A stretch of DNA of 64,000 nucleotides from the NCBI RefSeq assembly GCF_000372725.1, contig NW_005201113.1:252763-316762 (forward strand), given 5' to 3'. The position numbers were made by a program, and so were the translations under genes. How positions within the stretch are numbered: position 1 is the first letter of the stretch; each line of letters opens with the position of its first letter. Under the pieces are notes generated by a model, which was given only the letters and a program-made list of their open reading frames with translations, did no database searches and was not told the DNA's origin. Below, piece by piece: positions 1 to 64,000 of the stretch. The DNA is from Emiliania huxleyi CCMP1516 (Eukaryota).

Positions 1-114
1 CCACGTCGGCGAATTCAATCTCGCGCTCGCCGTGCTGATCCTTGATCCGCTGGCGCTTGTTGATGCGTCGCGGTGCCACGCCCGCACCGTCTCCTCCCGC
101 CGCCTCCTCCTCCC

Positions 115-690
115 CTACGCTAGTCTCCGCCTCGTGTCCTCCCGGGTCACCTTGTTATCCTCGGGTATCTCCTCCTCCCACGCCTTACTCACTTCCAGCC
201 CGGGCGTCCCCTGTACCTTCTTGCCATCCTCCTTTCCCGTTGCCGTCTTGTCCTTACTCCCGAGATAGAGTGTGCGCCACTGCCAGTCCGCCTCTGAAAG
301 TGTGTTCGGCGAGGTTGGGACCTCGCCCATGCACACCTCCTTCGCCGCTGTGCTGTACCCAAGGAAAGCCTCTAGTACTACTTCCCACCCGTCTTTCCTG
401 GCTCCGTCACACGTGGCCAGGGCGCCCGCGGCTTTCTTTTTCCCGAGGCCGGCGCTTCTCTCCCTGCGTCGCGCCTCCGCCTCTAAGCCACTCCCTAAAG
501 GTGGCCGCGACGCGTCGCAGCCGCCTGGCCCTTTCCATGTCCCTCCTCACCTCTGTGGTGCCCATCTCGTCGTGCCGCACCCACGAGTCCTCCCAATCTC
601 CCTCCCATTTGCACAGGTATTCCCACCCCGTCTCCTCTCCCTCCTCGCCACACACCCCACACCGAAGCACCTCTAACTCCTAAGACCACA
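115..690 (-). pseudogene. Frameshifted chromodomain-containing ORF remnant, probably retroelement-derived
   Basis: ORF 407..670 contains WEYLCKWEGDWEDSWV (chromodomain-like EYLxKWxG..SW). Coding appears to continue in another frame (DGWEVVLEAFLG..., 115..336) and runs toward the window edge. Confidence 0.45.
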
Positions 691-775
691 GAAGAGGGAG
701 AGAAGCCGTAATAAAAGTAAAGGGAGGAAAAGTATATATTGAATATTGTGAAAGGTAGTTTCTAAAGTACACCAA

Positions 776-1885
776 TCAATCCACCTCCTCAATCACAAAA
801 TCTCGACGGATTGATCGCGTATCGCAAGCACTGTTCAGCTGCACAAGCTCCCCCCCATCCAGGGACCCGGCTGCCAAGTAAATTAGCGCCGGAAACGCGC
901 CGTCGCGAAGGGCAGCGGCAAGCGTGTTGAATCCGCTGGCGGAGAGGCCGCTTTGCGGCGCGCCAGACTCCAGGTCCAGGTAATAGTCGACGAGGAGCAC
1001 CTCGAGCCGCTGGAGGCCCTGCTTGCCGCTCTCGGCGAGCGCCCCGAGGCCGGCGTCGTCGATGAAGTTGTCGCGCATCCCTAAAATCCTGAGATGCGGC
1101 GCCGCACCGGCCCCCAGTGCGCCAGCCAGCGCAGCCACGCCGTGGCCGGTGATGCCGTTGCGATCCAGGTACAGCTCCTGCAAAGCTGTGCACGCTGAGA
1201 GCGCTGCGGAAAGCCCTACGCAGAAGGAGTCGCCCAGCTTGTTGTCGCCGAAGTCGAGGTGGAGCAGCCGCGGCAGCGCGCCACCCGTGAGCGCGCGGAT
1301 TATTGGCCCCAATCTGTAGTCATCTTCAGCGGCTGTCCTGAAAACCTCCCACCACATCACCTCTGTTGCACACTGTGCCTCTTCCGTCTCCGGGTTCGGA
1401 AATCGAAGGGGGAGGCGGAGATGCCTGGTTTCGCCGTGCTCGCGGAGCTCGTCTGCAAAGCCCCACGGCGGCGGCTCGACCGCCTGATTCTCTGGTGCTC
1501 TGTCCAGCCCTCGTAGTTTTACTTTCTGAAGTTGGTTGATCCAGCCTGAAGTCATGAGCTCGCCGAAAGTCAAAGCCTCGCCACTGCGAAAGTCCACCGC
1601 GACAAACTCGGTCGCCCGGGCGAACACCGTCACTCGAACGAATTGTCGCCGCAGCCGCTCCTCAGCGGAGCGGTCGTGGGGTGCAGCGCGGCTGCGCACA
1701 GCTGCGCGCAAACTCTTGCACGTGCTGCCGAATGAAATCGCGGCGAGGGGGGCCAACGGATTGGCCACCTTGTTGTAGACGAGCCGCAGCAGATCTGGCG
1801 AGAGGTCGGAGAGGATCAAGCTTGGCTCAGCGTTCGCCATGGTTTGGGTTTGGGCTCCTTGCCGTTTGGGAGCTCGCGCGTCCAC
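776..1885 (-). CDS. F-box-like / RNI-type leucine-rich-repeat protein (intronless)
   Basis: N-terminal LSDLSPDLLRLVY...FGSTCKSLR (F-box-like). C-terminal LRRs: LLHLDFGDNKLGD, LQELYLDRNGITG, LRILGMRDNFIDD. True ATG probably near 1840. Confidence 0.75.
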   Translation of the reverse strand: MDARAPKRQGAQTQTMANAEPSLILSDLSPDLLRLVYNKVANPLAPLAAISFGSTCKSLRAAVRSRAAPHDRSAEERLRRQFVRVTVFARATEFVAVDFRSGEALTFGELMTSGWINQLQKVKLRGLDRAPENQAVEPPPWGFADELREHGETRHLRLPLRFPNPETEEAQCATEVMWWEVFRTAAEDDYRLGPIIRALTGGALPRLLHLDFGDNKLGDSFCVGLSAALSACTALQELYLDRNGITGHGVAALAGALGAGAAPHLRILGMRDNFIDDAGLGALAESGKQGLQRLEVLLVDYYLDLESGAPQSGLSASGFNTLAAALRDGAFPALIYLAAGSLDGGELVQLNSACDTRSIRRDFVIEEVD

Positions 1886-1948
1886 CCATACCGCGTTGGT
1901 GTCCAGTCCGAGCCTGGCTGTTCTTCACCTTACTACCTACCTACCTAC
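1877..1948 (+). repeat. Dispersed ~50-bp element copy 1 with (CTAC)n tail
   Basis: CGCGTCCACCCATACCGCGTTGGTGTCCAGTCCGAGCCT is also found at 49820 (+) and 61188 (-). Confidence 0.85.
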
Positions 1949-2173
1949 AACGCTGTTCTCCCGCGCGCTCTCGCTCGTGGCCGCAGTGGTCCCCAAGCTG
2001 GTACGAGCCCTGGGTTTGGGAGAAAACCACATATTTTGCCAACAAATAAAGAAAGAAAAAACCAACACCAAAACGAGGGATAAAAGAAAGAAAGAAAGAA
2101 AACAGCCTATCGCGAATTTTCTTTTGCCAACACTCGACAACACGCCGCTGGAGCCGTGCAGCGTGCGCCTGTC

Positions 2174-2874
2174 ATGGTGCTGCACGACGCCGACGGCTTC
2201 CTGACGCAGCTCACGCGCATGCTGGAGCGGTCGCGCGAGAAGGGCGCCGTCTACGTCACGATGAAGCGATGTGCGTTTGCGCCGGCCGCGCCCGCCGCCG
2301 CTGCAGCGCGCCTGAGCGTGCCGCGCCCGCCCCGTGCAGACGCGGGGATTGAGGGCAAGCGGGGCGAGCCGGTCGACCCCGCCGATTGCCGCTGCCTCGT
2401 TCGCGCCGTGCTCGGCAGCACCAAGGCAATAACGCGCCACGCCCACCAGCACAGCACGACTGCCGCACACCAGCACCGGACCGGCTTGAAGGCCAGCGGG
2501 CCCGCGCCTCACGGTGCGCCGCATGCCCCAAGGCGTCGACGATGGTCGCCGCCAAGGACCACCGCCGCTTCATGAAGTCGTACGCAAACATCATGAAGGC
2601 GGGCGCCACCGCCTCCCCTCGGCCGATTCCCGCGTCTCTCGCGCCGCCCAAGCGCCTCCCTCCGTGCCGCCGCCACCGGCGCCGCCTCCACCGACGCCGT
2701 TTGCGCTCCGCCGCTTGCCCGACCGCGTGCCCCTCTGGCGCTTGCTCCTCTGCGCCATCCATCCCTGCGCAAGGCTCCGACCTCGACCCTGCCGCCGGCC
2801 AGGTGTCGCTCGACTCGCTCAAGAAGAAGGAGCGGAGGCGAGGCGGCGAGAAGAAGAAGGCGGGCGCCGCCTAG
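2174..2874 (+). CDS. SRP14: Signal recognition particle 14 kDa subunit (4 exons)
   Basis: Spliced product MVLHDADGFLTQLTRMLERSREKGAVYVTMKRY...CRCLVRAVLGSTKASTMVAAKDHRRFMKSYANIMKVSLDSLKKKER. Introns 2271-2339 (GT-AG), 2426-2532 (GC-AG), 2599-2803 (GC-AG). Confidence 0.92.
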
Positions 2875-3270
2875 AGGGTGACTGGCCCGACCGCCGGGTG
2901 GGTACCGCTATGTACCGTTGTCCGTCGTGTCTTCGAGGCGGTTTACACACGCGTCGGGTCGTCATTACCACATTTTTAGTCTCATTTGTATACGAGATTT
3001 TTTTTCCGCCGGGGAGCTGAGACAGTCACCCTGGTCTCTGAGACCCCCCCCCCCCACGCCCGGCGCTTGGGAACAAGGGGCGACACACGCCACACGCGCC
3101 GTCGGGCGCCACCTTGGCCCGCGGTACCCGAGATCCCGAGTTGGCGCGCTAGCCGCTCTATAGAGCCCGAGCTGCTGCGTGTGCCGCGCAAGACCCTACA
3201 GCCTGCATAGACGGCACGCGCTCTGCCTCCTAATATTCTCTCTGCTGCGATCTCTCTCCTGTTAGCCACC

Positions 3271-4761
3271 TCACGGCACTCGCTGCGCGTTGAGGTCGTG
3301 TCGCTGGCACCACTGCTGCACGAATGGCGTGAGGTCGACGCCCGCCGGCGCGTACCACGCTTTTCGCTTCCTGTCCCACCGTCCTCCGAGCGCCTTGCAG
3401 GCGTCCTTCTGCGCGAAGGGCGTGTCGAGGTACGTGCGGAAGGCGGAGGGGCCCGCGGGCGGCGGCGGCGGCTGCTGAGGCGGGTACGGCCGGGGCGGCG
3501 GCTGCCGAGGCGGGCACTGCTCTGGCGCCCTCTGGCCGGGCGGCGTTTGTGGCCGCGGCAGCGCGGACATTGCGGGCGCGAGGACGGGTGCAGGCAGCGC
3601 AGGCGGACTTGGGTCCTCCCCGACGCAGAAGACCCGCATCGGCTTGACCTGCCGCCGCGCCTCTGTGTCAGCGCTCTTTTCGTCCTGAAGAGCGAGCCCT
3701 GCTCTGGCGCCAACCACGCTCACGTAGTAGTGGATGACGTGGCGGACAAAGGGCGAGACCGGTTCGGTGGCGAGGCAAGCGCCCTCGCCTGCCACCGCCG
3801 CGAACGCCCGCAGCGCCGCCACCCACCCCGCCGCCGTCCGCACCTCCTCCTCGATGTCCTCGACGGTGCGCGTGGTCACGTCCAGGTTGGCGGCCTCCCG
3901 CACCGCCGATGTGGCCATCTCCTCGTCGCTGGCACGAGGCGGGACGCACTGCAACTCCGCCACCGTGTCCTGCAGCGCCGCCAGCGCGCCATCCTCCAAG
4001 TCGCCCGCCGGCGCCTCCTCCTCCTCCTCCTCCTCGTCGTCGTCGTCGTCGCCGTCCTCCTGCTGCTGCTGCTGCTCGTCGCTGAGGCCCTCGGCGAGAA
4101 CGATCTGCGTGCCGGGCGCCATCGCCGCGCCGCGCCGCTTGATGTTGCGCGGCGCCGGCTCGAACCAGAGCGGGTTTTTTATGTCGGCGTGCGAGTCCGG
4201 GCCAGACAGCGCGTTGGCGCCGTGCCGCTGCCGGCTCACGTGGCAGAGGACGCGCTGCCCTCGCGCCGCGGCGCGGTCGCGCCCGCGAATCCCGACAGCC
4301 TTGGCCGCCCTCCGGTACACGCACTCGCGCCTCTTGTTGGTGCCATAGAACTGGCTGAGCTCGGGCAGCTCGCGCGCGACGGCGAAGAAGAAGGCCTCGA
4401 GGCGCGGCTTGACGAGCGCGTTGGCGACGTTGAAGAGGTGCATCAGCTCGGGCGGCACGAGGCCGTACCGCTCCTCGCGCGCCGCGCGCCGCGCGTCCGC
4501 GCCGCAGGCCGCCGACGCGCCGCCGGACCCGAGGCGCGGCACCTTGCGCCTCGCGGTCGACGGCGTGGGCGCCTCTGCGGCGGAGCGCTTTGCCGGCTCC
4601 GCGGCCGGCTCAGCGCGTGGCGGAGGGCTGGTGGGGCCGGACGGAGGATCGTCGGCGGCCGGAGGGTCGTCGTCGAAGAGCGCTGCGATTTCGGGGAGCA
4701 TCACCAGGGATGGTCGCTTGGATGGTCGGCTGGTCGCTTGGGGTCGCTTGGCAGCCGGCAC
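3271..4761 (-). CDS. Hypothetical protein with C-terminal DUF5710-like domain
   Basis: 496-aa ORF. C-terminal YLDTPFAQKDACKALGGRWDRKRKAWYAP matches the DUF5710 pattern (LxVPFxEKDxAKALGARWDxxxKxWY). Also has acidic and Pro-rich tracts. Confidence 0.65.
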   Translation of the reverse strand: MPAAKRPQATSRPSKRPSLVMLPEIAALFDDDPPAADDPPSGPTSPPPRAEPAAEPAKRSAAEAPTPSTARRKVPRLGSGGASAACGADARRAAREERYGLVPPELMHLFNVANALVKPRLEAFFFAVARELPELSQFYGTNKRRECVYRRAAKAVGIRGRDRAAARGQRVLCHVSRQRHGANALSGPDSHADIKNPLWFEPAPRNIKRRGAAMAPGTQIVLAEGLSDEQQQQQEDGDDDDDEEEEEEEAPAGDLEDGALAALQDTVAELQCVPPRASDEEMATSAVREAANLDVTTRTVEDIEEEVRTAAGWVAALRAFAAVAGEGACLATEPVSPFVRHVIHYYVSVVGARAGLALQDEKSADTEARRQVKPMRVFCVGEDPSPPALPAPVLAPAMSALPRPQTPPGQRAPEQCPPRQPPPRPYPPQQPPPPPAGPSAFRTYLDTPFAQKDACKALGGRWDRKRKAWYAPAGVDLTPFVQQWCQRHDLNAQRVP

Positions 4762-4931
4762 GTTGCTTGAAGAAACGAGCCTTTTGCTTTTGCTTGGCCT
4801 TGCGGTTTCTTTCTTTCTTTTTGAAGAGAAGAGGCCGAGTGCGTATTCCTATGCGCCAGAGATGAGAGATCCGCTGCCCCCTGTGCCCAGCCCTCTCCGC
4901 GCGCCGCGATGCCCCTCCCCCCCTCGCTTTT

Positions 4932-4955
4932 GAGAGAGAGAGAGAGAGAGAGGGT

Positions 4956-5028
<73 letters not shown>
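4932..5028. repeat. (GA)n microsatellite
   Basis: Directly visible. Confidence 0.98.
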
Positions 5029-5031
<3 letters not shown>

Positions 5032-5779
5032 ACGGGCACGACCGGAAGCGGTGTCACGCGGTTGTGAGAGTGAGAGGGATGCGCTTGGGCGAAAGAAAAG
5101 TAGGATAAATGAGCGTTGACTTGATTCAACGACAAAAAGCGGACACGGCCCGCCACGGGAGGACCGACAGTAAACCGCAAAATCCCAACCACAAAAAAAG
5201 AAAACCGCGAGTACACTCAAGGAGGCTTACGCATTCGAACAGCTGGGCGGCGAGGACAACCACAATGGCACGCTACACACTATAGAAACGGCTTATTCAA
5301 CGGGTGGGCCGCACTAGCACGCTACACACTATAGTTATAGCATACGTTCTGCCACACACTATAGTTATAGTTCATACGTTCAGCTCCGTCCAATATCCGC
5401 GATGCCACCCGCTGGCCGGTGTGCATTTGACACCTCAGCGTATGCAGGAATGCGATGGAGGTCCTCAGCGTGCTCGCGCGGCAGCAGTGCGGCCTACAGC
5501 GCAGGAGGCGCCGCAACATAAGGTCCTCACTGCGAAAGGTCCTCAGGGGCGCGCGCGCGTACGCGCGCGCGCACGGTGAGGACCTCTGTCTGTCACGATG
5601 AGGAACTCGACGCCCACGCCTCCCGAGGACCTCTGTCAGTCACGATGCGGAACTCGACGCCCGCGCCTCCCGCGATAGGCGTCTCCCATCCCTCGTCCTG
5701 CAGCGTTGCCCGCGTTCTATTGCATAGGTCGAGCGCGCGCGCGTGCCACGGTGAGGACCTCTGTTTGACGCAGTGAGAA

Positions 5780-6698
5780 TGGTTGGGTAGTAGGGCTAGA
5801 GGGTCGCTCTACACTTAGCCTCTGCAGCGAGCGAGCGCTCAACTTAGCCCCCGCACGGAGCCGGGCTCGGACTTAGACGCTGTATGGTCGGGGGCCATGA
5901 ACTTAGACGGCACAAGGCCAAATCCGGGTAAAACCCGGGTATACCTGCAAAAGTCCAGGTTTACCCGAAAAATACCTGGACGCGTCCCGACCAACGTAAC
6001 ACGTATGCCGCGCACGACGCCATATCGCCTTGTCCCAGGGCCAGTGCGCTACTTGCGGCGCGCAACTCCTGCTCAAGTACGCGCACCGTACCATGTGCTG
6101 CCGCTATGCGTGTCTTAAGGCGGCTGCGGCGAAGCGGCGGGCGCGGCATGCCGATGGCAGTGCGGACGATGCGGTTGCGATGTGTTCTGCTTCAAGATCG
6201 TGGCGGTGCTTGGCATGCACTTCTGCGATCCCAATCAGCTCATCGCAACGAAGCAGCGCAACAAGCTGGCTGCTGCCAACAAGGCCCTATGCTAGATCTA
6301 CCTCACGCGCGGATCATTCAAAGAGGACCAGCATACACAGGCTTCCTTGACATGCGTTTGTTTGAGCTTGAGGCTATTTGTGAGAACTGTTTGGCTTGAA
6401 GATTGCGCTCAAGAAGAGCAACGAGAATCGGAAGAGGAGGATGCTGAGGCGGCGATTGCTGAGCATGAGAAGGATCGATCCGGATTAGAAGGCGCCCGCC
6501 GTAGGCGAAGAAAATTTGGGGGCTAGCGCCGTATCGTTGATCACGGTGGGAGCCTCTTGGCCCCAGGCTGTGCCACGGCCGACTTAGCCGATGTAAGAGG
6601 CTCTCGCTGATCTTAGACCGCGTAAGCACCCCAGCGTGACTAGTCACACTTAGACCCGCTCAGCCTCGAGGCTCAGAACTTAGACTACTACCCAACCA
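5780..6698. mobile_element. Non-autonomous TIR element (MITE-like, ~920 bp)
   Basis: 14-bp TIR TGGTTGGGTAGTAG (5780) / CTACTACCCAACCA (6698). Repeated subterminal ACTTAG(A/C)C motifs. Interrupts an array of GTGAGGACCTCT repeats. Confidence 0.7.
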
Positions 6699-6781
6699 GT
6701 GCAGTGAGGACCTCTCGGTCGCGGCGCATCCGGCACTGTAAGTCGCACTACAGCGCCTTCCGCGTCGTCTCACTTCATCGC

Positions 6782-8706
6782 TAGGGTGCCCACAGGACCC
6801 AAAAGAAAATAGCTTTCCGGCTCAAAAAGGGACGCACGCGGCAAATCTGATGTTGGCCAGTTTCAATAGGAGAGAGGCCTCTTCCGTTGGGGGACCGAGT
6901 ACATAGGAAAAGAGGGTTCCCCGGTTTGTCACGCGCGAGCACGAGCGTGACACTGCACTTGGCGCCGAGCGCCCGCGGCACAGACCTTGTGCAAGCCGAC
7001 CCTCGGTGGGAGCACCGGTCCGGACCGTGGGCGCTCGGTGTGGAGCAAGCAAGACCCCCCCCCCCCCCCATCGGCGCGCGCTCGCCATTCCAACGGGCGC
7101 CAGGAGCACCAAGAGGACTCCTCATGGCTGCTCCCAAGTGGGCTTCGACCGGCCTCGGCTGGGGGGGCGGGTTGTCCCGGCTGCGGACGCGTTCTGCAGC
7201 CCCCTGGGCGTGGGTCAGCCCCCCAAAACTGCCCCTCGGCGGCATACAGCACTGCCAGCCAGCCTCTTCCTCCTCCTCAAGGGCTGTACTATAGGCCATA
7301 TTGCGCCGCCACCTACTGGCAGCCGGGCGGGCGCGCGCCGCGGGCGCCCGGCGCGCGCACGGCTCGCAAAGTTCGAACGAGTACTGCCGCCCGGCCGCCT
7401 CAAGGCTGCCGGGCGGCAGTACTCGCCTCGCAAGGCGCGCACCGGCTGCTCTGGCTGCTGCGCCGGCGGCCGCTGCGCTGGCCGCTGCTGCGCCGGCTGG
7501 CGGGCGGCACGGCCGCCGGCGGCCGCTGCACCCGCGCCGTCCCTCGCGGGCGCCGTCGCGCCGCGCGCGCCCAACCCTGCTGGTACACGGCACGCGCGCG
7601 TCACACAGCCGCGGAGAACAGGCGGTGCTGTGCGCGAAGCGCGCGCGATCTCGTACTCTTAAGGCTGGATCCGGCCATTCCAAGGGTATGTATGTATCTA
7701 AGGAAGGGAGTCAACTTTGATGGGGGCAGCCAAATTTGGTCGACCGCAAATCGTGGAGCTGGGAGTCACGCTCGGGCAGACAGCGTCGATGCCGTCGCCG
7801 GACGCGGCGGCGAGGCACACGGGCGCCGGCGTGGCGCGTCGGCAGGCCCACCACGAGCGGATGCGCGACGAGCGCGCTCGGGAGGCGGCCGCGGGCAACG
7901 CGGAGCTTCCGCCGGAGGACGACGCGGTCGAGATGGTGAGCGCCGTCCAGCTGCTGGACAGCGTGGCGGAGGCGGGCCCGAACTACACCCTGCTGCGCAG
8001 CAAGGAGACGAAGGCGAAGCGGCGGAAGCGACAGCGCGAGGATGGCAGGGCGGCGCTCAACGGCCACACTGTCCTGCCCACCGGATCGCGCCTCGAGATC
8101 TTCTGCGACACCGAGCGGTGGTACCCCGCGACCGTCATGGGCCGGGAGGAGGACGGGGACGGACGGATCGCGCACCAGGTCGAGTACGACGGCTACCCGG
8201 ATCGGCGGTGGTGGCACATGCTGGACGACGAGCGGTGGCGAGCCGTCCCAGAGCAGGCCGGCACGGGCGCAGGAGGCGCCGCCGCAGACGTGGACGGGGA
8301 TGCGGCGATGGACCGCGCGGACGGCGAGGGCGCCCGTGCCGCGGGTGCCGCCGAGGCGGCCGAGGTGCGGCCGGCGCCGCCTCCCGCGTGCCGGGGTGTG
8401 CGGCGCAGCGCGCTGGCGGACGTCCTCGAGGCGGAGGACGACGAGCGGCAGGACGAGGCTGCGCGTGGCGACGAGCAGCCGATGCTAGCGCCCCACGGGC
8501 CGGCGCTGTCGGTGCAGCTTCGGCGCGTGCGCCTGCAGCTGCGCGAGTTCCTTGCAACGCAGGCCGCGGCAGGGTACCTTTGAGAATCCCCAGCGTCCCA
8601 CCCTCCTAGTCACACTCTCAATTTCTCGACTGGCCAACACGAAGTGCTGCGATCGGGGGTGGCCCATTTCTTTTTCCTTTCTTTTTTGGGCCGTGTGGGC
8701 ACCCTA
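6782..8706. mobile_element. TIR DNA transposon derivative (hAT/P-like ends) with 7-bp TSD
   Basis: TAGGGTGCCCACA...TGTGGGCACCCTA termini, with TCATCGC duplicated at 6775-6781 and 8707-8713. Confidence 0.85.
7789..8583 (+). CDS. Tudor/Agenet-like domain ORF carried inside the TIR element
   Basis: LPTGSRLEIFCDTERWYPATVMGREEDGDGRIAHQVEYDGYPDRRWWHML fits a Royal-family (Tudor) pattern. Confidence 0.55.
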   Translation: MPSPDAAARHTGAGVARRQAHHERMRDERAREAAAGNAELPPEDDAVEMVSAVQLLDSVAEAGPNYTLLRSKETKAKRRKRQREDGRAALNGHTVLPTGSRLEIFCDTERWYPATVMGREEDGDGRIAHQVEYDGYPDRRWWHMLDDERWRAVPEQAGTGAGGAAADVDGDAAMDRADGEGARAAGAAEAAEVRPAPPPACRGVRRSALADVLEAEDDERQDEAARGDEQPMLAPHGPALSVQLRRVRLQLREFLATQAAAGYL

Positions 8707-9020
8707 TCATCGCACTCCTGCATGCGTAAAACCATATATTCCGCGCCTCTGTACACGTTGAGTTATGGTGTACCCTGTTCGTAGTTGCGCTTGGGGCATA
8801 CGCGTGGCGCACCCTGATGTAGTTGGCATGGGATCATCTCCTTGGGTCTCCTGGAGTGCGTGTACGCTCCGTCGCTTCGCTGTAAGTACAAGAGAAGAAG
8901 GCCTCAGCCTGCACACAGGCCCAAAACCAAAGCCGAGAAAAAAACGGCTACAGTGTGCTGAAAACCTCTCTCTCTCTCTCGAAAGAGGCACCCGATTACA
9001 CACAAGTAGGCTAGTGCAAA

Positions 9021-9370
9021 GGAGGACCGACAGTAAACCGCAAAATCCCAACCACAAAAAAAGAAACCCGCCAGTACATGCAAAACAAGCAGCACAGGAA
9101 CACAAAAAACACAAAATCCCAAAACCAACAAAAAAAAATGACACCGTAGTACACCCGGAGTACAAACAAGCAGCACAGGAACACAACAAACACAAAACCC
9201 CAAAACCAACAAAAAATAAACCCGTAGTACACAGAATCCCAAAACGAATAAAAAAGAAACTGCCGTACAAAACAACAGCACAGGAACACAAAATCCCGAA
9301 ACCAACAAAAAAACAGCACAGGAACACAAAATCCCGAAACCAACAAAAAAACAGCACCCTAGTACAGCAC
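9021..9370. repeat. A-rich degenerate tandem repeat (CACAGGAACACAAAATCCCGAAACCAACAAAAAAA-like units)
   Basis: Several imperfect units. The first ~57 bp are duplicated at 5158-5214. Confidence 0.8.
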
Positions 9371-9416
9371 GAGAAAAAGGGATTCCCCGTGCAGGGACAG
9401 ATATACACGAGTTCAG

Positions 9417-9499
9417 TACAGAGGACGGGATTCGAACCCGCGCCCCTTACGAGACTGGAGCCTTAATCCAGCGCCTTAGACCAACTCGGCCACCTCTGC
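9417..9499 (-). tRNA. trnL-AAG: tRNA-Leu (anticodon AAG)
   Basis: GCAGAGG/CCTCTGT acceptor stem, TGGCCGAGTTGG D-arm, anticodon arm CTGGA-TTAAGGC-TCCAG, long variable arm, GGTTCGAATCC T-loop. Confidence 0.96.
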
Positions 9500-11299
9500 A
9501 TGATTTGATACGAGTTGCAGACTTTCAGCGGCCTATAAAGGTGTGGCCTATGCCATCAAAAAACCAATCAAGGTGTGTGTGTTTATTTTAATGGATAAAG
9601 AATAAGGTAATTAATTTGGGGAGAGTTGAGTGATTTGGAGGGCGCGTGTGTGCCAGCGACGCGCGCTCTGGTGCAGGTAGGGGGCAGGTAGGGGGCAAGC
9701 GTGTCAGGTAGGGGCAAGCGTGGCGGCGAGGGACGCGCGGCGGCGGGGGGGAGGAGCCGAACACTCCGTGCGCGGTGAGGCGGCCGGGCGAGGGCGCGGC
9801 GGGTGACGGGGCAAGGGAGCAGCCCACACCCGGCCGTCGCTTTGAGCGAGGTCGACGGAACGCCTGCGAGCCGTCTTTTTACGAGGTTGCAACCCTAGTT
9901 TTGCACTGTGCTGTGAATCGAGCGGCAACCAACTCCTCTCAGGACCCCCAGGTGCTGGGGTGCTGCCAGCAACCAACCAACTCACCGGCAAGCGGAGCGA
10001 GCCGGAGCAGGCGCACATCGCTTCCAGGGAGGGGGGCGCGCTTCTGCTCACGCCCCCCCCCCCCCTAGCATGTGGTGAAGCCTCTGGGGGGGTCGGGACC
10101 CCCCCCCTAGCATGTGACGAATCCTCTGGGGGGGCTCGACGCTCCCCAGAAACGCCCAGAAGCTTGCCTCCCACCCCTGGGCCCCAGGGCGAACGGCAGC
10201 GGTCGGCGGCCTCTGCCACGCTCCAATCGGCTCCTCGAGCCCATCGCCTGCGACGAGCTAACATGACTCGTCGCTCACCGCCANNNNNNNNNNNNNNNNN
10301 NNNNNNNNNNNNNNNNNNNNNNNNNNNNNNNNNNNNNNNNNNNNNNNNNNNNNNNNNNNNNNNNNNNNNNNNNNNNNNNNNNNGTGGTGGGCCCCCCCCA
10401 GCAGTTTGTGGGCTAGGAATAGCCGCCAGAGAGCCGATTTTCCCCCTAAAGTTGAGAAATCGCGCCTGAAACTCCAATATCTTGGATAATCTGACCACTC
10501 TCAAGGTTCAGGTAGCTCCAAACGATGATTTTCCTCTGGAAAATCCTCCGAACTCAGGCGAAAAATCAAGGGCCCGGAGGGTCTGCCCACGAGTCTCTGG
10601 GGGGGTCCTCGGCCACGACCCCCCCCCCAGCATGTGGTGAAGGTGCTGGGGGGGTCGGGACCCCCCCCCTAGCATGTGGTGAAGGTGTGGGGGGGTCGGA
10701 CCCCCCCCCTAGCATGTGGTGTGAGCAGAAGCGCGCCCCCCTCCCTGGAAGCGATGTGCGCCTGCTCCCGAAGAGCTGGGGCCAAATACGTGAATTGGCT
10801 GTGAACGTCAACGCCGCCCGCAGCATCGAGCGGCACGTCCTCCCCACAACCAGCGGCGTGCATTGCACCTAGGTCGTCGGCTTTGCCGACGGGCGACGTG
10901 CACGGGACACAGGGACGGGCGACCCACGTACCCGAACAAGCATGATCCAGTTCCAGAGAACGGGGCATTGCACCTACATGGTGCGGGACCTGGGGCAGCA
11001 ACCAACAACCTGGATGGGGACGGGGTGCTGCGCAACCGACGCCAACCAGCAGCGTTCACACTTCACAGCACAGTGCGAAACAGGGTTGCAACCTGGCCCA
11101 TGAGCCATGTTCAAGTGCGGCCGTTTTAGAGAGAGAGAGAGAGTTTTGCCGTTTTACCAGGCACCCAACCGACGGCCGCGCCGCGATATTTTTTTGCCTG
11201 CCCCGTATTCGCCGTCGCGCGACGACCACGCCGGTGTCAAGACTGCGCCCGTTCTTTTTTGCGGCCTTGAGAGTTCTTATGTTTAAACTTCTTTATACC

Positions 11300-11688
11300 C
11301 AGGTGTGTATTCTTTTTGCTTGGGGCGGACAGCATGCTGAAATTCTGGAAAAACCTGACCGGCCCCTGCGGTGCCCCTACCTACCTACGTCCTACCTACC
11401 TACCTATGGGAAACTAAAAAAGAAATCACGGGCTGGGTGAAGGTGGGGTACTATACCAACTAAAGTGATGGCTGGTGGTACTATCCTGCAACCACAGTCC
11501 TTCCTGTGACATGGCAGGCCACTCTCAAGCCCTACAAGCACCAGATCAACGACTTGGGGAGGGTTGACATCGTGATTTGCGCGGAAAAATTCTTTTTCTG
11601 AAAATTCCGGCGCGAAGAGAGGGAAAACCGCAAAGACCCAACCTACCCCGGCATGCTGTCCGCCCCAAGCAAAAAGAATACACACCTG
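11300..11688. mobile_element. MITE, 389 bp, 38-bp perfect TIR, 7-bp TSD
   Basis: CAGGTGTGTATTCTTTTTGCTTGGGGCGGACAGCATGC with its reverse complement at 11651-11688. TTATACC on both flanks. Confidence 0.92.
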
Positions 11689-11704
11689 TTATACCTGGTA
11701 AAAA

Positions 11705-14700
11705 GGAGGGCGCCTGGGTCTAAATTTAGTGCGTGTGAATGAACTTTAGTGATAGTTTAGTGATCTGTGATCTGTGAGGGTCCGCCCGCAGGCGCATTTT
11801 GTATACCGAGGCGGTGCCCGGTGCCGAACCTGTCGGACCTTGAGACAGCGTTGTAGATCCCTGGGCGAGGGTGGTGGAGAGGGCAGTCCGTCGGCGCCAA
11901 ACCACCTCCCACCGAGGTGGGCAGGTTCCACGCGTTCCCGGACCGCCCCGTTGGAGGTAGGCCGCTCGTCTAGCCAATCAGCCTTAAGCGAGCGGCCTGG
12001 CCGTTGGAATGGCCCAAGACCGGTCCCCGTCGGGAGGGACTCTGGAAGAGGAGAGCAACCAGGTGCCCGGGGGCGTCCCGCCCACATCCGGATGACCTCT
12101 CCTCCTTCGACCAGCCGTCCCCGTGGTGGTCACGCGGCCTCTGGCTGGAACGGGATCTACCTCGCAAGCGAGTCACCCGGGCCGGCGCGCGTCTTCCGGG
12201 AGAGGGGCGGGAGCGAGGGACCTCCTTAGTAAGCCGGCATGCAGGCGCATGCACGGCCGTTCAGAAATTTTCCCGGCCGCTGGAATGGCTGCGCTCCCGC
12301 CCCTCACGCCGGGTTGAGGGGAGGACGACTGTCTCCGCAGGCGGACCTCAGTTACGAGCCGCCCTCCCCTCGAGACGCGAGGCCGGCGCACTCGGGGCCG
12401 AGCCCCAGCGTGCACCGTCCCACACGCCTCACGCGGCCTCTGGCTGGAACGGGATCGCAAGCGAGTCCCCCAGGCCGGCGCGCGTCTTCCGAGAGAGGAG
12501 CCGGAGCGAGGGACCTTCTTAGTTGTCCGGCATGCAGACGCATGCACGGCCGTTCAGAAATTTTCCCAGCCGTTGGAATGGCTGCGCTCCCGCCCCTCAC
12601 GCCGGGTGGACAAGCGGGGGGGAGGTCAATGACCTGCCTAGTAAGCCGACATGCCAGGCATGCCGACCTTTCGGAGCCCCCCCTCGTAGACGTGTGCCGC
12701 TGGGATCATTCCAGTAAGCCCGAGGGCGACGGTCCCCCGGTAGTAGACGTTGGCGCCGAAGAGGGAGGAGTCGCCGAAGGTCGGGTAGTCGTCGGTCATG
12801 CGGGGGGGGGAGGAGTCGGCGAGCAGCAGGGAGGAGAAATGCCTGAGAGGGTGGGAGGGAGGCGTGAGGCGCGAGGTGAGGGGCGTGGGGGCGCAGGGCG
12901 TGCGTGGGACGCGAGGCGTGAGGCGCAGGGCGTGGGGCGGGAGGGCGCGGGGCGCTCGAGTGAGGGCAGGGTGTGTTGTGTGTGTGTGTGTAAATGTGTG
13001 TGTGTTGTGTGTGTGTGTGTGTTGGTTTGTTTGTGCGAGAGCTGGGCAGGGCAGGGCAGGGCGGCGGCGAGCGGCGAGCGGCGAGCGGCGTCGGCGAGAT
13101 CGGCGACGAAGAGAGGCGATGGTGACGTACACGGCGGCAGTGTTCACGGCAGCAGCGCCGGTGGCGGCCCCGCGCAGCGGCGGCGGCGCCCTGAGTGAGG
13201 CAGGCTGCCCTGCACAGCCTGCTGGGCACGCTCCCGCCGAGCGGCGCGCCATGCGGGCCCGCCGCGGGCGACGCGGGCGGCGAGCCGACACGCGTGTCGC
13301 AGGCGTAGACAGCACTGGCGAGGCGAGGCGGCTGGCGCCGGTCCCGGAGGCGGCTGCAGGAAGAGCAGCGAGGCAGAAGTCACTGTCCAAGGCGTACTGA
13401 GCAGGCTGCCATCGAGCAGCGCGCCATGCGGGCCTGCCGCCGGCGACGAGATTGGAGAGCCGACAGGCATCGAAGAGGTAGGTACTGAGGAGGGCCATCG
13501 CGCCCGAGGCGGTCCGCGCCGGCCCTGCAGGCCGTCTCAGAGAGCCTGGCGAGGCTGTACAGAATGCCAAGAGCATACTGGGCAGGCTGCCGTCGAGCGA
13601 CGAGCCATGCTGGCTCGTCGCAGGCGATGAGGTCGAGGAGCCGATCGGAGCGTCGCAGAGGCTGCCGACCACTGCCGTTCGCCCTCGGGCCCAGGGGTGG
13701 AAGGCAAGCTTCCTGGCGTTTCTGGCGAGCGTCCAGACGTCGCAGAGCATCCGGCAGGCGCGCAGCGACCCAAATTTTTGCTCACCGCACGGCCGTGCGA
13801 GCCGTCGGTCGGTGGTGATGGTCGGCGTCGGCGCGCGCCGACCGACGCGGCGGCGGTGGGCGTCATGTGGCGGGCGTGGGAAAGAGCATTGTCCGAATTG
13901 CGGCGGACGTCCCTCGGTACGATAGTTTAGTGCGCTATTTAGTGCGTGTTCGAGTGCGTATTTAGTGCGTCTTTAGCGCGAAATTAGCACAAATTTAGCA
14001 CATATTTAGCACATATTTAGCACATATTTAGCACATATTTAGCACACATTTAGCACATATTTAGTGTGTTTTATCTCCAATTTAGCGCCACATTTAGTTC
14101 ACTTTAGGTGTGGGCAGCTGCAGTACATTTAGTGTGGGTCCCGCATCTTTAGTGCGGCACGCATCTTTAGCACGGCTTCCCAGCCACACCACAGCTAGCC
14201 AGGGCCGCGTGCTTTGCTCCTTGGCTGCCAAGAATGCACCACAGGAGATGCCTGGCCCCTGCCCTCATGACCCAAAGGCAGGCTCCCAGACCCAGTGAGG
14301 CTAGATATGCAGCCCTCCAGAGCAAGATCTCCCGACTGACACCGGCACATAACCGATTCCCGAGAGGAGGACCAGCACAGTTGAATGCGCCACCGCAAGC
14401 ACCACCTCCGACCGCACAACCCATGCTGTGCCCGTGACCACCAGCTGTAATAGAGAGAGAGATTTTTAGCAATACCAAACAAATCTAACACTCACACGTC
14501 ATTTGGGGCCTGGAGCCCTGTTCACGCGCGCGCGTTGTGTTTTGTTTGCTGTAATAGAGTAGAGGTGAGGGTCGGTCTTGGAATTTCAAAGCCAATGTTG
14601 AACCAAAGGATGAAGGATCCAGACCACGAGGACAGAAACGGCCAAATGGCAATGATCCGTAGTCACCGCAAGCAGCTTTACATACGCGTGTACTCGTAGC

Positions 14701-15101
14701 ATGTTGGATCCAGCCCCAGCCATGCACCCGGAAAGCACCCCCTTGAGGTTGATATTCAGCTGAAGAACCTTCTTCGTTCGGTTGGTTGGGGATGGGACGG
14801 GGAACTTTTGCGAGTGGGCAGGGAACTAGGGGGAGAGGGGGAGGGAGGCCCAGCGAGGGTCTGCGGCTGGATCCTACTGCGCGGCTGGACTAAAGACGCA
14901 CTAAACCTCGCTAAATCTGGATGTAAAGTCGCAGTGAACTCGCGCTAAATTTGCGCTAAATTTGCGCTAAATTTGCGCTAAATTTGCGCTAAATTTGCGC
15001 TAAAGTTGCGCTAAAGTTGCGCTAAATTTGCGCTAAAGTGCGCTAAAGATGCAGTAGATAAACACTTCACACCGCACTAAATTTAGACCCAGGCGCCCTC
15101 C
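11705..15101. mobile_element. 3.4-kb non-autonomous TIR element with 6-bp TSD
   Basis: 29-bp [38 protein letters not shown] on both flanks. Internal arrays (TTTAGCACATA)n at ~13985-14065 and (GCGCTAAATTT)n at ~14942-15046 echo the TIR core. Confidence 0.88.
14456..14547 (-). mobile_element. 5'-truncated non-LTR retroelement 3' end with (TC)n tail and 12-bp TSD
   Basis: GCTGTAATAGAG duplicated at 14444-14455 and 14548-14559. The insert matches the repeats at 51223-51697. Confidence 0.8.
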
Positions 15102-15202
15102 TAAAAAGACGGCTGCCGCAGGGAGCCGCAGGTGCTCAGTTTTGCGGCGTTTTGGGGCGAGAAGCTTTCGCCCCTCCCAGGACGCACCTCCGACGCGCTC
15201 CC

Positions 15203-16570
15203 ATGCCGCCGGCCAAGCGCGCCAAAGTCACGGGCTGTGGTGAAGGCCCGCCGCCCGCCGTCACGATCGAGATCGATCCCAAGGACGACGATGACGAAAG
15301 CTACGAAGACGACGACGACGACCCGCTCGGACACCGGGGCGACTATGAGTGCACCCGCCACTTTGGAGCGAAGATCCTGGTCACTGGGGCTCCGGCGGGG
15401 TCGCTTTCCGCGGTACTCGTCAATCGCAGCATGGCCGGCTCGTGCTTCCACAGCGCGTGCGACGCGGAGAGCGGCGAGCTCCAGGAGATCGGCTGCCTCT
15501 TCTTTGGCAGCAGTGGCCAGCCCCGCTACACCGCTCTCAAGAGCGACGCGAGCGCGAAGCGCGGTGGCTTCCTCTACCTTGCGACGTTCGAGATCTCGGC
15601 AGAGCATCGCGTCAACGGCGCCACCGACATCGGTTCCGCAGCCATCAAGGCCCTCCTTTCGTGCGCGGAGGTGTCGGGTCGTTGGAGCGTCGCTGCGTAC
15701 ATTGCCGACAGCTCGGCGAGCCTGACTCCGGCAGAGAAGTCACAGGATCGGGCGGAGGCGATGGAGCGCATGCATGCGCAGATGGGGCGGGGGGCGCACA
15801 CGGAGACTCCCGCGGACAGGGCCGCGCGCGTCGCCAAGATCCACGCCCGCATGGCCGCGGACTGCCGGCAGTTTCTTCGGGCCGGCTTCGCGGAGGCCAA
15901 GCACAAGGACGGCGGCTGGCTGTACATCACCAAGGACATGCTACGCCGCGCGCCGCCCATGTCGCACGAGGCCGCGCTTGCCGTGCCGCTGCGCCTCACG
16001 CCCGCGGCCGGTGGCCCGGGCGCGTCAGCCTCCGCCTCGGCCTCTGGCACCAAGACGGCCGAGGATGAACGGCTGCTCCGCGCCCTCATCAAGAGCTCGT
16101 CCGAGAAGCAGACCGCCGCGTCGCAGCTTGCGCAGATCGACGCCGCCGTGGCGGGGGGCGCCGACCTCACTCGCGCGGCGGTCTTGCAGTGCTGCGCGGC
16201 GAACGGCACGACAGAGCTGATCCAGCCGCTCCTCGCGCGCGGCGCCGACATCAACTCCGAAGACGAGCACGGCTGCACGCCGCTGATGATCGCTGCGCAG
16301 GGCGCGCTCCGGAAGCTGTCGCTCCACCAGCGGACGCACGACTCGAGCATGATCTCCCACCTGCTCGCCCTCGGCGCGGACAAGGGCGCCACAGACCCCG
16401 ACGGCTGCTCGGCGCTCGGGCACTACTACAAGGCGGTGTGCAGCATGAACGACTTCAACGCGGCGCTCATCGGCGGCCCGAAGGCGGTCGTGGACCAGAC
16501 GGTCGTGGCGATGCTCACCCCGGCAGGCGGCCCGACCACGGCCGACAAGGAATGTGCCGACGACCACTGA
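15203..16570 (+). CDS. Ankyrin-repeat protein with N-terminal GNAT-like region (intronless)
   Basis: Ankyrin repeats LLARGADINSEDEHGCTPLMIAA and LLALGADKGATDPDGCSALGHY. GFLYLATFEISAEHRVNGATDIG resembles an acetyltransferase motif A. Confidence 0.75.
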   Translation: MPPAKRAKVTGCGEGPPPAVTIEIDPKDDDDESYEDDDDDPLGHRGDYECTRHFGAKILVTGAPAGSLSAVLVNRSMAGSCFHSACDAESGELQEIGCLFFGSSGQPRYTALKSDASAKRGGFLYLATFEISAEHRVNGATDIGSAAIKALLSCAEVSGRWSVAAYIADSSASLTPAEKSQDRAEAMERMHAQMGRGAHTETPADRAARVAKIHARMAADCRQFLRAGFAEAKHKDGGWLYITKDMLRRAPPMSHEAALAVPLRLTPAAGGPGASASASASGTKTAEDERLLRALIKSSSEKQTAASQLAQIDAAVAGGADLTRAAVLQCCAANGTTELIQPLLARGADINSEDEHGCTPLMIAAQGALRKLSLHQRTHDSSMISHLLALGADKGATDPDGCSALGHYYKAVCSMNDFNAALIGGPKAVVDQTVVAMLTPAGGPTTADKECADDH

Positions 16571-17094
16571 TCACTGAAACATGAAAGGGTGGGAGGGGGG
16601 CGTGGTGGTGGGTGGTGGTGGGCGGGTGGGTGGGGGGTCCCGGGGGCGGCTTAGGCGTAGGGGTGGCTAGGGGTGTGCGCAGGGGGCCGGCCGGTCGCTC
16701 CGGTCGGATGTGTGGGGACGCCCCGGAGCGGCCGCGGCGGGGCGCGCGACGCGTCCCGCCTACCGCCCCCTATACCCCCGCCGCGGCGGGGTGTGCCACG
16801 GTTGGCGTGAGTGAGCGGTTCTCCGGCTCCGCGGTCGATTTTTACTACACGTATTGCTACTCGAGTAGGGGGTACTCGCTTAGTGTGGGTAAACCATAAA
16901 AGTAGATTTGAATATGTCCACGACGTCCACCAGGTCATGCAAAACGGGCCCTGAGTGTCACCAAAAGGTGTACATCGGTACACTGACGTCCGTTAGACGC
17001 GCCTGAGCCTGTTTCAACTGGGCCAGGGGCTGTATCTAGCATAACAACAACACACATGGTGCTCACAAGCCACCTCAGGGTCCACAGTGGCCAT

Positions 17095-18375
17095 TCAAAC
17101 GCGCTCCCCGGACCCCGGCGGGACACCGTCCCACGACCCGGTTTCGGGGTCTTGCCACTCCCAACCCGGCAGAAGGGAGCCAAGATCCACGCGAGTGAAC
17201 GGCTTATCCAGCGCAGCAGCCAGCCTCTCCCTCAGGGCAGTGTAGTTCTCCTCTACCTCCTCCATCCCCGACCAATACCTCAGGGCGGAGGGGGCCCAGA
17301 GGAACCTAAAGTGCGACACGTCTTGCAGAGCGTCAAGCCAATCGCTCTTGATCGCGCGGTCCTCCTCCCACGCGTCGCGGCTGAAGGCCGTCTCCGCCAT
17401 CTGCACGTACGCCTGGTGGATCCTCTTCCCGCAGCGAGACGCCAGCTCGAGGAGAATGTGGGCGTCCTCGGCCGACATCGCGGCCTTGCGACAGTACTCC
17501 TGCGCCTCGGCCTGCCGCAGAATCGAGACCTCCTGCACCGACTTGCTGTGGTCGTCGGCGTCCTTGACCTTAAACTCGAGCTCCTCCACCCGCTTCTCGA
17601 GCTCGCGGATGCGGCCCACCAAGTACTCGGTGGCGAGCGGGTCGCGAGGGGCGCGGCCGCCGCTCCCGCCGCTCTCCATCACCCGCCGCACAAAGGCCCG
17701 TTCCTCCCACCCCTCGATGCCACGGGGCGTCGGGGCGGGAGGCGGCGGCGGAGGCGTGCTCGTCTCTGGCAGGAAGCCCGAGTAGATGGCGCCGCGCCGC
17801 TCCAGCATGCCGACGACGCGCTCCAGTACCGCCGCCACCGCAGCGTCGTCGCTGCCGCGCGCCGCCCGCGCCTCCGCCTTCGCGGCCGCCGCATCCTCCT
17901 TGCCCATGTTGACGAGCCGGGTGGAGACGCGCGCGCCCGCAGCCTCGGCCTCTTCCGGCGACAGCATCGGCGCGCCGACCATGTCGCACAGGAGCTGCGC
18001 GAGCGCCTTCTTTTTGGACACCTTTCCCTTCAGGCCGGCTCCGTCGGCGGCGAAGAGCGCCTTAATGGCATCATCTGCACACTCCATCAGCTGGAAGGTG
18101 ACCACTGGGGCGACCCGCGGCAGCCCGGAGGGCTGGTACGCTTGGTCCAAGCCGAAGAGGATCGCCTCCGCACGCCTGACGAGCGCCTGGCGGGTCAGAA
18201 GCTGAGCCGTGCAGCGGGCGGCGCTGTATGAGGCCAGAGAGGACAGGGCAGCACTCTCTGCCAGCTCTTTGGGCCTTCGAGCGGCGTCGAGGTGAAGATC
18301 GGGGCAGGAGGGCTGTCTTCGCCAGCCATTGTGGCTGCCCTTCCGTGTACACCGCGCCGCGCGCGGCACCCCCAC
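17095..18375 (-). CDS. Hypothetical coiled-coil protein
   Basis: 426-aa ORF with a heptad-rich segment (RIRELEKRVEELEFKVK). No family recognised; start uncertain. Confidence 0.45.
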   Translation of the reverse strand: MGVPRAARCTRKGSHNGWRRQPSCPDLHLDAARRPKELAESAALSSLASYSAARCTAQLLTRQALVRRAEAILFGLDQAYQPSGLPRVAPVVTFQLMECADDAIKALFAADGAGLKGKVSKKKALAQLLCDMVGAPMLSPEEAEAAGARVSTRLVNMGKEDAAAAKAEARAARGSDDAAVAAVLERVVGMLERRGAIYSGFLPETSTPPPPPPAPTPRGIEGWEERAFVRRVMESGGSGGRAPRDPLATEYLVGRIRELEKRVEELEFKVKDADDHSKSVQEVSILRQAEAQEYCRKAAMSAEDAHILLELASRCGKRIHQAYVQMAETAFSRDAWEEDRAIKSDWLDALQDVSHFRFLWAPSALRYWSGMEEVEENYTALRERLAAALDKPFTRVDLGSLLPGWEWQDPETGSWDGVPPGSGERV

Positions 18376-18951
18376 CGACTCTACCTCCGACCCCAGGGCC
18401 TAGGCGGCCCGCCATGAAATCTAGCCGTGTGTGCTGGCGTCCGGGTCCCAGCGGGTTTTCACGTAACAAGTACACACACCGCGGAATAAAACTCAGTCTT
18501 ATTTTGCATGACCTGACGGCTTCGTGAGTGCTCTTGGGGTGGCCTCAAGCATCTCCCCAAGGGAGCCTCTGCGGTGCCACATAAGCAACTTGGTGATTGT
18601 CGAGACTTTAAAGGATTCGTTTGAAGAAACGCAAACAGGCCAGACACTACTAAGGCTAGTGCCATTTCACTCTGACACGCTAATCTTGAAAACGTCTCCC
18701 CAACGGAGCTCCGTGTTGCTTCCAGCGCCCTCCCCCGCGCTCCCTGCGGCCATGGCCGATGCTCCTAGTATGAGAGGTCATCTGGCTACGGCTCTACCGC
18801 GAGAGCGACCCAACTCGTCGACATCGTCCGATGATGGTGCCGCAAAGTCAGCCTTCGGAGGCTATTTGGGGCCGAGCCGGCAGTAGCCGTGACATGTGGT
18901 TCCACCACCCCTCGTAGGCTTTGCCTCTGATCGCCACCGTTCCCAGGCTGC

Positions 18952-20931
18952 CTAATGGGATGGAAAGGAAGGCTCAGCGAGCGTATAGAAGCGTGCTCGA
19001 CCTCGTCGTGGCAACCTGCACGGCAGCGCTTCAGAGCAGGTGACGACTCTGAACGCACTGACATCGAAGACAGAGAGTAGCGCGGCTGTGCCAAGCGCCG
19101 TCGTGCGAGAGTCAGCCTCGGCAAGCTGCTCAAGGAGGAGGGGCCGGCTAAGCAGGCGTGCGTGAATGGCGGCAGCGAGATAGCCCTCCATGGCGGCCCA
19201 AATCGTAGAGCGGCATGTGGCATAGGTGCAACCATGCGCATCGCCTCCTCCGCAGCTTCCATCGCAGAAGCTGTGGTGAATTACTCGCAATGCCTCTGCG
19301 TAAGCCATGCGGCGGCGGTAGCCAGGGGCGCCGATTCCCTTGTGCTTAAGGTAGGCGCGTTGGATGATAATGGCCGCGGCGTGGAAAGGCGCATACTCGA
19401 TCACAGAGTACCATGGCTCGAACACCTGCTCGGGGATACACTCCTCCGCCAGCTTCGCAGCTGGCGTCCCATAGTCGAGAATGGCGGTATTGCCACGAGG
19501 CTTGAGCCCAAAGCTGCGCAAAACACATTCGAGGTAGTCGCCATAGCATGGGCAGTACCACGAGGTCACATGCGTGGAATCGCCCTGGCAAGACTTGTCG
19601 AAGAAAGGCGGCAGGTGGTGGCCCGAGCGCATAGCCGAGCGCTTGGACGGGCCATTCAGGAACAGCAGGTTGGGGTCGAGCGCGCCGTTGAGGGTGAGGG
19701 CGGCGTGCAAATCGTCGCGGGGGACGCCGTCCCGCCACTTTTCTTGCAACGCAAAATTGGCCTCACGATGCATGTACCAGTCCAGGGATCGATCGTACTC
19801 ACATGCCTTCCATGTCTCGAAGGCCTGGGCCGCTAGTCGCTGGACGAGGGCCGGGTCATTCGCGCACAATACCTCGGTAAGGCGCTCGTAGAGCTCGGGC
19901 GAGACGGAGCCAAGGGGAACGAGGTCGCCGTGGCTCTCCGTCCAAAGTCCTTGCCCGTTGTGGCCCAGCCAGAAGGCGTCAAAGTCAGCAATCGACTCGA
20001 CATCTACCCATTGTCCTCGTAGGTAGAGCCCCATGAACCGTGGTCCAGCCTTCTCAAGGAACTGAACAGGGATCGAAATGGGGCAGTCCGAGAAACGGCC
20101 CTTGAGTCGGGGGTCGTCTGGGATAACGCCAGCGAAAGACCTGGTAGGGGTCACCGTATCGACGCGTGAAACTGACTTGATTGTTGCATATTCTCCGGAG
20201 AATTCGCTCTCACGCGTAATCTTGACGCGGTCGCCAATCTCCAGCCCTGAGCCGATTGAGACGCCGTGTGTCGCGTCCGGTCGTGCAGGCGCGAGGGGCG
20301 AGAGGCTCGTATGCATGGCGATGACCTCGCCTTGCTCGCCAAAAGGGTCGAGCGGGTTGTCGAATCCTGCGCCCACAGCTAATTCAGCCAAGCTCGGACG
20401 CTGGTCGCGGTCGACAAAATGGTTGAACTCCTCTGACGTCGGCATCGGCCAGTCACCGTCGAAGGAGTCGGCAGGGCTTGCAGTAGCGACCCCGCCGCTA
20501 CCAATCTGCACAATCTCCAGGCGGGGGAGGCGGTCCGCGCCGCCTCCCTGCCGGTGCGGGCCGTCAGCGTACACTGTGAAGCCATGCTGCCCTCCCGAGG
20601 TCTCTGATAAGAGAAGGTTCCCGGAAGTCTCCACTTTCTGGCGCTTGGCTCGGTCCCCCGCGAAAGACACCTGCGGGGGCGCAAGCGCGCCGCTGACGCC
20701 CGAGGGGGCAAGGCGGCTCGCGGCAGCTTCCCATGCCGCCTCCGCCTCTGCGCCCTTGGGTGCGGGCCCTCGGCGGGAAGGGGCTTCACTCGCCGCTTCC
20801 GCCTCTACCCCCTGGTGGTGAACCCCCGGGGTGGCCCTGGTGATGGGTAAGCGTGCCTCCTCCTCCCGCGCGGCCCTTGACCACGGGCCGCCGGGAAGCT
20901 CGAGGCCCCCACTCATGTAGCGTCTCTTCAC
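18952..20931 (-). CDS. Hypothetical protein (659 aa, intronless) with IQ-like motif
   Basis: Long non-repetitive ORF. AAIIIQRAYLKH is IQ-like; IGDRVKITRESEFSGEYATI is KOW/SH3-like. Confidence 0.5.
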   Translation of the reverse strand: MKRRYMSGGLELPGGPWSRAAREEEARLPITRATPGVHHQGVEAEAASEAPSRRGPAPKGAEAEAAWEAAASRLAPSGVSGALAPPQVSFAGDRAKRQKVETSGNLLLSETSGGQHGFTVYADGPHRQGGGADRLPRLEIVQIGSGGVATASPADSFDGDWPMPTSEEFNHFVDRDQRPSLAELAVGAGFDNPLDPFGEQGEVIAMHTSLSPLAPARPDATHGVSIGSGLEIGDRVKITRESEFSGEYATIKSVSRVDTVTPTRSFAGVIPDDPRLKGRFSDCPISIPVQFLEKAGPRFMGLYLRGQWVDVESIADFDAFWLGHNGQGLWTESHGDLVPLGSVSPELYERLTEVLCANDPALVQRLAAQAFETWKACEYDRSLDWYMHREANFALQEKWRDGVPRDDLHAALTLNGALDPNLLFLNGPSKRSAMRSGHHLPPFFDKSCQGDSTHVTSWYCPCYGDYLECVLRSFGLKPRGNTAILDYGTPAAKLAEECIPEQVFEPWYSVIEYAPFHAAAIIIQRAYLKHKGIGAPGYRRRMAYAEALRVIHHSFCDGSCGGGDAHGCTYATCRSTIWAAMEGYLAAAIHARLLSRPLLLEQLAEADSRTTALGTAALLSVFDVSAFRVVTCSEALPCRLPRRGRARFYTLAEPSFPSH

Positions 20932-21424
20932 TCGGATGCTCTGAACGGGTTTTTACTTCTCACACCATTAAAGAAAGAAATACAAAAAGTCCCCCCACTT
21001 AAATCGGCCAGCCGCCACTCCGCTTGTGGCTCGGCCGATTTTGCCCGAGTGGCCAATTCCCCCCACACACTTACTTAGACGAGACACGATCTCTATCTCA
21101 ACATATCTCCTTCGACGCCGCATTTCCAAGTTTGGTGCCCGAGTGGTCAACTATGACCAAACTTGGTCGGTTATAACCGATGGCGTCCACTCGATCGAAC
21201 CTCGAGACCCCAGTTCGAGATCGAGTGTCTCGAATCTGTGTCATAATGCGGTTCGTATGCGTACGTCCGTGTGTGTGTGTGTGTGTGTGTGGTGGGGGGG
21301 GAAACACGTGTGAACACAGTGTGTGTGAATTCAGGACGAGCAGCCTCCTACCTGAGCCCATCTCTCCTGAGCCCAGAAAAAAAAACTTGTTGGTTACGAT
21401 GTGTCCGTCCCCCCCCTACGATCG

Positions 21425-24297
21425 ATGGTCCGCGTTCGTCTGGACGTGGGCGGCTGGCATGTCGTCGTCACCGGCGAGCACGCAGTACTGCCCGAAGGCA
21501 TGACGCACCTTCCGGACAGGGCGTTCCGCATGCGCACCACTCTCGTGTCTGTCGCCTTTCCGCACAGCCTCGTCTCCATTGGTAGCTGCGCCTTCCACAG
21601 CTGCTCCGCCCTCGCCTCCGTCGCCCTTCCCGCTGGCCTCACCTCCGTCGGCGACGGTGCCTTCTACCACTGCTCCGCCCTCGCCTCCGTCAACCTCCCT
21701 GCCGGCCTCACCTCCATCGGCCAGCAAGCCTTCGACGGTTGCTCCGCCCTCGCCTCCATCAACCTGTCCGCCGGCCTCACCTCCATCGGCAGCAGCGCCA
21801 GCGTCACCTCCATTGGCGACCGCGCCTTCTCTGGCTGCTCCACCCTCGCCAACGTCGCCCTCCCCGCCAGCGTCACCTCCATCGGCGACAGCGCCTTCTC
21901 CCGCTGCTCCGCCCTCGCCTCCATCTCCCTCCCCGCCGGCCTCACCTCCATCGGCAAGCACGCCTTCTGGGGCTGCTTCGCCCTCTCCTCCGTCGACCTC
22001 CCCGTCGGCCTCACCTCCATCGGCAACTACGCCTTCTGCGGCTGCACCTCCCTCCGCTCCATCACCCTCCCCGCCGGCCTCAGATCCATCGGCCAGGAAG
22101 CCTTCAAGGGCTGCTCCGCCCTCGCCCGTGTCGCCTTCCCCGCCGGCCTCAGATCCATCGGCTTCTGCGCCTTCGCCGACTGCTCCGCCCTCGCCCGCGT
22201 CACCTTCCCCGCCGGCCTCACCTCCATCGGCCAGCAAGCCTTCTACCGCTGCACCTCCCTCGCCTCCATCAGCCTGCCCGGCGGCCTCACCTCCATCGGT
22301 TGGCACGCCTTCTCGAGCTGCTCCGCCCTCGCCCACGTCACGGTACCAACCACCGCGAAGTTCGACGCCTCCGCCTTTTTCACCGACACCGTCGTCCTCC
22401 GCCTCCCGCCGGCAAAGATGCGCACACTCAAGCGCTGGTACGAGGCGGTGGACCTGGTGCTCGCCCACAAGCGCTGCCGCCCTGGCCTTCTCGGCTGTCT
22501 AGAGCGGGCTCGGAGCAGGCTCGCCTCGAAAGGCTCGGGTGGCGCGGCGCGCAAGCGTGATCGCGGGGAGTTCGAGGGCGACTTTGCGGAGGCGGAGGCG
22601 GAGGCGGAGGCGGCGACGCCAGAGACGGCGGCGGTGACGGCGGCGGTGGCGGATGCTGCGATGGAGGCAGCAGATGCTGGCATGCCGGCTGCGCAGCAGC
22701 GGGCGGCGGAGGAGAAGGAGGCGGCTGTGCCGGCTGCGCAGCAGCGGGCGGCGGAGCCTTCAATCGACGCGCGGGGGCACGCCACCGTGCCAGAGGGCAT
22801 CACTTCGATCTGTGACGCAGCCTTCGAGGGCCGCTCATCCCTCATCTCCGTCACCTTCCCTGCCACCCTTACCTCCATCGGCAACTACGCCTTCTGCGGC
22901 TGCACCTCCCTCCGCTCCATCACCCTCCCCGCCAGCCTCACCTCCATCGGCCAGGAAGCCTTCAACGGCTGCTCCGCCCTCGCCAGCGTCGCCTTCCCCG
23001 CCGGCCTCACCTCCATCGGCTTCTGCGCCTTCGCCGACTGCTCCGCCCTCTCCTCCGTCAACCTCCCCGGTGGCCTCAGATCCATCGGCGACTTAGCCTT
23101 CTGCCGCTGTTCCTCCCTCGCCTCCATCAGCCTGCCCGCCGGCCTCACCTCCATCGGTTGGCACGCCTTCTCGAGCTGCTCCGCCCTCGCCCACGTCACG
23201 GTACCAACCACCGCGAAGTTCGACGCCTCCGCCTTTTTCACCGACACCGTCGTCCTCCGCCTCCCGCCGGCAAAGATGCGCACACTCCAGCGCTGGTACG
23301 AGGCGGTGGACCTGGTTCTCGCCCACAAGCGCTGCCGCCCTGTCATTCTCGGCTTTCTAGAGCGGGCTCGGAGCAGGCTCGCCTCGAAAGGCTCGGGTGG
23401 CGCGGCGCGCAAGCGCGATCGCGAGGAGTTCGAGGGCGACTTTGCGGAGGCGGCGGCGGTGATGGAGCCGCCGGTTGAGCGCGACCGCGCGACCACCGAC
23501 CGTAAGCTGGGGGCGGGCTCCTTCGACCGCGGCTGGCGCATCCGCGAGCGCTACCGCGGCGGCGCCAAGAGCGGGCAGTGGAGCTACGTGAGCCCGACGG
23601 GCGACGCCTTCAGCTTGGCGCTAGAGGCTGCTGAGGCGATAGAGGACGAGGCGGTGGCGGCGGCGGCGGCGGCGGCAATGGCGGCTGCGGAGGCGCCTCA
23701 GATGGAGGGGAGTGCAGCGATCGCGGCGGTAGATGCCGTGGTGGCAGAGGTGTCGCCGCTGCCTGCTCGCCCGTCCCGAACCCTGCCCGCGCCCCTCCCA
23801 CACCACCACACCCGACGCTTGTCCTTCTCCCGCCCGCTCAGGCGCCGTCGAGGCCTTCGCCCGCGCCGAGCAGCAGCAAGAAGCGGGGCGGCGCCAGCGA
23901 GCGGAAGAAGCCGCGCTCCCCACACCGCTCCCCGCACCTCGGCTGGTCTCCAATCACAGAGGAGCAGCGCACCTCTCTCCGCGAGGAGGAGGAGGGGTGG
24001 CTCGGCGAGTTCGAGGCGTACTTTCGCGGCAAGCTCTCCCACAAGAACGCGCAGCAAGTGATGAAGCACATCACGCCCCTCGTCGCTGGCAAAGGCGTCA
24101 ATTTCGGACCGGGCGTCGGCAACTTTCTCGCCGGCATCCCCGTCACCCTCTCCTCGGACGTCGCCAATATCCTCGACGCGCTGCACGCCGAGGGGAACGC
24201 CGCCGTGCGCGACCACGACGATTTAAAGGGTGGCTGGCACCTCCGCCACCCGCTCTACAAGCTGCGCGAGTTCCAGGCGCACAAGCTCGGCATGTGA
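21425..24297 (+). CDS. BspA-type (LRR_5) leucine-rich-repeat protein with internal duplication, MBD-like segment and C-terminal domain
   Basis: Many LPAGLTSIGxxAFxxCxAL repeats. The block at ~22010-22590 is duplicated at ~22870-23450. Phase-0 GT-AG intron 23750-23841 joins to the exon ending ...GGWHLRHPLYKLREFQAHKLGM*. Confidence 0.85.
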
Positions 24298-24332
24298 GCG
24301 CCGCGTTGGGCCGTTGGCTGTAACCCATTCGC

Positions 24333-25327
24333 ATGTGGTTCTATATCTCTATTGCTCGCTCGCATAGGGGCGGCGCCAGGGGCGGTCGCAACGGCGGCGG
24401 TCGCAACGCCACGCAAGCCGCCGCGCGACCCCGTGTCGCGATCGATTGGCTCAAGGCCCCCTCCGCCGCAGACTCCGCCGTCGCCGCCGCCGTCAACGCG
24501 CCCGCCACCGCCATTACCGCTCCACCTCTGGCGACGGCAACGCAGCAGGGCAGCGGCGACGCGGAGCGACGACAGAGCGAGCTCGCGCCGCCGCAGTCGC
24601 TCACCGTGGGCGGCGACTCCTCCGCTCCGTGGGCGTCGAACCGCCACGGCGCGGGCCCACCTTCGCTGGAGGTGGGCTCGTGGGTGTGGGCCAAAGACAG
24701 CTCCGGCAAGTGGGGCAAGGCGACAGTATTGGCGGTCAAGGGCGGCGCTGCGGCGGAGCTTGGCGACGAGCAAGAGCTGAAGCTCGCTCTGCTCCTCTCG
24801 ACGCTCCGCCCGGAGGCTTCGGGCGTCGCGCTCGCTGCCAAGTTCAAGCGGCTGGCGAGCGGCGAGGCGCCCTCCCGCCCGACCACGGCGTGCGTGCGCT
24901 TCTTCCTCTTCTCGTCGAAGCACGACGTGGCCGTCCCTGTCGGCTGCGGCAGGCTGCGGCCCTTCGAGGCGTGGGCGGACGTCGAAGGGCGGCTGCGCCC
25001 GGCGTGGTCGGCGACGGGACACAAGTGGCTCGGCTTGCGCGTGGCCCGGAGGTTTCACCCAGCAGGGCGCTCCGTCGTCAAGTGCTACGGCACCGTGACC
25101 AGCTGGGTGCCCGCCGACGAGACGGAGAAGGACCCGCCGCTCTGGCGCATCGAGCACGACGACGGCGACAAGGAGGACCTCGAGGAGGAGGACGTGCGGG
25201 CGGGGATCGAGCTCTTCCAGAAGGAGGGGAGCGCAAAGCGCGGCCGAGCAGAGGCCTCTGAGAGGCTGTCCAAGGCGGTTCGCACGGCCGAGGCGGCGGA
25301 GAAGGAAAGGGCCGCAGAGGCGGCAAA

Positions 25328-25360
<33 letters not shown>

Positions 25361-26330
25361 CGACGCGCCCAGCCATCATGTTCGCATCGCAAGCGGGCCG
25401 CACATGTACCGCAGCGGCATCGTCGCCTCCCAGAAGAAGGGGTGGACCACGGTGCTGCTGGAACCACGAGGAGATACTAGCTGGGTACGAGGATTTATGG
25501 AGGAGGTGAGGGTGCCCACGAAGGACGTGGTGTGGCCCAGCGCAGCGAGAGAGCCGCCGAACCAGGCGGCGGCAGCGGCGGCGGCGGAGCAGGGCGATCG
25601 CGGTGGCGGCGGCGGCGGCCACAGGGGCGGCGCCAGGGGCGGTCGCAACGGCGGCGGTCGCAACGCCACGCAAGCCGCCGCGCGACCCCGTGTCGCGATC
25701 GATTGGCTCAAGGCCCCCTCCGCCGCAGACTCCGCCGTCGCCGCGGCGGGGCTAGCCACTTCGGCGGGCGAGGGCAGCAGCAGCAACAGCAGCAGCAGTG
25801 CTACTGGGGAACCGGACGATGGCAGCAGCAGCAACGACAGGGCTGAACCCGCTGTGGTGGCAGTCGGCGAGCGCAGCGCGTCTGAGCGAGACAACGCGCT
25901 GCTGGCCGAGGCCATCGACGTCGACGCCCTTCCCTCTCGCCGCGTCCCGAAAAATGTGGATCGCTTCAACCCCGTGCGGAAGGCCGAGCCCCGGCGTTCG
26001 AAGCGCCCGGTGCCAGCGCCTCCACAGGCCGCCGCTGGTCCGTCTCGCTCGATTGTGAAGCAGGAGGATAAGGCGGGCAAGCGAGGGCCCGTCACCGTGG
26101 TTTGCCCTAGCTGCCGCGAGGCGTGGCAGATCGGCGGCGGCTGCAGCCTGATGACGTGCAAAAAGGACCACGACGGCCGCGGCTGGTTCTACTGGTGCGC
26201 GCACTGCAACAGGGAGATGCCGGGGGGCGCGCATTGCAATACGTGTCCGATGGACTTTAACGTGGAGACGGTGCAAATGGTGACGCAGCGCCGCAACAAC
26301 TTTGCTCGCCGAAACCCGATAAACATATAG
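24333..26330 (+). CDS. Chromatin-reader-like protein: two Tudor/PWWP-like domains plus C-terminal Cys/His zinc finger
   Basis: LEVGSWVWAKDSSGKWGKATV; WLGLRVARRF...YGTVTSW...LWRIEHDDGDKEDLEE; CPSC..GGGCSLMTC..FYWCAHC..HCNTC (IBR-like). Start uncertain. Confidence 0.65.
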
Positions 26331-26758
26331 CACAGTCACAGATGAAGCTCGTGTGGGTCGCGCGCCGGCTCCCAAAAAGAGCTGGACCTACAATAAGTCT
26401 GGCGCGCAGGCCCTTTTCTCGTGAACGTCCCACGCGGGGGTGGGCATGTACAGGTTTTTGAGATTGGTACGTAAACTGGGGTCCACACGTGCGTCATGAC
26501 AACACATGACCTGTGTGTGCTGTGTGTCCAGCAGTCCGGACCCGGTGCTACAGCCGGTGACAGTGTGCCTCGTGTCGGCTCCCGAGCCAATCGTGTGCAG
26601 CGTGTGTGTGCGTGTGGGCCCGTCCTCCATGCGAGGCAGCTGAACTGAACTTTTGCGAGAAATTCTTGCTCGCGGGGGGGGGCGGGGGGGGGAGGGGGGT
26701 TGGGAGTCTTGGGGCTAGGACGCTCGCTAGCTGGTGGAGCTTGCCGGAAGCGCGCGCG

Positions 26759-29700
26759 ATGGTCACAAACTCCACCCACAGCACCCAGCTCGCGGACATC
26801 TTCTTCCGCGCCGACAAGGTGCTCAGCGAGGCGGACCTCGCGCGCACAAACGAGCTGCGGCGCACCTACCGGCAGTGGCGCAGCGGCTCGTCGGTCGAGC
26901 CGCACGCAGACCCGCTGCAGGCCAAGCTGAGCGCGAGCACGGAGGAGACGCGGTCGCGCGCCAAGATGCGGCGCGTAAAGACGTACGGCCAGCTCGGCTC
27001 AGCCTCGGGCTCGGATACCTCCTCCACATCGCCTCCGCCGTCAGAGGCGCGCGCAGACACGCCTCGCTCAGGGCTTTGGCGCGGCCGCGTCCGTGCCACC
27101 CCGCTTTACCTTCCCGTCCAGGCGCTCGCGTCACTGGCGGCGCCTGGCAGCAGCAGCGGCGGCGGCGGCGCGCCGGCGGCGGCGCCCAGCGCGGCGGGCA
27201 GCGGCGGCGGCGGCGGTGGCCCGGCGCCCTCCCCAAAGAGGCCAATCCTGGCCGCCGGGGGCTGCCCGTTCCCGCAGGGCGCGCTGCCGCCGCCCGTCGC
27301 GCTGCCCACCGCGAGCGTCGCCGCGCCCGCCTCATCCCTGCTCCCCGGCGGCTGCCCCTTTCGCCAGCCGAGCGGGTCCACGCCACCTCCCACCGAGCTG
27401 CCGCCGGCGAGGGCGCAGGGCGGCACGAGCAGCCTGCTCGGCCCGACGCCGCTCCCTCCGGCGCCTGCTGCTGGCCACGCCGGCGCGGCGCCCGCGGCGG
27501 GGGTGCCACCCCTGTCGGCGGAGCAGCTCGCCGCCTTCCAGGCCGCCTACATGAAGGCGCTGCAGGAGCAGTCGGTGCGGGACACTTCCGAGACGCTTCC
27601 GAGACACTTCTGATTTCGAGGCCAACTTCAGACACTTTTCTACTGCCCGCTCTGCGTCTGCGTGATAGAGGGACACTTCGAGACACTTTCCAGACACTCT
27701 CGAGACACTCTCGACGCCCCTCCGAGACGCAGCGTCCATGTCTGTTTCTCTCCGCCCACGCACACACACCCCTGCGCAAGCGCACCCGCCCGGCTGCCAA
27801 AGCACAACGGCCCACGCCCGGCCCTCGCCTCGCGGCGCTGGCCCGCCGTTCGCACCGCGCCGCCGACAGCCCGCCGAATGAACAAACGCCCACTCCATCC
27901 CGGTCCGCAGGTGCTGCTAGCGCGGGCGATGGCCGGCGTGGCGCAGCCCGGCGCGGCGGGCCTCCCGCCCGCGCTGCTGCAGGGCGCGCTCTCGCCGCTC
28001 GGCACGCTGCAGGGCGTGACGGTCGAGGGGTCCGTCAACGGCACCGTGGCGAACGGCGCGATGGCGACCGTTGGACAGCAGCTGCAGTTGCAGCCGCCGC
28101 CGCCGCAGCAGCAGCAGCGCGCGCCTCTGCAGGCGGTGCTGAGGGGGGGCGCGGCGGCGCTCGCGGCGGGCGTGGCGCCCGACGGCGAGGAGGCGGACGA
28201 GGCGACCGACGGGACCGTCCTCGCAACCTCGTGCGCGCACGGGCCGCTCGTGACGCATCCGCACATGTCGAGTGCGCAGCGAGACGACACTTCCGAGACG
28301 CTCCTCGAGAAGACACTTCCGAGACGCTTCCTGTGCTGCCCGTCCGACGTTCCGCCGATGGTGTGGCGCACTCCGATCGCACCGCCACGCCCGGCACCCC
28401 CCCCCCCCACCACCACCACCACCACCACCACCACCACCACCACCACCATGCTGGCGCGGGCCACGTCAGCTGCCCCACGCTGTCCCGCGGAGAGAGACCC
28501 TTGACTTTCGACTTCTCTCCGCACCTCAGCCGCGAGCGGGATGCTCGTCTCCGTCTTTCCGTCCTCGAACGAGTCGTGGCTCTACGTGCTCATGAACGGC
28601 GAGTTTGGAGTGCCGGCGCGCTCGCCCGGCCCGCACGATGCCCCGCCCCCCTTTCCCGCCGCCGTTTTCCGCCCCGAAAACAAGTCGGGGCAAGACCCTT
28701 GCTGCGCCCCAAGCTCTCTGCCGCGCCCCTCCACACGCCCCCCCAAACCCCAACCCCAACCCTCCTCGCGCCGCCGCCGCTTCGCAGTTTGAGATTGGGG
28801 TGAGCGACAAGGGGGTCATCTACGGCAAGCTGCAGTTCCGGCAAAAGATGCAGCAGTGGGTCCTGCTGCGGGTTGAGCCGCGCGAGTGGCAGTCGCTGCA
28901 GCTCGAGTGAGATCAGAGACTTTGAAAGACGCCCCCCCCCCCCCCACCTTTGCTGCGCTGCCGCCTCTGTACGCACGCCGGGCGTCGCGCTCCGTCGCTC
29001 GCCGGCGCATGCGCTCACTCCGCGCGCAACACCCTCCTCCCGCCACACCCACGCCACTCCCACCGACGCTTCCGCGACACGCTGCCATGGACGCGTCTCC
29101 GCCTTGGCCCCGCGCCCGCAGGACGCTTCTCCCCGCGATGGTGCATGCGTGGGGGCAGCCGCTGCCGCCAAAGGGCGACGCGCGCTGGATCTGCTTCCCG
29201 TACCTGACCAAGGAGCCCGCCAGCACGCTCAATTTGCCCGAGCTCGCCGCGACGGGCAAGTACGACCTCGAGGTCAAGCCGGACGTCTCGCCGGTCAGCG
29301 GCACTTTCCGAGACGCTTCCGAGACGCTTCCGAGACGCTTCCGAGACGCTTCCGAGACGCGTCCGAGACGCGGAGACGCGTCCGAGACGCCGCAGTGTCG
29401 ACGACACTCCCGACACTCCGGGCCCTTGCTGGAGCCCAGCAGCCTCACCGCAAGCCCCCCCCCCCCTTCTTCGAAGACGCTCGCTACAGTGGTGATGATG
29501 ACCTCCGCCATATCCCAAAAGGTGATGCTCGACGCGCAGCTGCCCATCCCAGAGGCGGCGGTGCAGCGCGACGTCAAGGCGATCGGCGCGCGGCCGTCGC
29601 GCAAAGAGGCGGCGCCCAAGGCGGCGCGCAAGAGGCCTCAAAAGGGCGCGGCCGCCGCCCCGGCCGCCGCCCCCGCCGCCGCCCCCGCCGCCGAGGCGGG

Positions 29701-30844
29701 CGGCGGCGGCGGCGGCGGCGGGCGCAGCAGCTCGAAAAAGCCAAAGATCGATCCGGGGACGGCGCAGTGGGCGAGCCAGCGCCCCCCCGCGGGCGCAGCG
29801 ACGGTCGCCGCCGGGCAGGGGGTGCTTCCCACGGGGCCGTCGAGCTCGGCCGACGGCGCAGGGGGCGCCGCCACGCTGGGCGCGGGCGACGCGGCGATGC
29901 GGCAGCTGCTGCAGTCGGTGCTGCGGCCGCAGGCTAACGGGATGCCCCCGTCTCGCTCGACGATTGAGCTGCTGCAGTACCTCGAGGGCGCGGCCCAGAG
30001 GACGATGCAGGGGCAGGGGCAGGGGGAGGGTGGCGAGGGCGGGCCGGTGATGCCCGCCGTCCCCTCCTCCAACTCGTTCGCCTCGCTGATGAGCTTGCTC
30101 AAGAGCTCAAACTCGCTGCAGCACCTCGCCGAGCAAGCAGAGGCGGGCGGCGCGCCGGCGCCGGTGCGCGTCCCACTTCGAGACGCCTCGAGATAGTCCC
30201 GAGACGCTCCCCGCTCGGCCCCTCGCCAAGCACGCGCCTCCAATCTCACGCTTCCCTTGCTGAGTCCCACGGCTCCTGTGTTTTGCGCGCACGCGACACC
30301 CCCGCAAGATGCCTACTAAGGTGGTACCTGCCTTATGCGCCCATCACACGTCCACGTCCCTCAGGGCACGTCCGAGCTCAACCTTGCGGCGCTCGTGCGC
30401 GCGGCATCGAGCAGCGACATGGGAGCGTCGGGGAGCATGCCGCCGCCGTCGGTGAGCGCCATTTCAGAGAGCGCGTCCGAGACGACCCCTGACCCGCAAT
30501 GCACGAGATCCGGGCTTGTGCGAGTCACTTATGGGACACTTCCAAGCGACGCTCCCCTGGAGCCCAGCCTTCTAGCACCGCGCCGCCCCGCCGACCCGCC
30601 CCTCGCCCCGCGCCCTCCGCAGGTGCTTCCGTGGTCGGGGGGACGGCGGAACTCGTGGGGCAGCCTCACCGGCGCGCCGTCGACGGACGATTTGGCAGAG
30701 CTGACGGCGCTGGCAAACGGGCTCAAGGAGTCGCCGTCGGTGACGTCGCTGATGGAACTGGTGCGGTCGAGCTCGGCGGCGTCGCTGCTCGACCTCGTCG
30801 GCCAGCCCAACGGCAGCGCGACCAACATCGCCGGCCTCGAGTGA
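26759..30844 (+). CDS. Multi-exon hypothetical low-complexity protein
   Basis: Series of GC3-rich exons (MVTNSTHSTQLADIFFRADKV...; SWLYVLMNGEFG; FEIGVSDKGVIYGKLQFRQK; DARWICFPYLTKEP; ...SATNIAGLE*) separated by repeat-filled introns. Confidence 0.6.
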
Positions 30845-32223
30845 GCCGCCGCCCGCCGCCCGCGGCCGGCCCTCTGTGACTCTACTGCCGACTCCCATGC
30901 CGCGATCCCATGCCGCGTCGTGCCCATGCCCACGTCCAAGTCCTCGCCCGCGCCGTCCGCGTCCGCTCCCGCGCCACTCCCCTGAGGAGTCGCCAGCACA
31001 GCCGCCGCCGGCGCACCGCCGCCGGCTGGCTGTGGACACCGAGCCCCCGCCCATGTCGTGAGAGAAGCTCTGAGGCGGGGGCGAGTGCGCTATTGTGTGT
31101 GCGCCCGAGCCCGGCAACAGCGAGCGCCGCGCCCAGCGCGGCGCTGCGGCCTGGCTGCCGGGCGTGGGCGGGTGTGTCTACTGCTGGGGGGCGGGCGGGT
31201 CTCGGAGCCCCATCGCGGCGCCCGTCTGCGCGGCCGCGGTTCGGCTCTGAGTGACGCGGCGCCGCCCGTCCCCACTGTGACAGCTTTCTTCTCGTCTTGG
31301 GTCCGTACCTTCGTTGTTGAGTTATGTGTTTGCGCCGACGAGAAAAAAGACGCGCGAAACCAGAGGAAAATTACGTGCAGGCCACGTGCAAGGCCTAGCG
31401 CTACACGCGCTTTTTAGGCCTTGCCGTATGTGAATCGTGCGTGAGAGAGAGGCGGCAGCACCCACTGAGCACCCACCCACGGTGCCAAGGGCACAAACAA
31501 TAGCAGGAACAACACAGGCGACAGGGCACGCGACGTGAGGCTAGAGCAGACTGCTCCGCCTTTCATCTGTCTGTGTTAGTGCCAGTGCGCGCCAGTCGCC
31601 GTGCGGGAGGAGCGCGGGATGAACCAGCCGGAGAACGCGATGCACCGCCTCGGGGAGGACCTCCGGGACGAGGCACGAGTCAAGGAGCTCGCCGAGAAAT
31701 GGCGGCCCCGCCTCGCGGCGGCACGCTACATTAAGCAGCCCGCATAGGCAGGGGTTGGCCCCCGTCGCCCCCGCACGGCTCGCCAGCAGCGGACACTCAA
31801 GAGGAGGAGATACACACCACGAGATACACCGTTTCATTGCCTCGTCGGGGCTGTGTATCTTCCTCCTGCGCTCCCTGGCCCCGCACAGCGACTTGCGAGG
31901 GCTCGTCTTCGATGGGTTCCACGGTAATGCCAGCGCCGTCGGTGCCGCCCTACTCGCGCCAGCGCCCTCCCTCCCCCATAATTTGACTGGCTCTCGGGCC
32001 CCAGCCGTTCGCGAATGCGCCGTTCGCGCGCTCGACCCTTGGCGCGGCGGAGGCTCGCATTCACCACAGAGCGAGCCGCGTCGCCCAGTCAAATTAAGAT
32101 AGCTACTTGACACCCTGGTGCACACTTGGAGCGCCTCCGCGCATCGCCCGTGTCGATCCCCATGTCAGACGGTAGCTCTGGAGTCCTGGCGCGCAGGGAG
32201 AAGGGCGAGGCACATTCCAGGCA

Positions 32224-34881
32224 GTGACCTCTCGCCCCTCTCCCGAGCCTGCGCAGGTGGCTGCTGCGCCCACAGACGGGCCAGTGCTGGGCACGCGCAT
32301 CCTACAGTCGGAGGCTTGCGCCGACGCTCAGTTCGTGATTGCCGCTCTGCTGCCCCCGCGCGACGCCGCAGCGCTGTCGGGCGTGAACAAGGACTACTAC
32401 TTCATCGCGCGCAGTCCGCTAATTTGGGCGTCGCACGTGCAGCACATTCGCAAGACGAACCCGGAGGTGCAGGCTCCGTTGGCGGTGTACGATGACCCGT
32501 ACGAGGAGTACAAGGGACTTCGTGCTGCGGGAGAGAGGCACTCGGCCGAGGAGCTGGTCTCGCACGTCAAGTCTTTCAAGGAGAAGGAGCTGCTGCTCTT
32601 ACGAACCTTCGGCACCGTGACGGAGCCGGGGACGGAGAGTGCCACTTTCGAGCCAAACGGCCCGATCTCGCTGCCTGTCCCGGCACAGCTCGCGCTGGAG
32701 CTGCTTTTCGCGCTGGACAACGTGCCGTCTTCAAAGGCGGCACCAGTCACGGGGGACGTGTACGCAAAGGTGCCCCTACCCCCCTCCACCCTTCACCGTT
32801 CCTCACGCCATCCGGGACCCTCTCCCAACTCCCTCTCACGCGGTTCCCTCCTCCTCCCTCCGCAGGTTGCGAGTATTCTGAGCGTTAACAAAACATCGCT
32901 CCGGAACTTGCGCGATAAGACGGTCGGCAACACGCGCCGTCCCCTCGACCTCGCCCGACGGCTGGCTGCGCCGTTCGGCGCGCCGGCGGAGGAGGGGGGC
33001 AGCAAGCGAGGTCGGAGGGCCGGAAAGGCGCGCAAGGCGGCTGCGCCAGCGCTCGACGGCGCGACGGTGGGCCTGGCGCCTGATCCGGAGCGGCGACCGC
33101 TACCTCCGGTCGCGCTCCCTCGGGGCGGCGCAGAGAGGTTGCAGCAGCGGAACGTCGCGCTTGTGGCTCGCATGGACGCGGAGGCGGAGGCGCACGCGGC
33201 TACAGCCACGTCTCTGCGCGTCGAGCAGCGCGCGCGAGCGCAGCTCACGGCGGAGGTGCAGAGATTGCGAGAGCGTCTGCAGGATGCGGCACACGTGTCG
33301 GACCAGCAACGTCTGGCGGCGAACGCTCGCATCGACACGCTGAACGGCACCATCCAGAGGATGCAGGCGCAGGCGGAGCGGCTGAGGCTGGCTGCCGCGT
33401 CCGCGCGCGCCGCGGAGCAAGCGGCTCGTGAGGGGCGCGGCGAGGCGCAGTTGCGTGCGTTCCTTGGCCAAGAGCATCAACGGCGCTTGGCGGCCGAGCG
33501 GCGCGTGGATGAGCTGGCTCAACTGCTGGCCGCCTCCGAGTGGCGCGGGAGCCTGGCCGAGCAGGCGTGCCTGGCCGCCGAGCAGCGAGCAGCGGGCGCG
33601 GAGGCCGGGCAAAGGTCGGCGGAGGCCGCGGCGGCCGAAGCGCGGGCGCGGGAGGCCGCATCTTCGTCTTCGAGGTCGAAGGCTTTAAAGAGGCGGTACG
33701 CGGCCGAGGCGCTGGAGCAGAGCCAGACGGGGAAGATCTCGCCGTCGAAGAGAGCCGTTGTGGCCGCGGTCGTGGGGCGTCCCGAGGTGGGCGACGCCAT
33801 CACCCTCAACGGACAGAGGTTCGTGCGCGTCCCCGCAGCGCGTGTCGGCAGTAGCGATACGTCGGAACGGCAGGACCGGAGGCGTACACGCACTACGACG
33901 CAGGTGCTCGGGCACCTCGCGGGCGGTGAGGAGCACGTCGTCTCACTCATGCAGACGCACGCGCGCGCCAACCCTCGCTTGTACGCGCAGCTGGGCGAAA
34001 AGCTCAACAAGAAGCTGTCGACCGAGGAGACCGTCACGCTCGTCGGCGAGATGACTGGCGCGCTGGGCGAGTGCGTGCGCGGCTACCTGAAGGGCATCGG
34101 CGTCCAGATTGCGAACCGCTCAGAGGTCCGCGCTGCGCTGCGAGCCGGTGAGCACACGCACGAGACGGGGACGTTCACCGTCGCCGACGAGAAGTCGCCC
34201 TCGAAAACGAAGACTGCGGCGTGGATTCGCGTCGTCGACCTGTTGGCGAGCGTGCAGCAAATGGTGAGCGAGCACGCGGCGGCCGGCGACCTCGAGTGGC
34301 CGTCCTCGTGCAAAGACAGCGAGATCCAGGTGGTCATCACGGCGGACAAGGGCGGCGACTCCACAAAGTGGGTGCTCAAGCTGCTCAACACGCGGCACGC
34401 CGACTCGACGCGGTCGAGCCTGCTGCTGGCGCTGCTCACCAAGGTGAAGGACGTGTACGTGCACGTGCAGACGGTGTTCGAGCCGATCTACCGGCAGGCC
34501 AACGTGATCGAGGCGTTGGGCCTCACGGTGATGGCGCCGTGGAAGCCGCGGTTTAACCGTGCAGAGATCTGCTTGGCGAGGCAGCACCCCAACGGCCCCA
34601 ACTATCCTGTCCGCGCGCCCCCAAAGGTTGCTGCGTATGACGCCGGGAAGGCGGTGCGCGTGATGCTGTCGGTGCTCTCCTTCCAGTATGGCGGCTCTGC
34701 AGTGTCCTTGTCGCTGCAGCCGCGGGCGCAGCAGTCGAGACGGGCGGCCTCGAAGAAGGCGGTGGTACCGGCTGCCAACTGGAAAGGCACGCGCAAGCAG
34801 CCGAGCGCGCCGGTGGCCGCGCCGGTGGCCGAGCAGGGTGAGTGCGCAGTTGGCATCGCGAGTGGCGAGAGGCGAGACTGA
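32224..34881 (+). pseudogene. F-box-like / coiled-coil / Chapaev-Transib-like DDE transposase, C-terminally truncated
   Basis: AQFVIAALLPPRDAAALSGVNKDYYFIARSPLIW (F-box-like). IQVVITADKGGDSTKWVLKLLN..ADS..LLLALL..KDVY..VFEPIYRQAN resembles the first catalytic-Asp region (GD[K/H]GG.S.K) of Chapaev-type transposases. In-frame intron 32770-32865; sequence character changes near 34553. Confidence 0.6.
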
Positions 34882-35334
34882 ACCACCGGATGTCAGTGTA
34901 CACCGCCAGCCGGGGTGGCTCTGCCTTGAGCCGGGGGTCGGGCATGCGCAGAGTGGCAGCGCAGGCACGCGCAAAGGCCGCGCGAGAGAGGTATGGGCGA
35001 AGTGCTTAGGCTCGAGGCGTGTGCTCTGGGCGGCTAAGGCTCAGAGGACGAACACGCCCGCCGGCTCCGAGACGCGAGCGGAGAGGTGCAACGGCAGGGC
35101 AGCTCAATGCACACCGAGTCGAGTCGCGGGGCGTCGTTACGCACGGGGTCTGTGTATCTTCGAAGCTGTGTCGTGTATCTTCGGTGTGTATCTTCGGTGT
35201 GTATCTTCGGTGTATCTTCGCGTGTATCTTCGTTTTTCGGCGTGGCCGGAATCTGGAGGCTTGGCGAGCCGTGCCCGGGGGGCCGTCGACACGACCGTGC
35301 TGGAGGTCGTGCTGGAGGTCGTGTCGGCAACTCC

Positions 35335-37082
35335 ATGACCCACCTCGTCGCGGACGGCGACCTCGCCGCCACCGCCGACGACGCCGACGCCGCAGCGGAC
35401 CTCTTCCTCGAGGCTGGCGTCTGCGTCTTTGAAGCAGCGCTGCCGCCGTCTCTCGTCGCCGCCTGCCGCTCGGTGCTCGAACGCAAGTCGCGGCTGCTGG
35501 ACGAGCGCCTCGCGGCTCGAGGCGTCGACCTGCAGGCACCGTGGCGCTTCAACGAGGTTTGCCGCCGCCGCTTCGCTCGCTACGACCTCCGCGGCTGGGC
35601 GCTCTCCGACGCCATCTTCACCGAGTCTCTGCTGCTGTGGTCAGCCGCGCCGTGGCTGCCGTTTGTGCGGAGCGTGCTCGGAGACGACGTCAAGGAGCTG
35701 TGGCGCGGCGTGGTCGACAATCGGCCAGGCAGCGAGACGCAGGGCTGGCACCGCGACGGAGGCTTCCTCTTCCCGAACGGTGCCGAGCACCGACGCCTCC
35801 TCCCTCTCTTGACACTCCAACACGCAGACCCTTCCATCACACGCCTGGCGCATTCCCCGAGAGGACTGGTGGTGGGCCGCCCGCAGCCGCGAACAGCGTC
35901 TCTTCACGCTTCGAGCTTTAGCAGGCGTCGACCTGCCTCCGCACTGCCTGACCATCTTTGTGCCTCTGGTCGACCTGCTCACCGATGAGCTCGGCCCGCC
36001 ACAGTTCTTCCCAGGTCAAGCCGAGACTTGGCCGAGACCTAGCCGAGATCTGGCCGAGGTCTGGCCGAGGTCTGGCCGAGGTCTGGCGGAGATTCGGCCA
36101 TGTGTCTATCTGAGGTCTAGCCGAGATCCAGCCGAGGCCTAGGCGAGGTCTGCGAGATCCCACCAAGCAAACCACCGTTCCCAGCCGAGCGGCGATGGAG
36201 GGCTGCAGTGCGGTGAAGCGTCTCTTCACACCTCCAAGCCGTGAACAGGCTCGCGGAGGTGTACGCGCGAGCACCTCTACACTGGCCTCGGCTCTTCACA
36301 CCTCCAAGCCGTGAACAGGCTCGCAGAGGTGTACGCGCGAGCACCTCTACACTGGCCTCGGCGACGGCAGCTGCCACCTGCCCCACTGCACGCCGCAGCT
36401 GTGCGCCGACGCTCTCGCCTTTGACTACCGCATCATCCACCGCGGCCAGGCGAGATCGCCCCGAGATTTCCCGAGATCACTCGAGACCGCCCGAGATCGT
36501 GATCACCGAGATCGCCCGAGATCGCCCACCCGGGATTGGCTGATAATGCCGGCGACGTTGCTGAGAACGAAGACTAGTCACGCAACCATACTAGTGATAG
36601 TCATGGGCTGCGCGTACCCCTCGAGCGCCATAATACGAGCTTTCTCTCGGAACACAGGCTAACCTTAGCAGGGGCGCGGCGCGCCGCTCCAGGCCGATGC
36701 TGTGCCTCGTCGCCAAGCCTCCGCTCGCCTCTTCACAGCCGCCCGGTGTGAACAGGCCGATGCTGTACCTCGTCTACGCCAAGCCGTGGTTCACCGACGT
36801 CCACAACTTCCCCTCCGACGCGCCCCTCTTTGCGGATCCAGACGCGGCGGTCGGCGGCCAACACGCCGCAGGCAACGAGGGCGGTGGTGGGGCGGGTGGC
36901 GGGGCGGGGCAGCAACACGGCGAGCCGCTGCAACCGTCGCCGCCGCCGTCGCCGCCGCCGTCGCCGCCGCCGTCGCCGCCGGCTCAGCCGCCGCCGCCGC
37001 CGCCATCGCGGCCGTTACCAGCGCAGCCGCCGCCGCCGCCGCCGCCGCCGCCACCGCAGCAGCAGCAGCAGCAGCAGCAGCC

Positions 37083-37126
<44 letters not shown>

Positions 37127-37181
37127 CGCAGCAGCAACCGCAGCAGCAGCAGCAGCAACCGCAGCAGCAGCAGCAGCAACC

Positions 37182-37251
<70 letters not shown>

Positions 37252-37509
37252 TCGCCGCCCCAGCAGGCTACCTTTGCGTGGGTGCACACTCTCGCTGACG
37301 TCTCGCCCCCGTGCGCTTGGGACGACTCCGGCGGTCGCGTCCGCTGCCCGAGCGCTTCGCCGCCGCCGCGCCCGCCGACGCATGTCCTGTACGGCGGGCC
37401 GCCTGGCGACCCGTCGCATCAGTTGCTTGCGATCAGTGAGCTGGAGACGCGACTGCGTTTCACCATGAGTGTGGTGCTGGTCGCTGAGACGCCCGAGGCG
37501 CCGACCTAG
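35335..37509 (+). CDS. Phytanoyl-CoA dioxygenase (PhyH)-like 2OG-Fe(II) oxygenase with poly-P/poly-Q tail
   Basis: RPGSETQGWHRDG (HxD), CLTIFVPLVDL..ELGP, AFDYRIIHRG (distal His), RPMLYLVYAKPWF. Multiple introns. Confidence 0.85.
37057..37248 (+). repeat. (CAG)n poly-glutamine tract
   Basis: Directly visible, in frame with the PhyH ORF. Confidence 0.97.
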
Positions 37510-37631
37510 AGACAGACCAGGCCGAGATCAGGCCGAGGCGCCCCAAGGCCGGGCTAGATCTAGGCCACATCTGAGTCGCTGTCTCGGGCGGGGTTCATCT
37601 GTGAGCCACTCCCCCCTTCCCCTTTTCACAG

Positions 37632-38395
37632 GTGCAGCGCAGTTTGCCGCTCGAGAGCTTGCCGCCAGAGGCGTTGGCCGACGAGCTAACGCCGCCGACG
37701 GAGCTGCTGAGGCGGCCTTGTGCCGCCGAGGCCCGCGGCGGCTGTGGCACGGCGTCTCTTCACGCCTCTTGCCATGAACAGACGGCGGTGCGTCGAGGAG
37801 GTCCGCTCTGGTGGCGTGTCGGCGACCGCCGGCGTGGACACCTCCACCTACGTCGCCCCAGATGCCCACGGCGGGCACGGACTGTTTGCGGCGACGGCGC
37901 TGCCGCGGCACCACATCATCGGCGAGTACACGGGCACGCTCGCGCGCGGCTTCCTCGCTTCCGACACCACGGCTTGTAGCGCGGCTTGCGGCACCGAGAG
38001 GCTTTCTGCAGCGCGAGCCCTCGAGGTTCTCGCCAACCTTCGGCGGGATTCGGCCGCATGGTAGGCGCCGACCGGTATTTGATGCGCTACCCGGACGCCG
38101 CGGGCAGCCTGCACCTGTCCGCTCGCTCCGCAGGCAGCCTCCTCAGCGTAGATGCGCGTCTCCCAGCAAGCTCTCGAGAGCTCCGCCTCCTCACCGTCGC
38201 GGGACTTGAGGCTCAGGCAGCCTGCTCCGCTTCGTCAATCACGCGCCGCGGGGCGCACCGGCGAACAACGCGACTTGCTGGGCGGTGCTCGTGGATGGGG
38301 CGTTCCACATACTCGTGGCGACGACGCGTGCGGTCGAGAAGGGGGAGGAGCTCGCGTACGACTACGGGTCTGCGTATTGGGCGAGGCACGGGTGA
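37632..38395 (+). CDS. SET-domain methyltransferase exons (probably same transcript as PhyH)
   Basis: GHGLFAATAL..IIGEYTG, RFVNHA, GEELAYDYGSAYW are hallmark SET motifs. No separate obvious ATG; begins after an acceptor AG at 37630-37631. Confidence 0.85.
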
Positions 38396-38691
38396 AGCAG
38401 AGCTCCCTTTCTACTTCACCATGAGCCAAGCGCTTTGGTGTGTTTGGGATTGGGTGTGGCTTTCTTATCGGAGTTCTCGCAGTCCTCGAGAGAGAGAGAG
38501 AGGAAGGTCCTGGTGCAGAGAAGAATGTACAGGCACAGAGAGAGAGAGACGTACAGATTCGTACAGCGGTCCAGGTGGATATGAAATGTGTTTTATCTCT
38601 GTACTACGAGTCACGGTACTGACTTCTGAGTACTGTACATGCCACCTAAAGGGTGCCGACGTAAACCACTCCCGACGCGCTAGAGCCGCCA

Positions 38692-41028
38692 TCACATCAT
38701 CGACGCTCCCGGCCCCGCCTGCAGCGAGCCCCCCGCCTTGCCATTCTCGACTGTGTGGTCCGCGATGCCGTTCAGCGAGTTGAAGAAGGAGATGGCGCCG
38801 AGGGCGGCGATGCCGATGATCGCGAGCACCGTTTGGAGCACCTCGGGGAGCGGCGCCTTCCCTTCCTCGCCCGAGGTCGTAAAGAGGCTCAGCTGCTCCG
38901 TGCTGAAGCCGGCCAGCACCCCGATGCCGAGGCAGAGGTCGAGGAAGGCGGACCCAGTGATGAGGCCAGACGCGGCGAGGATCGACTCGTGCGTGCGCAG
39001 GAACGCCTCGTTCGAGCTCTTGGTGCACATGCGGACCTGCTCGCCCGCGAATCGACACAAGGAGCCGACAAGGATGCCCATGCCGAGAGATGCAGGGAGG
39101 TAGAGCCCCACCGCCATGGCCATCGCAGGGATCTGTATGCTCTCGCGCGACACCAGGAAATCCGCAAGGACGCCGACGACGCCAATGCCAATGCCGACGG
39201 CTACCGGCTTGAACGGGACCTTCGCGGCGAGCAGCAGCCCGTCGACCAGCGTGGCGAACATCTGGCCCTGCGGCGCAATCAAGCGCTCGGTGCCGAGACC
39301 ATACGCGTCGTCGGCGACGTACAGCGCGCACGGCACCACGATTGAGCCGGCCAGGCCGCCGATGAGCTGCGCGACGAAACCAGAGCGCGGCGGGAAGCCG
39401 CACAGCTGCAGCGCCTTGCAGTCCTGGCTGAGGTCGTTGGCCGCACTTACGGCGACACACGTGCCCGTGAGGACGTTCTGCAGTAGCTCGACGTCGGAAA
39501 AGGCGTTGCGTCCCCACGCGAGCAATAGGAGGCAGAAGACGAGGGCGGTGATGAAGATGGTGCCCGAGACCGGCGACGCGGACGTTCCGATCTGGAGGGA
39601 GAGGACGGCGCCTAATCATGGACATGTGCTGTGAAGAGACGCTCCTTCCCCTCGAGCCCTGAACCGCCCTCGGCACCGAGCGCGGACATGAGAAGGGCCA
39701 TAAAGACAAAGGCGGCGAGCATGGTGATAGTGAAGCCGTCGAGGCCTGTTCACAGCCTGCGCATTAGTGCACACCTACCGTGTGGCCACCGTTGGCGAGG
39801 ATCCCTCTGGGGCCGTCTGTGAGGAGGATTTGCAGGCCCATCAAGCAGGACCCAGCGGCGATGGCGACCCATAAGAGCGACACCACTCGAGAGGGCAGGG
39901 AGAGCAGCTCCGCCTCGCTCTTGGATAGCTCGTCCACCATGGCGGCCCCCGTCGGGCTGAGAAAGCGCAGCATAGCGTATATCACCGCGGCCGTCATCGC
40001 GCCGCCTCCAATCCAACTGGTGGAGTCGGAGGGCCAGTCAACGGCCGCCTCTGGGTCGGAGAACTTCATCTCGGCGAGCATGTACTCGATGATCAGGCGG
40101 ATGGCCGCACCACCAAAGATGACGAGCGCGGTTGGAAGCGTGAGCAGGGAGCCTATGGAACGCATCGTGCATTCTTCGTGTCGTCGACGCCGACATCAAG
40201 AACCAGCGAGGGGCAGGCGGGAGCGGGCGCCGATCCCGATGTAAACAGGCGAGAAGGGGACCTGCACCTCGAAGGCCTTGCCGGCGGCCGTCTCCATCGC
40301 AAAGAGGGTCACGTTGGCCTTGGCGAGTGAGAAGTACACCAGCAGGGGCGAAAGGAGCGAGGTGAGGCAGGCAAGGAGGAGCGACACACACAATGCCGGC
40401 CTCCTCCCTTGCGGCTCCGTCGCTGTCTTAATCAGCGTGACACACGCCTGAGCCTCTGGCGCCGGCAACGACGGGTCGGACAGCAAGCTCTTTGTGAGGA
40501 GCCCGACGACGCCCTGGCCGAAAACGGAGCCGGCGAGGCACACGCAGATTGTCATGCCGATGTTGACTTTGGGCAGCTGCTTGTCAGGTGGCAGGTTGTC
40601 GTCGATGCAGCCCTGCGCCGCCTGCCATTCCATCGTCTGGAGGTCGCAGTCGATGCCCGCCTCGTCTAGAGCTGCCTGTGCCTTTTGAAGGTGAAGCACC
40701 TGCATCAGCGGCCCGGCAAAGACACAGCCAGTTACCACTGGCATCGCAGCCGAGCCAGTGACCTGCGCCAGCGCGAGGAATCGAGGGCCGTTCGCGCCCT
40801 GGGCAACCTTGCCAAGCACGCCCCAGCAAAAGAGCACAACCAGCGGACTCACCTGCATGAAAGCGGGGGTGACGGTGACCTGTGAGGCCTCTTGCAGGTG
40901 TGACAAATCGCAATGCTCACCCCGGGCGTGATTCCGGCCTTGAGCGACGCAACAACCATGGTCGTCGAGAGGAGCATCGTCGTCGCCGAGCCGACGATGA
41001 TTGCGAGCACGTCCGCGCCGAAGCCCAT
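38692..41028 (-). CDS. OPT/YSL-family oligopeptide or metal-chelate transporter (multi-exon)
   Basis: SLKAGITPGVS, TGCVFAGP, AANDLSQDCKA, LIAPQGQMFATLV, AMAMAVGLYLP, ASGLITGSA. Many hydrophobic helices. Confidence 0.88.
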
Positions 41029-41498
41029 TGCGCAGCCGCCGGCACGGAGATGCCACAAGAGGGCGGACGGGCGGAGAAGCTCTCCGTCTGCAAGAAAAGA
41101 ATTTTTTGTCCGAAGCCGGGGAAGAAGACTCCGAGGAAGACGAAACACCAGTGGTAATCCCGTCGTCAGCTGTAACGATGCACCCGAAGGGGACCCCAGC
41201 GCCAACATCATCGGTGGAGGTACAAGTGTTCGAAGAGAGAGTGGACCTGAGCAACGATATGACTTGGCGGCAAATGATCGCAGTGGGCGTCAGAAGAGTC
41301 GTCCTTGCGCGAGGAGAGCTGGATAAACTCGAGGGGCCGAAATATGCCGCGAGGAGGGCAGAGTTGCGCCGAAAGGCGGGAGAAGCCGCGAGAGCAAGGG
41401 ATCGGCAGGCGGCGGCGGCGTCGCAGGACGAGGCAGTGAGACGAGAGCGACGCGACAGAGGAGGAAGCGACAGGAGGGAGAACGACGAGAGTGGGACG

Positions 41499-41665
41499 AA
41501 CAAGGTGCAGCTCGACAAGGTGTGAACAGCGTCTCTTCACACCTCTGGCTGTGAACAGGCCCTCTCAACAACAAAATGCAGCTCGACAAGGTGAGCGCGC
41601 TGGTGGAGGACGCAAGGGCGCAGGGCTGCGAGGTCCTGTGCGGCGGAGGCAGGCGCGAGGGGTCC
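41499..41665 (+). pseudogene. Isolated aldehyde dehydrogenase exon fragment
   Basis: After the acceptor at 41558: GPLNNKMQLDKVSALVEDARAQGCEVLCGG, a typical ALDH segment. The rest of the gene is absent. Confidence 0.65.
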
Positions 41666-42501
41666 CAGCCGATGTAGAGAGTGTTCCCCGTTATCATTGA
41701 TCCAAAGCACTGCCAACGGGTCAGAGTTATGACGTCCGTGTATGAGTTTACGAGGGTGAGAAGGAAGAGCGTCGCCTGGCAGTAGAACGCATTTGCTTAT
41801 CGCCCCGCGTGCTGGGTGTCTGGGACGACGCTCCGCTCTGCGGCAACCGGCTCCTTGTCTTCGGAACTTCCACTATGCACGGTCTGCATGTGGTTGTCTG
41901 CACGCAACACAAAGATGTGTTGACGGGCGAACGAACGCGCGCGCTCAGAAAGAAGTACACGAGCCGACGCACGATAGAGCGGAATTGGAATTAATTTCCG
42001 TCACCAACGCCGGCGGGGGGCAGCGGGAGCGGAGGAGGTGGGAGTTGGATGATGGGGAGATGATGAAAAAAGACTTTATAACGAACTCCCTCGCACAGCA
42101 CTGGGCACGGGACTGGCGCGCACTGGCACTAACACAGGTACACCACGGGAGCCGCCTACGCGACTCCTGCGAGAACGGCGAGGTATTGTAGATTTACTGG
42201 GCCGTCCCAAGAACAATTTTAGAGAAAGAAAACATGCAGGGTCAATCGCGAGACGCTCTCTTAGTCCCGCCTCCCTTCCGCCATGCAGGCCGACGTGGGC
42301 AGCGATGCCGCGAGTTTGTTGTCGGTGCTCTCCGGAGTGCTGGGCTCGAGCCTCACCTTCGATGCAGCGCTACCATTCACCCCGCAGCCACTCGCCGTGA
42401 CCTCAACCGCGCTCGCACCTGCATCCCGCGTCAGTGCAAAGTACGCGTTCTACAGCGCAGGCTGCGCGGCGACGCGAGCTCAGCTTGCACGATTGCCCGC
42501 C

Positions 42502-43185
42502 ATGACGCTGGCAAGCTCAATCGCGCTTGCGCTGTTGGCGGCGGTTTGCTCTTCCTCGGCGCCGCGCCTCGTCCCGCTCGCGCTCCTCCTACTGGCGGAT
42601 CGCTGCGAAGCCGCGGGCACGATCTGCGACAACAGCGTGCCATGCATGGGCTGCCCCACCAGCGCTGTCGGCACGTCGCTGTGCGACGGCACCTACACGG
42701 GCACCCGGGTGGATCTGTCCAGCCGAGGGCTATCGGGGACGATCCCTCCGCAGCTGGGCGACATCTCGCAGCTGGAGTATCTTATCCTGATAGACAACTC
42801 CATTTCGGGCACCATCCCTCCGCAGACGAGCAAGCTCTCGCGGCTGGAGGCGCTTAGTCTGAACAGCAACTCCATCTCGGGCACCATCCCTTCGGATACG
42901 GGCAAGCTCTCGCTGCTGCAGTATCTTTACCTGAACAGCAACTCCATCTCGGGCACCATCCCTCCAGATACGGGCAAGCTCTCGCAGCTGGTGAGGCTTG
43001 ACCTGTACGACAATGACATCTCCGGAACCGTGCCGTCGCAGCTCAACAACCTGCCGCTAAACACCTGCTACCTGGGTGGTACAAACCACTTCGCCTGCCC
43101 CCTGCCCGCCCTTCCCGATGTCTGCTCGCTCTTTCCTACTGAGTGCAACTACCCGCCGCCCTCGCCGCCCTCGCCGCTCCCGCCG
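42502..43185 (+). CDS. Signal peptide plus plant-receptor-type LRR ectodomain (N-terminal part of candidate receptor)
   Basis: Hydrophobic leader; LxxNxISGTIPxxxGxLxxL repeats; Cys cap NHFACPLP; start of a PPPSPPSP stalk, then cut by an insertion. Confidence 0.85.
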
Positions 43186-43446
43186 AGCAGGAAGGCTGCT
43201 GGCTCCTGACTCATCCCCCAAATCCTCCACACCTTGGCGGCCTGAAACCTTACCATTCCGACACCTCACACACACCCCCTCCCCTAGGGCTAAGCAGTGC
43301 GCGAGCCCACCCGACTTCAGGCGAGACGTTGACCCCTCTTTTGGAACAGTCTGTCAGTGGCTGCACTAAACGCCCCCAGAAGCGCCCGGCGCGGGCAGAA
43401 GACTAGGGGAAAAAAAAGCGAAAACCTAGCTCCGCTGGGAGAATGG
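43186..43446 (+). mobile_element. ~260-bp repeat (transposon end) inserted in the Pro-rich stalk; inverted copy at 47753-48007
   Basis: AGCAGGAAGGCTGCTGGCTCCTGACTCATCCCCCAAATCC... is near-identical to the reverse complement of 47753-48007. Runs into the assembly gap. Confidence 0.8.
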
Positions 43447-43606
43447 NNNNNNNNNNNNNNNNNNNNNNNNNNNNNNNNNNNNNNNNNNNNNNNNNNNNNN
43501 NNNNNNNNNNNNNNNNNNNNNNNNNNNNNNNNNNNNNNNNNNNNNNNNNNNNNNNNNNNNNNNNNNNNNNNNNNNNNNNNNNNNNNNNNNNNNNNNNNNN
43601 NNNNNN

Positions 43607-45444
43607 CCCAACCACCGCCCTTGCCAACATGGCCCTAGCCGCCACCGCCCTCGCCACCACCGCCTTCGCCAACACCGCCCTTGCCGCCGTCGCCGCCGTC
43701 GGCGCCACCGCCCTCGGCGCCCTCGGCGCCACCGGCCGCGCCACCGGCCGCGCCACCGGCAATTCCTCCGTCGCAGCCGCCGCCGACGCCGCCGTCGCCA
43801 CCGCCGTCGCCGCCGTCGCCGCCGTCGCCGCCGTCGCCACCGCCGTCGCCGCCGTTGCCGCCGTCGCCGCCGTCGCCGCCGTCGCCACCGCCGTCGCCGC
43901 CGCCACCGCCACCGCCCTCGCCACCACCGCCCTCGCCACCACCGCCCTCGCCACCACCGCCCTCGCCACCACCGCCCTCGCCGCCGTCGCCGCCGTCGCC
44001 GCCACCGCAGCCTCCCTCGCCGCCGTCCCAACCGCCCCTGCCGCCCCCGTCGCCCCCGCGGCCCCCCGCAGCACCTGCGCCGCCGCTCCTTCCATCGCAA
44101 GGCCAGGAGGCGGAGATGATCCTTGCGATCGCGGTGGGGTCGGGTGTTGGGGCCATCGGCCTCGTCGCCGCGATCGTCTGCAGCTGCGCGCTCTTGGAGA
44201 CAAGGAGGCGGAGCAGGGCGCGCGAGGGGCGCGTCACGGTCCGAGTGGAGCCACGCCAGGAGGTGGAGCTCGCGCAGGTGGAAGAGCCACGCCAAGAGGC
44301 CGGTGGCGACAACGAGCAGAGCGCGCGCGACAGCACGCAGGACGACGCCCTGAATGCGGAGGAGGACTTGCAAGAGCCCAGCGTGGTCCACACCATGATG
44401 GTCAGCGCCGTCGCCTCGCTGGTCGGCGGCCTCGACGCCCTCCGCGTGCTCCACACCGCCACCGAGGCTCACGTCGAGGAGAACCGCTTCGCCAACCCTC
44501 CTTCAGAGCTCGTGTTTGGGCGCCCCGCCACAGCTGCCTTGGGCGTGGAGCACTACATGTGCGCTCCAAGAGAGGCTGTCCTTCAAGGACTGATCGACGG
44601 CACCGCCGCCGTCATCCGGGAGGTGAGTGCCGGCGGCACTGACGACGACCGCGAGTGCCTCGACTACATCCTGCACGCCGAGGCGGGCTCGAGCGAACAA
44701 ACCTATCAGGGCGGGCTCAAGCGCGACTGCGACGAACGAGGCAGGGTGCTTGCGTGCCGCACCGTGGCCGACAGCAGCGGCGTGATGCGCGGGATGCGGC
44801 TAGAGGACTTTGTCTCTCACCGGAGCGCGCGGCTGGCCAACCTGACTGAGGCGCACGTGGTCGCTCTTCGTCTCTATACTACGCAGGCAAGCTCCTCTGT
44901 CTCCAACCCTCCCGCTGCCCTCTGACTCGGCCCGTTTCTCACCTCGTCCTCTCTCGGATCCCAGGCCTACAAGAGCATAAACAACCCGCTGCGCGACAAG
45001 GACCGCTTCTTGCGCGGCGAGCCGCACATGCTGCCAGTGACGGTCGCACTAATCCGTGATGCGCTCGGCAAGCTGCGGGCGGTCGAGGCGGACCACTCGC
45101 GCGATTCCGCATTGCGTCGCGTCTACCTCTACCGTGGCATGAAGGACGTCACGGCGCCGGCCGACTTCATGGAGCAGGGCGGGACGGAGCTCGCGCCCAT
45201 GTCGACCACATCGGACCTCAGCGTCGCGATGAAGTACTCTGCGAGCGTCAAGGCGGTGCTGCTGCGGCTCATCACCGACTCCTTCTACGAGCGCGGCCCT
45301 AACATAAGCTTCCTCTCCGCCTTCCCCGGCGAGGCGGAGTTCCTCTTCCCACCGCTGACGTACCTGCAACCGACCGGCGACGTCGAGACGGTGGTGGTCG
45401 AGGGGCTTTCCTACGAGGTGGTGGACGTGCGGCCGCGGATCTGA
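43607..45444 (+). CDS. Extensin-like stalk, TM helix and cytoplasmic R-S-E mono-ADP-ribosyltransferase domain
   Basis: (SPPP)n; TM ILAIAVGSGVGAIGLVAAIVCSCALL followed by RRRSR; ALRLYTT/AYKSINNPLR; LYRGM (R), MSTTSD (STS), FPGEAEFLFPP (ExE). GC-AG intron 44887-44964. Confidence 0.85.
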
Positions 45445-46097
45445 TTGGTCTTTGAGACCCGACCGGCAGCGGCGCGGAGCCCGTCGACATGACCTGCATG
45501 TGTTGCACCGCCCGCGTCCCCGCGAGCACGCCGCTGCCAGGGTCCGACCGCTGCCAGGATGGTGGCGGATGCGGCCGTTGCTCATAGGGGGGGGGGGGGG
45601 GGTTGGGGGGAGGGGGGGTATTTGTCGAGGTTTGTGGGTGTGGGTGTATGGCCATGGGGTGCCGGCCTAGCTACGGGATCGTGTGATGTGCCAGCCTCGC
45701 ATGTCTTGTGTCTAGGAGAGAGGCTCCGTCGTCCGTGCCCCCCGTGGCGAGCAAGTGGATGGCGTGACAGGCAGGGGAGGCCTCTAGGGAAGCAGGGGGG
45801 CGGGGGGCTCTCGCCCGGGGGACGACCGCGAGGTGGCATGAAGGTTGCAGCGAGAATCGGCGAGGGCGCTGCGAAGGGAGATAGAAAGAGGCAGACGACC
45901 AAGGGTTTAGGGTGGGCGACGGCTAGCACCACCACTCCTCTCCTTAAAATCCCTGTGTGGTGGCGGCGTGCCGTCCTCCCATCCCTCCCTTGGGTTGTCT
46001 GTTTTCTTTCTTTCTTTAAGATATTTCTGGTGGCGGTCGCGCGCTGCCGACGGCTCGCCGGCGTGCGCTCGCGGCGCGCTCGTGGCGTTCAGGGCGG

Positions 46098-46135
<38 letters not shown>

Positions 46136-46687
46136 CATGCATGCATGCATGCATGCATGCACAGACACACAGCCCCTTCCCCTCCCCCCTCAAGACCTTC
46201 CCAAGGGCGAGGACACGCGCAGGCCGCACCTCTAGTGAGGCCCGCATAGTATGTGGGAGACTCATGCCGCCGCCCCTGCCACCCCTGTGTCAGTGTGCCC
46301 GTGGTAGTGAGAGACTGCCGGTGAGAAGCCGGAGGAAGGTCGCTAGACTGAGATGAGACCGCCAGTGGAGTTGGGATTCCACCATGCACCGCGCTGCGAG
46401 CCTGTCGTGTCCCTTGTCAGGAGCAGGAGCGGCCGCACACTGCTCGGTAGTCGGTACCCCCCCTGCACATCTAAAGCCATGGCCGACCCCCCCCCCCCCC
46501 AGCAGCAGCGCTCTGCTGCTGGGGTCATGACCCCCCCCCCCCTCTCAGCCGCTGCAGGCGCTTGGACGCTCATCGTTCTCGACTGGGTGCGCGACCTGGG
46601 CCCGCGCTCCCCCCGGCTATTGTCGCGATTCACATTCATATCTCCACCGACGGCCACGCGGCGGCGGCGGCCTCGCTCGCCGGCTCG

Positions 46688-47179
46688 ATGTTGAGGCCTG
46701 TCGAGGTGCTCCTCGATCTGACTGACGACTCGCTCCTCACACTCGCCTTTGTCATCGGCGAGAACCGGGTACCGAGCGTGCGGCGCCAGCGTGCGCTCAT
46801 GTGGGACTCGCCCATCACGAGTGCAGCAATCGAGCTGAAGGCACTGTCGTGCACATGCCACGCACTGCACACGCTTCTGGCGCCGCACTTGACGACGCTT
46901 CGCGAGCACCTCTTGGAGAAGCTGCGGTGCTCCCAGGGCAGCACCGACGTTACCCGCAGAAGGCTCGCCGACCAGACCCTGCTGCTCTGGCGCTCGGCGC
47001 TTCTGAAACCTCAGCACCGTTGCGCTGCCCTGGCTGAGGACAGGGTGGCTGTGAACCCTGCCCAGCTAGCGGCCACCGAGCGCGAGATCGCAGCCCTCAC
47101 GCTGCCTGCCGATGGCAGAGCACGCCCACGCTCGCGCACCACGCGAAGTCGCCTAAAGCTCGCACCGGCGCAATCTTAG
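46688..47179 (+). CDS. Small F-box-like ORF
   Basis: LLDLTDDSLLTLAF...LKALSCTCHALH is a split F-box-like pattern. Lies among repeats. Confidence 0.4.
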   Translation: MLRPVEVLLDLTDDSLLTLAFVIGENRVPSVRRQRALMWDSPITSAAIELKALSCTCHALHTLLAPHLTTLREHLLEKLRCSQGSTDVTRRRLADQTLLLWRSALLKPQHRCAALAEDRVAVNPAQLAATEREIAALTLPADGRARPRSRTTRSRLKLAPAQS

Positions 47180-47752
47180 CTCGGCCTTAGCTCAGCGTTT
47201 CCGACACAGCGGTCACAGTGGCCGCTCGGCTACTACCTGATAGTCCTACCACATGGCCGAAGCTGAGCTGCTACTTCTGCTACGATATAGCGCATCACCT
47301 GGCCGCAGCTGAGCACACTCAGTGACAGCTTCACGCTTAGTCCGGACGTTGCTGTCTTTGTGAGCGTTATTGATCCATTGCCAGGCTTTAGGGAGGGGGA
47401 GAGGGAGAGATCTCCGGTAGCCACAGCTCGTACGCGATCCCAGGGCAGGGGGGTGTGGTTTCTGGAGCTCTAAGGGGGGACAGAGAGAGGAAGGGAGATT
47501 GGTGTGCCTGTTTTTCGCGCTAAGCATTTTTTCCCCTCTAGCCTCTACGGCTCTAGCTTGTAGCTAAAGCCGTATAGGTGTCGAGAGACTCACTTATTTT
47601 TGATTTTTTTCATGCGCGAGAGGCCGAGAGAGATGCGTTCAAAGTTCAATTTTGAAAAAAAACTGTTCAGTTTTCAAAGGCAAAAACGCCAGCCTACGCC
47701 CTCCCCTCACACTGACACTTCTCCCCTATTCCCGTCTTTAGGTTGCGCACAT

Positions 47753-48007
47753 CTCCCAGCGAGCTAGGTTCTCCGCTTTTTCTCCCCTAGTCATCTGCCC
47801 GCGCCGCGCGCCTCTGTGGGCGTCTAGTGCAGCCACTGACAGAACTGTTCCAAAGGAGTGGTCAACGTCTCGCCTGAAGTCGGGTGGGCTCGCGCACTGC
47901 TTAGCCCTAGGGGAGGGGTGTGTGTGAGGTGTCGGAATGGTAAGGTTTCAGGCCGCCAAGGTGTGGGGGATTTGGGGGATGAGTCAGGAGCCAGCAGCCT
48001 TCCTGCT
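47753..48007 (-). mobile_element. Second copy of the ~260-bp transposon-end repeat
   Basis: Inverted relative to 43186-43446. Confidence 0.8.
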
Positions 48008-48840
48008 GGACCTGAGTTCACAGCTCCTCCGCCCGACGGGGTGGTCCCTTGGATTCGGGCCCCGCTCCCTTTTCCTGCGCCTGGTCTGTCCCTGTCAAGT
48101 GTGTGTTGCGAGATGCAGAGCTGGTTAGGCTGGAGCGCGGGCGGTGCGGTGGCAGGCGAGGGCAGCGCGGTAGGCGAGAGGCGGCCGCGGGGCTTCGAGT
48201 GGCGCGATAGGAGGGTAGGCTGGCTGTGGAGGGGCGCCGCGTGGCCTCGGCAAATGAGTAGTGCTTTATGAGCGGCCAGTTTTGTGCGTATTGCATATCG
48301 AGCCTGCGGTGTGGCCTAGTTGGTGCAGCGTTCGGGTCGGGGACGTTTTGGTCGTTGGTTCGAGCCCAGCTGGTGCAGTTCGTAGTCGCGTAGCGCGCGG
48401 GTGCGCGGCAGCCTCGGCAACCGAGGCGACAGTGGCGAGCAGGGGCGAGCAGGGGCGAGCAGGGGTCAGAGCAGTGCGGCGCGCCGAATTTTTTTCGATG
48501 GGCTCGGTCAGTGGGCGTGTCAGGAGGCGGCCGGCCGGGGGAAACTCGGCAGTAAAACTCCCGCGCCGGCCCAGGAGGTGGGAGTGTCACGGAGGCGGCC
48601 ATTGGCGCGCGCTCCTTCTCTTCGTGGGTCCGAGTTTTCCAAAGTTCAATTTTGATTAGTCATCCACTTTTTGTGAAATTTGGACATTTCTCACACGTTG
48701 TGTGCTAGGAAAGCTGGCTGCCGCCCAAGGCATGGCCGTCAAGCGGAGATAAGGCGCGGAGATGCGGCGGTGAGTGCGGCGGCGAAACTGCGTGGAGAAC
48801 CACGGCGCACCTGGCAGGGCGTCCTAGTGACGCACCCGCC

Positions 48841-50525
48841 TCACGCGCCGCCTCCGCCGCCGCCGTCGCCGCCGCCGCCGGGCCCTTTGTCACCGTCCGA
48901 CTCCGGGGCGATGGAGGAGGTGAGGCCCCACCTGTCGGCGGAGCGGCGGCGTGTCAAGGGGCGCGAGAAGGCTTTTGCTCGCCCTCCGTGCGACCGCCCG
49001 TGTGCCGCATGTCTGACTGTCGCTGTCCGGTCGCGCGATGACGGTCCCGGGGCTGTGCTGTTGTGTGAAGGGGGCGCGGGCGAGGAGGCGCCTCGACTGC
49101 ACCTCGACTGCATCTCGGCTGTACCTCGGCTCTGTCCCTCGACTGTACCTCGGCTGTGTGCCTCGCCTGTGTGCCTCGGCTGTACCTGTATCTCGACTGT
49201 ACCGCAGCTGTGCCTCGGCTGTACCTCGGCTGTACCTCGGCGGCATCTCGGCGGCATCTCGGCGCATCTCGGCGACGTCTCACTTTTGCAGCTCCATGCA
49301 GTACTTCTTGGCTTGCTGCTTCCAGGTGATGGTGACGGTCGCAGAGCCCATCGTATGCACCTACAGGAGATGATAACGGGGGCGATATCAGGGACGTGTC
49401 GGGACGATGTCGTCGGGACGATGTCGGGTCGGGGACGTGTCAAAGCGGCGTCGTGGACGTGTCAGAGCGGTGTCAGGGACGTGTCGGGACGATGTCGTCG
49501 GGACGATGTCGGGTCGGGGACGTGTCAAAGCGGCGTCGTGGACGTGTCAGAGCGGTGTCGGGGACGTGTCGGGACGATGTCGGGTCGGAGACGTGTCAGA
49601 GCGGTGTCGGAGACGTGTCAGAGCGGTGTCGGGGACGTGTCAAAGCGGTGTCGGGGACGCGTCAGAGCGGTGTCGGGGACGATGCCAGGGCGATGCCCCA
49701 GGGACGCGTCGGGGACGCGTCGGTGTGAGGTGTCTGGGGACTGGATCGAAGAGCCGGGTAGGCTCTGCGAAAGGGCCCTCTCGTACCGCTGGGTGTCTTG
49801 CGAGTCTGCGTGTCTGTCTCGCGTCCACCCATACCGCGTTGGTGTCCAGTCCGAGCCTCTGACTGTTCTTCGCCCCTCCATCTGTCTATCGCACCGTGGT
49901 TGTGATGCGGTGGGCCTTCTTCCGCGTGACCGTCTTGACGACCGAGACGATCGCGTAGATGACGTAGTCCCACGTGTGCACCTGCGCCGCACGCGCGTGC
50001 GTTGGGCGAGGCAACTCTGGCGGCGGCGGCGGCGGCGGCGGCGCGGCGCAGGCCGAGCGGCGCTGTCGTGTCGGATGGGGTGCGCTTTGCGGCTGGGAAG
50101 GCCGCCGATCGGTGGCACCAGCGGCCGAGGCGAGGGCCAGCGGTAGGGGAGGTGCGGCGGCGGCGAGCAGCAGAGTGCGGGGAGCCTTGCGGCGGCTGGC
50201 GCACGTCATCGTTGTGTATCAGCAGCCGCCACATCGGCTCGTTTGCAATCTCCTCCTTGCTCATCTGCTTGGGCTCGGCCTTGGGCCGCTCCACCACCGC
50301 CGCGCCGCCCTTCTTCGCCTTCTTCTCCCGCTCCAGCCCCTCCTGCATCCACACGCCACCCGCCGCAGCCGCTGCAGCCGCGCCAATCGCACCGCGCGGC
50401 CGAGCTGCGGCCGCCGCAAACCGCGGCTGCAGCAGCGGCCCCCGCGCAGGCTGCGGCCGCAGCGCTGTTCTCGCGGGGTGCAGCGTCAGCGCCGGCGCTA
50501 CCAAGAGAGCCGCCAGCAGGGACAT
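48841..50525 (-). CDS. clpS: ATP-dependent Clp protease adaptor ClpS, likely plastid-targeted (4 exons)
   Basis: PMWRLLIHNDD/VHTWDYVIYAIVSVVKTVTRKKAHRITTT/VHTMGSATVTITWKQQAKKYCMELQK/WGLTSSIAP. Bipartite signal plus transit-like leader MSLLAALLVAPALTLHPARTALR. Confidence 0.92.
49820..49871 (+). repeat. Dispersed ~50-bp element copy 2 (inside a clpS intron)
   Basis: Same core as 1877-1927. Confidence 0.85.
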
Positions 50526-51222
50526 GATCGCGGCGCGGCGACAAGGGTGGTGAGCGGAGAGCAGCGGCGAGCTCAGAAGCGCCACCAAAAGAATTCACCG
50601 GTGCTTTCTTTCTTTTTTTCTGAGAGCGCCTTCGTTGTTAATAGTACAAACCCAATGGTCCTCTGCGAGCGGTCCTTCGTTGCAGTCGCACACACGCACA
50701 CGCCACACCGCACCGCGCGCCCGCCCACCGCCCCGCCCAGGCGGGAAAGAGATGAGGAGATGGGACAGCAAAGGAGGAGTACGAGCACGTATGGGAGGGT
50801 TCAGTAATGCGCCACGCTGCCCGGCGTTTCTCACTTTCCGGGACAGCCCCGCCCTTTTGAGGCGGGAGAGTGACGGCTACCCCGTACGCGCCTGTTGCTC
50901 TACCCCGACGCCGACCGCCCATTCCCCCCTCCTCGTTCCCGCCTCGAACTCTCCGGACCCCGACAAGCCGCTCGCCGTTATGGGCCTCTGCCCCGCACGC
51001 TCCCGCCCCTTTTGCCCCTCACACACACACCCAGGCCCGACATGCACATACAAGACAAACCCGGCGTCCTGCTCTCAAAAGAAAAGAAAAAATGGGAAGG
51101 AGGAGACCAGCGGGGGAGACTCCTTTCTTAGCTTGGGTGCGTTTTATTTATAGCCCCCGCTACCCAGTTGCACTCGTGCGACGTAGCGGGGGGCCACGAC
51201 TACGTTTACGAAAACAGAAGTT

Positions 51223-52135
51223 AGAGAGAGAGATTTTTAGCAATACCTTAAAGAGAGGTTACAGGCGTGTAAGGTCCGTTAGCGCAATACCAAACAACTC
51301 TAACACTCACACGTCATTTGGGGCCTGGAGTTAGTCGCGAGGCGGGAAATCTGCTCCGAGTAGCCCCCTGTTGCTTTTCAACACAGAGCCGTTTTTTCGA
51401 GAGAGAGATTTTTAGCAATACAATACCAAACAACTCTAACACTCACACGTCATTTGGGGCCTGGAGGCTGGAGCCCTGTTCACGCGCGCGCGAGACGTGC
51501 AGACAGGGTTGCCAGGTGAGAGCGAATGGCGCGGTTCACGCCTCGCACAACAGAGAGAGAGATGCGCTCTGCATGGTGGGACATAAAAGAAAGCGAGTAC
51601 GTGGGCGAGTAGGCCGTGCGGTCGACGCTGCCGCGCGCGACTTTGCGCGCGGAGAGAGAGATTTTTAGCAATACCAAACAACTCTAACACTCACACGTGT
51701 TTTTGTTTGTTGCGCGCGAGGCGGCGCAGCTTGAGAACGGCGGTGGGCGAGAAGCCGCCGCCGAAAATCTCGTGGAGCAGCAGGTTGAAGTTGTTGCGCT
51801 TGACAAAGATCGCGTCGTGGTAGAAACCGCGATGCGCCTTCGTGACGTAGCCGTGGCCGTTCTTGTGGTCGAAGGGTTGGCCGGGCTGCCCGCGCGCCTT
51901 GCAGCCCATGTTTAGGCGGCGGGCCTTCTCCTCGGTGTTGCCGAAGGCGTAGGAGTGGCCAACGGAGGCGGGCGTGCCGCCGCTCGAGGCGTTGCCAACG
52001 CCCGCCGAGGAGGTCTTGAGGAGGGGCGTCCAGAGCTTGACTTCATTCACCTCATCGCATCCTCCCGGGCCAGCGTGGGGTTCCGCGAGGTCGACCTTGT
52101 ACCCCTCGTTGTACTGCCGGTTTTGTTTTTTTGGT
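51223..52135 (-). mobile_element. Stack of non-LTR retrotransposon 3' ends, one with a restriction-like endonuclease (RLE) fragment
   Basis: Three copies of GTGTGAGTGTTAGAGTTGTTTGGTATTGCTAAAAATCTCTCTC (minus strand, some interrupted). ORF 51691..52155 (KVDLAE..NEVK..EEKAR..LLLHEIFGGGFSPTAVLKLRRLAR) resembles the C-terminal RLE region of CRE-like elements. Confidence 0.65.
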
Positions 52136-52472
52136 TTTGTTTTTTTTCGTGGCAAAAATCGTCACACAAAAGTCGGCGCCTCGAAGGGTGAAGCGGGTTA
52201 GCCTCTTCCCACCCAGGTTTCGCGACTCTGCGTGGCCGACTCACACAGCGAGCCTTCCTGTCTCCCTGCTGCCGATTCATCGGTTGTGCTCAGTCAAGAT
52301 ATTGTAGAGTAACAAGTCTCTGTGCGTTTACGTGAACAAGTCTCTGTTGCGTGACTCTGTGCGATTTCGGGCCCGGGGTTGCGCGTTTACGTGAACAGCA
52401 AGTCTCACCGAGAGGAAGCGCCGGAGTCCGGTTCGCGGCGCTGGAGTTGGCCGCCGCTCTGTGTGTCACGCG

Positions 52473-53106
52473 ATGAGCGCAGCCGAGGCCCTCGCCCCGG
52501 CCAAGCAGGCGATCAAGCAGCAGGCGTTTTATATGAAGAAGGCGCGCAATCCCCGCAGATATACGAGCGACACACGCCCCAGCAGCACCGCACATCGCCC
52601 GCCTGCCGCCAGCCTCGGCACGCCGTCGCCGCGCCGCCCGCTCGTGTGATCGTCCCCGCCGCGCTCCAACGCCTCGCAGGCGCTCGACCAGCGCCACCTC
52701 CGCACTGCCCTCCACCATGCCGCGACGATGATCGGCGAGCTCCGCACGTCGGCGCTCGGGCCAAAGGCGTACTACGAGGTGTACATCGACGTGACGACGG
52801 AGCTGCGGCACCTGGAGGAGTTCTTCGAGGCGGAGCACGAGCGCGGCCGCCCCATGGTCGAGCTGTACGAGCTCGTCCAGCACGCGGGCAACGTGCTCCC
52901 GCGCTTGTACCTGCTGCTGGCGGTCGGCCGCGTCTTTCTTCAGTCCAAGGAGGCGGCCGCGAAGGTCGTCCTCGAGGACCTGGTCGAGCACTGCAAGGGG
53001 GTGCAGCAGCCGCTGCGCGGCCTCTTCCTGCGCAACTACCTGCTGCAGTGCACGCGCGAGCGGCTGCCAGACACGGGGTCTGACTACACAGACACAAACA
53101 CAGACA

Positions 53107-53174
<68 letters not shown>

Positions 53175-56100
53175 TGCTCTCTCAGGTCGGACTACGAGGG
53201 CGAGGGAGGGACCGTCTCGGACGCAATCAAGATCGTCCTCGCCAACTTCGGCGAGATGGCAAAGCTCTGGGTGCGTCTCCCCACCTCTCTCCCCACCTCT
53301 CTCCCCACCTCTCTCCCCACCTCTCTCTCCACCTCTCTCCCCACCTCTCTCCCCACCTCTCTCCCCACCTCTCTCCCCACCTCTCTCCCCACCTCTCTCC
53401 CCACCTCTCTCTCCACCTCTCTCCCCACCTCTCTCCCCACCTCTCTCCCCACCTCTCTCCCCACCTCTCTCTTCCACAGGTGCGGATGCAGCACCAGGGG
53501 CCGGCGGCGAACAAGGAGCAGCGCGAGAAGGAGCGCGCCGTGTCAAGGGTGGTGCTGCAGCTGTGGACGGCGTCTCTTCACGGCTGCGGCTGTGAGCAGG
53601 AGCGCGCCGAGCTCAAGGTGGTCGTCGGCGGCAACTTGCACCGCCTGGCCTCGCTGGAGGGGGTGACGCTGCAGGTGTGTGAAGTAGACCTCGGGGCGGG
53701 GGCATGCGGCGCAGCACACAAACGGCGATAGACTGGCGCAATCCATGCCGGGGCGCACGCGGCGGCAAACGGTCTCTGCCGACACCGCGTATGGGCAAGA
53801 CATCAGATCGCAAGCGCAAGGCGCGAGAGTAGAGGCCGGCGCCGCCGCCGGCTGCGCAGGTGTACACCGCAGAGGTGGTGCAGCCGCTGCTCGAGCTGAT
53901 CGTGTCGTGCAAGGACGGGCTGGCGCAGGAGTACCTCCTCGAGTGCGTCTGCCAGGTCTTCCCGGTCGCGTACCACACCGCCACGCTCCCCACCCTCCTC
54001 CGCTTCCTCTCCTGGCTGTCCGCTGCCGCCGACGAGTCGGCACCCAAGATGTAGCCGAGAGATAGCCGAGAGATAGCCGACGCACACACGCACACACACT
54101 CACACACACACTCTCTCTCTCACACACACACACACACACGCACACGCACACACGCACACACACACACACACACGCCGCCGCCGCCGCCTTCGCCGCCGCC
54201 GCCGCCGCCTTCGCCGCCGCCGCCGCCGCCGCCTTCGCCGCCGCCGCCTTCCTCTCGTATTCGGCCATCCTCTGTGCTATATCTCGGCTGTATCTCGGCG
54301 AAGCCTCGGCAGGCGATCCTCTCGCACCTGATCAGCCGCCTCTGCGCGCTCGAGCCTGCCGACGGCGAAACAGAGGCGCGCGACGTCTTCACGCCCGTCG
54401 CCGACCACGTCGAGCGGCGCTGCGCCTCGCTGCGGCTGCTGCCGTCGCTCGCCCTCGCCCTCGCCCTCGCGCGGCTCGCGCTGGAGGCGAGATGCGCCCA
54501 GGCTGCCCGAGATGCGCCCGGAGATTGCACGAGATCGAGACTCATCAAGCCGAGGCCCGAGCGCCTCCGATCTCGGGCGACCTCGGCCGATCTCGGCCGA
54601 TCTCGTGTGATAGGCGTACGAGGCGCACACCGAGTACCTCGAGCGCGCGCTCTCCCTCGCGAGCACGCGGCTCGAGTCGCTCGGCGTCGTGACCGAGAAG
54701 CGGGCGGTGGCGGTGGTGCAGGACTTGCTCTCGCTGCCGCTGAAGCGCAAGGGCGGCGACGTGCTGTACGTGCTCGAGCTGACCGAGTGGCCGAGGCTGG
54801 CGGCCCTAGAAGCGGAGTACGTGTTCATGTCCCCCAACCAGCGCCCGAGAGGACACGTGTTAAGCCGTACTCGGCCGCACTCCGCTGTATTCACTGTCCT
54901 CGCCTCCGTTGTACTCACGCGGTGCTCTGAAGACGACTCTGCACGATACCGTCCTCCCGCCCTGATGTCGGCGTCTTCAGCACGTAGGCTCGTGACGCTC
55001 GGCGCTCCACATCTCCCCACATCTCCCCATATCTCCCCATATCTCCCCACATCTCCCCACATCTCCCCACATCTCCCCACATCTCCCCACATCTCCCCAC
55101 ATCTCCCCACATCTCCCCATATCTCCCCATATCTCCCCATATCTCCCCATATCTCCCACGTAGGCTCGTGTCGCGGCTCGAGCCCGACGAGCAGCGCCGA
55201 GTGGTGTCGCGCCTGCTGCGGGAGGTTGCGGGCCGCGGCTGCGTCATCTCGGACTCGCTTCGCGCAGACCGGCTGCTCGTGCTGTGCGCGCCGCTGCTCC
55301 AAGGGGACTCGTCGCCCGCCGCGCCGGCCAATGGCGCCGAGACGGCAAACGGCGCCTCTGACCGCTCGGATGCCGACGGCGAGATGTCGCCGAGAGCGCT
55401 CCGAGAGCCCGCCGGAGATGCGCGCCGAGATGCCGCCGCGATGTCGCCGCGATGCCGCCGCGATGTCGCCGCGATGCGGCCGAGAGCCCAACCGTGGCCC
55501 AAGAGCGAGTCCGCATCGGCTCATGAGCATCGGCTAGGCTTGGACGTTTCCTAGACACTTCCTAGACACTTCCTAGACACTTCCTAGCATCGGCTAGGCT
55601 TGGACGCGGAGCTCGCCGACGAGATGGCGCCGGTGGCCGCCATGATGCACGCGCTCGCGCACGAGGACACCGACGCTGAGGCGCGCGTGCTCAACGCGGC
55701 GTACAAGCACGCCGCCGCCGCCGCGCCGGGTCGGCTGCCCCACGTGCTCGTGCCGCTCCTCTTCCGCTTCCTGCAGGAGCCCACCCCACCCTCACCCACC
55801 CCGCCCCACCCCACCCCACATCACCCCACCCCACCCCACCCCACATCACCCCACCCACCCCGCGGCCCGGCTGATGAGGCGAGGAGCCACCCCTCCCGCC
55901 CCACCCGCCCACCGCCCCACCCGCCCACCGCCCCACCCGCCCACCGCCCACCACGCCGCCGTCCTGCGACCAGCTGGCGCGCCGCGTGCGGCTGGCCGAG
56001 GAGGGCGGGGCCACGCTCGAGGTGTCGTGCGGCAAGCTGCTCGCCTTTGTCGGCCAGATCGTCCAGGCGGTGACCGCCGCCGCGCCCAACCTCGCGCTGC

Positions 56101-56883
56101 GCCTGTACGTGCAGTGCGCGCAGGTGGCGGACAGCTGCGGCGACGACGACGGCGCGTATGAGTACCTCACGCAGGCCTTCACGCTCTTCGAGGAGGAGGT
56201 GGCCGAGCAGAGCGCCAAGCTGGCGGCACTCTCCCTCCTCTCGGCCGCGCTGCCGCACATGACGTCCTTCTCCTCCGAGCAGTACGAGACGCTCGCGCGC
56301 TCCGCCACGCAGTACGGCGCCACGCTGCTCAAGAAGCCCGACCAGGAACAGCGCCGCCGCAAAGCACAGACCCGGCGCAGCCGTGAACGGCGCCTCTTCA
56401 CGGATGACGCCGCAAGTAGGCGCGCGCCGTCGCGAAGGCGTCCTTTGCCTTTTGGCCGCTCGCGGGGCTCTCGCCCCACCGCAACGCGCAGCGCGCGCTC
56501 GAGTGCCTGCAGGTGATATCTGCCCATATCTCCCCATGTCTCCCCATATCTCCCTGCGTCACTCGTGTCCTGAGTGCCTGCAGCGCGCGCTCAAGATCGC
56601 CGACGGCTGCAAGCGGTCGGGGATGCACGCCCCGCTCTTCGTCGAGATCCTAGACGCGTACTTGTGGCACTACGAGCAGGGCAACGACCTCGTCACACTG
56701 GCGTACATCTCGTCGCTGATGCAGCTCATCGACCAGCACGTCGCCGAGTGGCGCAGCGACTGGCAGGCCGCCTCGGACGCGCCGGGCGCGCCGGCCCATG
56801 TCGTGCGCTACGTCGCCACGAGGAGGCACATCAGCGCCAAGGTGCGCGGAGGGTCGCAAAAGTACGAAGGGCTGCAGCTCTGA
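52473..56883 (+). CDS. VPS35: Vacuolar protein sorting 35 (retromer), multi-exon
   Basis: [101 protein letters not shown]. Confidence 0.96.
53279..53470. repeat. Intronic (CCCCACCTCTCT)n minisatellite
   Basis: Directly visible. A related (CCCCACATCT)n array lies at ~55007-55158. Confidence 0.95.
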
Positions 56884-57345
56884 GTCGCGGTGCTGGTCTA
56901 TGCCGTCACACCGCCACGGCTAGTGTGGCGTCGACTGCGAGCGCTCGGCGCGCCGAGTCGGCCCTAGAGGGTGGCACGAGGCGCGGCTCCGTTGCCCGAA
57001 CGCACACATACAGGCCGTCGGCACTGCGGGAGGGTGCTGCCCAGGAGATGCGCTCGCTTTCGCGCAAGGGTGAGGCAAAGATGCACACGTGTCTTATATC
57101 GGTGTTTAAATATATCGGCGCTGGCGAAACGGGCCAGATCACACACACACGCTTCTACGGCTGAAGAGAAGCGATTTTCAGTTTACGGCAATTTACGCCG
57201 CAAACCGGAGACACATCCCCGTCATCCCCACAAGCCACATTCCTCGAGACAAAAAACGATTCCACACAAAGAACAACGTCACACCAACAGTGTCAGCTTC
57301 CTTTATCCTTTCCGCTTTCGCGCTTGGTCGAAATGGCAATATTGC

Positions 57346-57523
57346 TTATTGGTCTACTCCTCCGCGCTCCGGTGTCCGGACCTCGCTCGCGCAATCGCGG
57401 GATCGGTGGGAAATCAAACAAGAAGTCGCACGCCGGGCGCCCGTTGTGAGCTCTCTTGTGGACGACGGGAGGGCTTGCGTTCTCGAGGTCTCTCGAGTGT
57501 TGGCGTGCACCTCGATCCAAGCG

Positions 57524-57574
<51 letters not shown>

Positions 57575-60500
57575 TGCGGCATGGTGCCCCGCTCGGACTG
57601 CACAATTGAGCAGTCGGGACCTGTGGCGATGCAAATGTCCAGGTCTCCGCAGTTTTGTGACAGGCGGCGGCGGCCACCACCACCAAAGGAGCCCGACAGT
57701 AACGTGCTGACGTCGATTTCAAGGTGCGGGCCCAGAGGTTGGCCCGCCCCGGTTCTCAAGTTGATTGTCGTGGACAGTAGGGTCACCCTCAGTTCTTGAA
57801 CGTCCACGCGTAGCTTCATCGGTGTGCCAGCGCACCGGCCATCGAACTGGCCTTCGACCGCGCAGAAGAAGTACTTCATGTTGGCCGCACTATCCAACAG
57901 CCCAGGCAGCGCATTCTGCAAGTCTAGCCGCATGGCCACGTCGCTGCGCTGCAGTGGGTGGTCCGCCGAGGAGCGCCCCGCGAATGTGACCTCGGGCATG
58001 TCCAGTGTCCCTGTGCCGATGTGCGCCCACGTTGCGCTCCCCGATGCGCGCATGGTGGCGGAGAAGCCGGTGGGGTTGAAGAACTGAAAAACCTCGTCGG
58101 CGTTCATGTGATTGCGCAAGACATTCATCCCTTCATTCACCAAATTATTGCAATGATGAGCCGCGAGCCGGCGGTCGGCACTCGCACGCATCGAGTCCAT
58201 GTGCGCCACCGACGCGTTTGCATCCACTTGCGGCTGTGGTGCCCACTCTTCCGTGTGCGAATCGTTGAGACGCCCAACCGATGCGCCAGGAGCGCGTAGC
58301 TCCGCCTCGAAATGCTCCCGTGGCTCAGTCACGTTCTCCCCGACTTCCGCCAGCCGACGGCCAGAGAAGACAACACACAAGGCTAGCCGCCATGCAAAAC
58401 CACGAGGAAAATTGTTGCGATCGCGCGCCGCCTCGCAAGGACATCTGAGAACGCCAGAGTAGGGATTGAAGCCGAGCCTCTCCAACCCTGTGCAAGCCTC
58501 ATGGATTATGCCGGCGAGTCTGTCACAGAGAACGCCGTTGACTACAGAGGACGCCGAGAACACCTGAGTCCGAAGGAGCCGACGGTCAGGGTTGCAGCGC
58601 AGCGATGGCGACCTCGGGTTGTGGGCCGTGCGCCCTGTGAAGGTTGTTGAAGAGCGTATTGACCATGTCGTCAATGTCGGTGCCGCACTTTCTCGTATGA
58701 AAGCTCTGCAGCGGCAGCAGCTCCTCGGCCTCCGCAAAGGGCCCCGGCTCTTGGGAGGCAACCGGGTCCGATTCCTGCACACGGCGCTGCTGCCGAGTGG
58801 CCCCCGCCGTCATGTCGGCGAGCGAGAAGGTTTCATCGATCGTGTCCGCATCGTTGACGAGCACGCCCACCATTTCGGCGGCTAGGCGGTACGCCAGGGA
58901 GAGGCGGAGCGTCGCGTCGGGATCGGCAAGCACGGGTAGCATGCGCGCGATGAGCTCTCCAGTCTCGTCGCCTAGACGGAGCTCGCAGTTGACGGAGACG
59001 TTGCCCCATCCGAACCCAGCCAGCAGCATCGGGGCAGAGAGTTCGCATGCAATGGCGTTCTGTTGGGCCAGCGTGAGGATTGTGGCATCCTCGCCCCACG
59101 TGCTTGGGTGGGGCGCTAGCGGATGCGACGAAGCGGCAGGAACGTGCGGATACGAAGCGACGAGCGACAGATCTGATACGGCCAACGCAAAGGCGGTGGG
59201 GTTGTGCAGCTGCGCCTCCACGGATACGGCCAGCGCACCCACGGATGCCGCTCGGTGCTCGATTGCCTGGGCACAACTCAATCCGCTGTCCGCCTGCACC
59301 TCGCTCAGCGTCTGGCTGCACAGCCGGACTGAGGTCAGCTGTCCGTCAGGCGTCGGGCGTGTCGACCTGGAGAGTAGCGTCTGGAAGGGCTCCGCCAGTA
59401 CCTCGACCTCGGCGTACGGGTGGCGCGCATAGCCAGTGCACGGGTCCTCGCCTTGCAGCCGGCGCCTACCCTCAAAATCAAAGGCTAGGAATTTCTTGGA
59501 GTCTGTTCTGTGTGCGGCGGACGGACTCGTCTACGCCTTGCGCGGACTCGCCTACCCTCGTCGATGAGCCGCGACGGCAAGAAGGAGGCGGACTCGAGCT
59601 GCTCGTGCGCGACGCTCACGCCGAGCTCATGGACTTGCACCGCGACGCGGTAGGCAATCGACAGCTCGACTGGCGAGTTGGGGCTGTTCTTCACAATCTG
59701 CAGCAGCGCGCCGGTGTCCGCTCCGACGCGAAAGTTGCACGAGAGCGCAGCGACGCCAAAGGCATGTGCTGGCAGCGTGAGCGGCGCGAGGAGCGTGCAG
59801 GCGGCTAGTTGCCCCGCCTGCACCATCTCGAGCGTCGTGACCTCCGAGGCCCATGCGCTGGGGTGTTGGGCCACCCCGTGTCGCGAAGTCTCGACCACGG
59901 CCACGAACAGTTCGGACACGCTGACGCCCAACGGGGAAGGATTATAGACCTGCCAGGAGGCGGCGCGCTAGGAGAAATGGGCGCGGGCGCGTCGTGGCGC
60001 GGCAGGCGGCTCACCTGAATGTCCACGTCCATCGGGATCGAGCCGTTGGCCGCACGCTCCTCGATGTGGGCGGCGCACGCCCTGCCGCTGTCGGCCTGGA
60101 TCGAAGCAAAAGGCGCACCGCCACACACCTGCACCGCACACGGTTTGCCCCCGAGCGCCCCCGCCTCCCTCGCGAGCTCCTCAAAATAGTTCGCACAGCC
60201 CTCTGGTCGGTCGTGCTCGTTCAGCTCACGCCGTGTGCCTTGGAGCGGCTGCCGGAAGAGCGAAAAGTCGGCCTCATTCGCCGTTATTGTCATCGAGCTG
60301 CTGAAAGGGAACGACATCAGGAATTCAACAGCGACAAAGTAGCTGACGCGAACGCTGATGCCGTCGGCCGTCATCAGTGCCTCAGACGGCGCATTGTGTG
60401 AAGCCAGCTCGCAGTACAAGGCTACCTCGCCCCAGCCGGGAGGGAGCGTGACTCCGCCACGAGCTAGCGAGCAGCCAACGAGTGCTCCCGCGCTGATGGT

Positions 60501-60866
60501 GGCGTCGGCGCTCGTGGCGGGGTCCATGTTGTCACTGTGCCCGACGAGCGTGACCGCGGAGTCGGTGCTGCTGACGCCGACGGAGAATATGGTTGGGTTG
60601 TGCACGCGGACGTCGATGAGCAGGCGAGTGGTCGTGCTGGCCGGGCTGCTGCTCTCTGGGCATTCATGGCCGCAGCGGCTCACGCCGCACACCTCAACCG
60701 ATTGTGGTCCAATCTGGCCGAGTGGCAAGATGGCGCCCACGAGGAGCACGATGAAGACGATACACAGCAGGAGGAGACAGCAGCAGCAGCACAGGCAAAG
60801 TGCACGGCAGCAGTGAGGCCCGCGTGTGCCACGGGAAGTGGATGGGGAGACCTTCGCGGCCGGCAT
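57346..60866 (-). CDS. Type II membrane protein with tandem LEA_2/WHy-like domains (multi-exon)
   Basis: Cys-rich juxtamembrane segment and TM (CLCCCCCLLLLCIVFIVLLVGAIL). Repeated (H/F)NPT motifs: VRVHNPTIFSVGV, AQLHNPTAFALAV, FFNPTGFSATM. Confidence 0.7.
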
Positions 60867-61109
60867 ACGCTAAAGTCGTTACGACGTGACTTCTTTTTCT
60901 CGCGCAAGGTGATTTTTTTACTTGACATCTCGGACAGGGTGGTGTGTCCCCGCCCTGACTCCGCCAAAACGCCCTACCTACTACATTTGCGGGCGCCGAC
61001 CGCCAGCCCCCCCCCCCCCCCCCCCCACCCACCCACCCTCCCTACCTATTGCGGGGCCCTCTGGGGCGGTCAAGATCGGACCTACCTACCTATTTGCGGG
61101 GCTCCGATG

Positions 61110-61188
61110 GTATGTATGTTCTATGTATGTAGAAAGATGAACAACAGTCAGGCTCGGACTGGACACCAACGCGGTATGGGTGGACGCG
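61110..61188 (-). repeat. Dispersed ~50-bp element copy 3 with (ACAT)n-like tail
   Basis: Reverse complement of the core at 1877. Confidence 0.85.
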
Positions 61189-61374
61189 GGACAGATGATG
61201 ACGACACGCACGAGCGACACACAGACACAAATCCGATGGGGCGCAGACCCCCTATCCGGGTTGGAGCCCGAAGGCCCCGAACCCTGTGAGCTGCCCCCCC
61301 CCGCCCGCCGTCGAGTAGCCATTCTAGACGCACGATTCGCCGCCCGTCGCCGCTGCCCCAGCTCCGCTCTGCAC

Positions 61375-62895
61375 ATGGGCTGCGCCTCGAGCGCAGAGAA
61401 AGTGGTCGTGCTGGACGACCTCGCGGCTGTGCGCACCGCATCTGGCCGCGCGCCGTGCGGCAAGTTTCTCTCGGCAGACGACTACAATCGCGCTTCAGCG
61501 TGCTGGACATTGCGTCAGGACTTTTCACTTGACACGTTTGCAGGACACCTCGAAAGAGTAGTGCGCCTGCAATCAATCTTTCGCGGATACGCCATCCGCA
61601 AGCGTGTGCGCATCGACCAAAATGTCTTCAAACTTCTCCGGCAGGCTGAAGCTTCATGGGCCGGGCCGCATGCCGCGGTGCGCCCGCCGGTCTGCCGGCC
61701 GGGCGACCTCGAGCGTGTGATCGGGCTCCGGCACAGGCATGCCAATGGCGAGGCGCTGCCGGGCATCTTCAACCCGTATGCCAAGGCAAGTGCGGGGCCT
61801 TGGGCCCGCGCGTCCTTCCACGTCCACACCAGCGACGGCGAGATCTTGCGCGCCGACAAGCCCACCGAGCAGATCCTCCGCGACTGCGCCGGATACAACC
61901 TGGTCGGCCTGGTCGCGAATGCGCACAACGCGGTCGTCGATGCAGATCTGGAGCAGCGCGGCGCCACCCTCGGCATGCATGTCCTCGCCGGCGCCGAATT
62001 GCTCTTCGAGTCCGGTCTTGGCCCGCACTTTGGCTTCTTCCCTCAACACCCCGAGCTAGCTATGGCCTACCACCCGACGATGGGCACGCCCATCGACCTT
62101 CCCAAGGCCGAGAGCTGCCCCAAAGAGCGGCTGTTTGCGGCGGAGCTGACGGGCGTCCACTTCCATGAGGTTGCAAACGGCTACGTCCGACTCGCCGCTC
62201 CCGAGCCGGTGGGCGGCTATTCGTGGCGGAGCGATGGACAGTGGGACGCGCTCCTCTCCTCCGGCTGCCTCGTGTGGGGCATGGGCAGCGGCGACTCGTA
62301 CCAGGGCATTCGCAGCGGCATTCTCGGGCATGACAACTTGGGTGAGTACGTGCAGACAGGCGTGGGACTCGCGTACAATGTGCTCTGCGTGGCGCCTGAC
62401 GCGAGCTTGGATACGATGTTGCATGCGGTGCGGAGCGGCTGCTTCTACTTTAGCACGGGGCCCACCATCGATCGCATTGAGGTGGAGGGCACTCGCATCA
62501 CCGTGGCCGCGGCGGGCGCGCACAAGATCGTCGCGACGACGGACGACGGCGCTTTTCTCACGCAGGAGTATGGCGCCTCTCTTAGCTTCGACCCGTGGGA
62601 TCTCCTTGCGCGCCGCGACGCCGGCACGCGCGACGCCACGTATGTGCGCGTGACGGTCTCGGAAGCCGTGTACGAGCCCCCAACGCAGGCCGGTGCCGTG
62701 CAGCGCTCGCGCATTGAGTTCGCGTGGACGCAGCCCTTCTGGCTGAGCCTCGACGGCTTCAGCCTCGCACGCGACCGGCGCAGGCACCTTCTCGACGCGG
62801 CAGCGCCCGGCCACGCGGCCAGCCTGCGCAAGAACTACAGAGACCGCTTCGACGAGACCTTCCGCGCGCGATTCGCGATGGTGGACTGCGCGTAA
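61375..62895 (+). CDS. PHP-family (CehA/McbA-like) metallohydrolase with MGCxxS acylation motif and IQ motif (intronless)
   Basis: NPY..W.RASFHVHTSDG, LAGAEL, HP, EVANG, WDALLSSG..VWG.GSGDSY, AVRSGCFYFSTGP, YVRV, AWTQPFW. LQSIFRGYAIRK is an IQ motif. The ORF is open from 61180. Confidence 0.8.
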   Translation: MGCASSAEKVVVLDDLAAVRTASGRAPCGKFLSADDYNRASACWTLRQDFSLDTFAGHLERVVRLQSIFRGYAIRKRVRIDQNVFKLLRQAEASWAGPHAAVRPPVCRPGDLERVIGLRHRHANGEALPGIFNPYAKASAGPWARASFHVHTSDGEILRADKPTEQILRDCAGYNLVGLVANAHNAVVDADLEQRGATLGMHVLAGAELLFESGLGPHFGFFPQHPELAMAYHPTMGTPIDLPKAESCPKERLFAAELTGVHFHEVANGYVRLAAPEPVGGYSWRSDGQWDALLSSGCLVWGMGSGDSYQGIRSGILGHDNLGEYVQTGVGLAYNVLCVAPDASLDTMLHAVRSGCFYFSTGPTIDRIEVEGTRITVAAAGAHKIVATTDDGAFLTQEYGASLSFDPWDLLARRDAGTRDATYVRVTVSEAVYEPPTQAGAVQRSRIEFAWTQPFWLSLDGFSLARDRRRHLLDAAAPGHAASLRKNYRDRFDETFRARFAMVDCA

Positions 62896-64000
62896 GATCG
62901 GCGGCTCGGCGCGCGCATCGGGTTCAGCGATTTAGGAACACGACCGACCCCTGGCCCTGCATGTGCTGGGATATCCCAAATTCCGGGTTTTTTTGAGAGC
63001 GCCTTCGTTGTTAAGGTGGCAGTCCGGGTTTTGCGAGACGGGTGTCGTCCCGCAAGATGGCATCACGCTCGCACCTGCCGACCGCCGCCACGGCGGCGAG
63101 ACGCCTTCTCCGCCACCGCGGCGCCGGCCACAGGCCAGCGCTAGGCAGCTGCCGGCCACACTGGGCCGGATTTGCCGGTAACCGTCGCCGCACACTCCTA
63201 CGTCCACGCCGCTGTGACGTCTGGCGACGAGGCGCCGGCCGCCAAGCTTCATCGCCAACGTGGTCGCTCGCTGGTCCTCTCGGCTCGGCCACGCGTCGGC
63301 CCAGCTCACACGAGCTCCAGACAGCCACCAGTCGCCACGCGCAAAGCGTACGGGTCGCCGGCTCCCTGTTGTGCTCTCACGCTGGCCGGCGTAAAACTGT
63401 GCTGGCAGTTGTCAAGCCGTACCCGTCGCGTTTCGAAAGGGAGCCCTCAATCGACGCGTCTACACGCACCTTGCCACCGCTCTCCACAACTGCTACCGTG
63501 GACATCAAGCTCCTCGACTCGATCTGCGGCTACGACGGCGCTCTAGCTGCTGGCTCTCGCGGGTGTCTGGCGACCCGCTCAGGCTTGCGAAACGGCCGGC
63601 CGCGGCGACGTGTTTCGAGCTCGCTGGCCTTCTCCGCGCGGCTGGGCCCGCCCCTAGTCGGGGCAGACCCGCCCAGTCACTGGGCAGCGCGTGCGCCGTC
63701 ATCCTGGACGACGGTGTGCCGATGCATCCGGGAGGCTCCGCGGGGCTGCTATAGCAGCCTCGGGAGGGTCGAAAATCGAAGCCGGAGCGGCGGACCACGG
63801 AAGCTCCACGGACGGTGAGGCGGGCTGTGGTTGGCCCCCCCTGACCGGGTGAGGGAGTGGCGCCCCGGGAGTGCCGCTCCGGCGACGTCTGTGGCCTCCA
63901 AGGTACCGTGACCGCGGTGCTCGCTCTCGCGGCCGTCTCACGACCCGCTCGAGACGAAAACTGGAGCGGACGGTGCGACGAACCGCGAGTGGGATGGTCT

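What the first reader, a model, noticed from the sequence alone, without database searches (positions are those of the whole stretch)
36690..56583. Introns bounded by direct duplications of exon sequence: a possible intron-gain mechanism
Seen repeatedly: CAGGCCGATGCTGT.CCTCGTC (36690/36753), CAGGCAGCCT.CTC (38131/38214), TGCAGCTCGACAAGGTG (41506/41577), GGTC.GACTAC (53077/53185), AGGAGCGCGCCG (53529/53598), CACGTAGGCTCGTG (54981/55157), AGCATCGGCTAGGCTTGGACG (55526/55586), GAGTGCCTGCAG (56501/56572). In most cases the duplicated segment contains AG|G, so one copy supplies the donor and the other the acceptor, with simple-repeat or motif filler between them. Known: tandem duplication of AGGY and TSD-forming Introner elements are proposed routes to new introns. 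Inference: ongoing duplication-plus-filler intron creation, which would also explain the excess of GC and GA donors.
Basis: partly seen in the sequence, partly recalled or inferred. Interest (0 to 1): 0.8.

Follow-up and report, generated by a model that had tools for sequence, protein, structure and literature searches.

The report
Coccolithophore introns born from exon duplications
In the bloom-forming alga Emiliania huxleyi many introns begin with a copy of the exon that follows them and are missing from the same gene in relatives, so they likely arose when repeat DNA was patched into a break that duplicated a piece of exon, which may also help explain this alga's many GC splice donors.

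Summary
All eight repeats are real. The window is Emiliania huxleyi (VPS35 hits). Five pairs sit in register on intron ends (VPS35 x3, PhyH-SET x2). Two (54981, 55526) are re-duplicated acceptors inside larger introns. One (41506) lies in a gene fragment. In 26 RNA- or transcript-defined introns, intron starts resemble the next exon's start far beyond re-paired controls (0 of 50,000 permutations, also without the cited introns). Intron ends show no such excess, so the copy mostly supplies the donor. The donor dinucleotide matches the next exon (GT/GT 9, GC/GC 8, crossed 0); 12 inferred introns did not replicate this. The acceptor half is a 10-12-nt satellite or a 37-nt module that fits a published E. 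huxleyi Introner family by length and GC. The 12 VPS35 intron positions are lineage-specific (1 of 114 comparisons shared). A second haptophyte lineage shows the same layout with telomere-type filler. 'Ongoing' gain is not shown: no strain lacking an intron was seen. Verdict: a new variant of known break-repair and Introner intron gain, with unusually long, variable duplications (up to about 35 nt).

The parts
52473..56883 (+). VPS35 gene, 13 exons and 12 introns (donors GC 5, GT 4, GA 3), 790 aa
   Evidence: Spliced alignment of transcript-derived P0001 gives all 12 introns; model differs from P0001 at 4 residues; RNA contig offsets agree
53078..53185 (+). VPS35 intron 2 (108 nt, GT): starts with a 10-nt copy (1 mismatch) of the next exon; (CA)n filler
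   Evidence: both copies in L054; position empty in 17 of 17 other records
53271..53479 (+). VPS35 intron 3 (209 nt, GT): 6-nt overlap, 12-nt satellite; possible parallel-gain hot spot at KLW|VR
   Evidence: same site inferred in P0033 but not in P0029; intron 1 nt away in L043
53531..53599 (+). VPS35 intron 4 (69 nt, GA donor): 32-nt 5' half that copies the next exon over about 23 nt, plus the 37-nt module (53563-53599)
   Evidence: position empty in 16 of 16 other records
54796..55163 (+). VPS35 intron 8 (368 nt, GC): holds an internal copy of its own acceptor and exon start at 54981, followed by a 10-nt satellite (55007-55157)
55379..55597 (+). VPS35 intron 9 (219 nt, GC): holds an exact 21-nt internal copy of acceptor plus exon start at 55526, then an 11-nt satellite
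   Evidence: RNA offset needs 416 nt = 219 + 197; P0001 alignment
56346..56419 (+). VPS35 intron 56346 (74 nt, GA): 37-nt 5' half with weak likeness to the next exon over about 19 nt, plus the 37-nt module
56513..56583 (+). Last VPS35 intron (71 nt, GT): ends with an exact 12-nt copy of the upstream exon end, which supplies the acceptor; 10-nt satellite filler
35335..38395 (+). PhyH + SET-domain gene with at least 8 introns
   Evidence: Homologue P0121 carries PF05721 and PF00856; RNA joints
36222..36362 (+).
36693..36755 (+). Intron (63 nt, GC): about 30-nt copy of the next exon plus a truncated module; inferred from the homologue, junction not displayed in RNA
37712..37781 (+). Intron (70 nt, GC): 32-nt 5' half with a decayed likeness to the next exon over 25 nt, plus a 38-nt module
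   Evidence: RNA joint in X12 and X13
38134..38216 (+). Intron (83 nt, GC) with a 14-nt duplication in register
   Evidence: RNA joint in X12, X13, X14, with 10-14 letters fitting both sides
41522..41558 (+). Cleanest 37-nt GT..AG module (GC 54.05%, 8-nt direct terminal repeats, core CTCTTCAC), between the two 41506/41577 copies in a gene fragment within a region that many contigs cover
   Evidence: an RNA contig matches only 41558-41664 and differs upstream
39612..39650 (-). Module copy ending in AG in a minus-strand gene; its place at an intron end is inferred from the reading frame
26760..30843 (+). Unnamed 9-exon gene; its 8 RNA-defined introns (mostly GT, 11-nt satellite filler) have only 0-6 nt exact overlaps: the counter-example within the window
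48932..50204 (-). Three RNA-defined minus-strand introns (352, 534, 223 nt) with 3-5 nt overlaps; their satellites read, by eye, as the same families as in plus-strand introns when taken on the sense strand

Best explanation
These are lineage-specific introns that likely arose when repeat DNA carrying a 3' splice signal was inserted at a staggered break in an exon, with repair duplicating a variable stretch of the target (2 to about 35 nt). The result is exon - copy - filler - copy - exon. Shown: the layout, the register with real splice sites, and the absence of the introns in relatives. Inferred: the upstream copy begins with the exon's own G|GT, G|GC or G|GA and is read as the donor by a permissive spliceosome, so the mRNA is unchanged. 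The filler (a 10-12-nt satellite, a microsatellite, or the 37-nt module) would supply branch point and AG. Less often the downstream copy supplies the AG (56513; one intron in L054). The same process would also hit existing acceptors and lengthen introns without creating new ones (36222, 54981, 55526). The 30-37-nt 5' halves beside the 37-nt module may reflect a minimum intron size near 60 nt (shortest of 38 introns: 60, 63, 69 nt). The enzyme is not identified; end-joining with fill-in is the most likely.
For: Donor dinucleotide matches the next exon: 9/0/0/8, p=4e-5; within-gene permutation p=8e-5; all 38 introns 10/2/2/13, p=4e-4. VPS35 positions shared in 1 of 114 comparisons, while positions 25/0, 57/1 and 258/0, shared among distant taxa, are missing from this gene. 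An unselected E. huxleyi-type gene in L054 has copies of 32, about 21 and about 25 nt in 3 of 3 inferred introns. In another haptophyte (L024) two introns at positions not seen in the other loci have 15-19 nt duplications with telomere-type filler. Three introns at widely shared positions (L024, L032) have 0-6 nt. P0033 has an insertion of about 106 nt starting with a duplicated VRM that its otherwise identical partner P0029 lacks (148 of 148 residues identical upstream). Short direct repeats at gained introns are the published NHEJ signature (PMC4317165, PMC2809761; passages read).
Against: Three clear cases are duplications of an already existing acceptor, so duplication also acts after an intron exists and need not date its birth. 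Only 12 of 38 introns have an anchored score >=8, and one whole gene has none. The dinucleotide match failed in the 12 inferred introns (p=1.0) and holds for 1 of 3 GA donors. No E. huxleyi strain lacking an intron was displayed (only 15 of 179 joints shown). The closest genomic relative is 75% identical, so the gains are dated only loosely; for the last two introns only non-haptophyte outgroups were available. P0029 could be a partly spliced RNA contig.
Confidence: 0.6

Rival explanations
1. The introns were gained earlier by a precise route, and the duplications are secondary. Later repair near splice junctions (local duplication, or partial copying from spliced cDNA) pasted the next exon's start in front of the old donor and moved the donor upstream.
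For: Three duplications demonstrably hit existing acceptors (36222, 54981, 55526). In introns 53531 and 56346 a full-length 37-nt module with its own GT start sits behind the copy. Published E. huxleyi families of 37 nt are mostly GT-donor, with TSD 'N' or '?'.
Against: No 37-nt intron was found among 38 (shortest 60 nt). Even introns without long copies match the next exon's first bases (uncited set p=8e-4). P0029/P0033 suggest the copy arrives with the intron.
Confidence: 0.22
2. Ordinary Introner transposition with a short fixed target duplication (2-5 nt) made the introns, and the long copies are unrelated tandem duplications in a repeat-prone genome.
For: E. huxleyi CCMP1516 is listed with 653 Introners in 5 families of 37 and 70 nt. 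The window module is 37 nt with GC 54.05%, equal to family 4. Most overlaps are 2-6 nt.
Against: Overlap lengths vary from 0 to over 30 nt. The module has direct, not inverted, termini and no unusual fold (z -0.3 to -1.4). Most introns share no end-to-end sequence. Long copies start exactly at the donor, which independent duplications would not do.
Confidence: 0.12
3. Chance in GC-rich DNA, plus splice consensus and selection for redundant splice signals.
For: About 60 dispersed repeats of similar score arise in shuffled windows. Donor consensus and exon starts both favour GTG/GCG.
Against: Re-pairing controls keep consensus and composition, yet are exceeded without the cited introns. Anchored right-side scores >=12 occur in 3 of 38 against 0 of 1406.
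Confidence: 0.06

Closest known systems
NHEJ / double-strand-break intron gain (Daphnia, Drosophila, Neurospora; PMC4317165, PMC2809761, passages read; Li et al. 2009 seen only as cited there)
   Same: New introns flanked by short direct repeats that overlap the splice sites; near-coincident independent gains.
   Different: Published repeats are about 5-12 bp (one of 16/18 bp) around sequence of unknown origin. Here copies reach 30-35 nt, form half of a 63-74 nt intron, are one-sided (donor), and the filler comes from a few shared families.
Introners with TSD (Gozashti et al. 2022, PMC9860276, passages and supplement rows read; Huff et al. 2016 recalled, and cited there)
   Same: [quoted passage not shown] E. 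huxleyi is listed with 37- and 70-nt families.
   Different: Their TSDs are 3-9 bp and the families are similar end to end. Here the duplication is variable and long, no TIR is seen, and their pipeline removes introns whose likeness covers only part of the intron or is low-complexity. Their consensus sequences were not seen.
Tandem duplication of an AGGY-containing exon segment (recalled; one 614-bp case in PMC4317165)
   Same: One copy gives the donor and the other the acceptor in 38134, 53531, 56513.
   Different: Here the copies are separated by filler, and one case (53078) has G|GT without a preceding AG in the exon.
Interstitial telomeric insertions at breaks (Nergadze et al. 2007, PMC2246262, passages read)
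   Same: Short telomere-hexamer arrays inserted at repaired breaks, like the (CCCTAA)n and (GGGTTA)n filler in L024 introns.
   Different: Not described there as making introns in the passages seen; the E. huxleyi fillers are not telomeric.
E. huxleyi non-canonical donors (Feldmesser et al. 2014, PMC4028052, passages read)
   Same: GC 56-65% and GA about 4% of donors; here GC 18, GT 17, GA 3 of 38.
   Different: That paper ascribes them to genome GC content; the match of donor to next-exon start was not in the passages seen.

Membership tests
Introner | Family of introns similar to each other up to both splice boundaries | tested here: not met
   Only the 3' 37 nt are shared (9 copies aligned, 73% mean column identity); 5' halves are locus-specific
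Introner | Dispersed multicopy element that carries a splice site | tested here: met
   CTCTTCAC-N13-20-AG 9 times in the window against 0.93 expected, 0 of 100 shuffles; also in L054
Introner | Fixed-length TSD of 3-9 bp | tested here: not met
   Overlaps run from 0 to 32 nt
Introner | Terminal inverted repeats (DNA-transposon type families) | tested here: not met
   Module ends are 8-nt direct repeats; folds no better than shuffles. Many Introner families also lack TIRs
Introner | Identity with the published E. huxleyi 37-nt families | tested here: inconclusive
NHEJ-type intron gain | Direct repeats overlapping the splice sites above background | tested here: met
NHEJ-type intron gain | Intron absent from orthologues | tested here: met
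   1 of 114 comparisons shared in VPS35; SET gene not tested in genomic DNA
NHEJ-type intron gain | Empty allele with a single copy in the same species | tested here: inconclusive
   None displayed for E. huxleyi; protein-level hint in another lineage (P0029/P0033)
NHEJ-type intron gain | Dependence on end-joining enzymes | not testable with these tools
   needs genetics
AGGY tandem-duplication gain | Intron made only of duplicated exon sequence | tested here: not met
   Satellite or module filler makes up half or more of each intron

The most novel reading that the evidence does not exclude
Haptophytes run a genome-scale intron factory that Introner surveys filter out. Break repair inserts a branch-point cassette (a 37-nt module or a 10-12-nt satellite in E. 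huxleyi, telomere repeats in another lineage) and duplicates up to about 35 nt of exon, whose first bases become the donor. This built most of the E. huxleyi intron complement, set its GC-rich donor spectrum, and the published '37-nt Introners without TSD' are really the 3' halves of 63-74-nt introns mis-annotated by GT-biased gene models.
Probability: 0.3. Interest if true: 0.82.

Novelty: new variant of a known kind. Interest (0 to 1): 0.62.

Why it matters
How new spliceosomal introns arise outside Introner bursts is a long-standing question, and clear cases are few. Here a whole gene's introns are lineage-specific, about a third of 38 introns still show the duplication, and the donor base tracks the duplicated exon. 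If this holds genome-wide, E. huxleyi offers thousands of datable gain events and a mechanistic account of its majority GC donors, testable with genomes and RNA that already exist. It would also explain gene-model errors: both reference models (P0002, P0003) read through intron 53531-53599.

Tried and rejected
No whole genome is held, so no genome-wide test was run. Motif scans of viral contigs found nothing, nor did a VPS35 scan there. The genome-contig scan gave 16 prokaryotic matches, taken as chance and not used. My first VPS35 model was wrong at two places (intron 6 donor by 9 nt; two introns instead of one at 55379-55597) and was corrected by RNA offsets and P0001. The read lay on VPS35 was swamped by repeat contigs: 15 of 179 joints shown, none at a VPS35 junction. 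The second lay showed 15 of 32 joints, not including 36693-36755. No transcript protein was found for the L054 second gene; only a sub-threshold EDR2_C hit, so its introns are inferred from the frame. A hairpin or TIR role for the module was not supported. Rfam found only one tRNA. Spliced-alignment calls in distant loci with poor homologues (L066, L073, L078, L094) looked spurious and were left out, as were intronless loci that may be transcripts; L018 was left out as of unclear origin. The tree is the quick version only. Earlier-finding searches returned nothing. Read et al. 2013 is not held, and a DOI I recalled for a Phaeocystis genome paper was wrong.
Full report
Identity. Exon 2 of the gene at 52473-56883 is 100% identical to Emiliania huxleyi CCMP1516 VPS35 entries and to a 790-aa protein from a 2,689-nt contig, P0001. 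No whole genome was held, so the work rests on the window, seven sequencing runs laid as contigs, 80 metagenome loci and stored proteins.

Observation. All eight pairs are at the stated places. Shuffled windows also give 40-74 short dispersed repeats, so only the register with splice sites is informative.

Where the introns are. A spliced alignment of P0001 recovers 12 VPS35 introns, and offsets within one RNA contig agree. RNA joints define 10 more introns in two plus-strand genes, offsets define one more, and joints define three in a minus-strand gene: 26 in all. Five cited pairs are in register with donor and acceptor: 53078-53185, 53531-53599, 56513-56583, 38134-38216 (joint in three runs of two studies) and 36693-36755 (inferred from homologue P0121). 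Two are not. The introns are 54796-55163 and 55379-55597, and the first copy lies inside them, so an existing acceptor was duplicated with satellite between the copies. A third such case, 70 nt long, lies at 36222-36362. The 41506 pair lies in a gene fragment; an RNA contig matches only 41558-41664 and differs upstream. Its aldehyde-dehydrogenase label is my recall, and Pfam gave no hit.

More than chance, and one-sided. Pairing each donor region with other introns' acceptor regions keeps consensus and composition. Exact overlap >=8 nt occurs in 4 of 26 against 5 of 650. Intron end against previous exon end scores 2.62 against 2.61 (p=0.49). Twelve further introns inferred from homology or frame (9 in the window, 3 in L054) repeat the right-side result (p=0.0008) and give a weak left-side one (p=0.03). 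Donor dinucleotide and next-exon dinucleotide agree: GT/GT 9, GC/GC 8, crossed 0 (p=4e-5; uncited p=8e-4). In the 12 inferred introns this fails (1,2,2,5; p=1.0); pooled 10,2,2,13, p=4e-4. Only 1 of 3 GA donors matches. Twelve of 38 introns have an anchored score >=8; the gene at 26760-30843 has none among its 8.

The filler. Most introns hold 10-12-nt satellites or microsatellites. A second class ends in a 37-nt module with an invariant CTCTTCAC 13-19 nt before the AG: 9 matches against 0.93 expected, aligned. Its A is a likely branch point (inference). Introns 53531, 37712, 56346, 36693 and one in L054 consist of a 30-37-nt 5' half resembling the next exon (over 19-30 nt) plus this module, 63-74 nt in all. 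Two other module-ended introns (35780, 36015) show no such copy at the donor. The cleanest module (41522-41558) is 37 nt with GC 54.05%. Supplementary Table 6 of PMC9860276 lists an E. huxleyi Introner family of length 37 and GC 54.05% without TSD or TIR, plus two more of 37 nt and two of 70 nt with TSD undecided. Identity is inferred from these two numbers only.

Age. Among genomic VPS35 records, 1 of 114 position-by-record comparisons is shared (entered by hand; 12 haptophyte-clade records by the quick tree, and 5 outgroups). Eight of the 12 are ORFs whose genomic origin is inferred from read-through. The nearest genomic relative (L043, 75%) lacks introns 1, 2 and 4 and has its own intron 1 nt from intron 3, with a 6-nt copy. 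Positions 25/0, 57/1 and 258/0, shared among distant taxa, are absent from the window gene. Coverage of the 3' half is thin: one haptophyte for three positions and none for the last two. Within E. huxleyi-type DNA (X3, X8, L054, both reference models) the displayed records carry the introns, so ongoing gain is not shown. An exact 21-nt copy and a 31-of-32 copy suggest that some duplications are young.

Beyond this species. In L024, an unnamed haptophyte, intron 3737-3858 is two units of a 16-nt copy of the next exon plus (CCCTAA)n. A 104-nt repeat spacing at 4381/4485 has a copy of about 15 nt around (GGGTTA)n, and the intron at the shared position 258/0 overlaps by 6 nt only. L032's two introns at shared positions overlap by 0-1 nt. 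P0033 and P0029 are identical over 148 residues. P0033 then has VRM plus about 32 unrelated residues and resumes as a frame-shifted reading of P0029 for 57 residues. This is an insertion of about 106 nt starting with a duplicated exon start, at the same site as intron 3. It rests on proteins only, and P0029 could be partly spliced RNA.

Mechanism. Most likely (0.6), insertion of acceptor-bearing repeat DNA at a staggered break with variable target duplication. The upstream copy would be used as donor, and selection would keep only spliceable products of about 60 nt or more. Shown: layout, register, lineage restriction. Inferred: the break, the enzyme, the branch point, and that copy and intron arose together. 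The main rival (0.22) is that copies are later additions to precisely gained introns; the three re-duplicated acceptors prove that such later events occur.

Comparison and novelty. It works like NHEJ-type gain (5-12-bp repeats; passages of PMC4317165 and PMC2809761) and like Introners that take the 5' site from a 3-9-bp TSD (passages of PMC9860276). It fails the Introner tests of end-to-end likeness and fixed TSD. That survey removes introns with partial or low-complexity likeness. GC donors in this alga are known and were ascribed to GC content (PMC4028052, passages). Ten library searches and term look-ups in PMC3488318, PMC11347168 and PMC10290126 (passages) found no description of exon-duplicated intron ends in haptophytes. 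Read et al. 2013 and its supplement, which I recall discussing intronic repeats, could not be read and may bear on novelty; so may the family sequences of PMC9860276. Verdict: real feature, interpretation partly right, new variant of a known kind, interest 0.62.

Noticed in passing
window 36222-36362: 70-nt tandem duplication across an acceptor, a third case of a re-duplicated 3' splice site.
   Followed up: yes
L043 5549-5832: Best-fitting intron has a GG donor, 1 nt from the window's VPS35 intron 3, with a 6-nt copy of the next exon; inferred from alignment only.
   Followed up: partly
L024 3316-3400, 3737-3858, 4381-4500: Introns of another haptophyte are filled with telomere-type hexamer arrays in both orientations; CCCTAAC contains a branch-point-like CTAAC (consensus recalled).
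   Followed up: partly
L054 vs window near 52250: Strain difference in intergenic DNA: a 24-nt insertion that can be read as 20 nt of filler plus a 4-nt target duplication, and a 6-nt tandem duplication near 52073. L054 is chimeric after about 1386.
   Followed up: no
window 52542 (VPS35 intron 1): Lies 6 nt upstream of the widely shared position 25/0; could be sliding or loss plus gain.
   Followed up: no
window 41200-41700: Region covered by many RNA contigs, with a captured gene fragment and a perfect 37-nt module; possibly a gene-capturing element.
   Followed up: partly
window module core: TCTCTTCAC loosely resembles the U12-type branch site (recalled); PMC11347168 reports many minor-like introns in this species.
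   Followed up: no
window 14455-14540, 51224-51700: Dispersed repeat of about 80 nt in several partial copies outside genes.
   Followed up: no
window 21480-24300: Long reading frame with 69-nt repeat units (BspA-like leucine-rich repeats by recall), internally duplicated.
   Followed up: no
window 37056-37250: (CAG)65 tract preceded by (CCG)41 between the PhyH and SET domains, in an apparently coding stretch.
   Followed up: no
window 9417-9499 (-): tRNA gene (Rfam).
   Followed up: no

What the first reader, a model, noticed from the sequence alone, without database searches (positions are those of the whole stretch)
42502..45444. Candidate LRR receptor coupled to a cytoplasmic ADP-ribosyltransferase ('receptor-ART')
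Seen: signal peptide, plant-RLK-style LRRs, an extensin-like (SPPP)n stalk on both sides of an insertion plus gap, one TM helix with basic residues behind it, then an ART domain with all cholera-toxin-like catalytic motifs (LYRG, STTS, ExE). Known: LRR-TM receptors normally signal through kinase or TIR domains, and R-S-E ARTs are mostly toxins or ecto-enzymes. Inference: a ligand-gated intracellular mono-ART, perhaps an innate-immunity or cell-death receptor against viruses or bacteria in an alga. Caveat: the two halves are separated by a transposon end and a 160-N gap, so the link is inferred from shared strand and the continuous Pro stalk.
Basis: partly seen in the sequence, partly recalled or inferred. 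Interest (0 to 1): 0.88.

Follow-up and report, generated by a model that had tools for sequence, protein, structure and literature searches.

The report
Algal receptors with inner ADP-ribosylating enzyme
This algal gene, interrupted here by an inserted repeat and an assembly gap, likely encodes a surface receptor whose inside end is predicted to be an ADP-ribosylating enzyme; unbroken versions occur in marine plankton sequences and would be a new way for cells to signal danger.

Summary
Both halves are real. Upstream: signal-peptide-like start, five plant-type LRRs, Cys cap, start of a Pro stalk (42502-43185). Downstream: Pro stalk, one TM helix, basic residues, then an R-S-E ART module split by a conserved GC-AG intron (43639-45444). 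An 85%-identical relative models as an ART2.2/HopU1/Tre1-like fold (pLDDT 93, Z 17.1). The module defines a large, mainly haptophyte family (1,114 clusters at 50% identity), fused to many ectodomains; in 46 of 52 single-TM members the charge bias puts the ART inside the cell. The link at this locus is still unproven: a repeat starts at 43186, a 160-N gap follows, an in-frame stop lies at 43636, and the closest ART relatives carry other ectodomains. This copy is probably a pseudogene or mis-assembled. Ligand gating, substrate and immune role are inferred. In a published G. huxleyi infection dataset, 4 of 4 ART-annotated responsive genes rise 0.5 h after virus addition; they were not shown to belong to this family. 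No description of the architecture was found in ten paper searches.

The parts
42502..42615 (+). hydrophobic leader, likely signal peptide (residues 1-38)
   Evidence: sequence; same block in paralog P0323; judged by eye
42616..43152 (+). Cys N-cap, five plant-type LRRs, four-Cys C-cap (C-x-L...N-x-F-x-C...C...C)
   Evidence: Pfam LRR_1/LRR_8; model matches plant receptor ectodomains, target TM-score about 0.6 to the short SERK/BAK1 ones; N-x-F-x-C cap motif in 7 of 10 unbroken LRR-ARTs
43153..43185 (+). first 11 residues of the Pro/Ser stalk
   Evidence: paralog P0323 ends in the same stalk start
43186..43446 (+). dispersed repeat that interrupts the stalk; first in-frame stop at 43207
   Evidence: 94% to 48007-47752; contigs of four runs continue upstream of 43186 into the repeat's own sequence
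43447..43606 (.). 160-N assembly gap
43607..44118 (+). Pro/Ser stalk (99 Pro in 147 residues from 43639); in-frame TAG at 43636-43638
44119..44181 (+). single predicted TM helix, followed by a basic cluster
   Evidence: hydropathy 2.45; K/R 6 after, 0 before
44182..44481 (+). acidic, poorly conserved linker of about 100 residues
44482..44886 (+). ART module, first exon part: helical subdomain and family-specific insert
   Evidence: tblastn 78% to P0001/P0002 over 44368-45441; model
44887..44964 (+). 78-nt GC-AG intron
44965..45444 (+). ART catalytic exon: R 45133, S 45202, E 45331, E 45337; stop 45442-45444
   Evidence: R 297, S 299, E 295, E 295 of 300 aligned modules
47654..48654 (-). second, 1001-nt copy of the repeat, bounded by a 14-nt direct repeat

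Best explanation
The locus is likely one interrupted gene for a single-pass haptophyte receptor: a short LRR ectodomain on a proline stalk outside and, inside, a predicted arginine-specific mono-ADP-ribosyltransferase that would be switched on when the ectodomain binds a microbial or damage signal. Shown: the domains, their order, the R-S-E residues, the fold (on an 85%-identical relative), the inside position of the ART by charge bias, and unbroken LRR-TM-ART proteins elsewhere. Inferred: (a) the two halves here belong together and were split by a roughly 360-nt truncated repeat whose last ~98 nt lie in the gap, leaving this copy non-functional (about 0.7); (b) the enzyme moves ADP-ribose from NAD+ to arginine of a protein (about 0.8, from the ExE motif); (c) ligand-driven clustering, or pairing with a second receptor as SERK/BAK1 do, brings the ART to its target at the membrane (about 0.55); (d) the output is an early danger response, parallel to the receptor-TIR proteins of the same algae (about 0.45). 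The ART is a portable output module, recombined repeatedly with LRR, ANF/periplasmic-binding, lectin, beta-propeller, Cys-rich and multi-TM sensors.
For: Fold: AF2 of P0002 pLDDT 93.4, pTM 0.92; VIA best ART2.2 Z 17.1, rmsd 3.2, 208 aligned, then HopU1 15.0 and Tre1 14.1. Catalytic residues in 295-299 of 300 modules. Topology: 46 of 52 single-TM members have more K/R after the TM, 3 fewer, 3 tied. Ten unbroken plant-type LRR-TM-ARTs among 320 members (7 of the 10 with Pfam LRR hits); four of them have further full-length cluster members on other contigs. The window's LRR cap motif recurs in 7 of the 10. LRR-ARTs are rejected as one clade (AU p 6e-6), so new LRR-ART fusions arise repeatedly and one in this clade is unremarkable. 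8 of 13 related loci read upstream show stalk-TM-basic-ART. Both halves lie on one strand, the first ends and the second starts in stalk, and the gap is sized to hold the repeat's remaining 98 nt. PMC12489294 Table S2: 4 of 4 PF01129-annotated responsive genes are in the early cluster (548 of 2174 genes; post hoc p 0.004), up 1.8-3.4 log2 at 0.5 h, 3 tagged transmembrane.
Against: No listed contig bridges the LRR to the ART; the LRR half and the insert were laid on four runs and 400 pieces were not shown. The window's closest ART relatives (64-87% identical) carry ANF, Cys-rich, stalk-only or unknown N-termini, while LRR-ARTs are only 41-48% identical; 0 of 18 related loci hit the window's LRR. 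Two in-frame stops interrupt this copy (43207, 43636). 58 of 179 members with long N-termini have no TM, so the module also works without a receptor. The four virus-responsive ART genes matched no named member; their family is unverified and the number of non-responsive ART genes is unknown. TM and signal calls rest on a hydropathy heuristic. No activity, ligand or substrate is known, and expression of this copy was not tested.
Confidence: 0.5

Rival explanations
1. The halves are two genes brought together by the repeat and the gap. The ART half is a receptor-ART whose own ectodomain is missing or is only the stalk; the LRR half is a member of a multicopy LRR-stalk family with another or no output. 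The receptor-ART class stays real, but this locus is not an LRR-ART.
For: Closest ART relatives have non-LRR or stalk-only N-termini; L004/L005 show a stalk of more than 400 residues with no recognisable ectodomain. The LRR half has many near copies in the four runs. Proline repeats and dispersed repeats are common mis-join sites (general knowledge).
Against: The insert differs by 6% from the neighbouring copy, so it is not a simple duplicate of it. The gap has a non-round size, unlike the 100-N gap at 10284. Stalk flanks the break on both sides. LRR-ART fusions arose several times.
Confidence: 0.25
2. The receptor is real but the enzyme acts as an NAD+ hydrolase, or makes a small ADP-ribose signal, draining NAD+ to stop an infected cell, as TIR/SARM1-type effectors do.
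For: The best fold match is rat ART2.2, which is an NAD glycohydrolase as well (recalled). G. huxleyi has ectodomain-TM-TIR proteins with similar ectodomain types and early induction (PMC12489294 section 20).
Against: The first Glu of ExE, typical of arginine-modifying ARTs (recalled), is kept in 295 of 300 modules. WWE-FHA-ART and kinase-ART fusions suggest protein targets.
Confidence: 0.12
3. The ectodomain is an adhesion or anchoring part and does not gate the enzyme; the ART works constitutively at the membrane in housekeeping or life-cycle signalling unrelated to defence.
For: Many members have only stalk or multi-TM N-termini, or are soluble. The TM-to-ART linker is long and poorly conserved (about 100 residues), which argues against tight allosteric coupling.
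Against: Recurrent recruitment of recognised ligand-binding folds (LRR, ANF, C-type lectin, VOMI, BNR, LVIVD, ephrin-like, MAM) and rapid shuffling fit a sensor repertoire. Early induction of ART-annotated genes after virus addition.
Confidence: 0.13

Closest known systems
Vertebrate ecto-ARTs (ARTC family, rat ART2.2, PDB 1GXY)
   Same: Best fold match over the whole module, helical part included (Z 17.1, rmsd 3.2, 208 aligned); R-S-E motifs
   Different: Those are GPI-anchored or secreted with the enzyme outside (recalled); here the enzyme follows a TM helix on the inside; 18% identity
Bacterial R-S-ExE effectors HopU1, XopAI, Tre1, ExoS/T, C3, VIP2
   Same: Fold (Z 11-15) and weak sequence match (Tre1 1e-5)
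   Different: They are delivered into other cells; this is an intron-containing algal gene anchored in its own membrane; no prokaryotic or viral relative found by pattern
Plant LRR receptor kinases, especially SERK/BAK1 co-receptors
   Same: Plant-type LRRs, short five-repeat ectodomain plus Ser-Pro stalk and one TM (SERK layout recalled)
   Different: ART in place of the kinase; different Cys C-cap; much longer stalk
G. huxleyi ectodomain-TM-TIR proteins (PMC12489294) and Toll-like receptors
   Same: Ectodomain, TM or multi-TM, then an NAD-using domain inside; early induction after virus addition
   Different: Output is an ART fold, not TIR
Receptor guanylyl/adenylyl cyclases with ANF-type ectodomains (recalled)
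   Same: P0007/P0008 have ANF_receptor-TM-enzyme order
   Different: Enzyme is an ART, not a cyclase

Membership tests
R-S-E (ARTC) ADP-ribosyltransferases | Arg in first strand, Ser-Thr-Ser/Thr motif, ExE motif | tested here: met
   YRG 45130, MSTT 45199, EAE 45331; 295-299 of 300 modules
R-S-E (ARTC) ADP-ribosyltransferases | ARTC fold | tested here: met
   model of 85%-identical P0002: Z 17.1 to ART2.2, 21 chains at Z 8 or more, all ART-fold entries by title
R-S-E (ARTC) ADP-ribosyltransferases | NAD+-dependent transfer to arginine | not testable with these tools
   needs an assay
Vertebrate ecto-ARTs | Catalytic domain outside the cell, GPI anchor or secretion | tested here: not met
   domain follows TM and basic cluster and ends the protein; 46 of 52 single-TM members alike
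Cholera/pertussis toxin subgroup | Closest fold to CT/PT catalytic subunits | tested here: inconclusive
   listed matches are ART2.2, HopU1, Tre1, ExoS, C3, VIP2 types; lists are representatives
Plant LRR receptor kinases | Plant-type LRR ectodomain | tested here: met
Plant LRR receptor kinases | Cytoplasmic protein kinase | tested here: not met
   no kinase hit in Pfam; ART fold
Toll-like / receptor-TIR proteins | Cytoplasmic TIR domain | tested here: not met
   no TIR hit; ART fold
LRR-extensins (for the LRR half alone) | LRR plus Ser-Pro repeat with no TM or inner domain | tested here: inconclusive
   LRR half and paralog P0323 both break at the stalk
LRR-TM-ART receptors (described here) | One continuous reading frame from LRR to ART | tested here: not met
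   repeat, gap and stops at 43207 and 43636 in this copy; met in 10 homologs

The most novel reading that the evidence does not exclude
Haptophytes and other marine protists run a whole class of enzyme-linked receptors that signal by arginine ADP-ribosylation instead of phosphorylation: thousands of shuffled sensor-TM-ART genes forming a fast-evolving innate immune repertoire that fires within minutes of giant-virus or bacterial contact, using a toxin-type enzyme turned inward.
Probability: 0.3. Interest if true: 0.92.

Novelty: new variant of a known kind. Interest (0 to 1): 0.77.

Why it matters
Known enzyme-linked receptors signal through kinases, phosphatases, cyclases or TIR domains, and eukaryotic R-S-E ARTs are known mainly as surface ecto-enzymes (recalled). 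A receptor with an inward-facing ART would add a new output chemistry. How bloom-forming haptophytes sense viruses is an open question; this family supplies named, testable candidates (E. huxleyi models EMIHUDRAFT_104049 and 194206 have TM-ART order) and a simple assay. The window's own copy matters less than the family it reveals.

Tried and rejected
No whole genome is held, so paralogs in this assembly could not be counted. A homolog search with the LRR half was swamped by long bacterial and plant LRR proteins; only P0323 was informative. Loose ends at 43184-43185 run into proline codons in all four runs, but they can come from any Pro-rich gene, so I do not count them as a bridge. Depth is not a copy number. 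Pattern scans found no relative in viral contigs (0 of 59 candidate stretches), prokaryote genomes (0 of 10) or phages; these are limited by patterns and thresholds. A 23-nt LRR-cap pattern found nothing in viral contigs. A C-cap-only phmmer search was dominated by generic LRR matches. Homodimer prediction of the ART module with NAD gave no verdict (score 0.01). Cholera and pertussis toxin subunits were not among the listed fold matches, which does not exclude them. Earlier findings of this scan: none. ESM Atlas: unnamed haptophyte ART clusters at 0.97 for P0002; only leads under 0.9 for P0147. I considered the insert being spliced out as an intron; untested. A 2015 review on ART natural history (recalled) is not held and may mention such architectures.

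Full report
Source. The window is about 65% GC with GC-AG introns. The closest named relatives of both halves are from Emiliania huxleyi and Gephyrocapsa oceanica, so I infer a coccolithophore. No whole genome is held.

The observation. An ORF from ATG 42502 has a hydrophobic leader, a Cys cap, five LRR motifs and a four-Cys C-cap, then 11 stalk residues. Its model matches plant receptor ectodomains, with target TM-scores near 0.6 for the short SERK/BAK1 ones. At 43186 a repeat begins that matches 48007-47752 at 94%. It starts at position 648 of a 1001-nt copy bounded by a 14-nt direct repeat, and 98 nt of that copy remain after the match ends. A 160-N gap follows. After it come nine stalk-like residues, an in-frame TAG at 43636, 147 residues with 99 Pro, one TM helix (44119-44181), a basic cluster, a linker of about 100 residues and the ART module. 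A 78-nt GC-AG intron splits the module. The same intron position is present in four related loci and absent in two.

The enzyme. A search with the last exon gave 193 proteins at E 1e-5 or better among 889 candidates. A profile of 46 of them hits 1,114 clusters of 50% identity at E 1e-30 and 3,247 at 1e-10 (the weaker ones may include other ART families). Named members are from Emiliania, Chrysochromulina, Prymnesium, two cryptophytes and a picozoan. I folded P0002, 85% identical to the window's module, in place of the intron-split window sequence: pLDDT 93.4, pTM 0.92. VIA-align ranks rat ART2.2 first (Z 17.1, rmsd 3.2, 208 aligned), then HopU1, XopAI, Tre1, ExoS, Vis and C3; Foldseek agrees. 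Of 320 members held, 299 had a near-complete module; with the window's row, R, S, E and E are kept in 297, 299, 295 and 295 of 300. Activity is predicted, not shown.

Topology and architecture. By a hydropathy heuristic, 52 of 320 members have one TM before the module, 73 several and 195 none; 137 of those 195 have under 150 residues upstream and are probably truncated. In 46 of the 52 the basic residues follow the TM, 3 go the other way and 3 tie, placing the ART inside. The rows are related, so the sign test overstates this. Ten members carry plant-type LRRs before the TM: P0101, P0122, P0123, P0147, P0174, P0212, P0354, P0366, P0375, P0437; seven have Pfam LRR hits. All ten keep R and S, nine keep both E. 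For the four looked up, further full-length members with LRR motifs lie on other contigs, which argues against assembly chimeras. Other ectodomains seen among 57 and 30 proteins scanned: BspA-type LRR, ANF receptor, C-type lectin, VOMI, LVIVD, BNR, ephrin-like, MAM; soluble partners include ankyrin, WD40, PH, kinase, WWE-FHA and A20 zinc finger. On a tree of 51 chosen modules (all with a named ectodomain plus 26 hand-picked others) the ten LRR members need 8 changes and are rejected as one clade (AU p 6e-6). The sensor parts are therefore shuffled.

Is this locus one gene? For: one strand, stalk on both sides of the break, a gap able to hold the rest of the repeat, an LRR cap shared with 7 of the 10 unbroken fusions, and a paralog that also runs from LRR into stalk. 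Against: nothing bridges it. In four runs laid on 42300-43446, repeat contigs pass 43186 into the repeat's own upstream sequence, and no listed piece spans the junction; 400 pieces were not shown. The window's ART clade has ANF, Cys-rich, stalk-only or truncated N-termini (64-87% identity), while LRR-ARTs are 41-48% identical. None of 18 related loci hits the window's LRR; 8 of the 13 read upstream show stalk-TM-basic-ART. I put one gene at about 0.7. With stops at 43207 and 43636 this copy is probably dead or mis-assembled.

Mechanism. Most likely the ectodomain binds a microbial or damage cue, receptors cluster or pair with a partner, and the ART modifies arginine on a protein near the membrane. 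The short five-repeat ectodomain resembles co-receptors (SERK layout recalled). The long loose linker favours proximity over allostery (inference). Circumstantial support: in PMC12489294 Table S2, all 4 PF01129-annotated genes among 2,174 responsive genes fall in the 548-gene early cluster, up 1.8-3.4 log2 at 0.5 h after virus addition, 3 tagged transmembrane (post hoc p 0.004). Their ids matched no named member in my look-ups, the total number of ART genes is unknown, and the main text does not mention them. The paper describes ectodomain-TM-TIR proteins in the same cluster, a parallel NAD-using output.

Literature. Ten searches found no description of a receptor with a cytoplasmic ART in algae. 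Seen: PMC12489294 (listing, passages, section 20 whole, supplement 1 part 1 and four rows; the second supplement only by term search); PMC9503650 and PMC3417536 (passages; they state that eukaryotes took up toxin-type ARTs several times); other papers only as listings. The library lacks most subscription papers, and a recalled 2015 ART review was not held. UniRef already labels some members as arginine ARTs automatically, so the domain is annotated while the receptor class appears undescribed.

Verdict. Observation confirmed; receptor-ART class well supported as an architecture; link at this locus likely but unproven; gating and immune role inferred. New variant of enzyme-linked receptor, interest 0.77.

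Noticed in passing
window 47654-48654 (-): 1001-nt non-coding-looking element bounded by a 14-nt direct repeat, with a T run before the second copy; source family of the insert in the LRR gene. Class unknown.
   Followed up: partly
window 21371-24061 (+): 896-aa ORF with many BspA-type LRRs (Pfam LRR_5 7e-136); BspA LRR genes are up in virus-resistant G. huxleyi.
   Followed up: no
window 776-1921 (-), 3274-4848 (-), 15062-16567 (+), 32176-34878 (+): ORFs with LRR_6, DUF5710, ankyrin and DUF1280 hits.
   Followed up: no
window 38695-41536 (-) and 52650-53663 (+): OPT oligopeptide transporter and Vps35 exons: ordinary eukaryotic neighbours.
   Followed up: no
window 10115-10283 and 13588-13756; 13948-14075 and 14902-15055: 169-nt inverted repeat pair 3.3 kb apart next to the 100-N gap, and two facing arrays of an 11-nt unit.
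   Followed up: no
window 37050-37250: Long CAG/polyglutamine tract.
   Followed up: no
proteins P0336, P0337, P0029, P0138, P0145: Members with two ART domains in tandem, two of them behind a PH-like N-terminus.
   Followed up: no
proteins P0146, P0196, P0215, P0440, P0185: WWE-FHA-ART (Prymnesium parvum), kinase-ART, Ion_trans-ART and TRP-like multi-TM-ART fusions.
   Followed up: no
ESM Atlas clusters for P0147: Rotifer clusters combining LRR_6 and ART (score 0.78, lead only): a possibly independent LRR-ART pairing.
   Followed up: no
P0441 and P0448: Two E. huxleyi family members (EOD12907, EOD12887) have near accession numbers and the same longest-contig length, suggesting a local cluster.
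   Followed up: no
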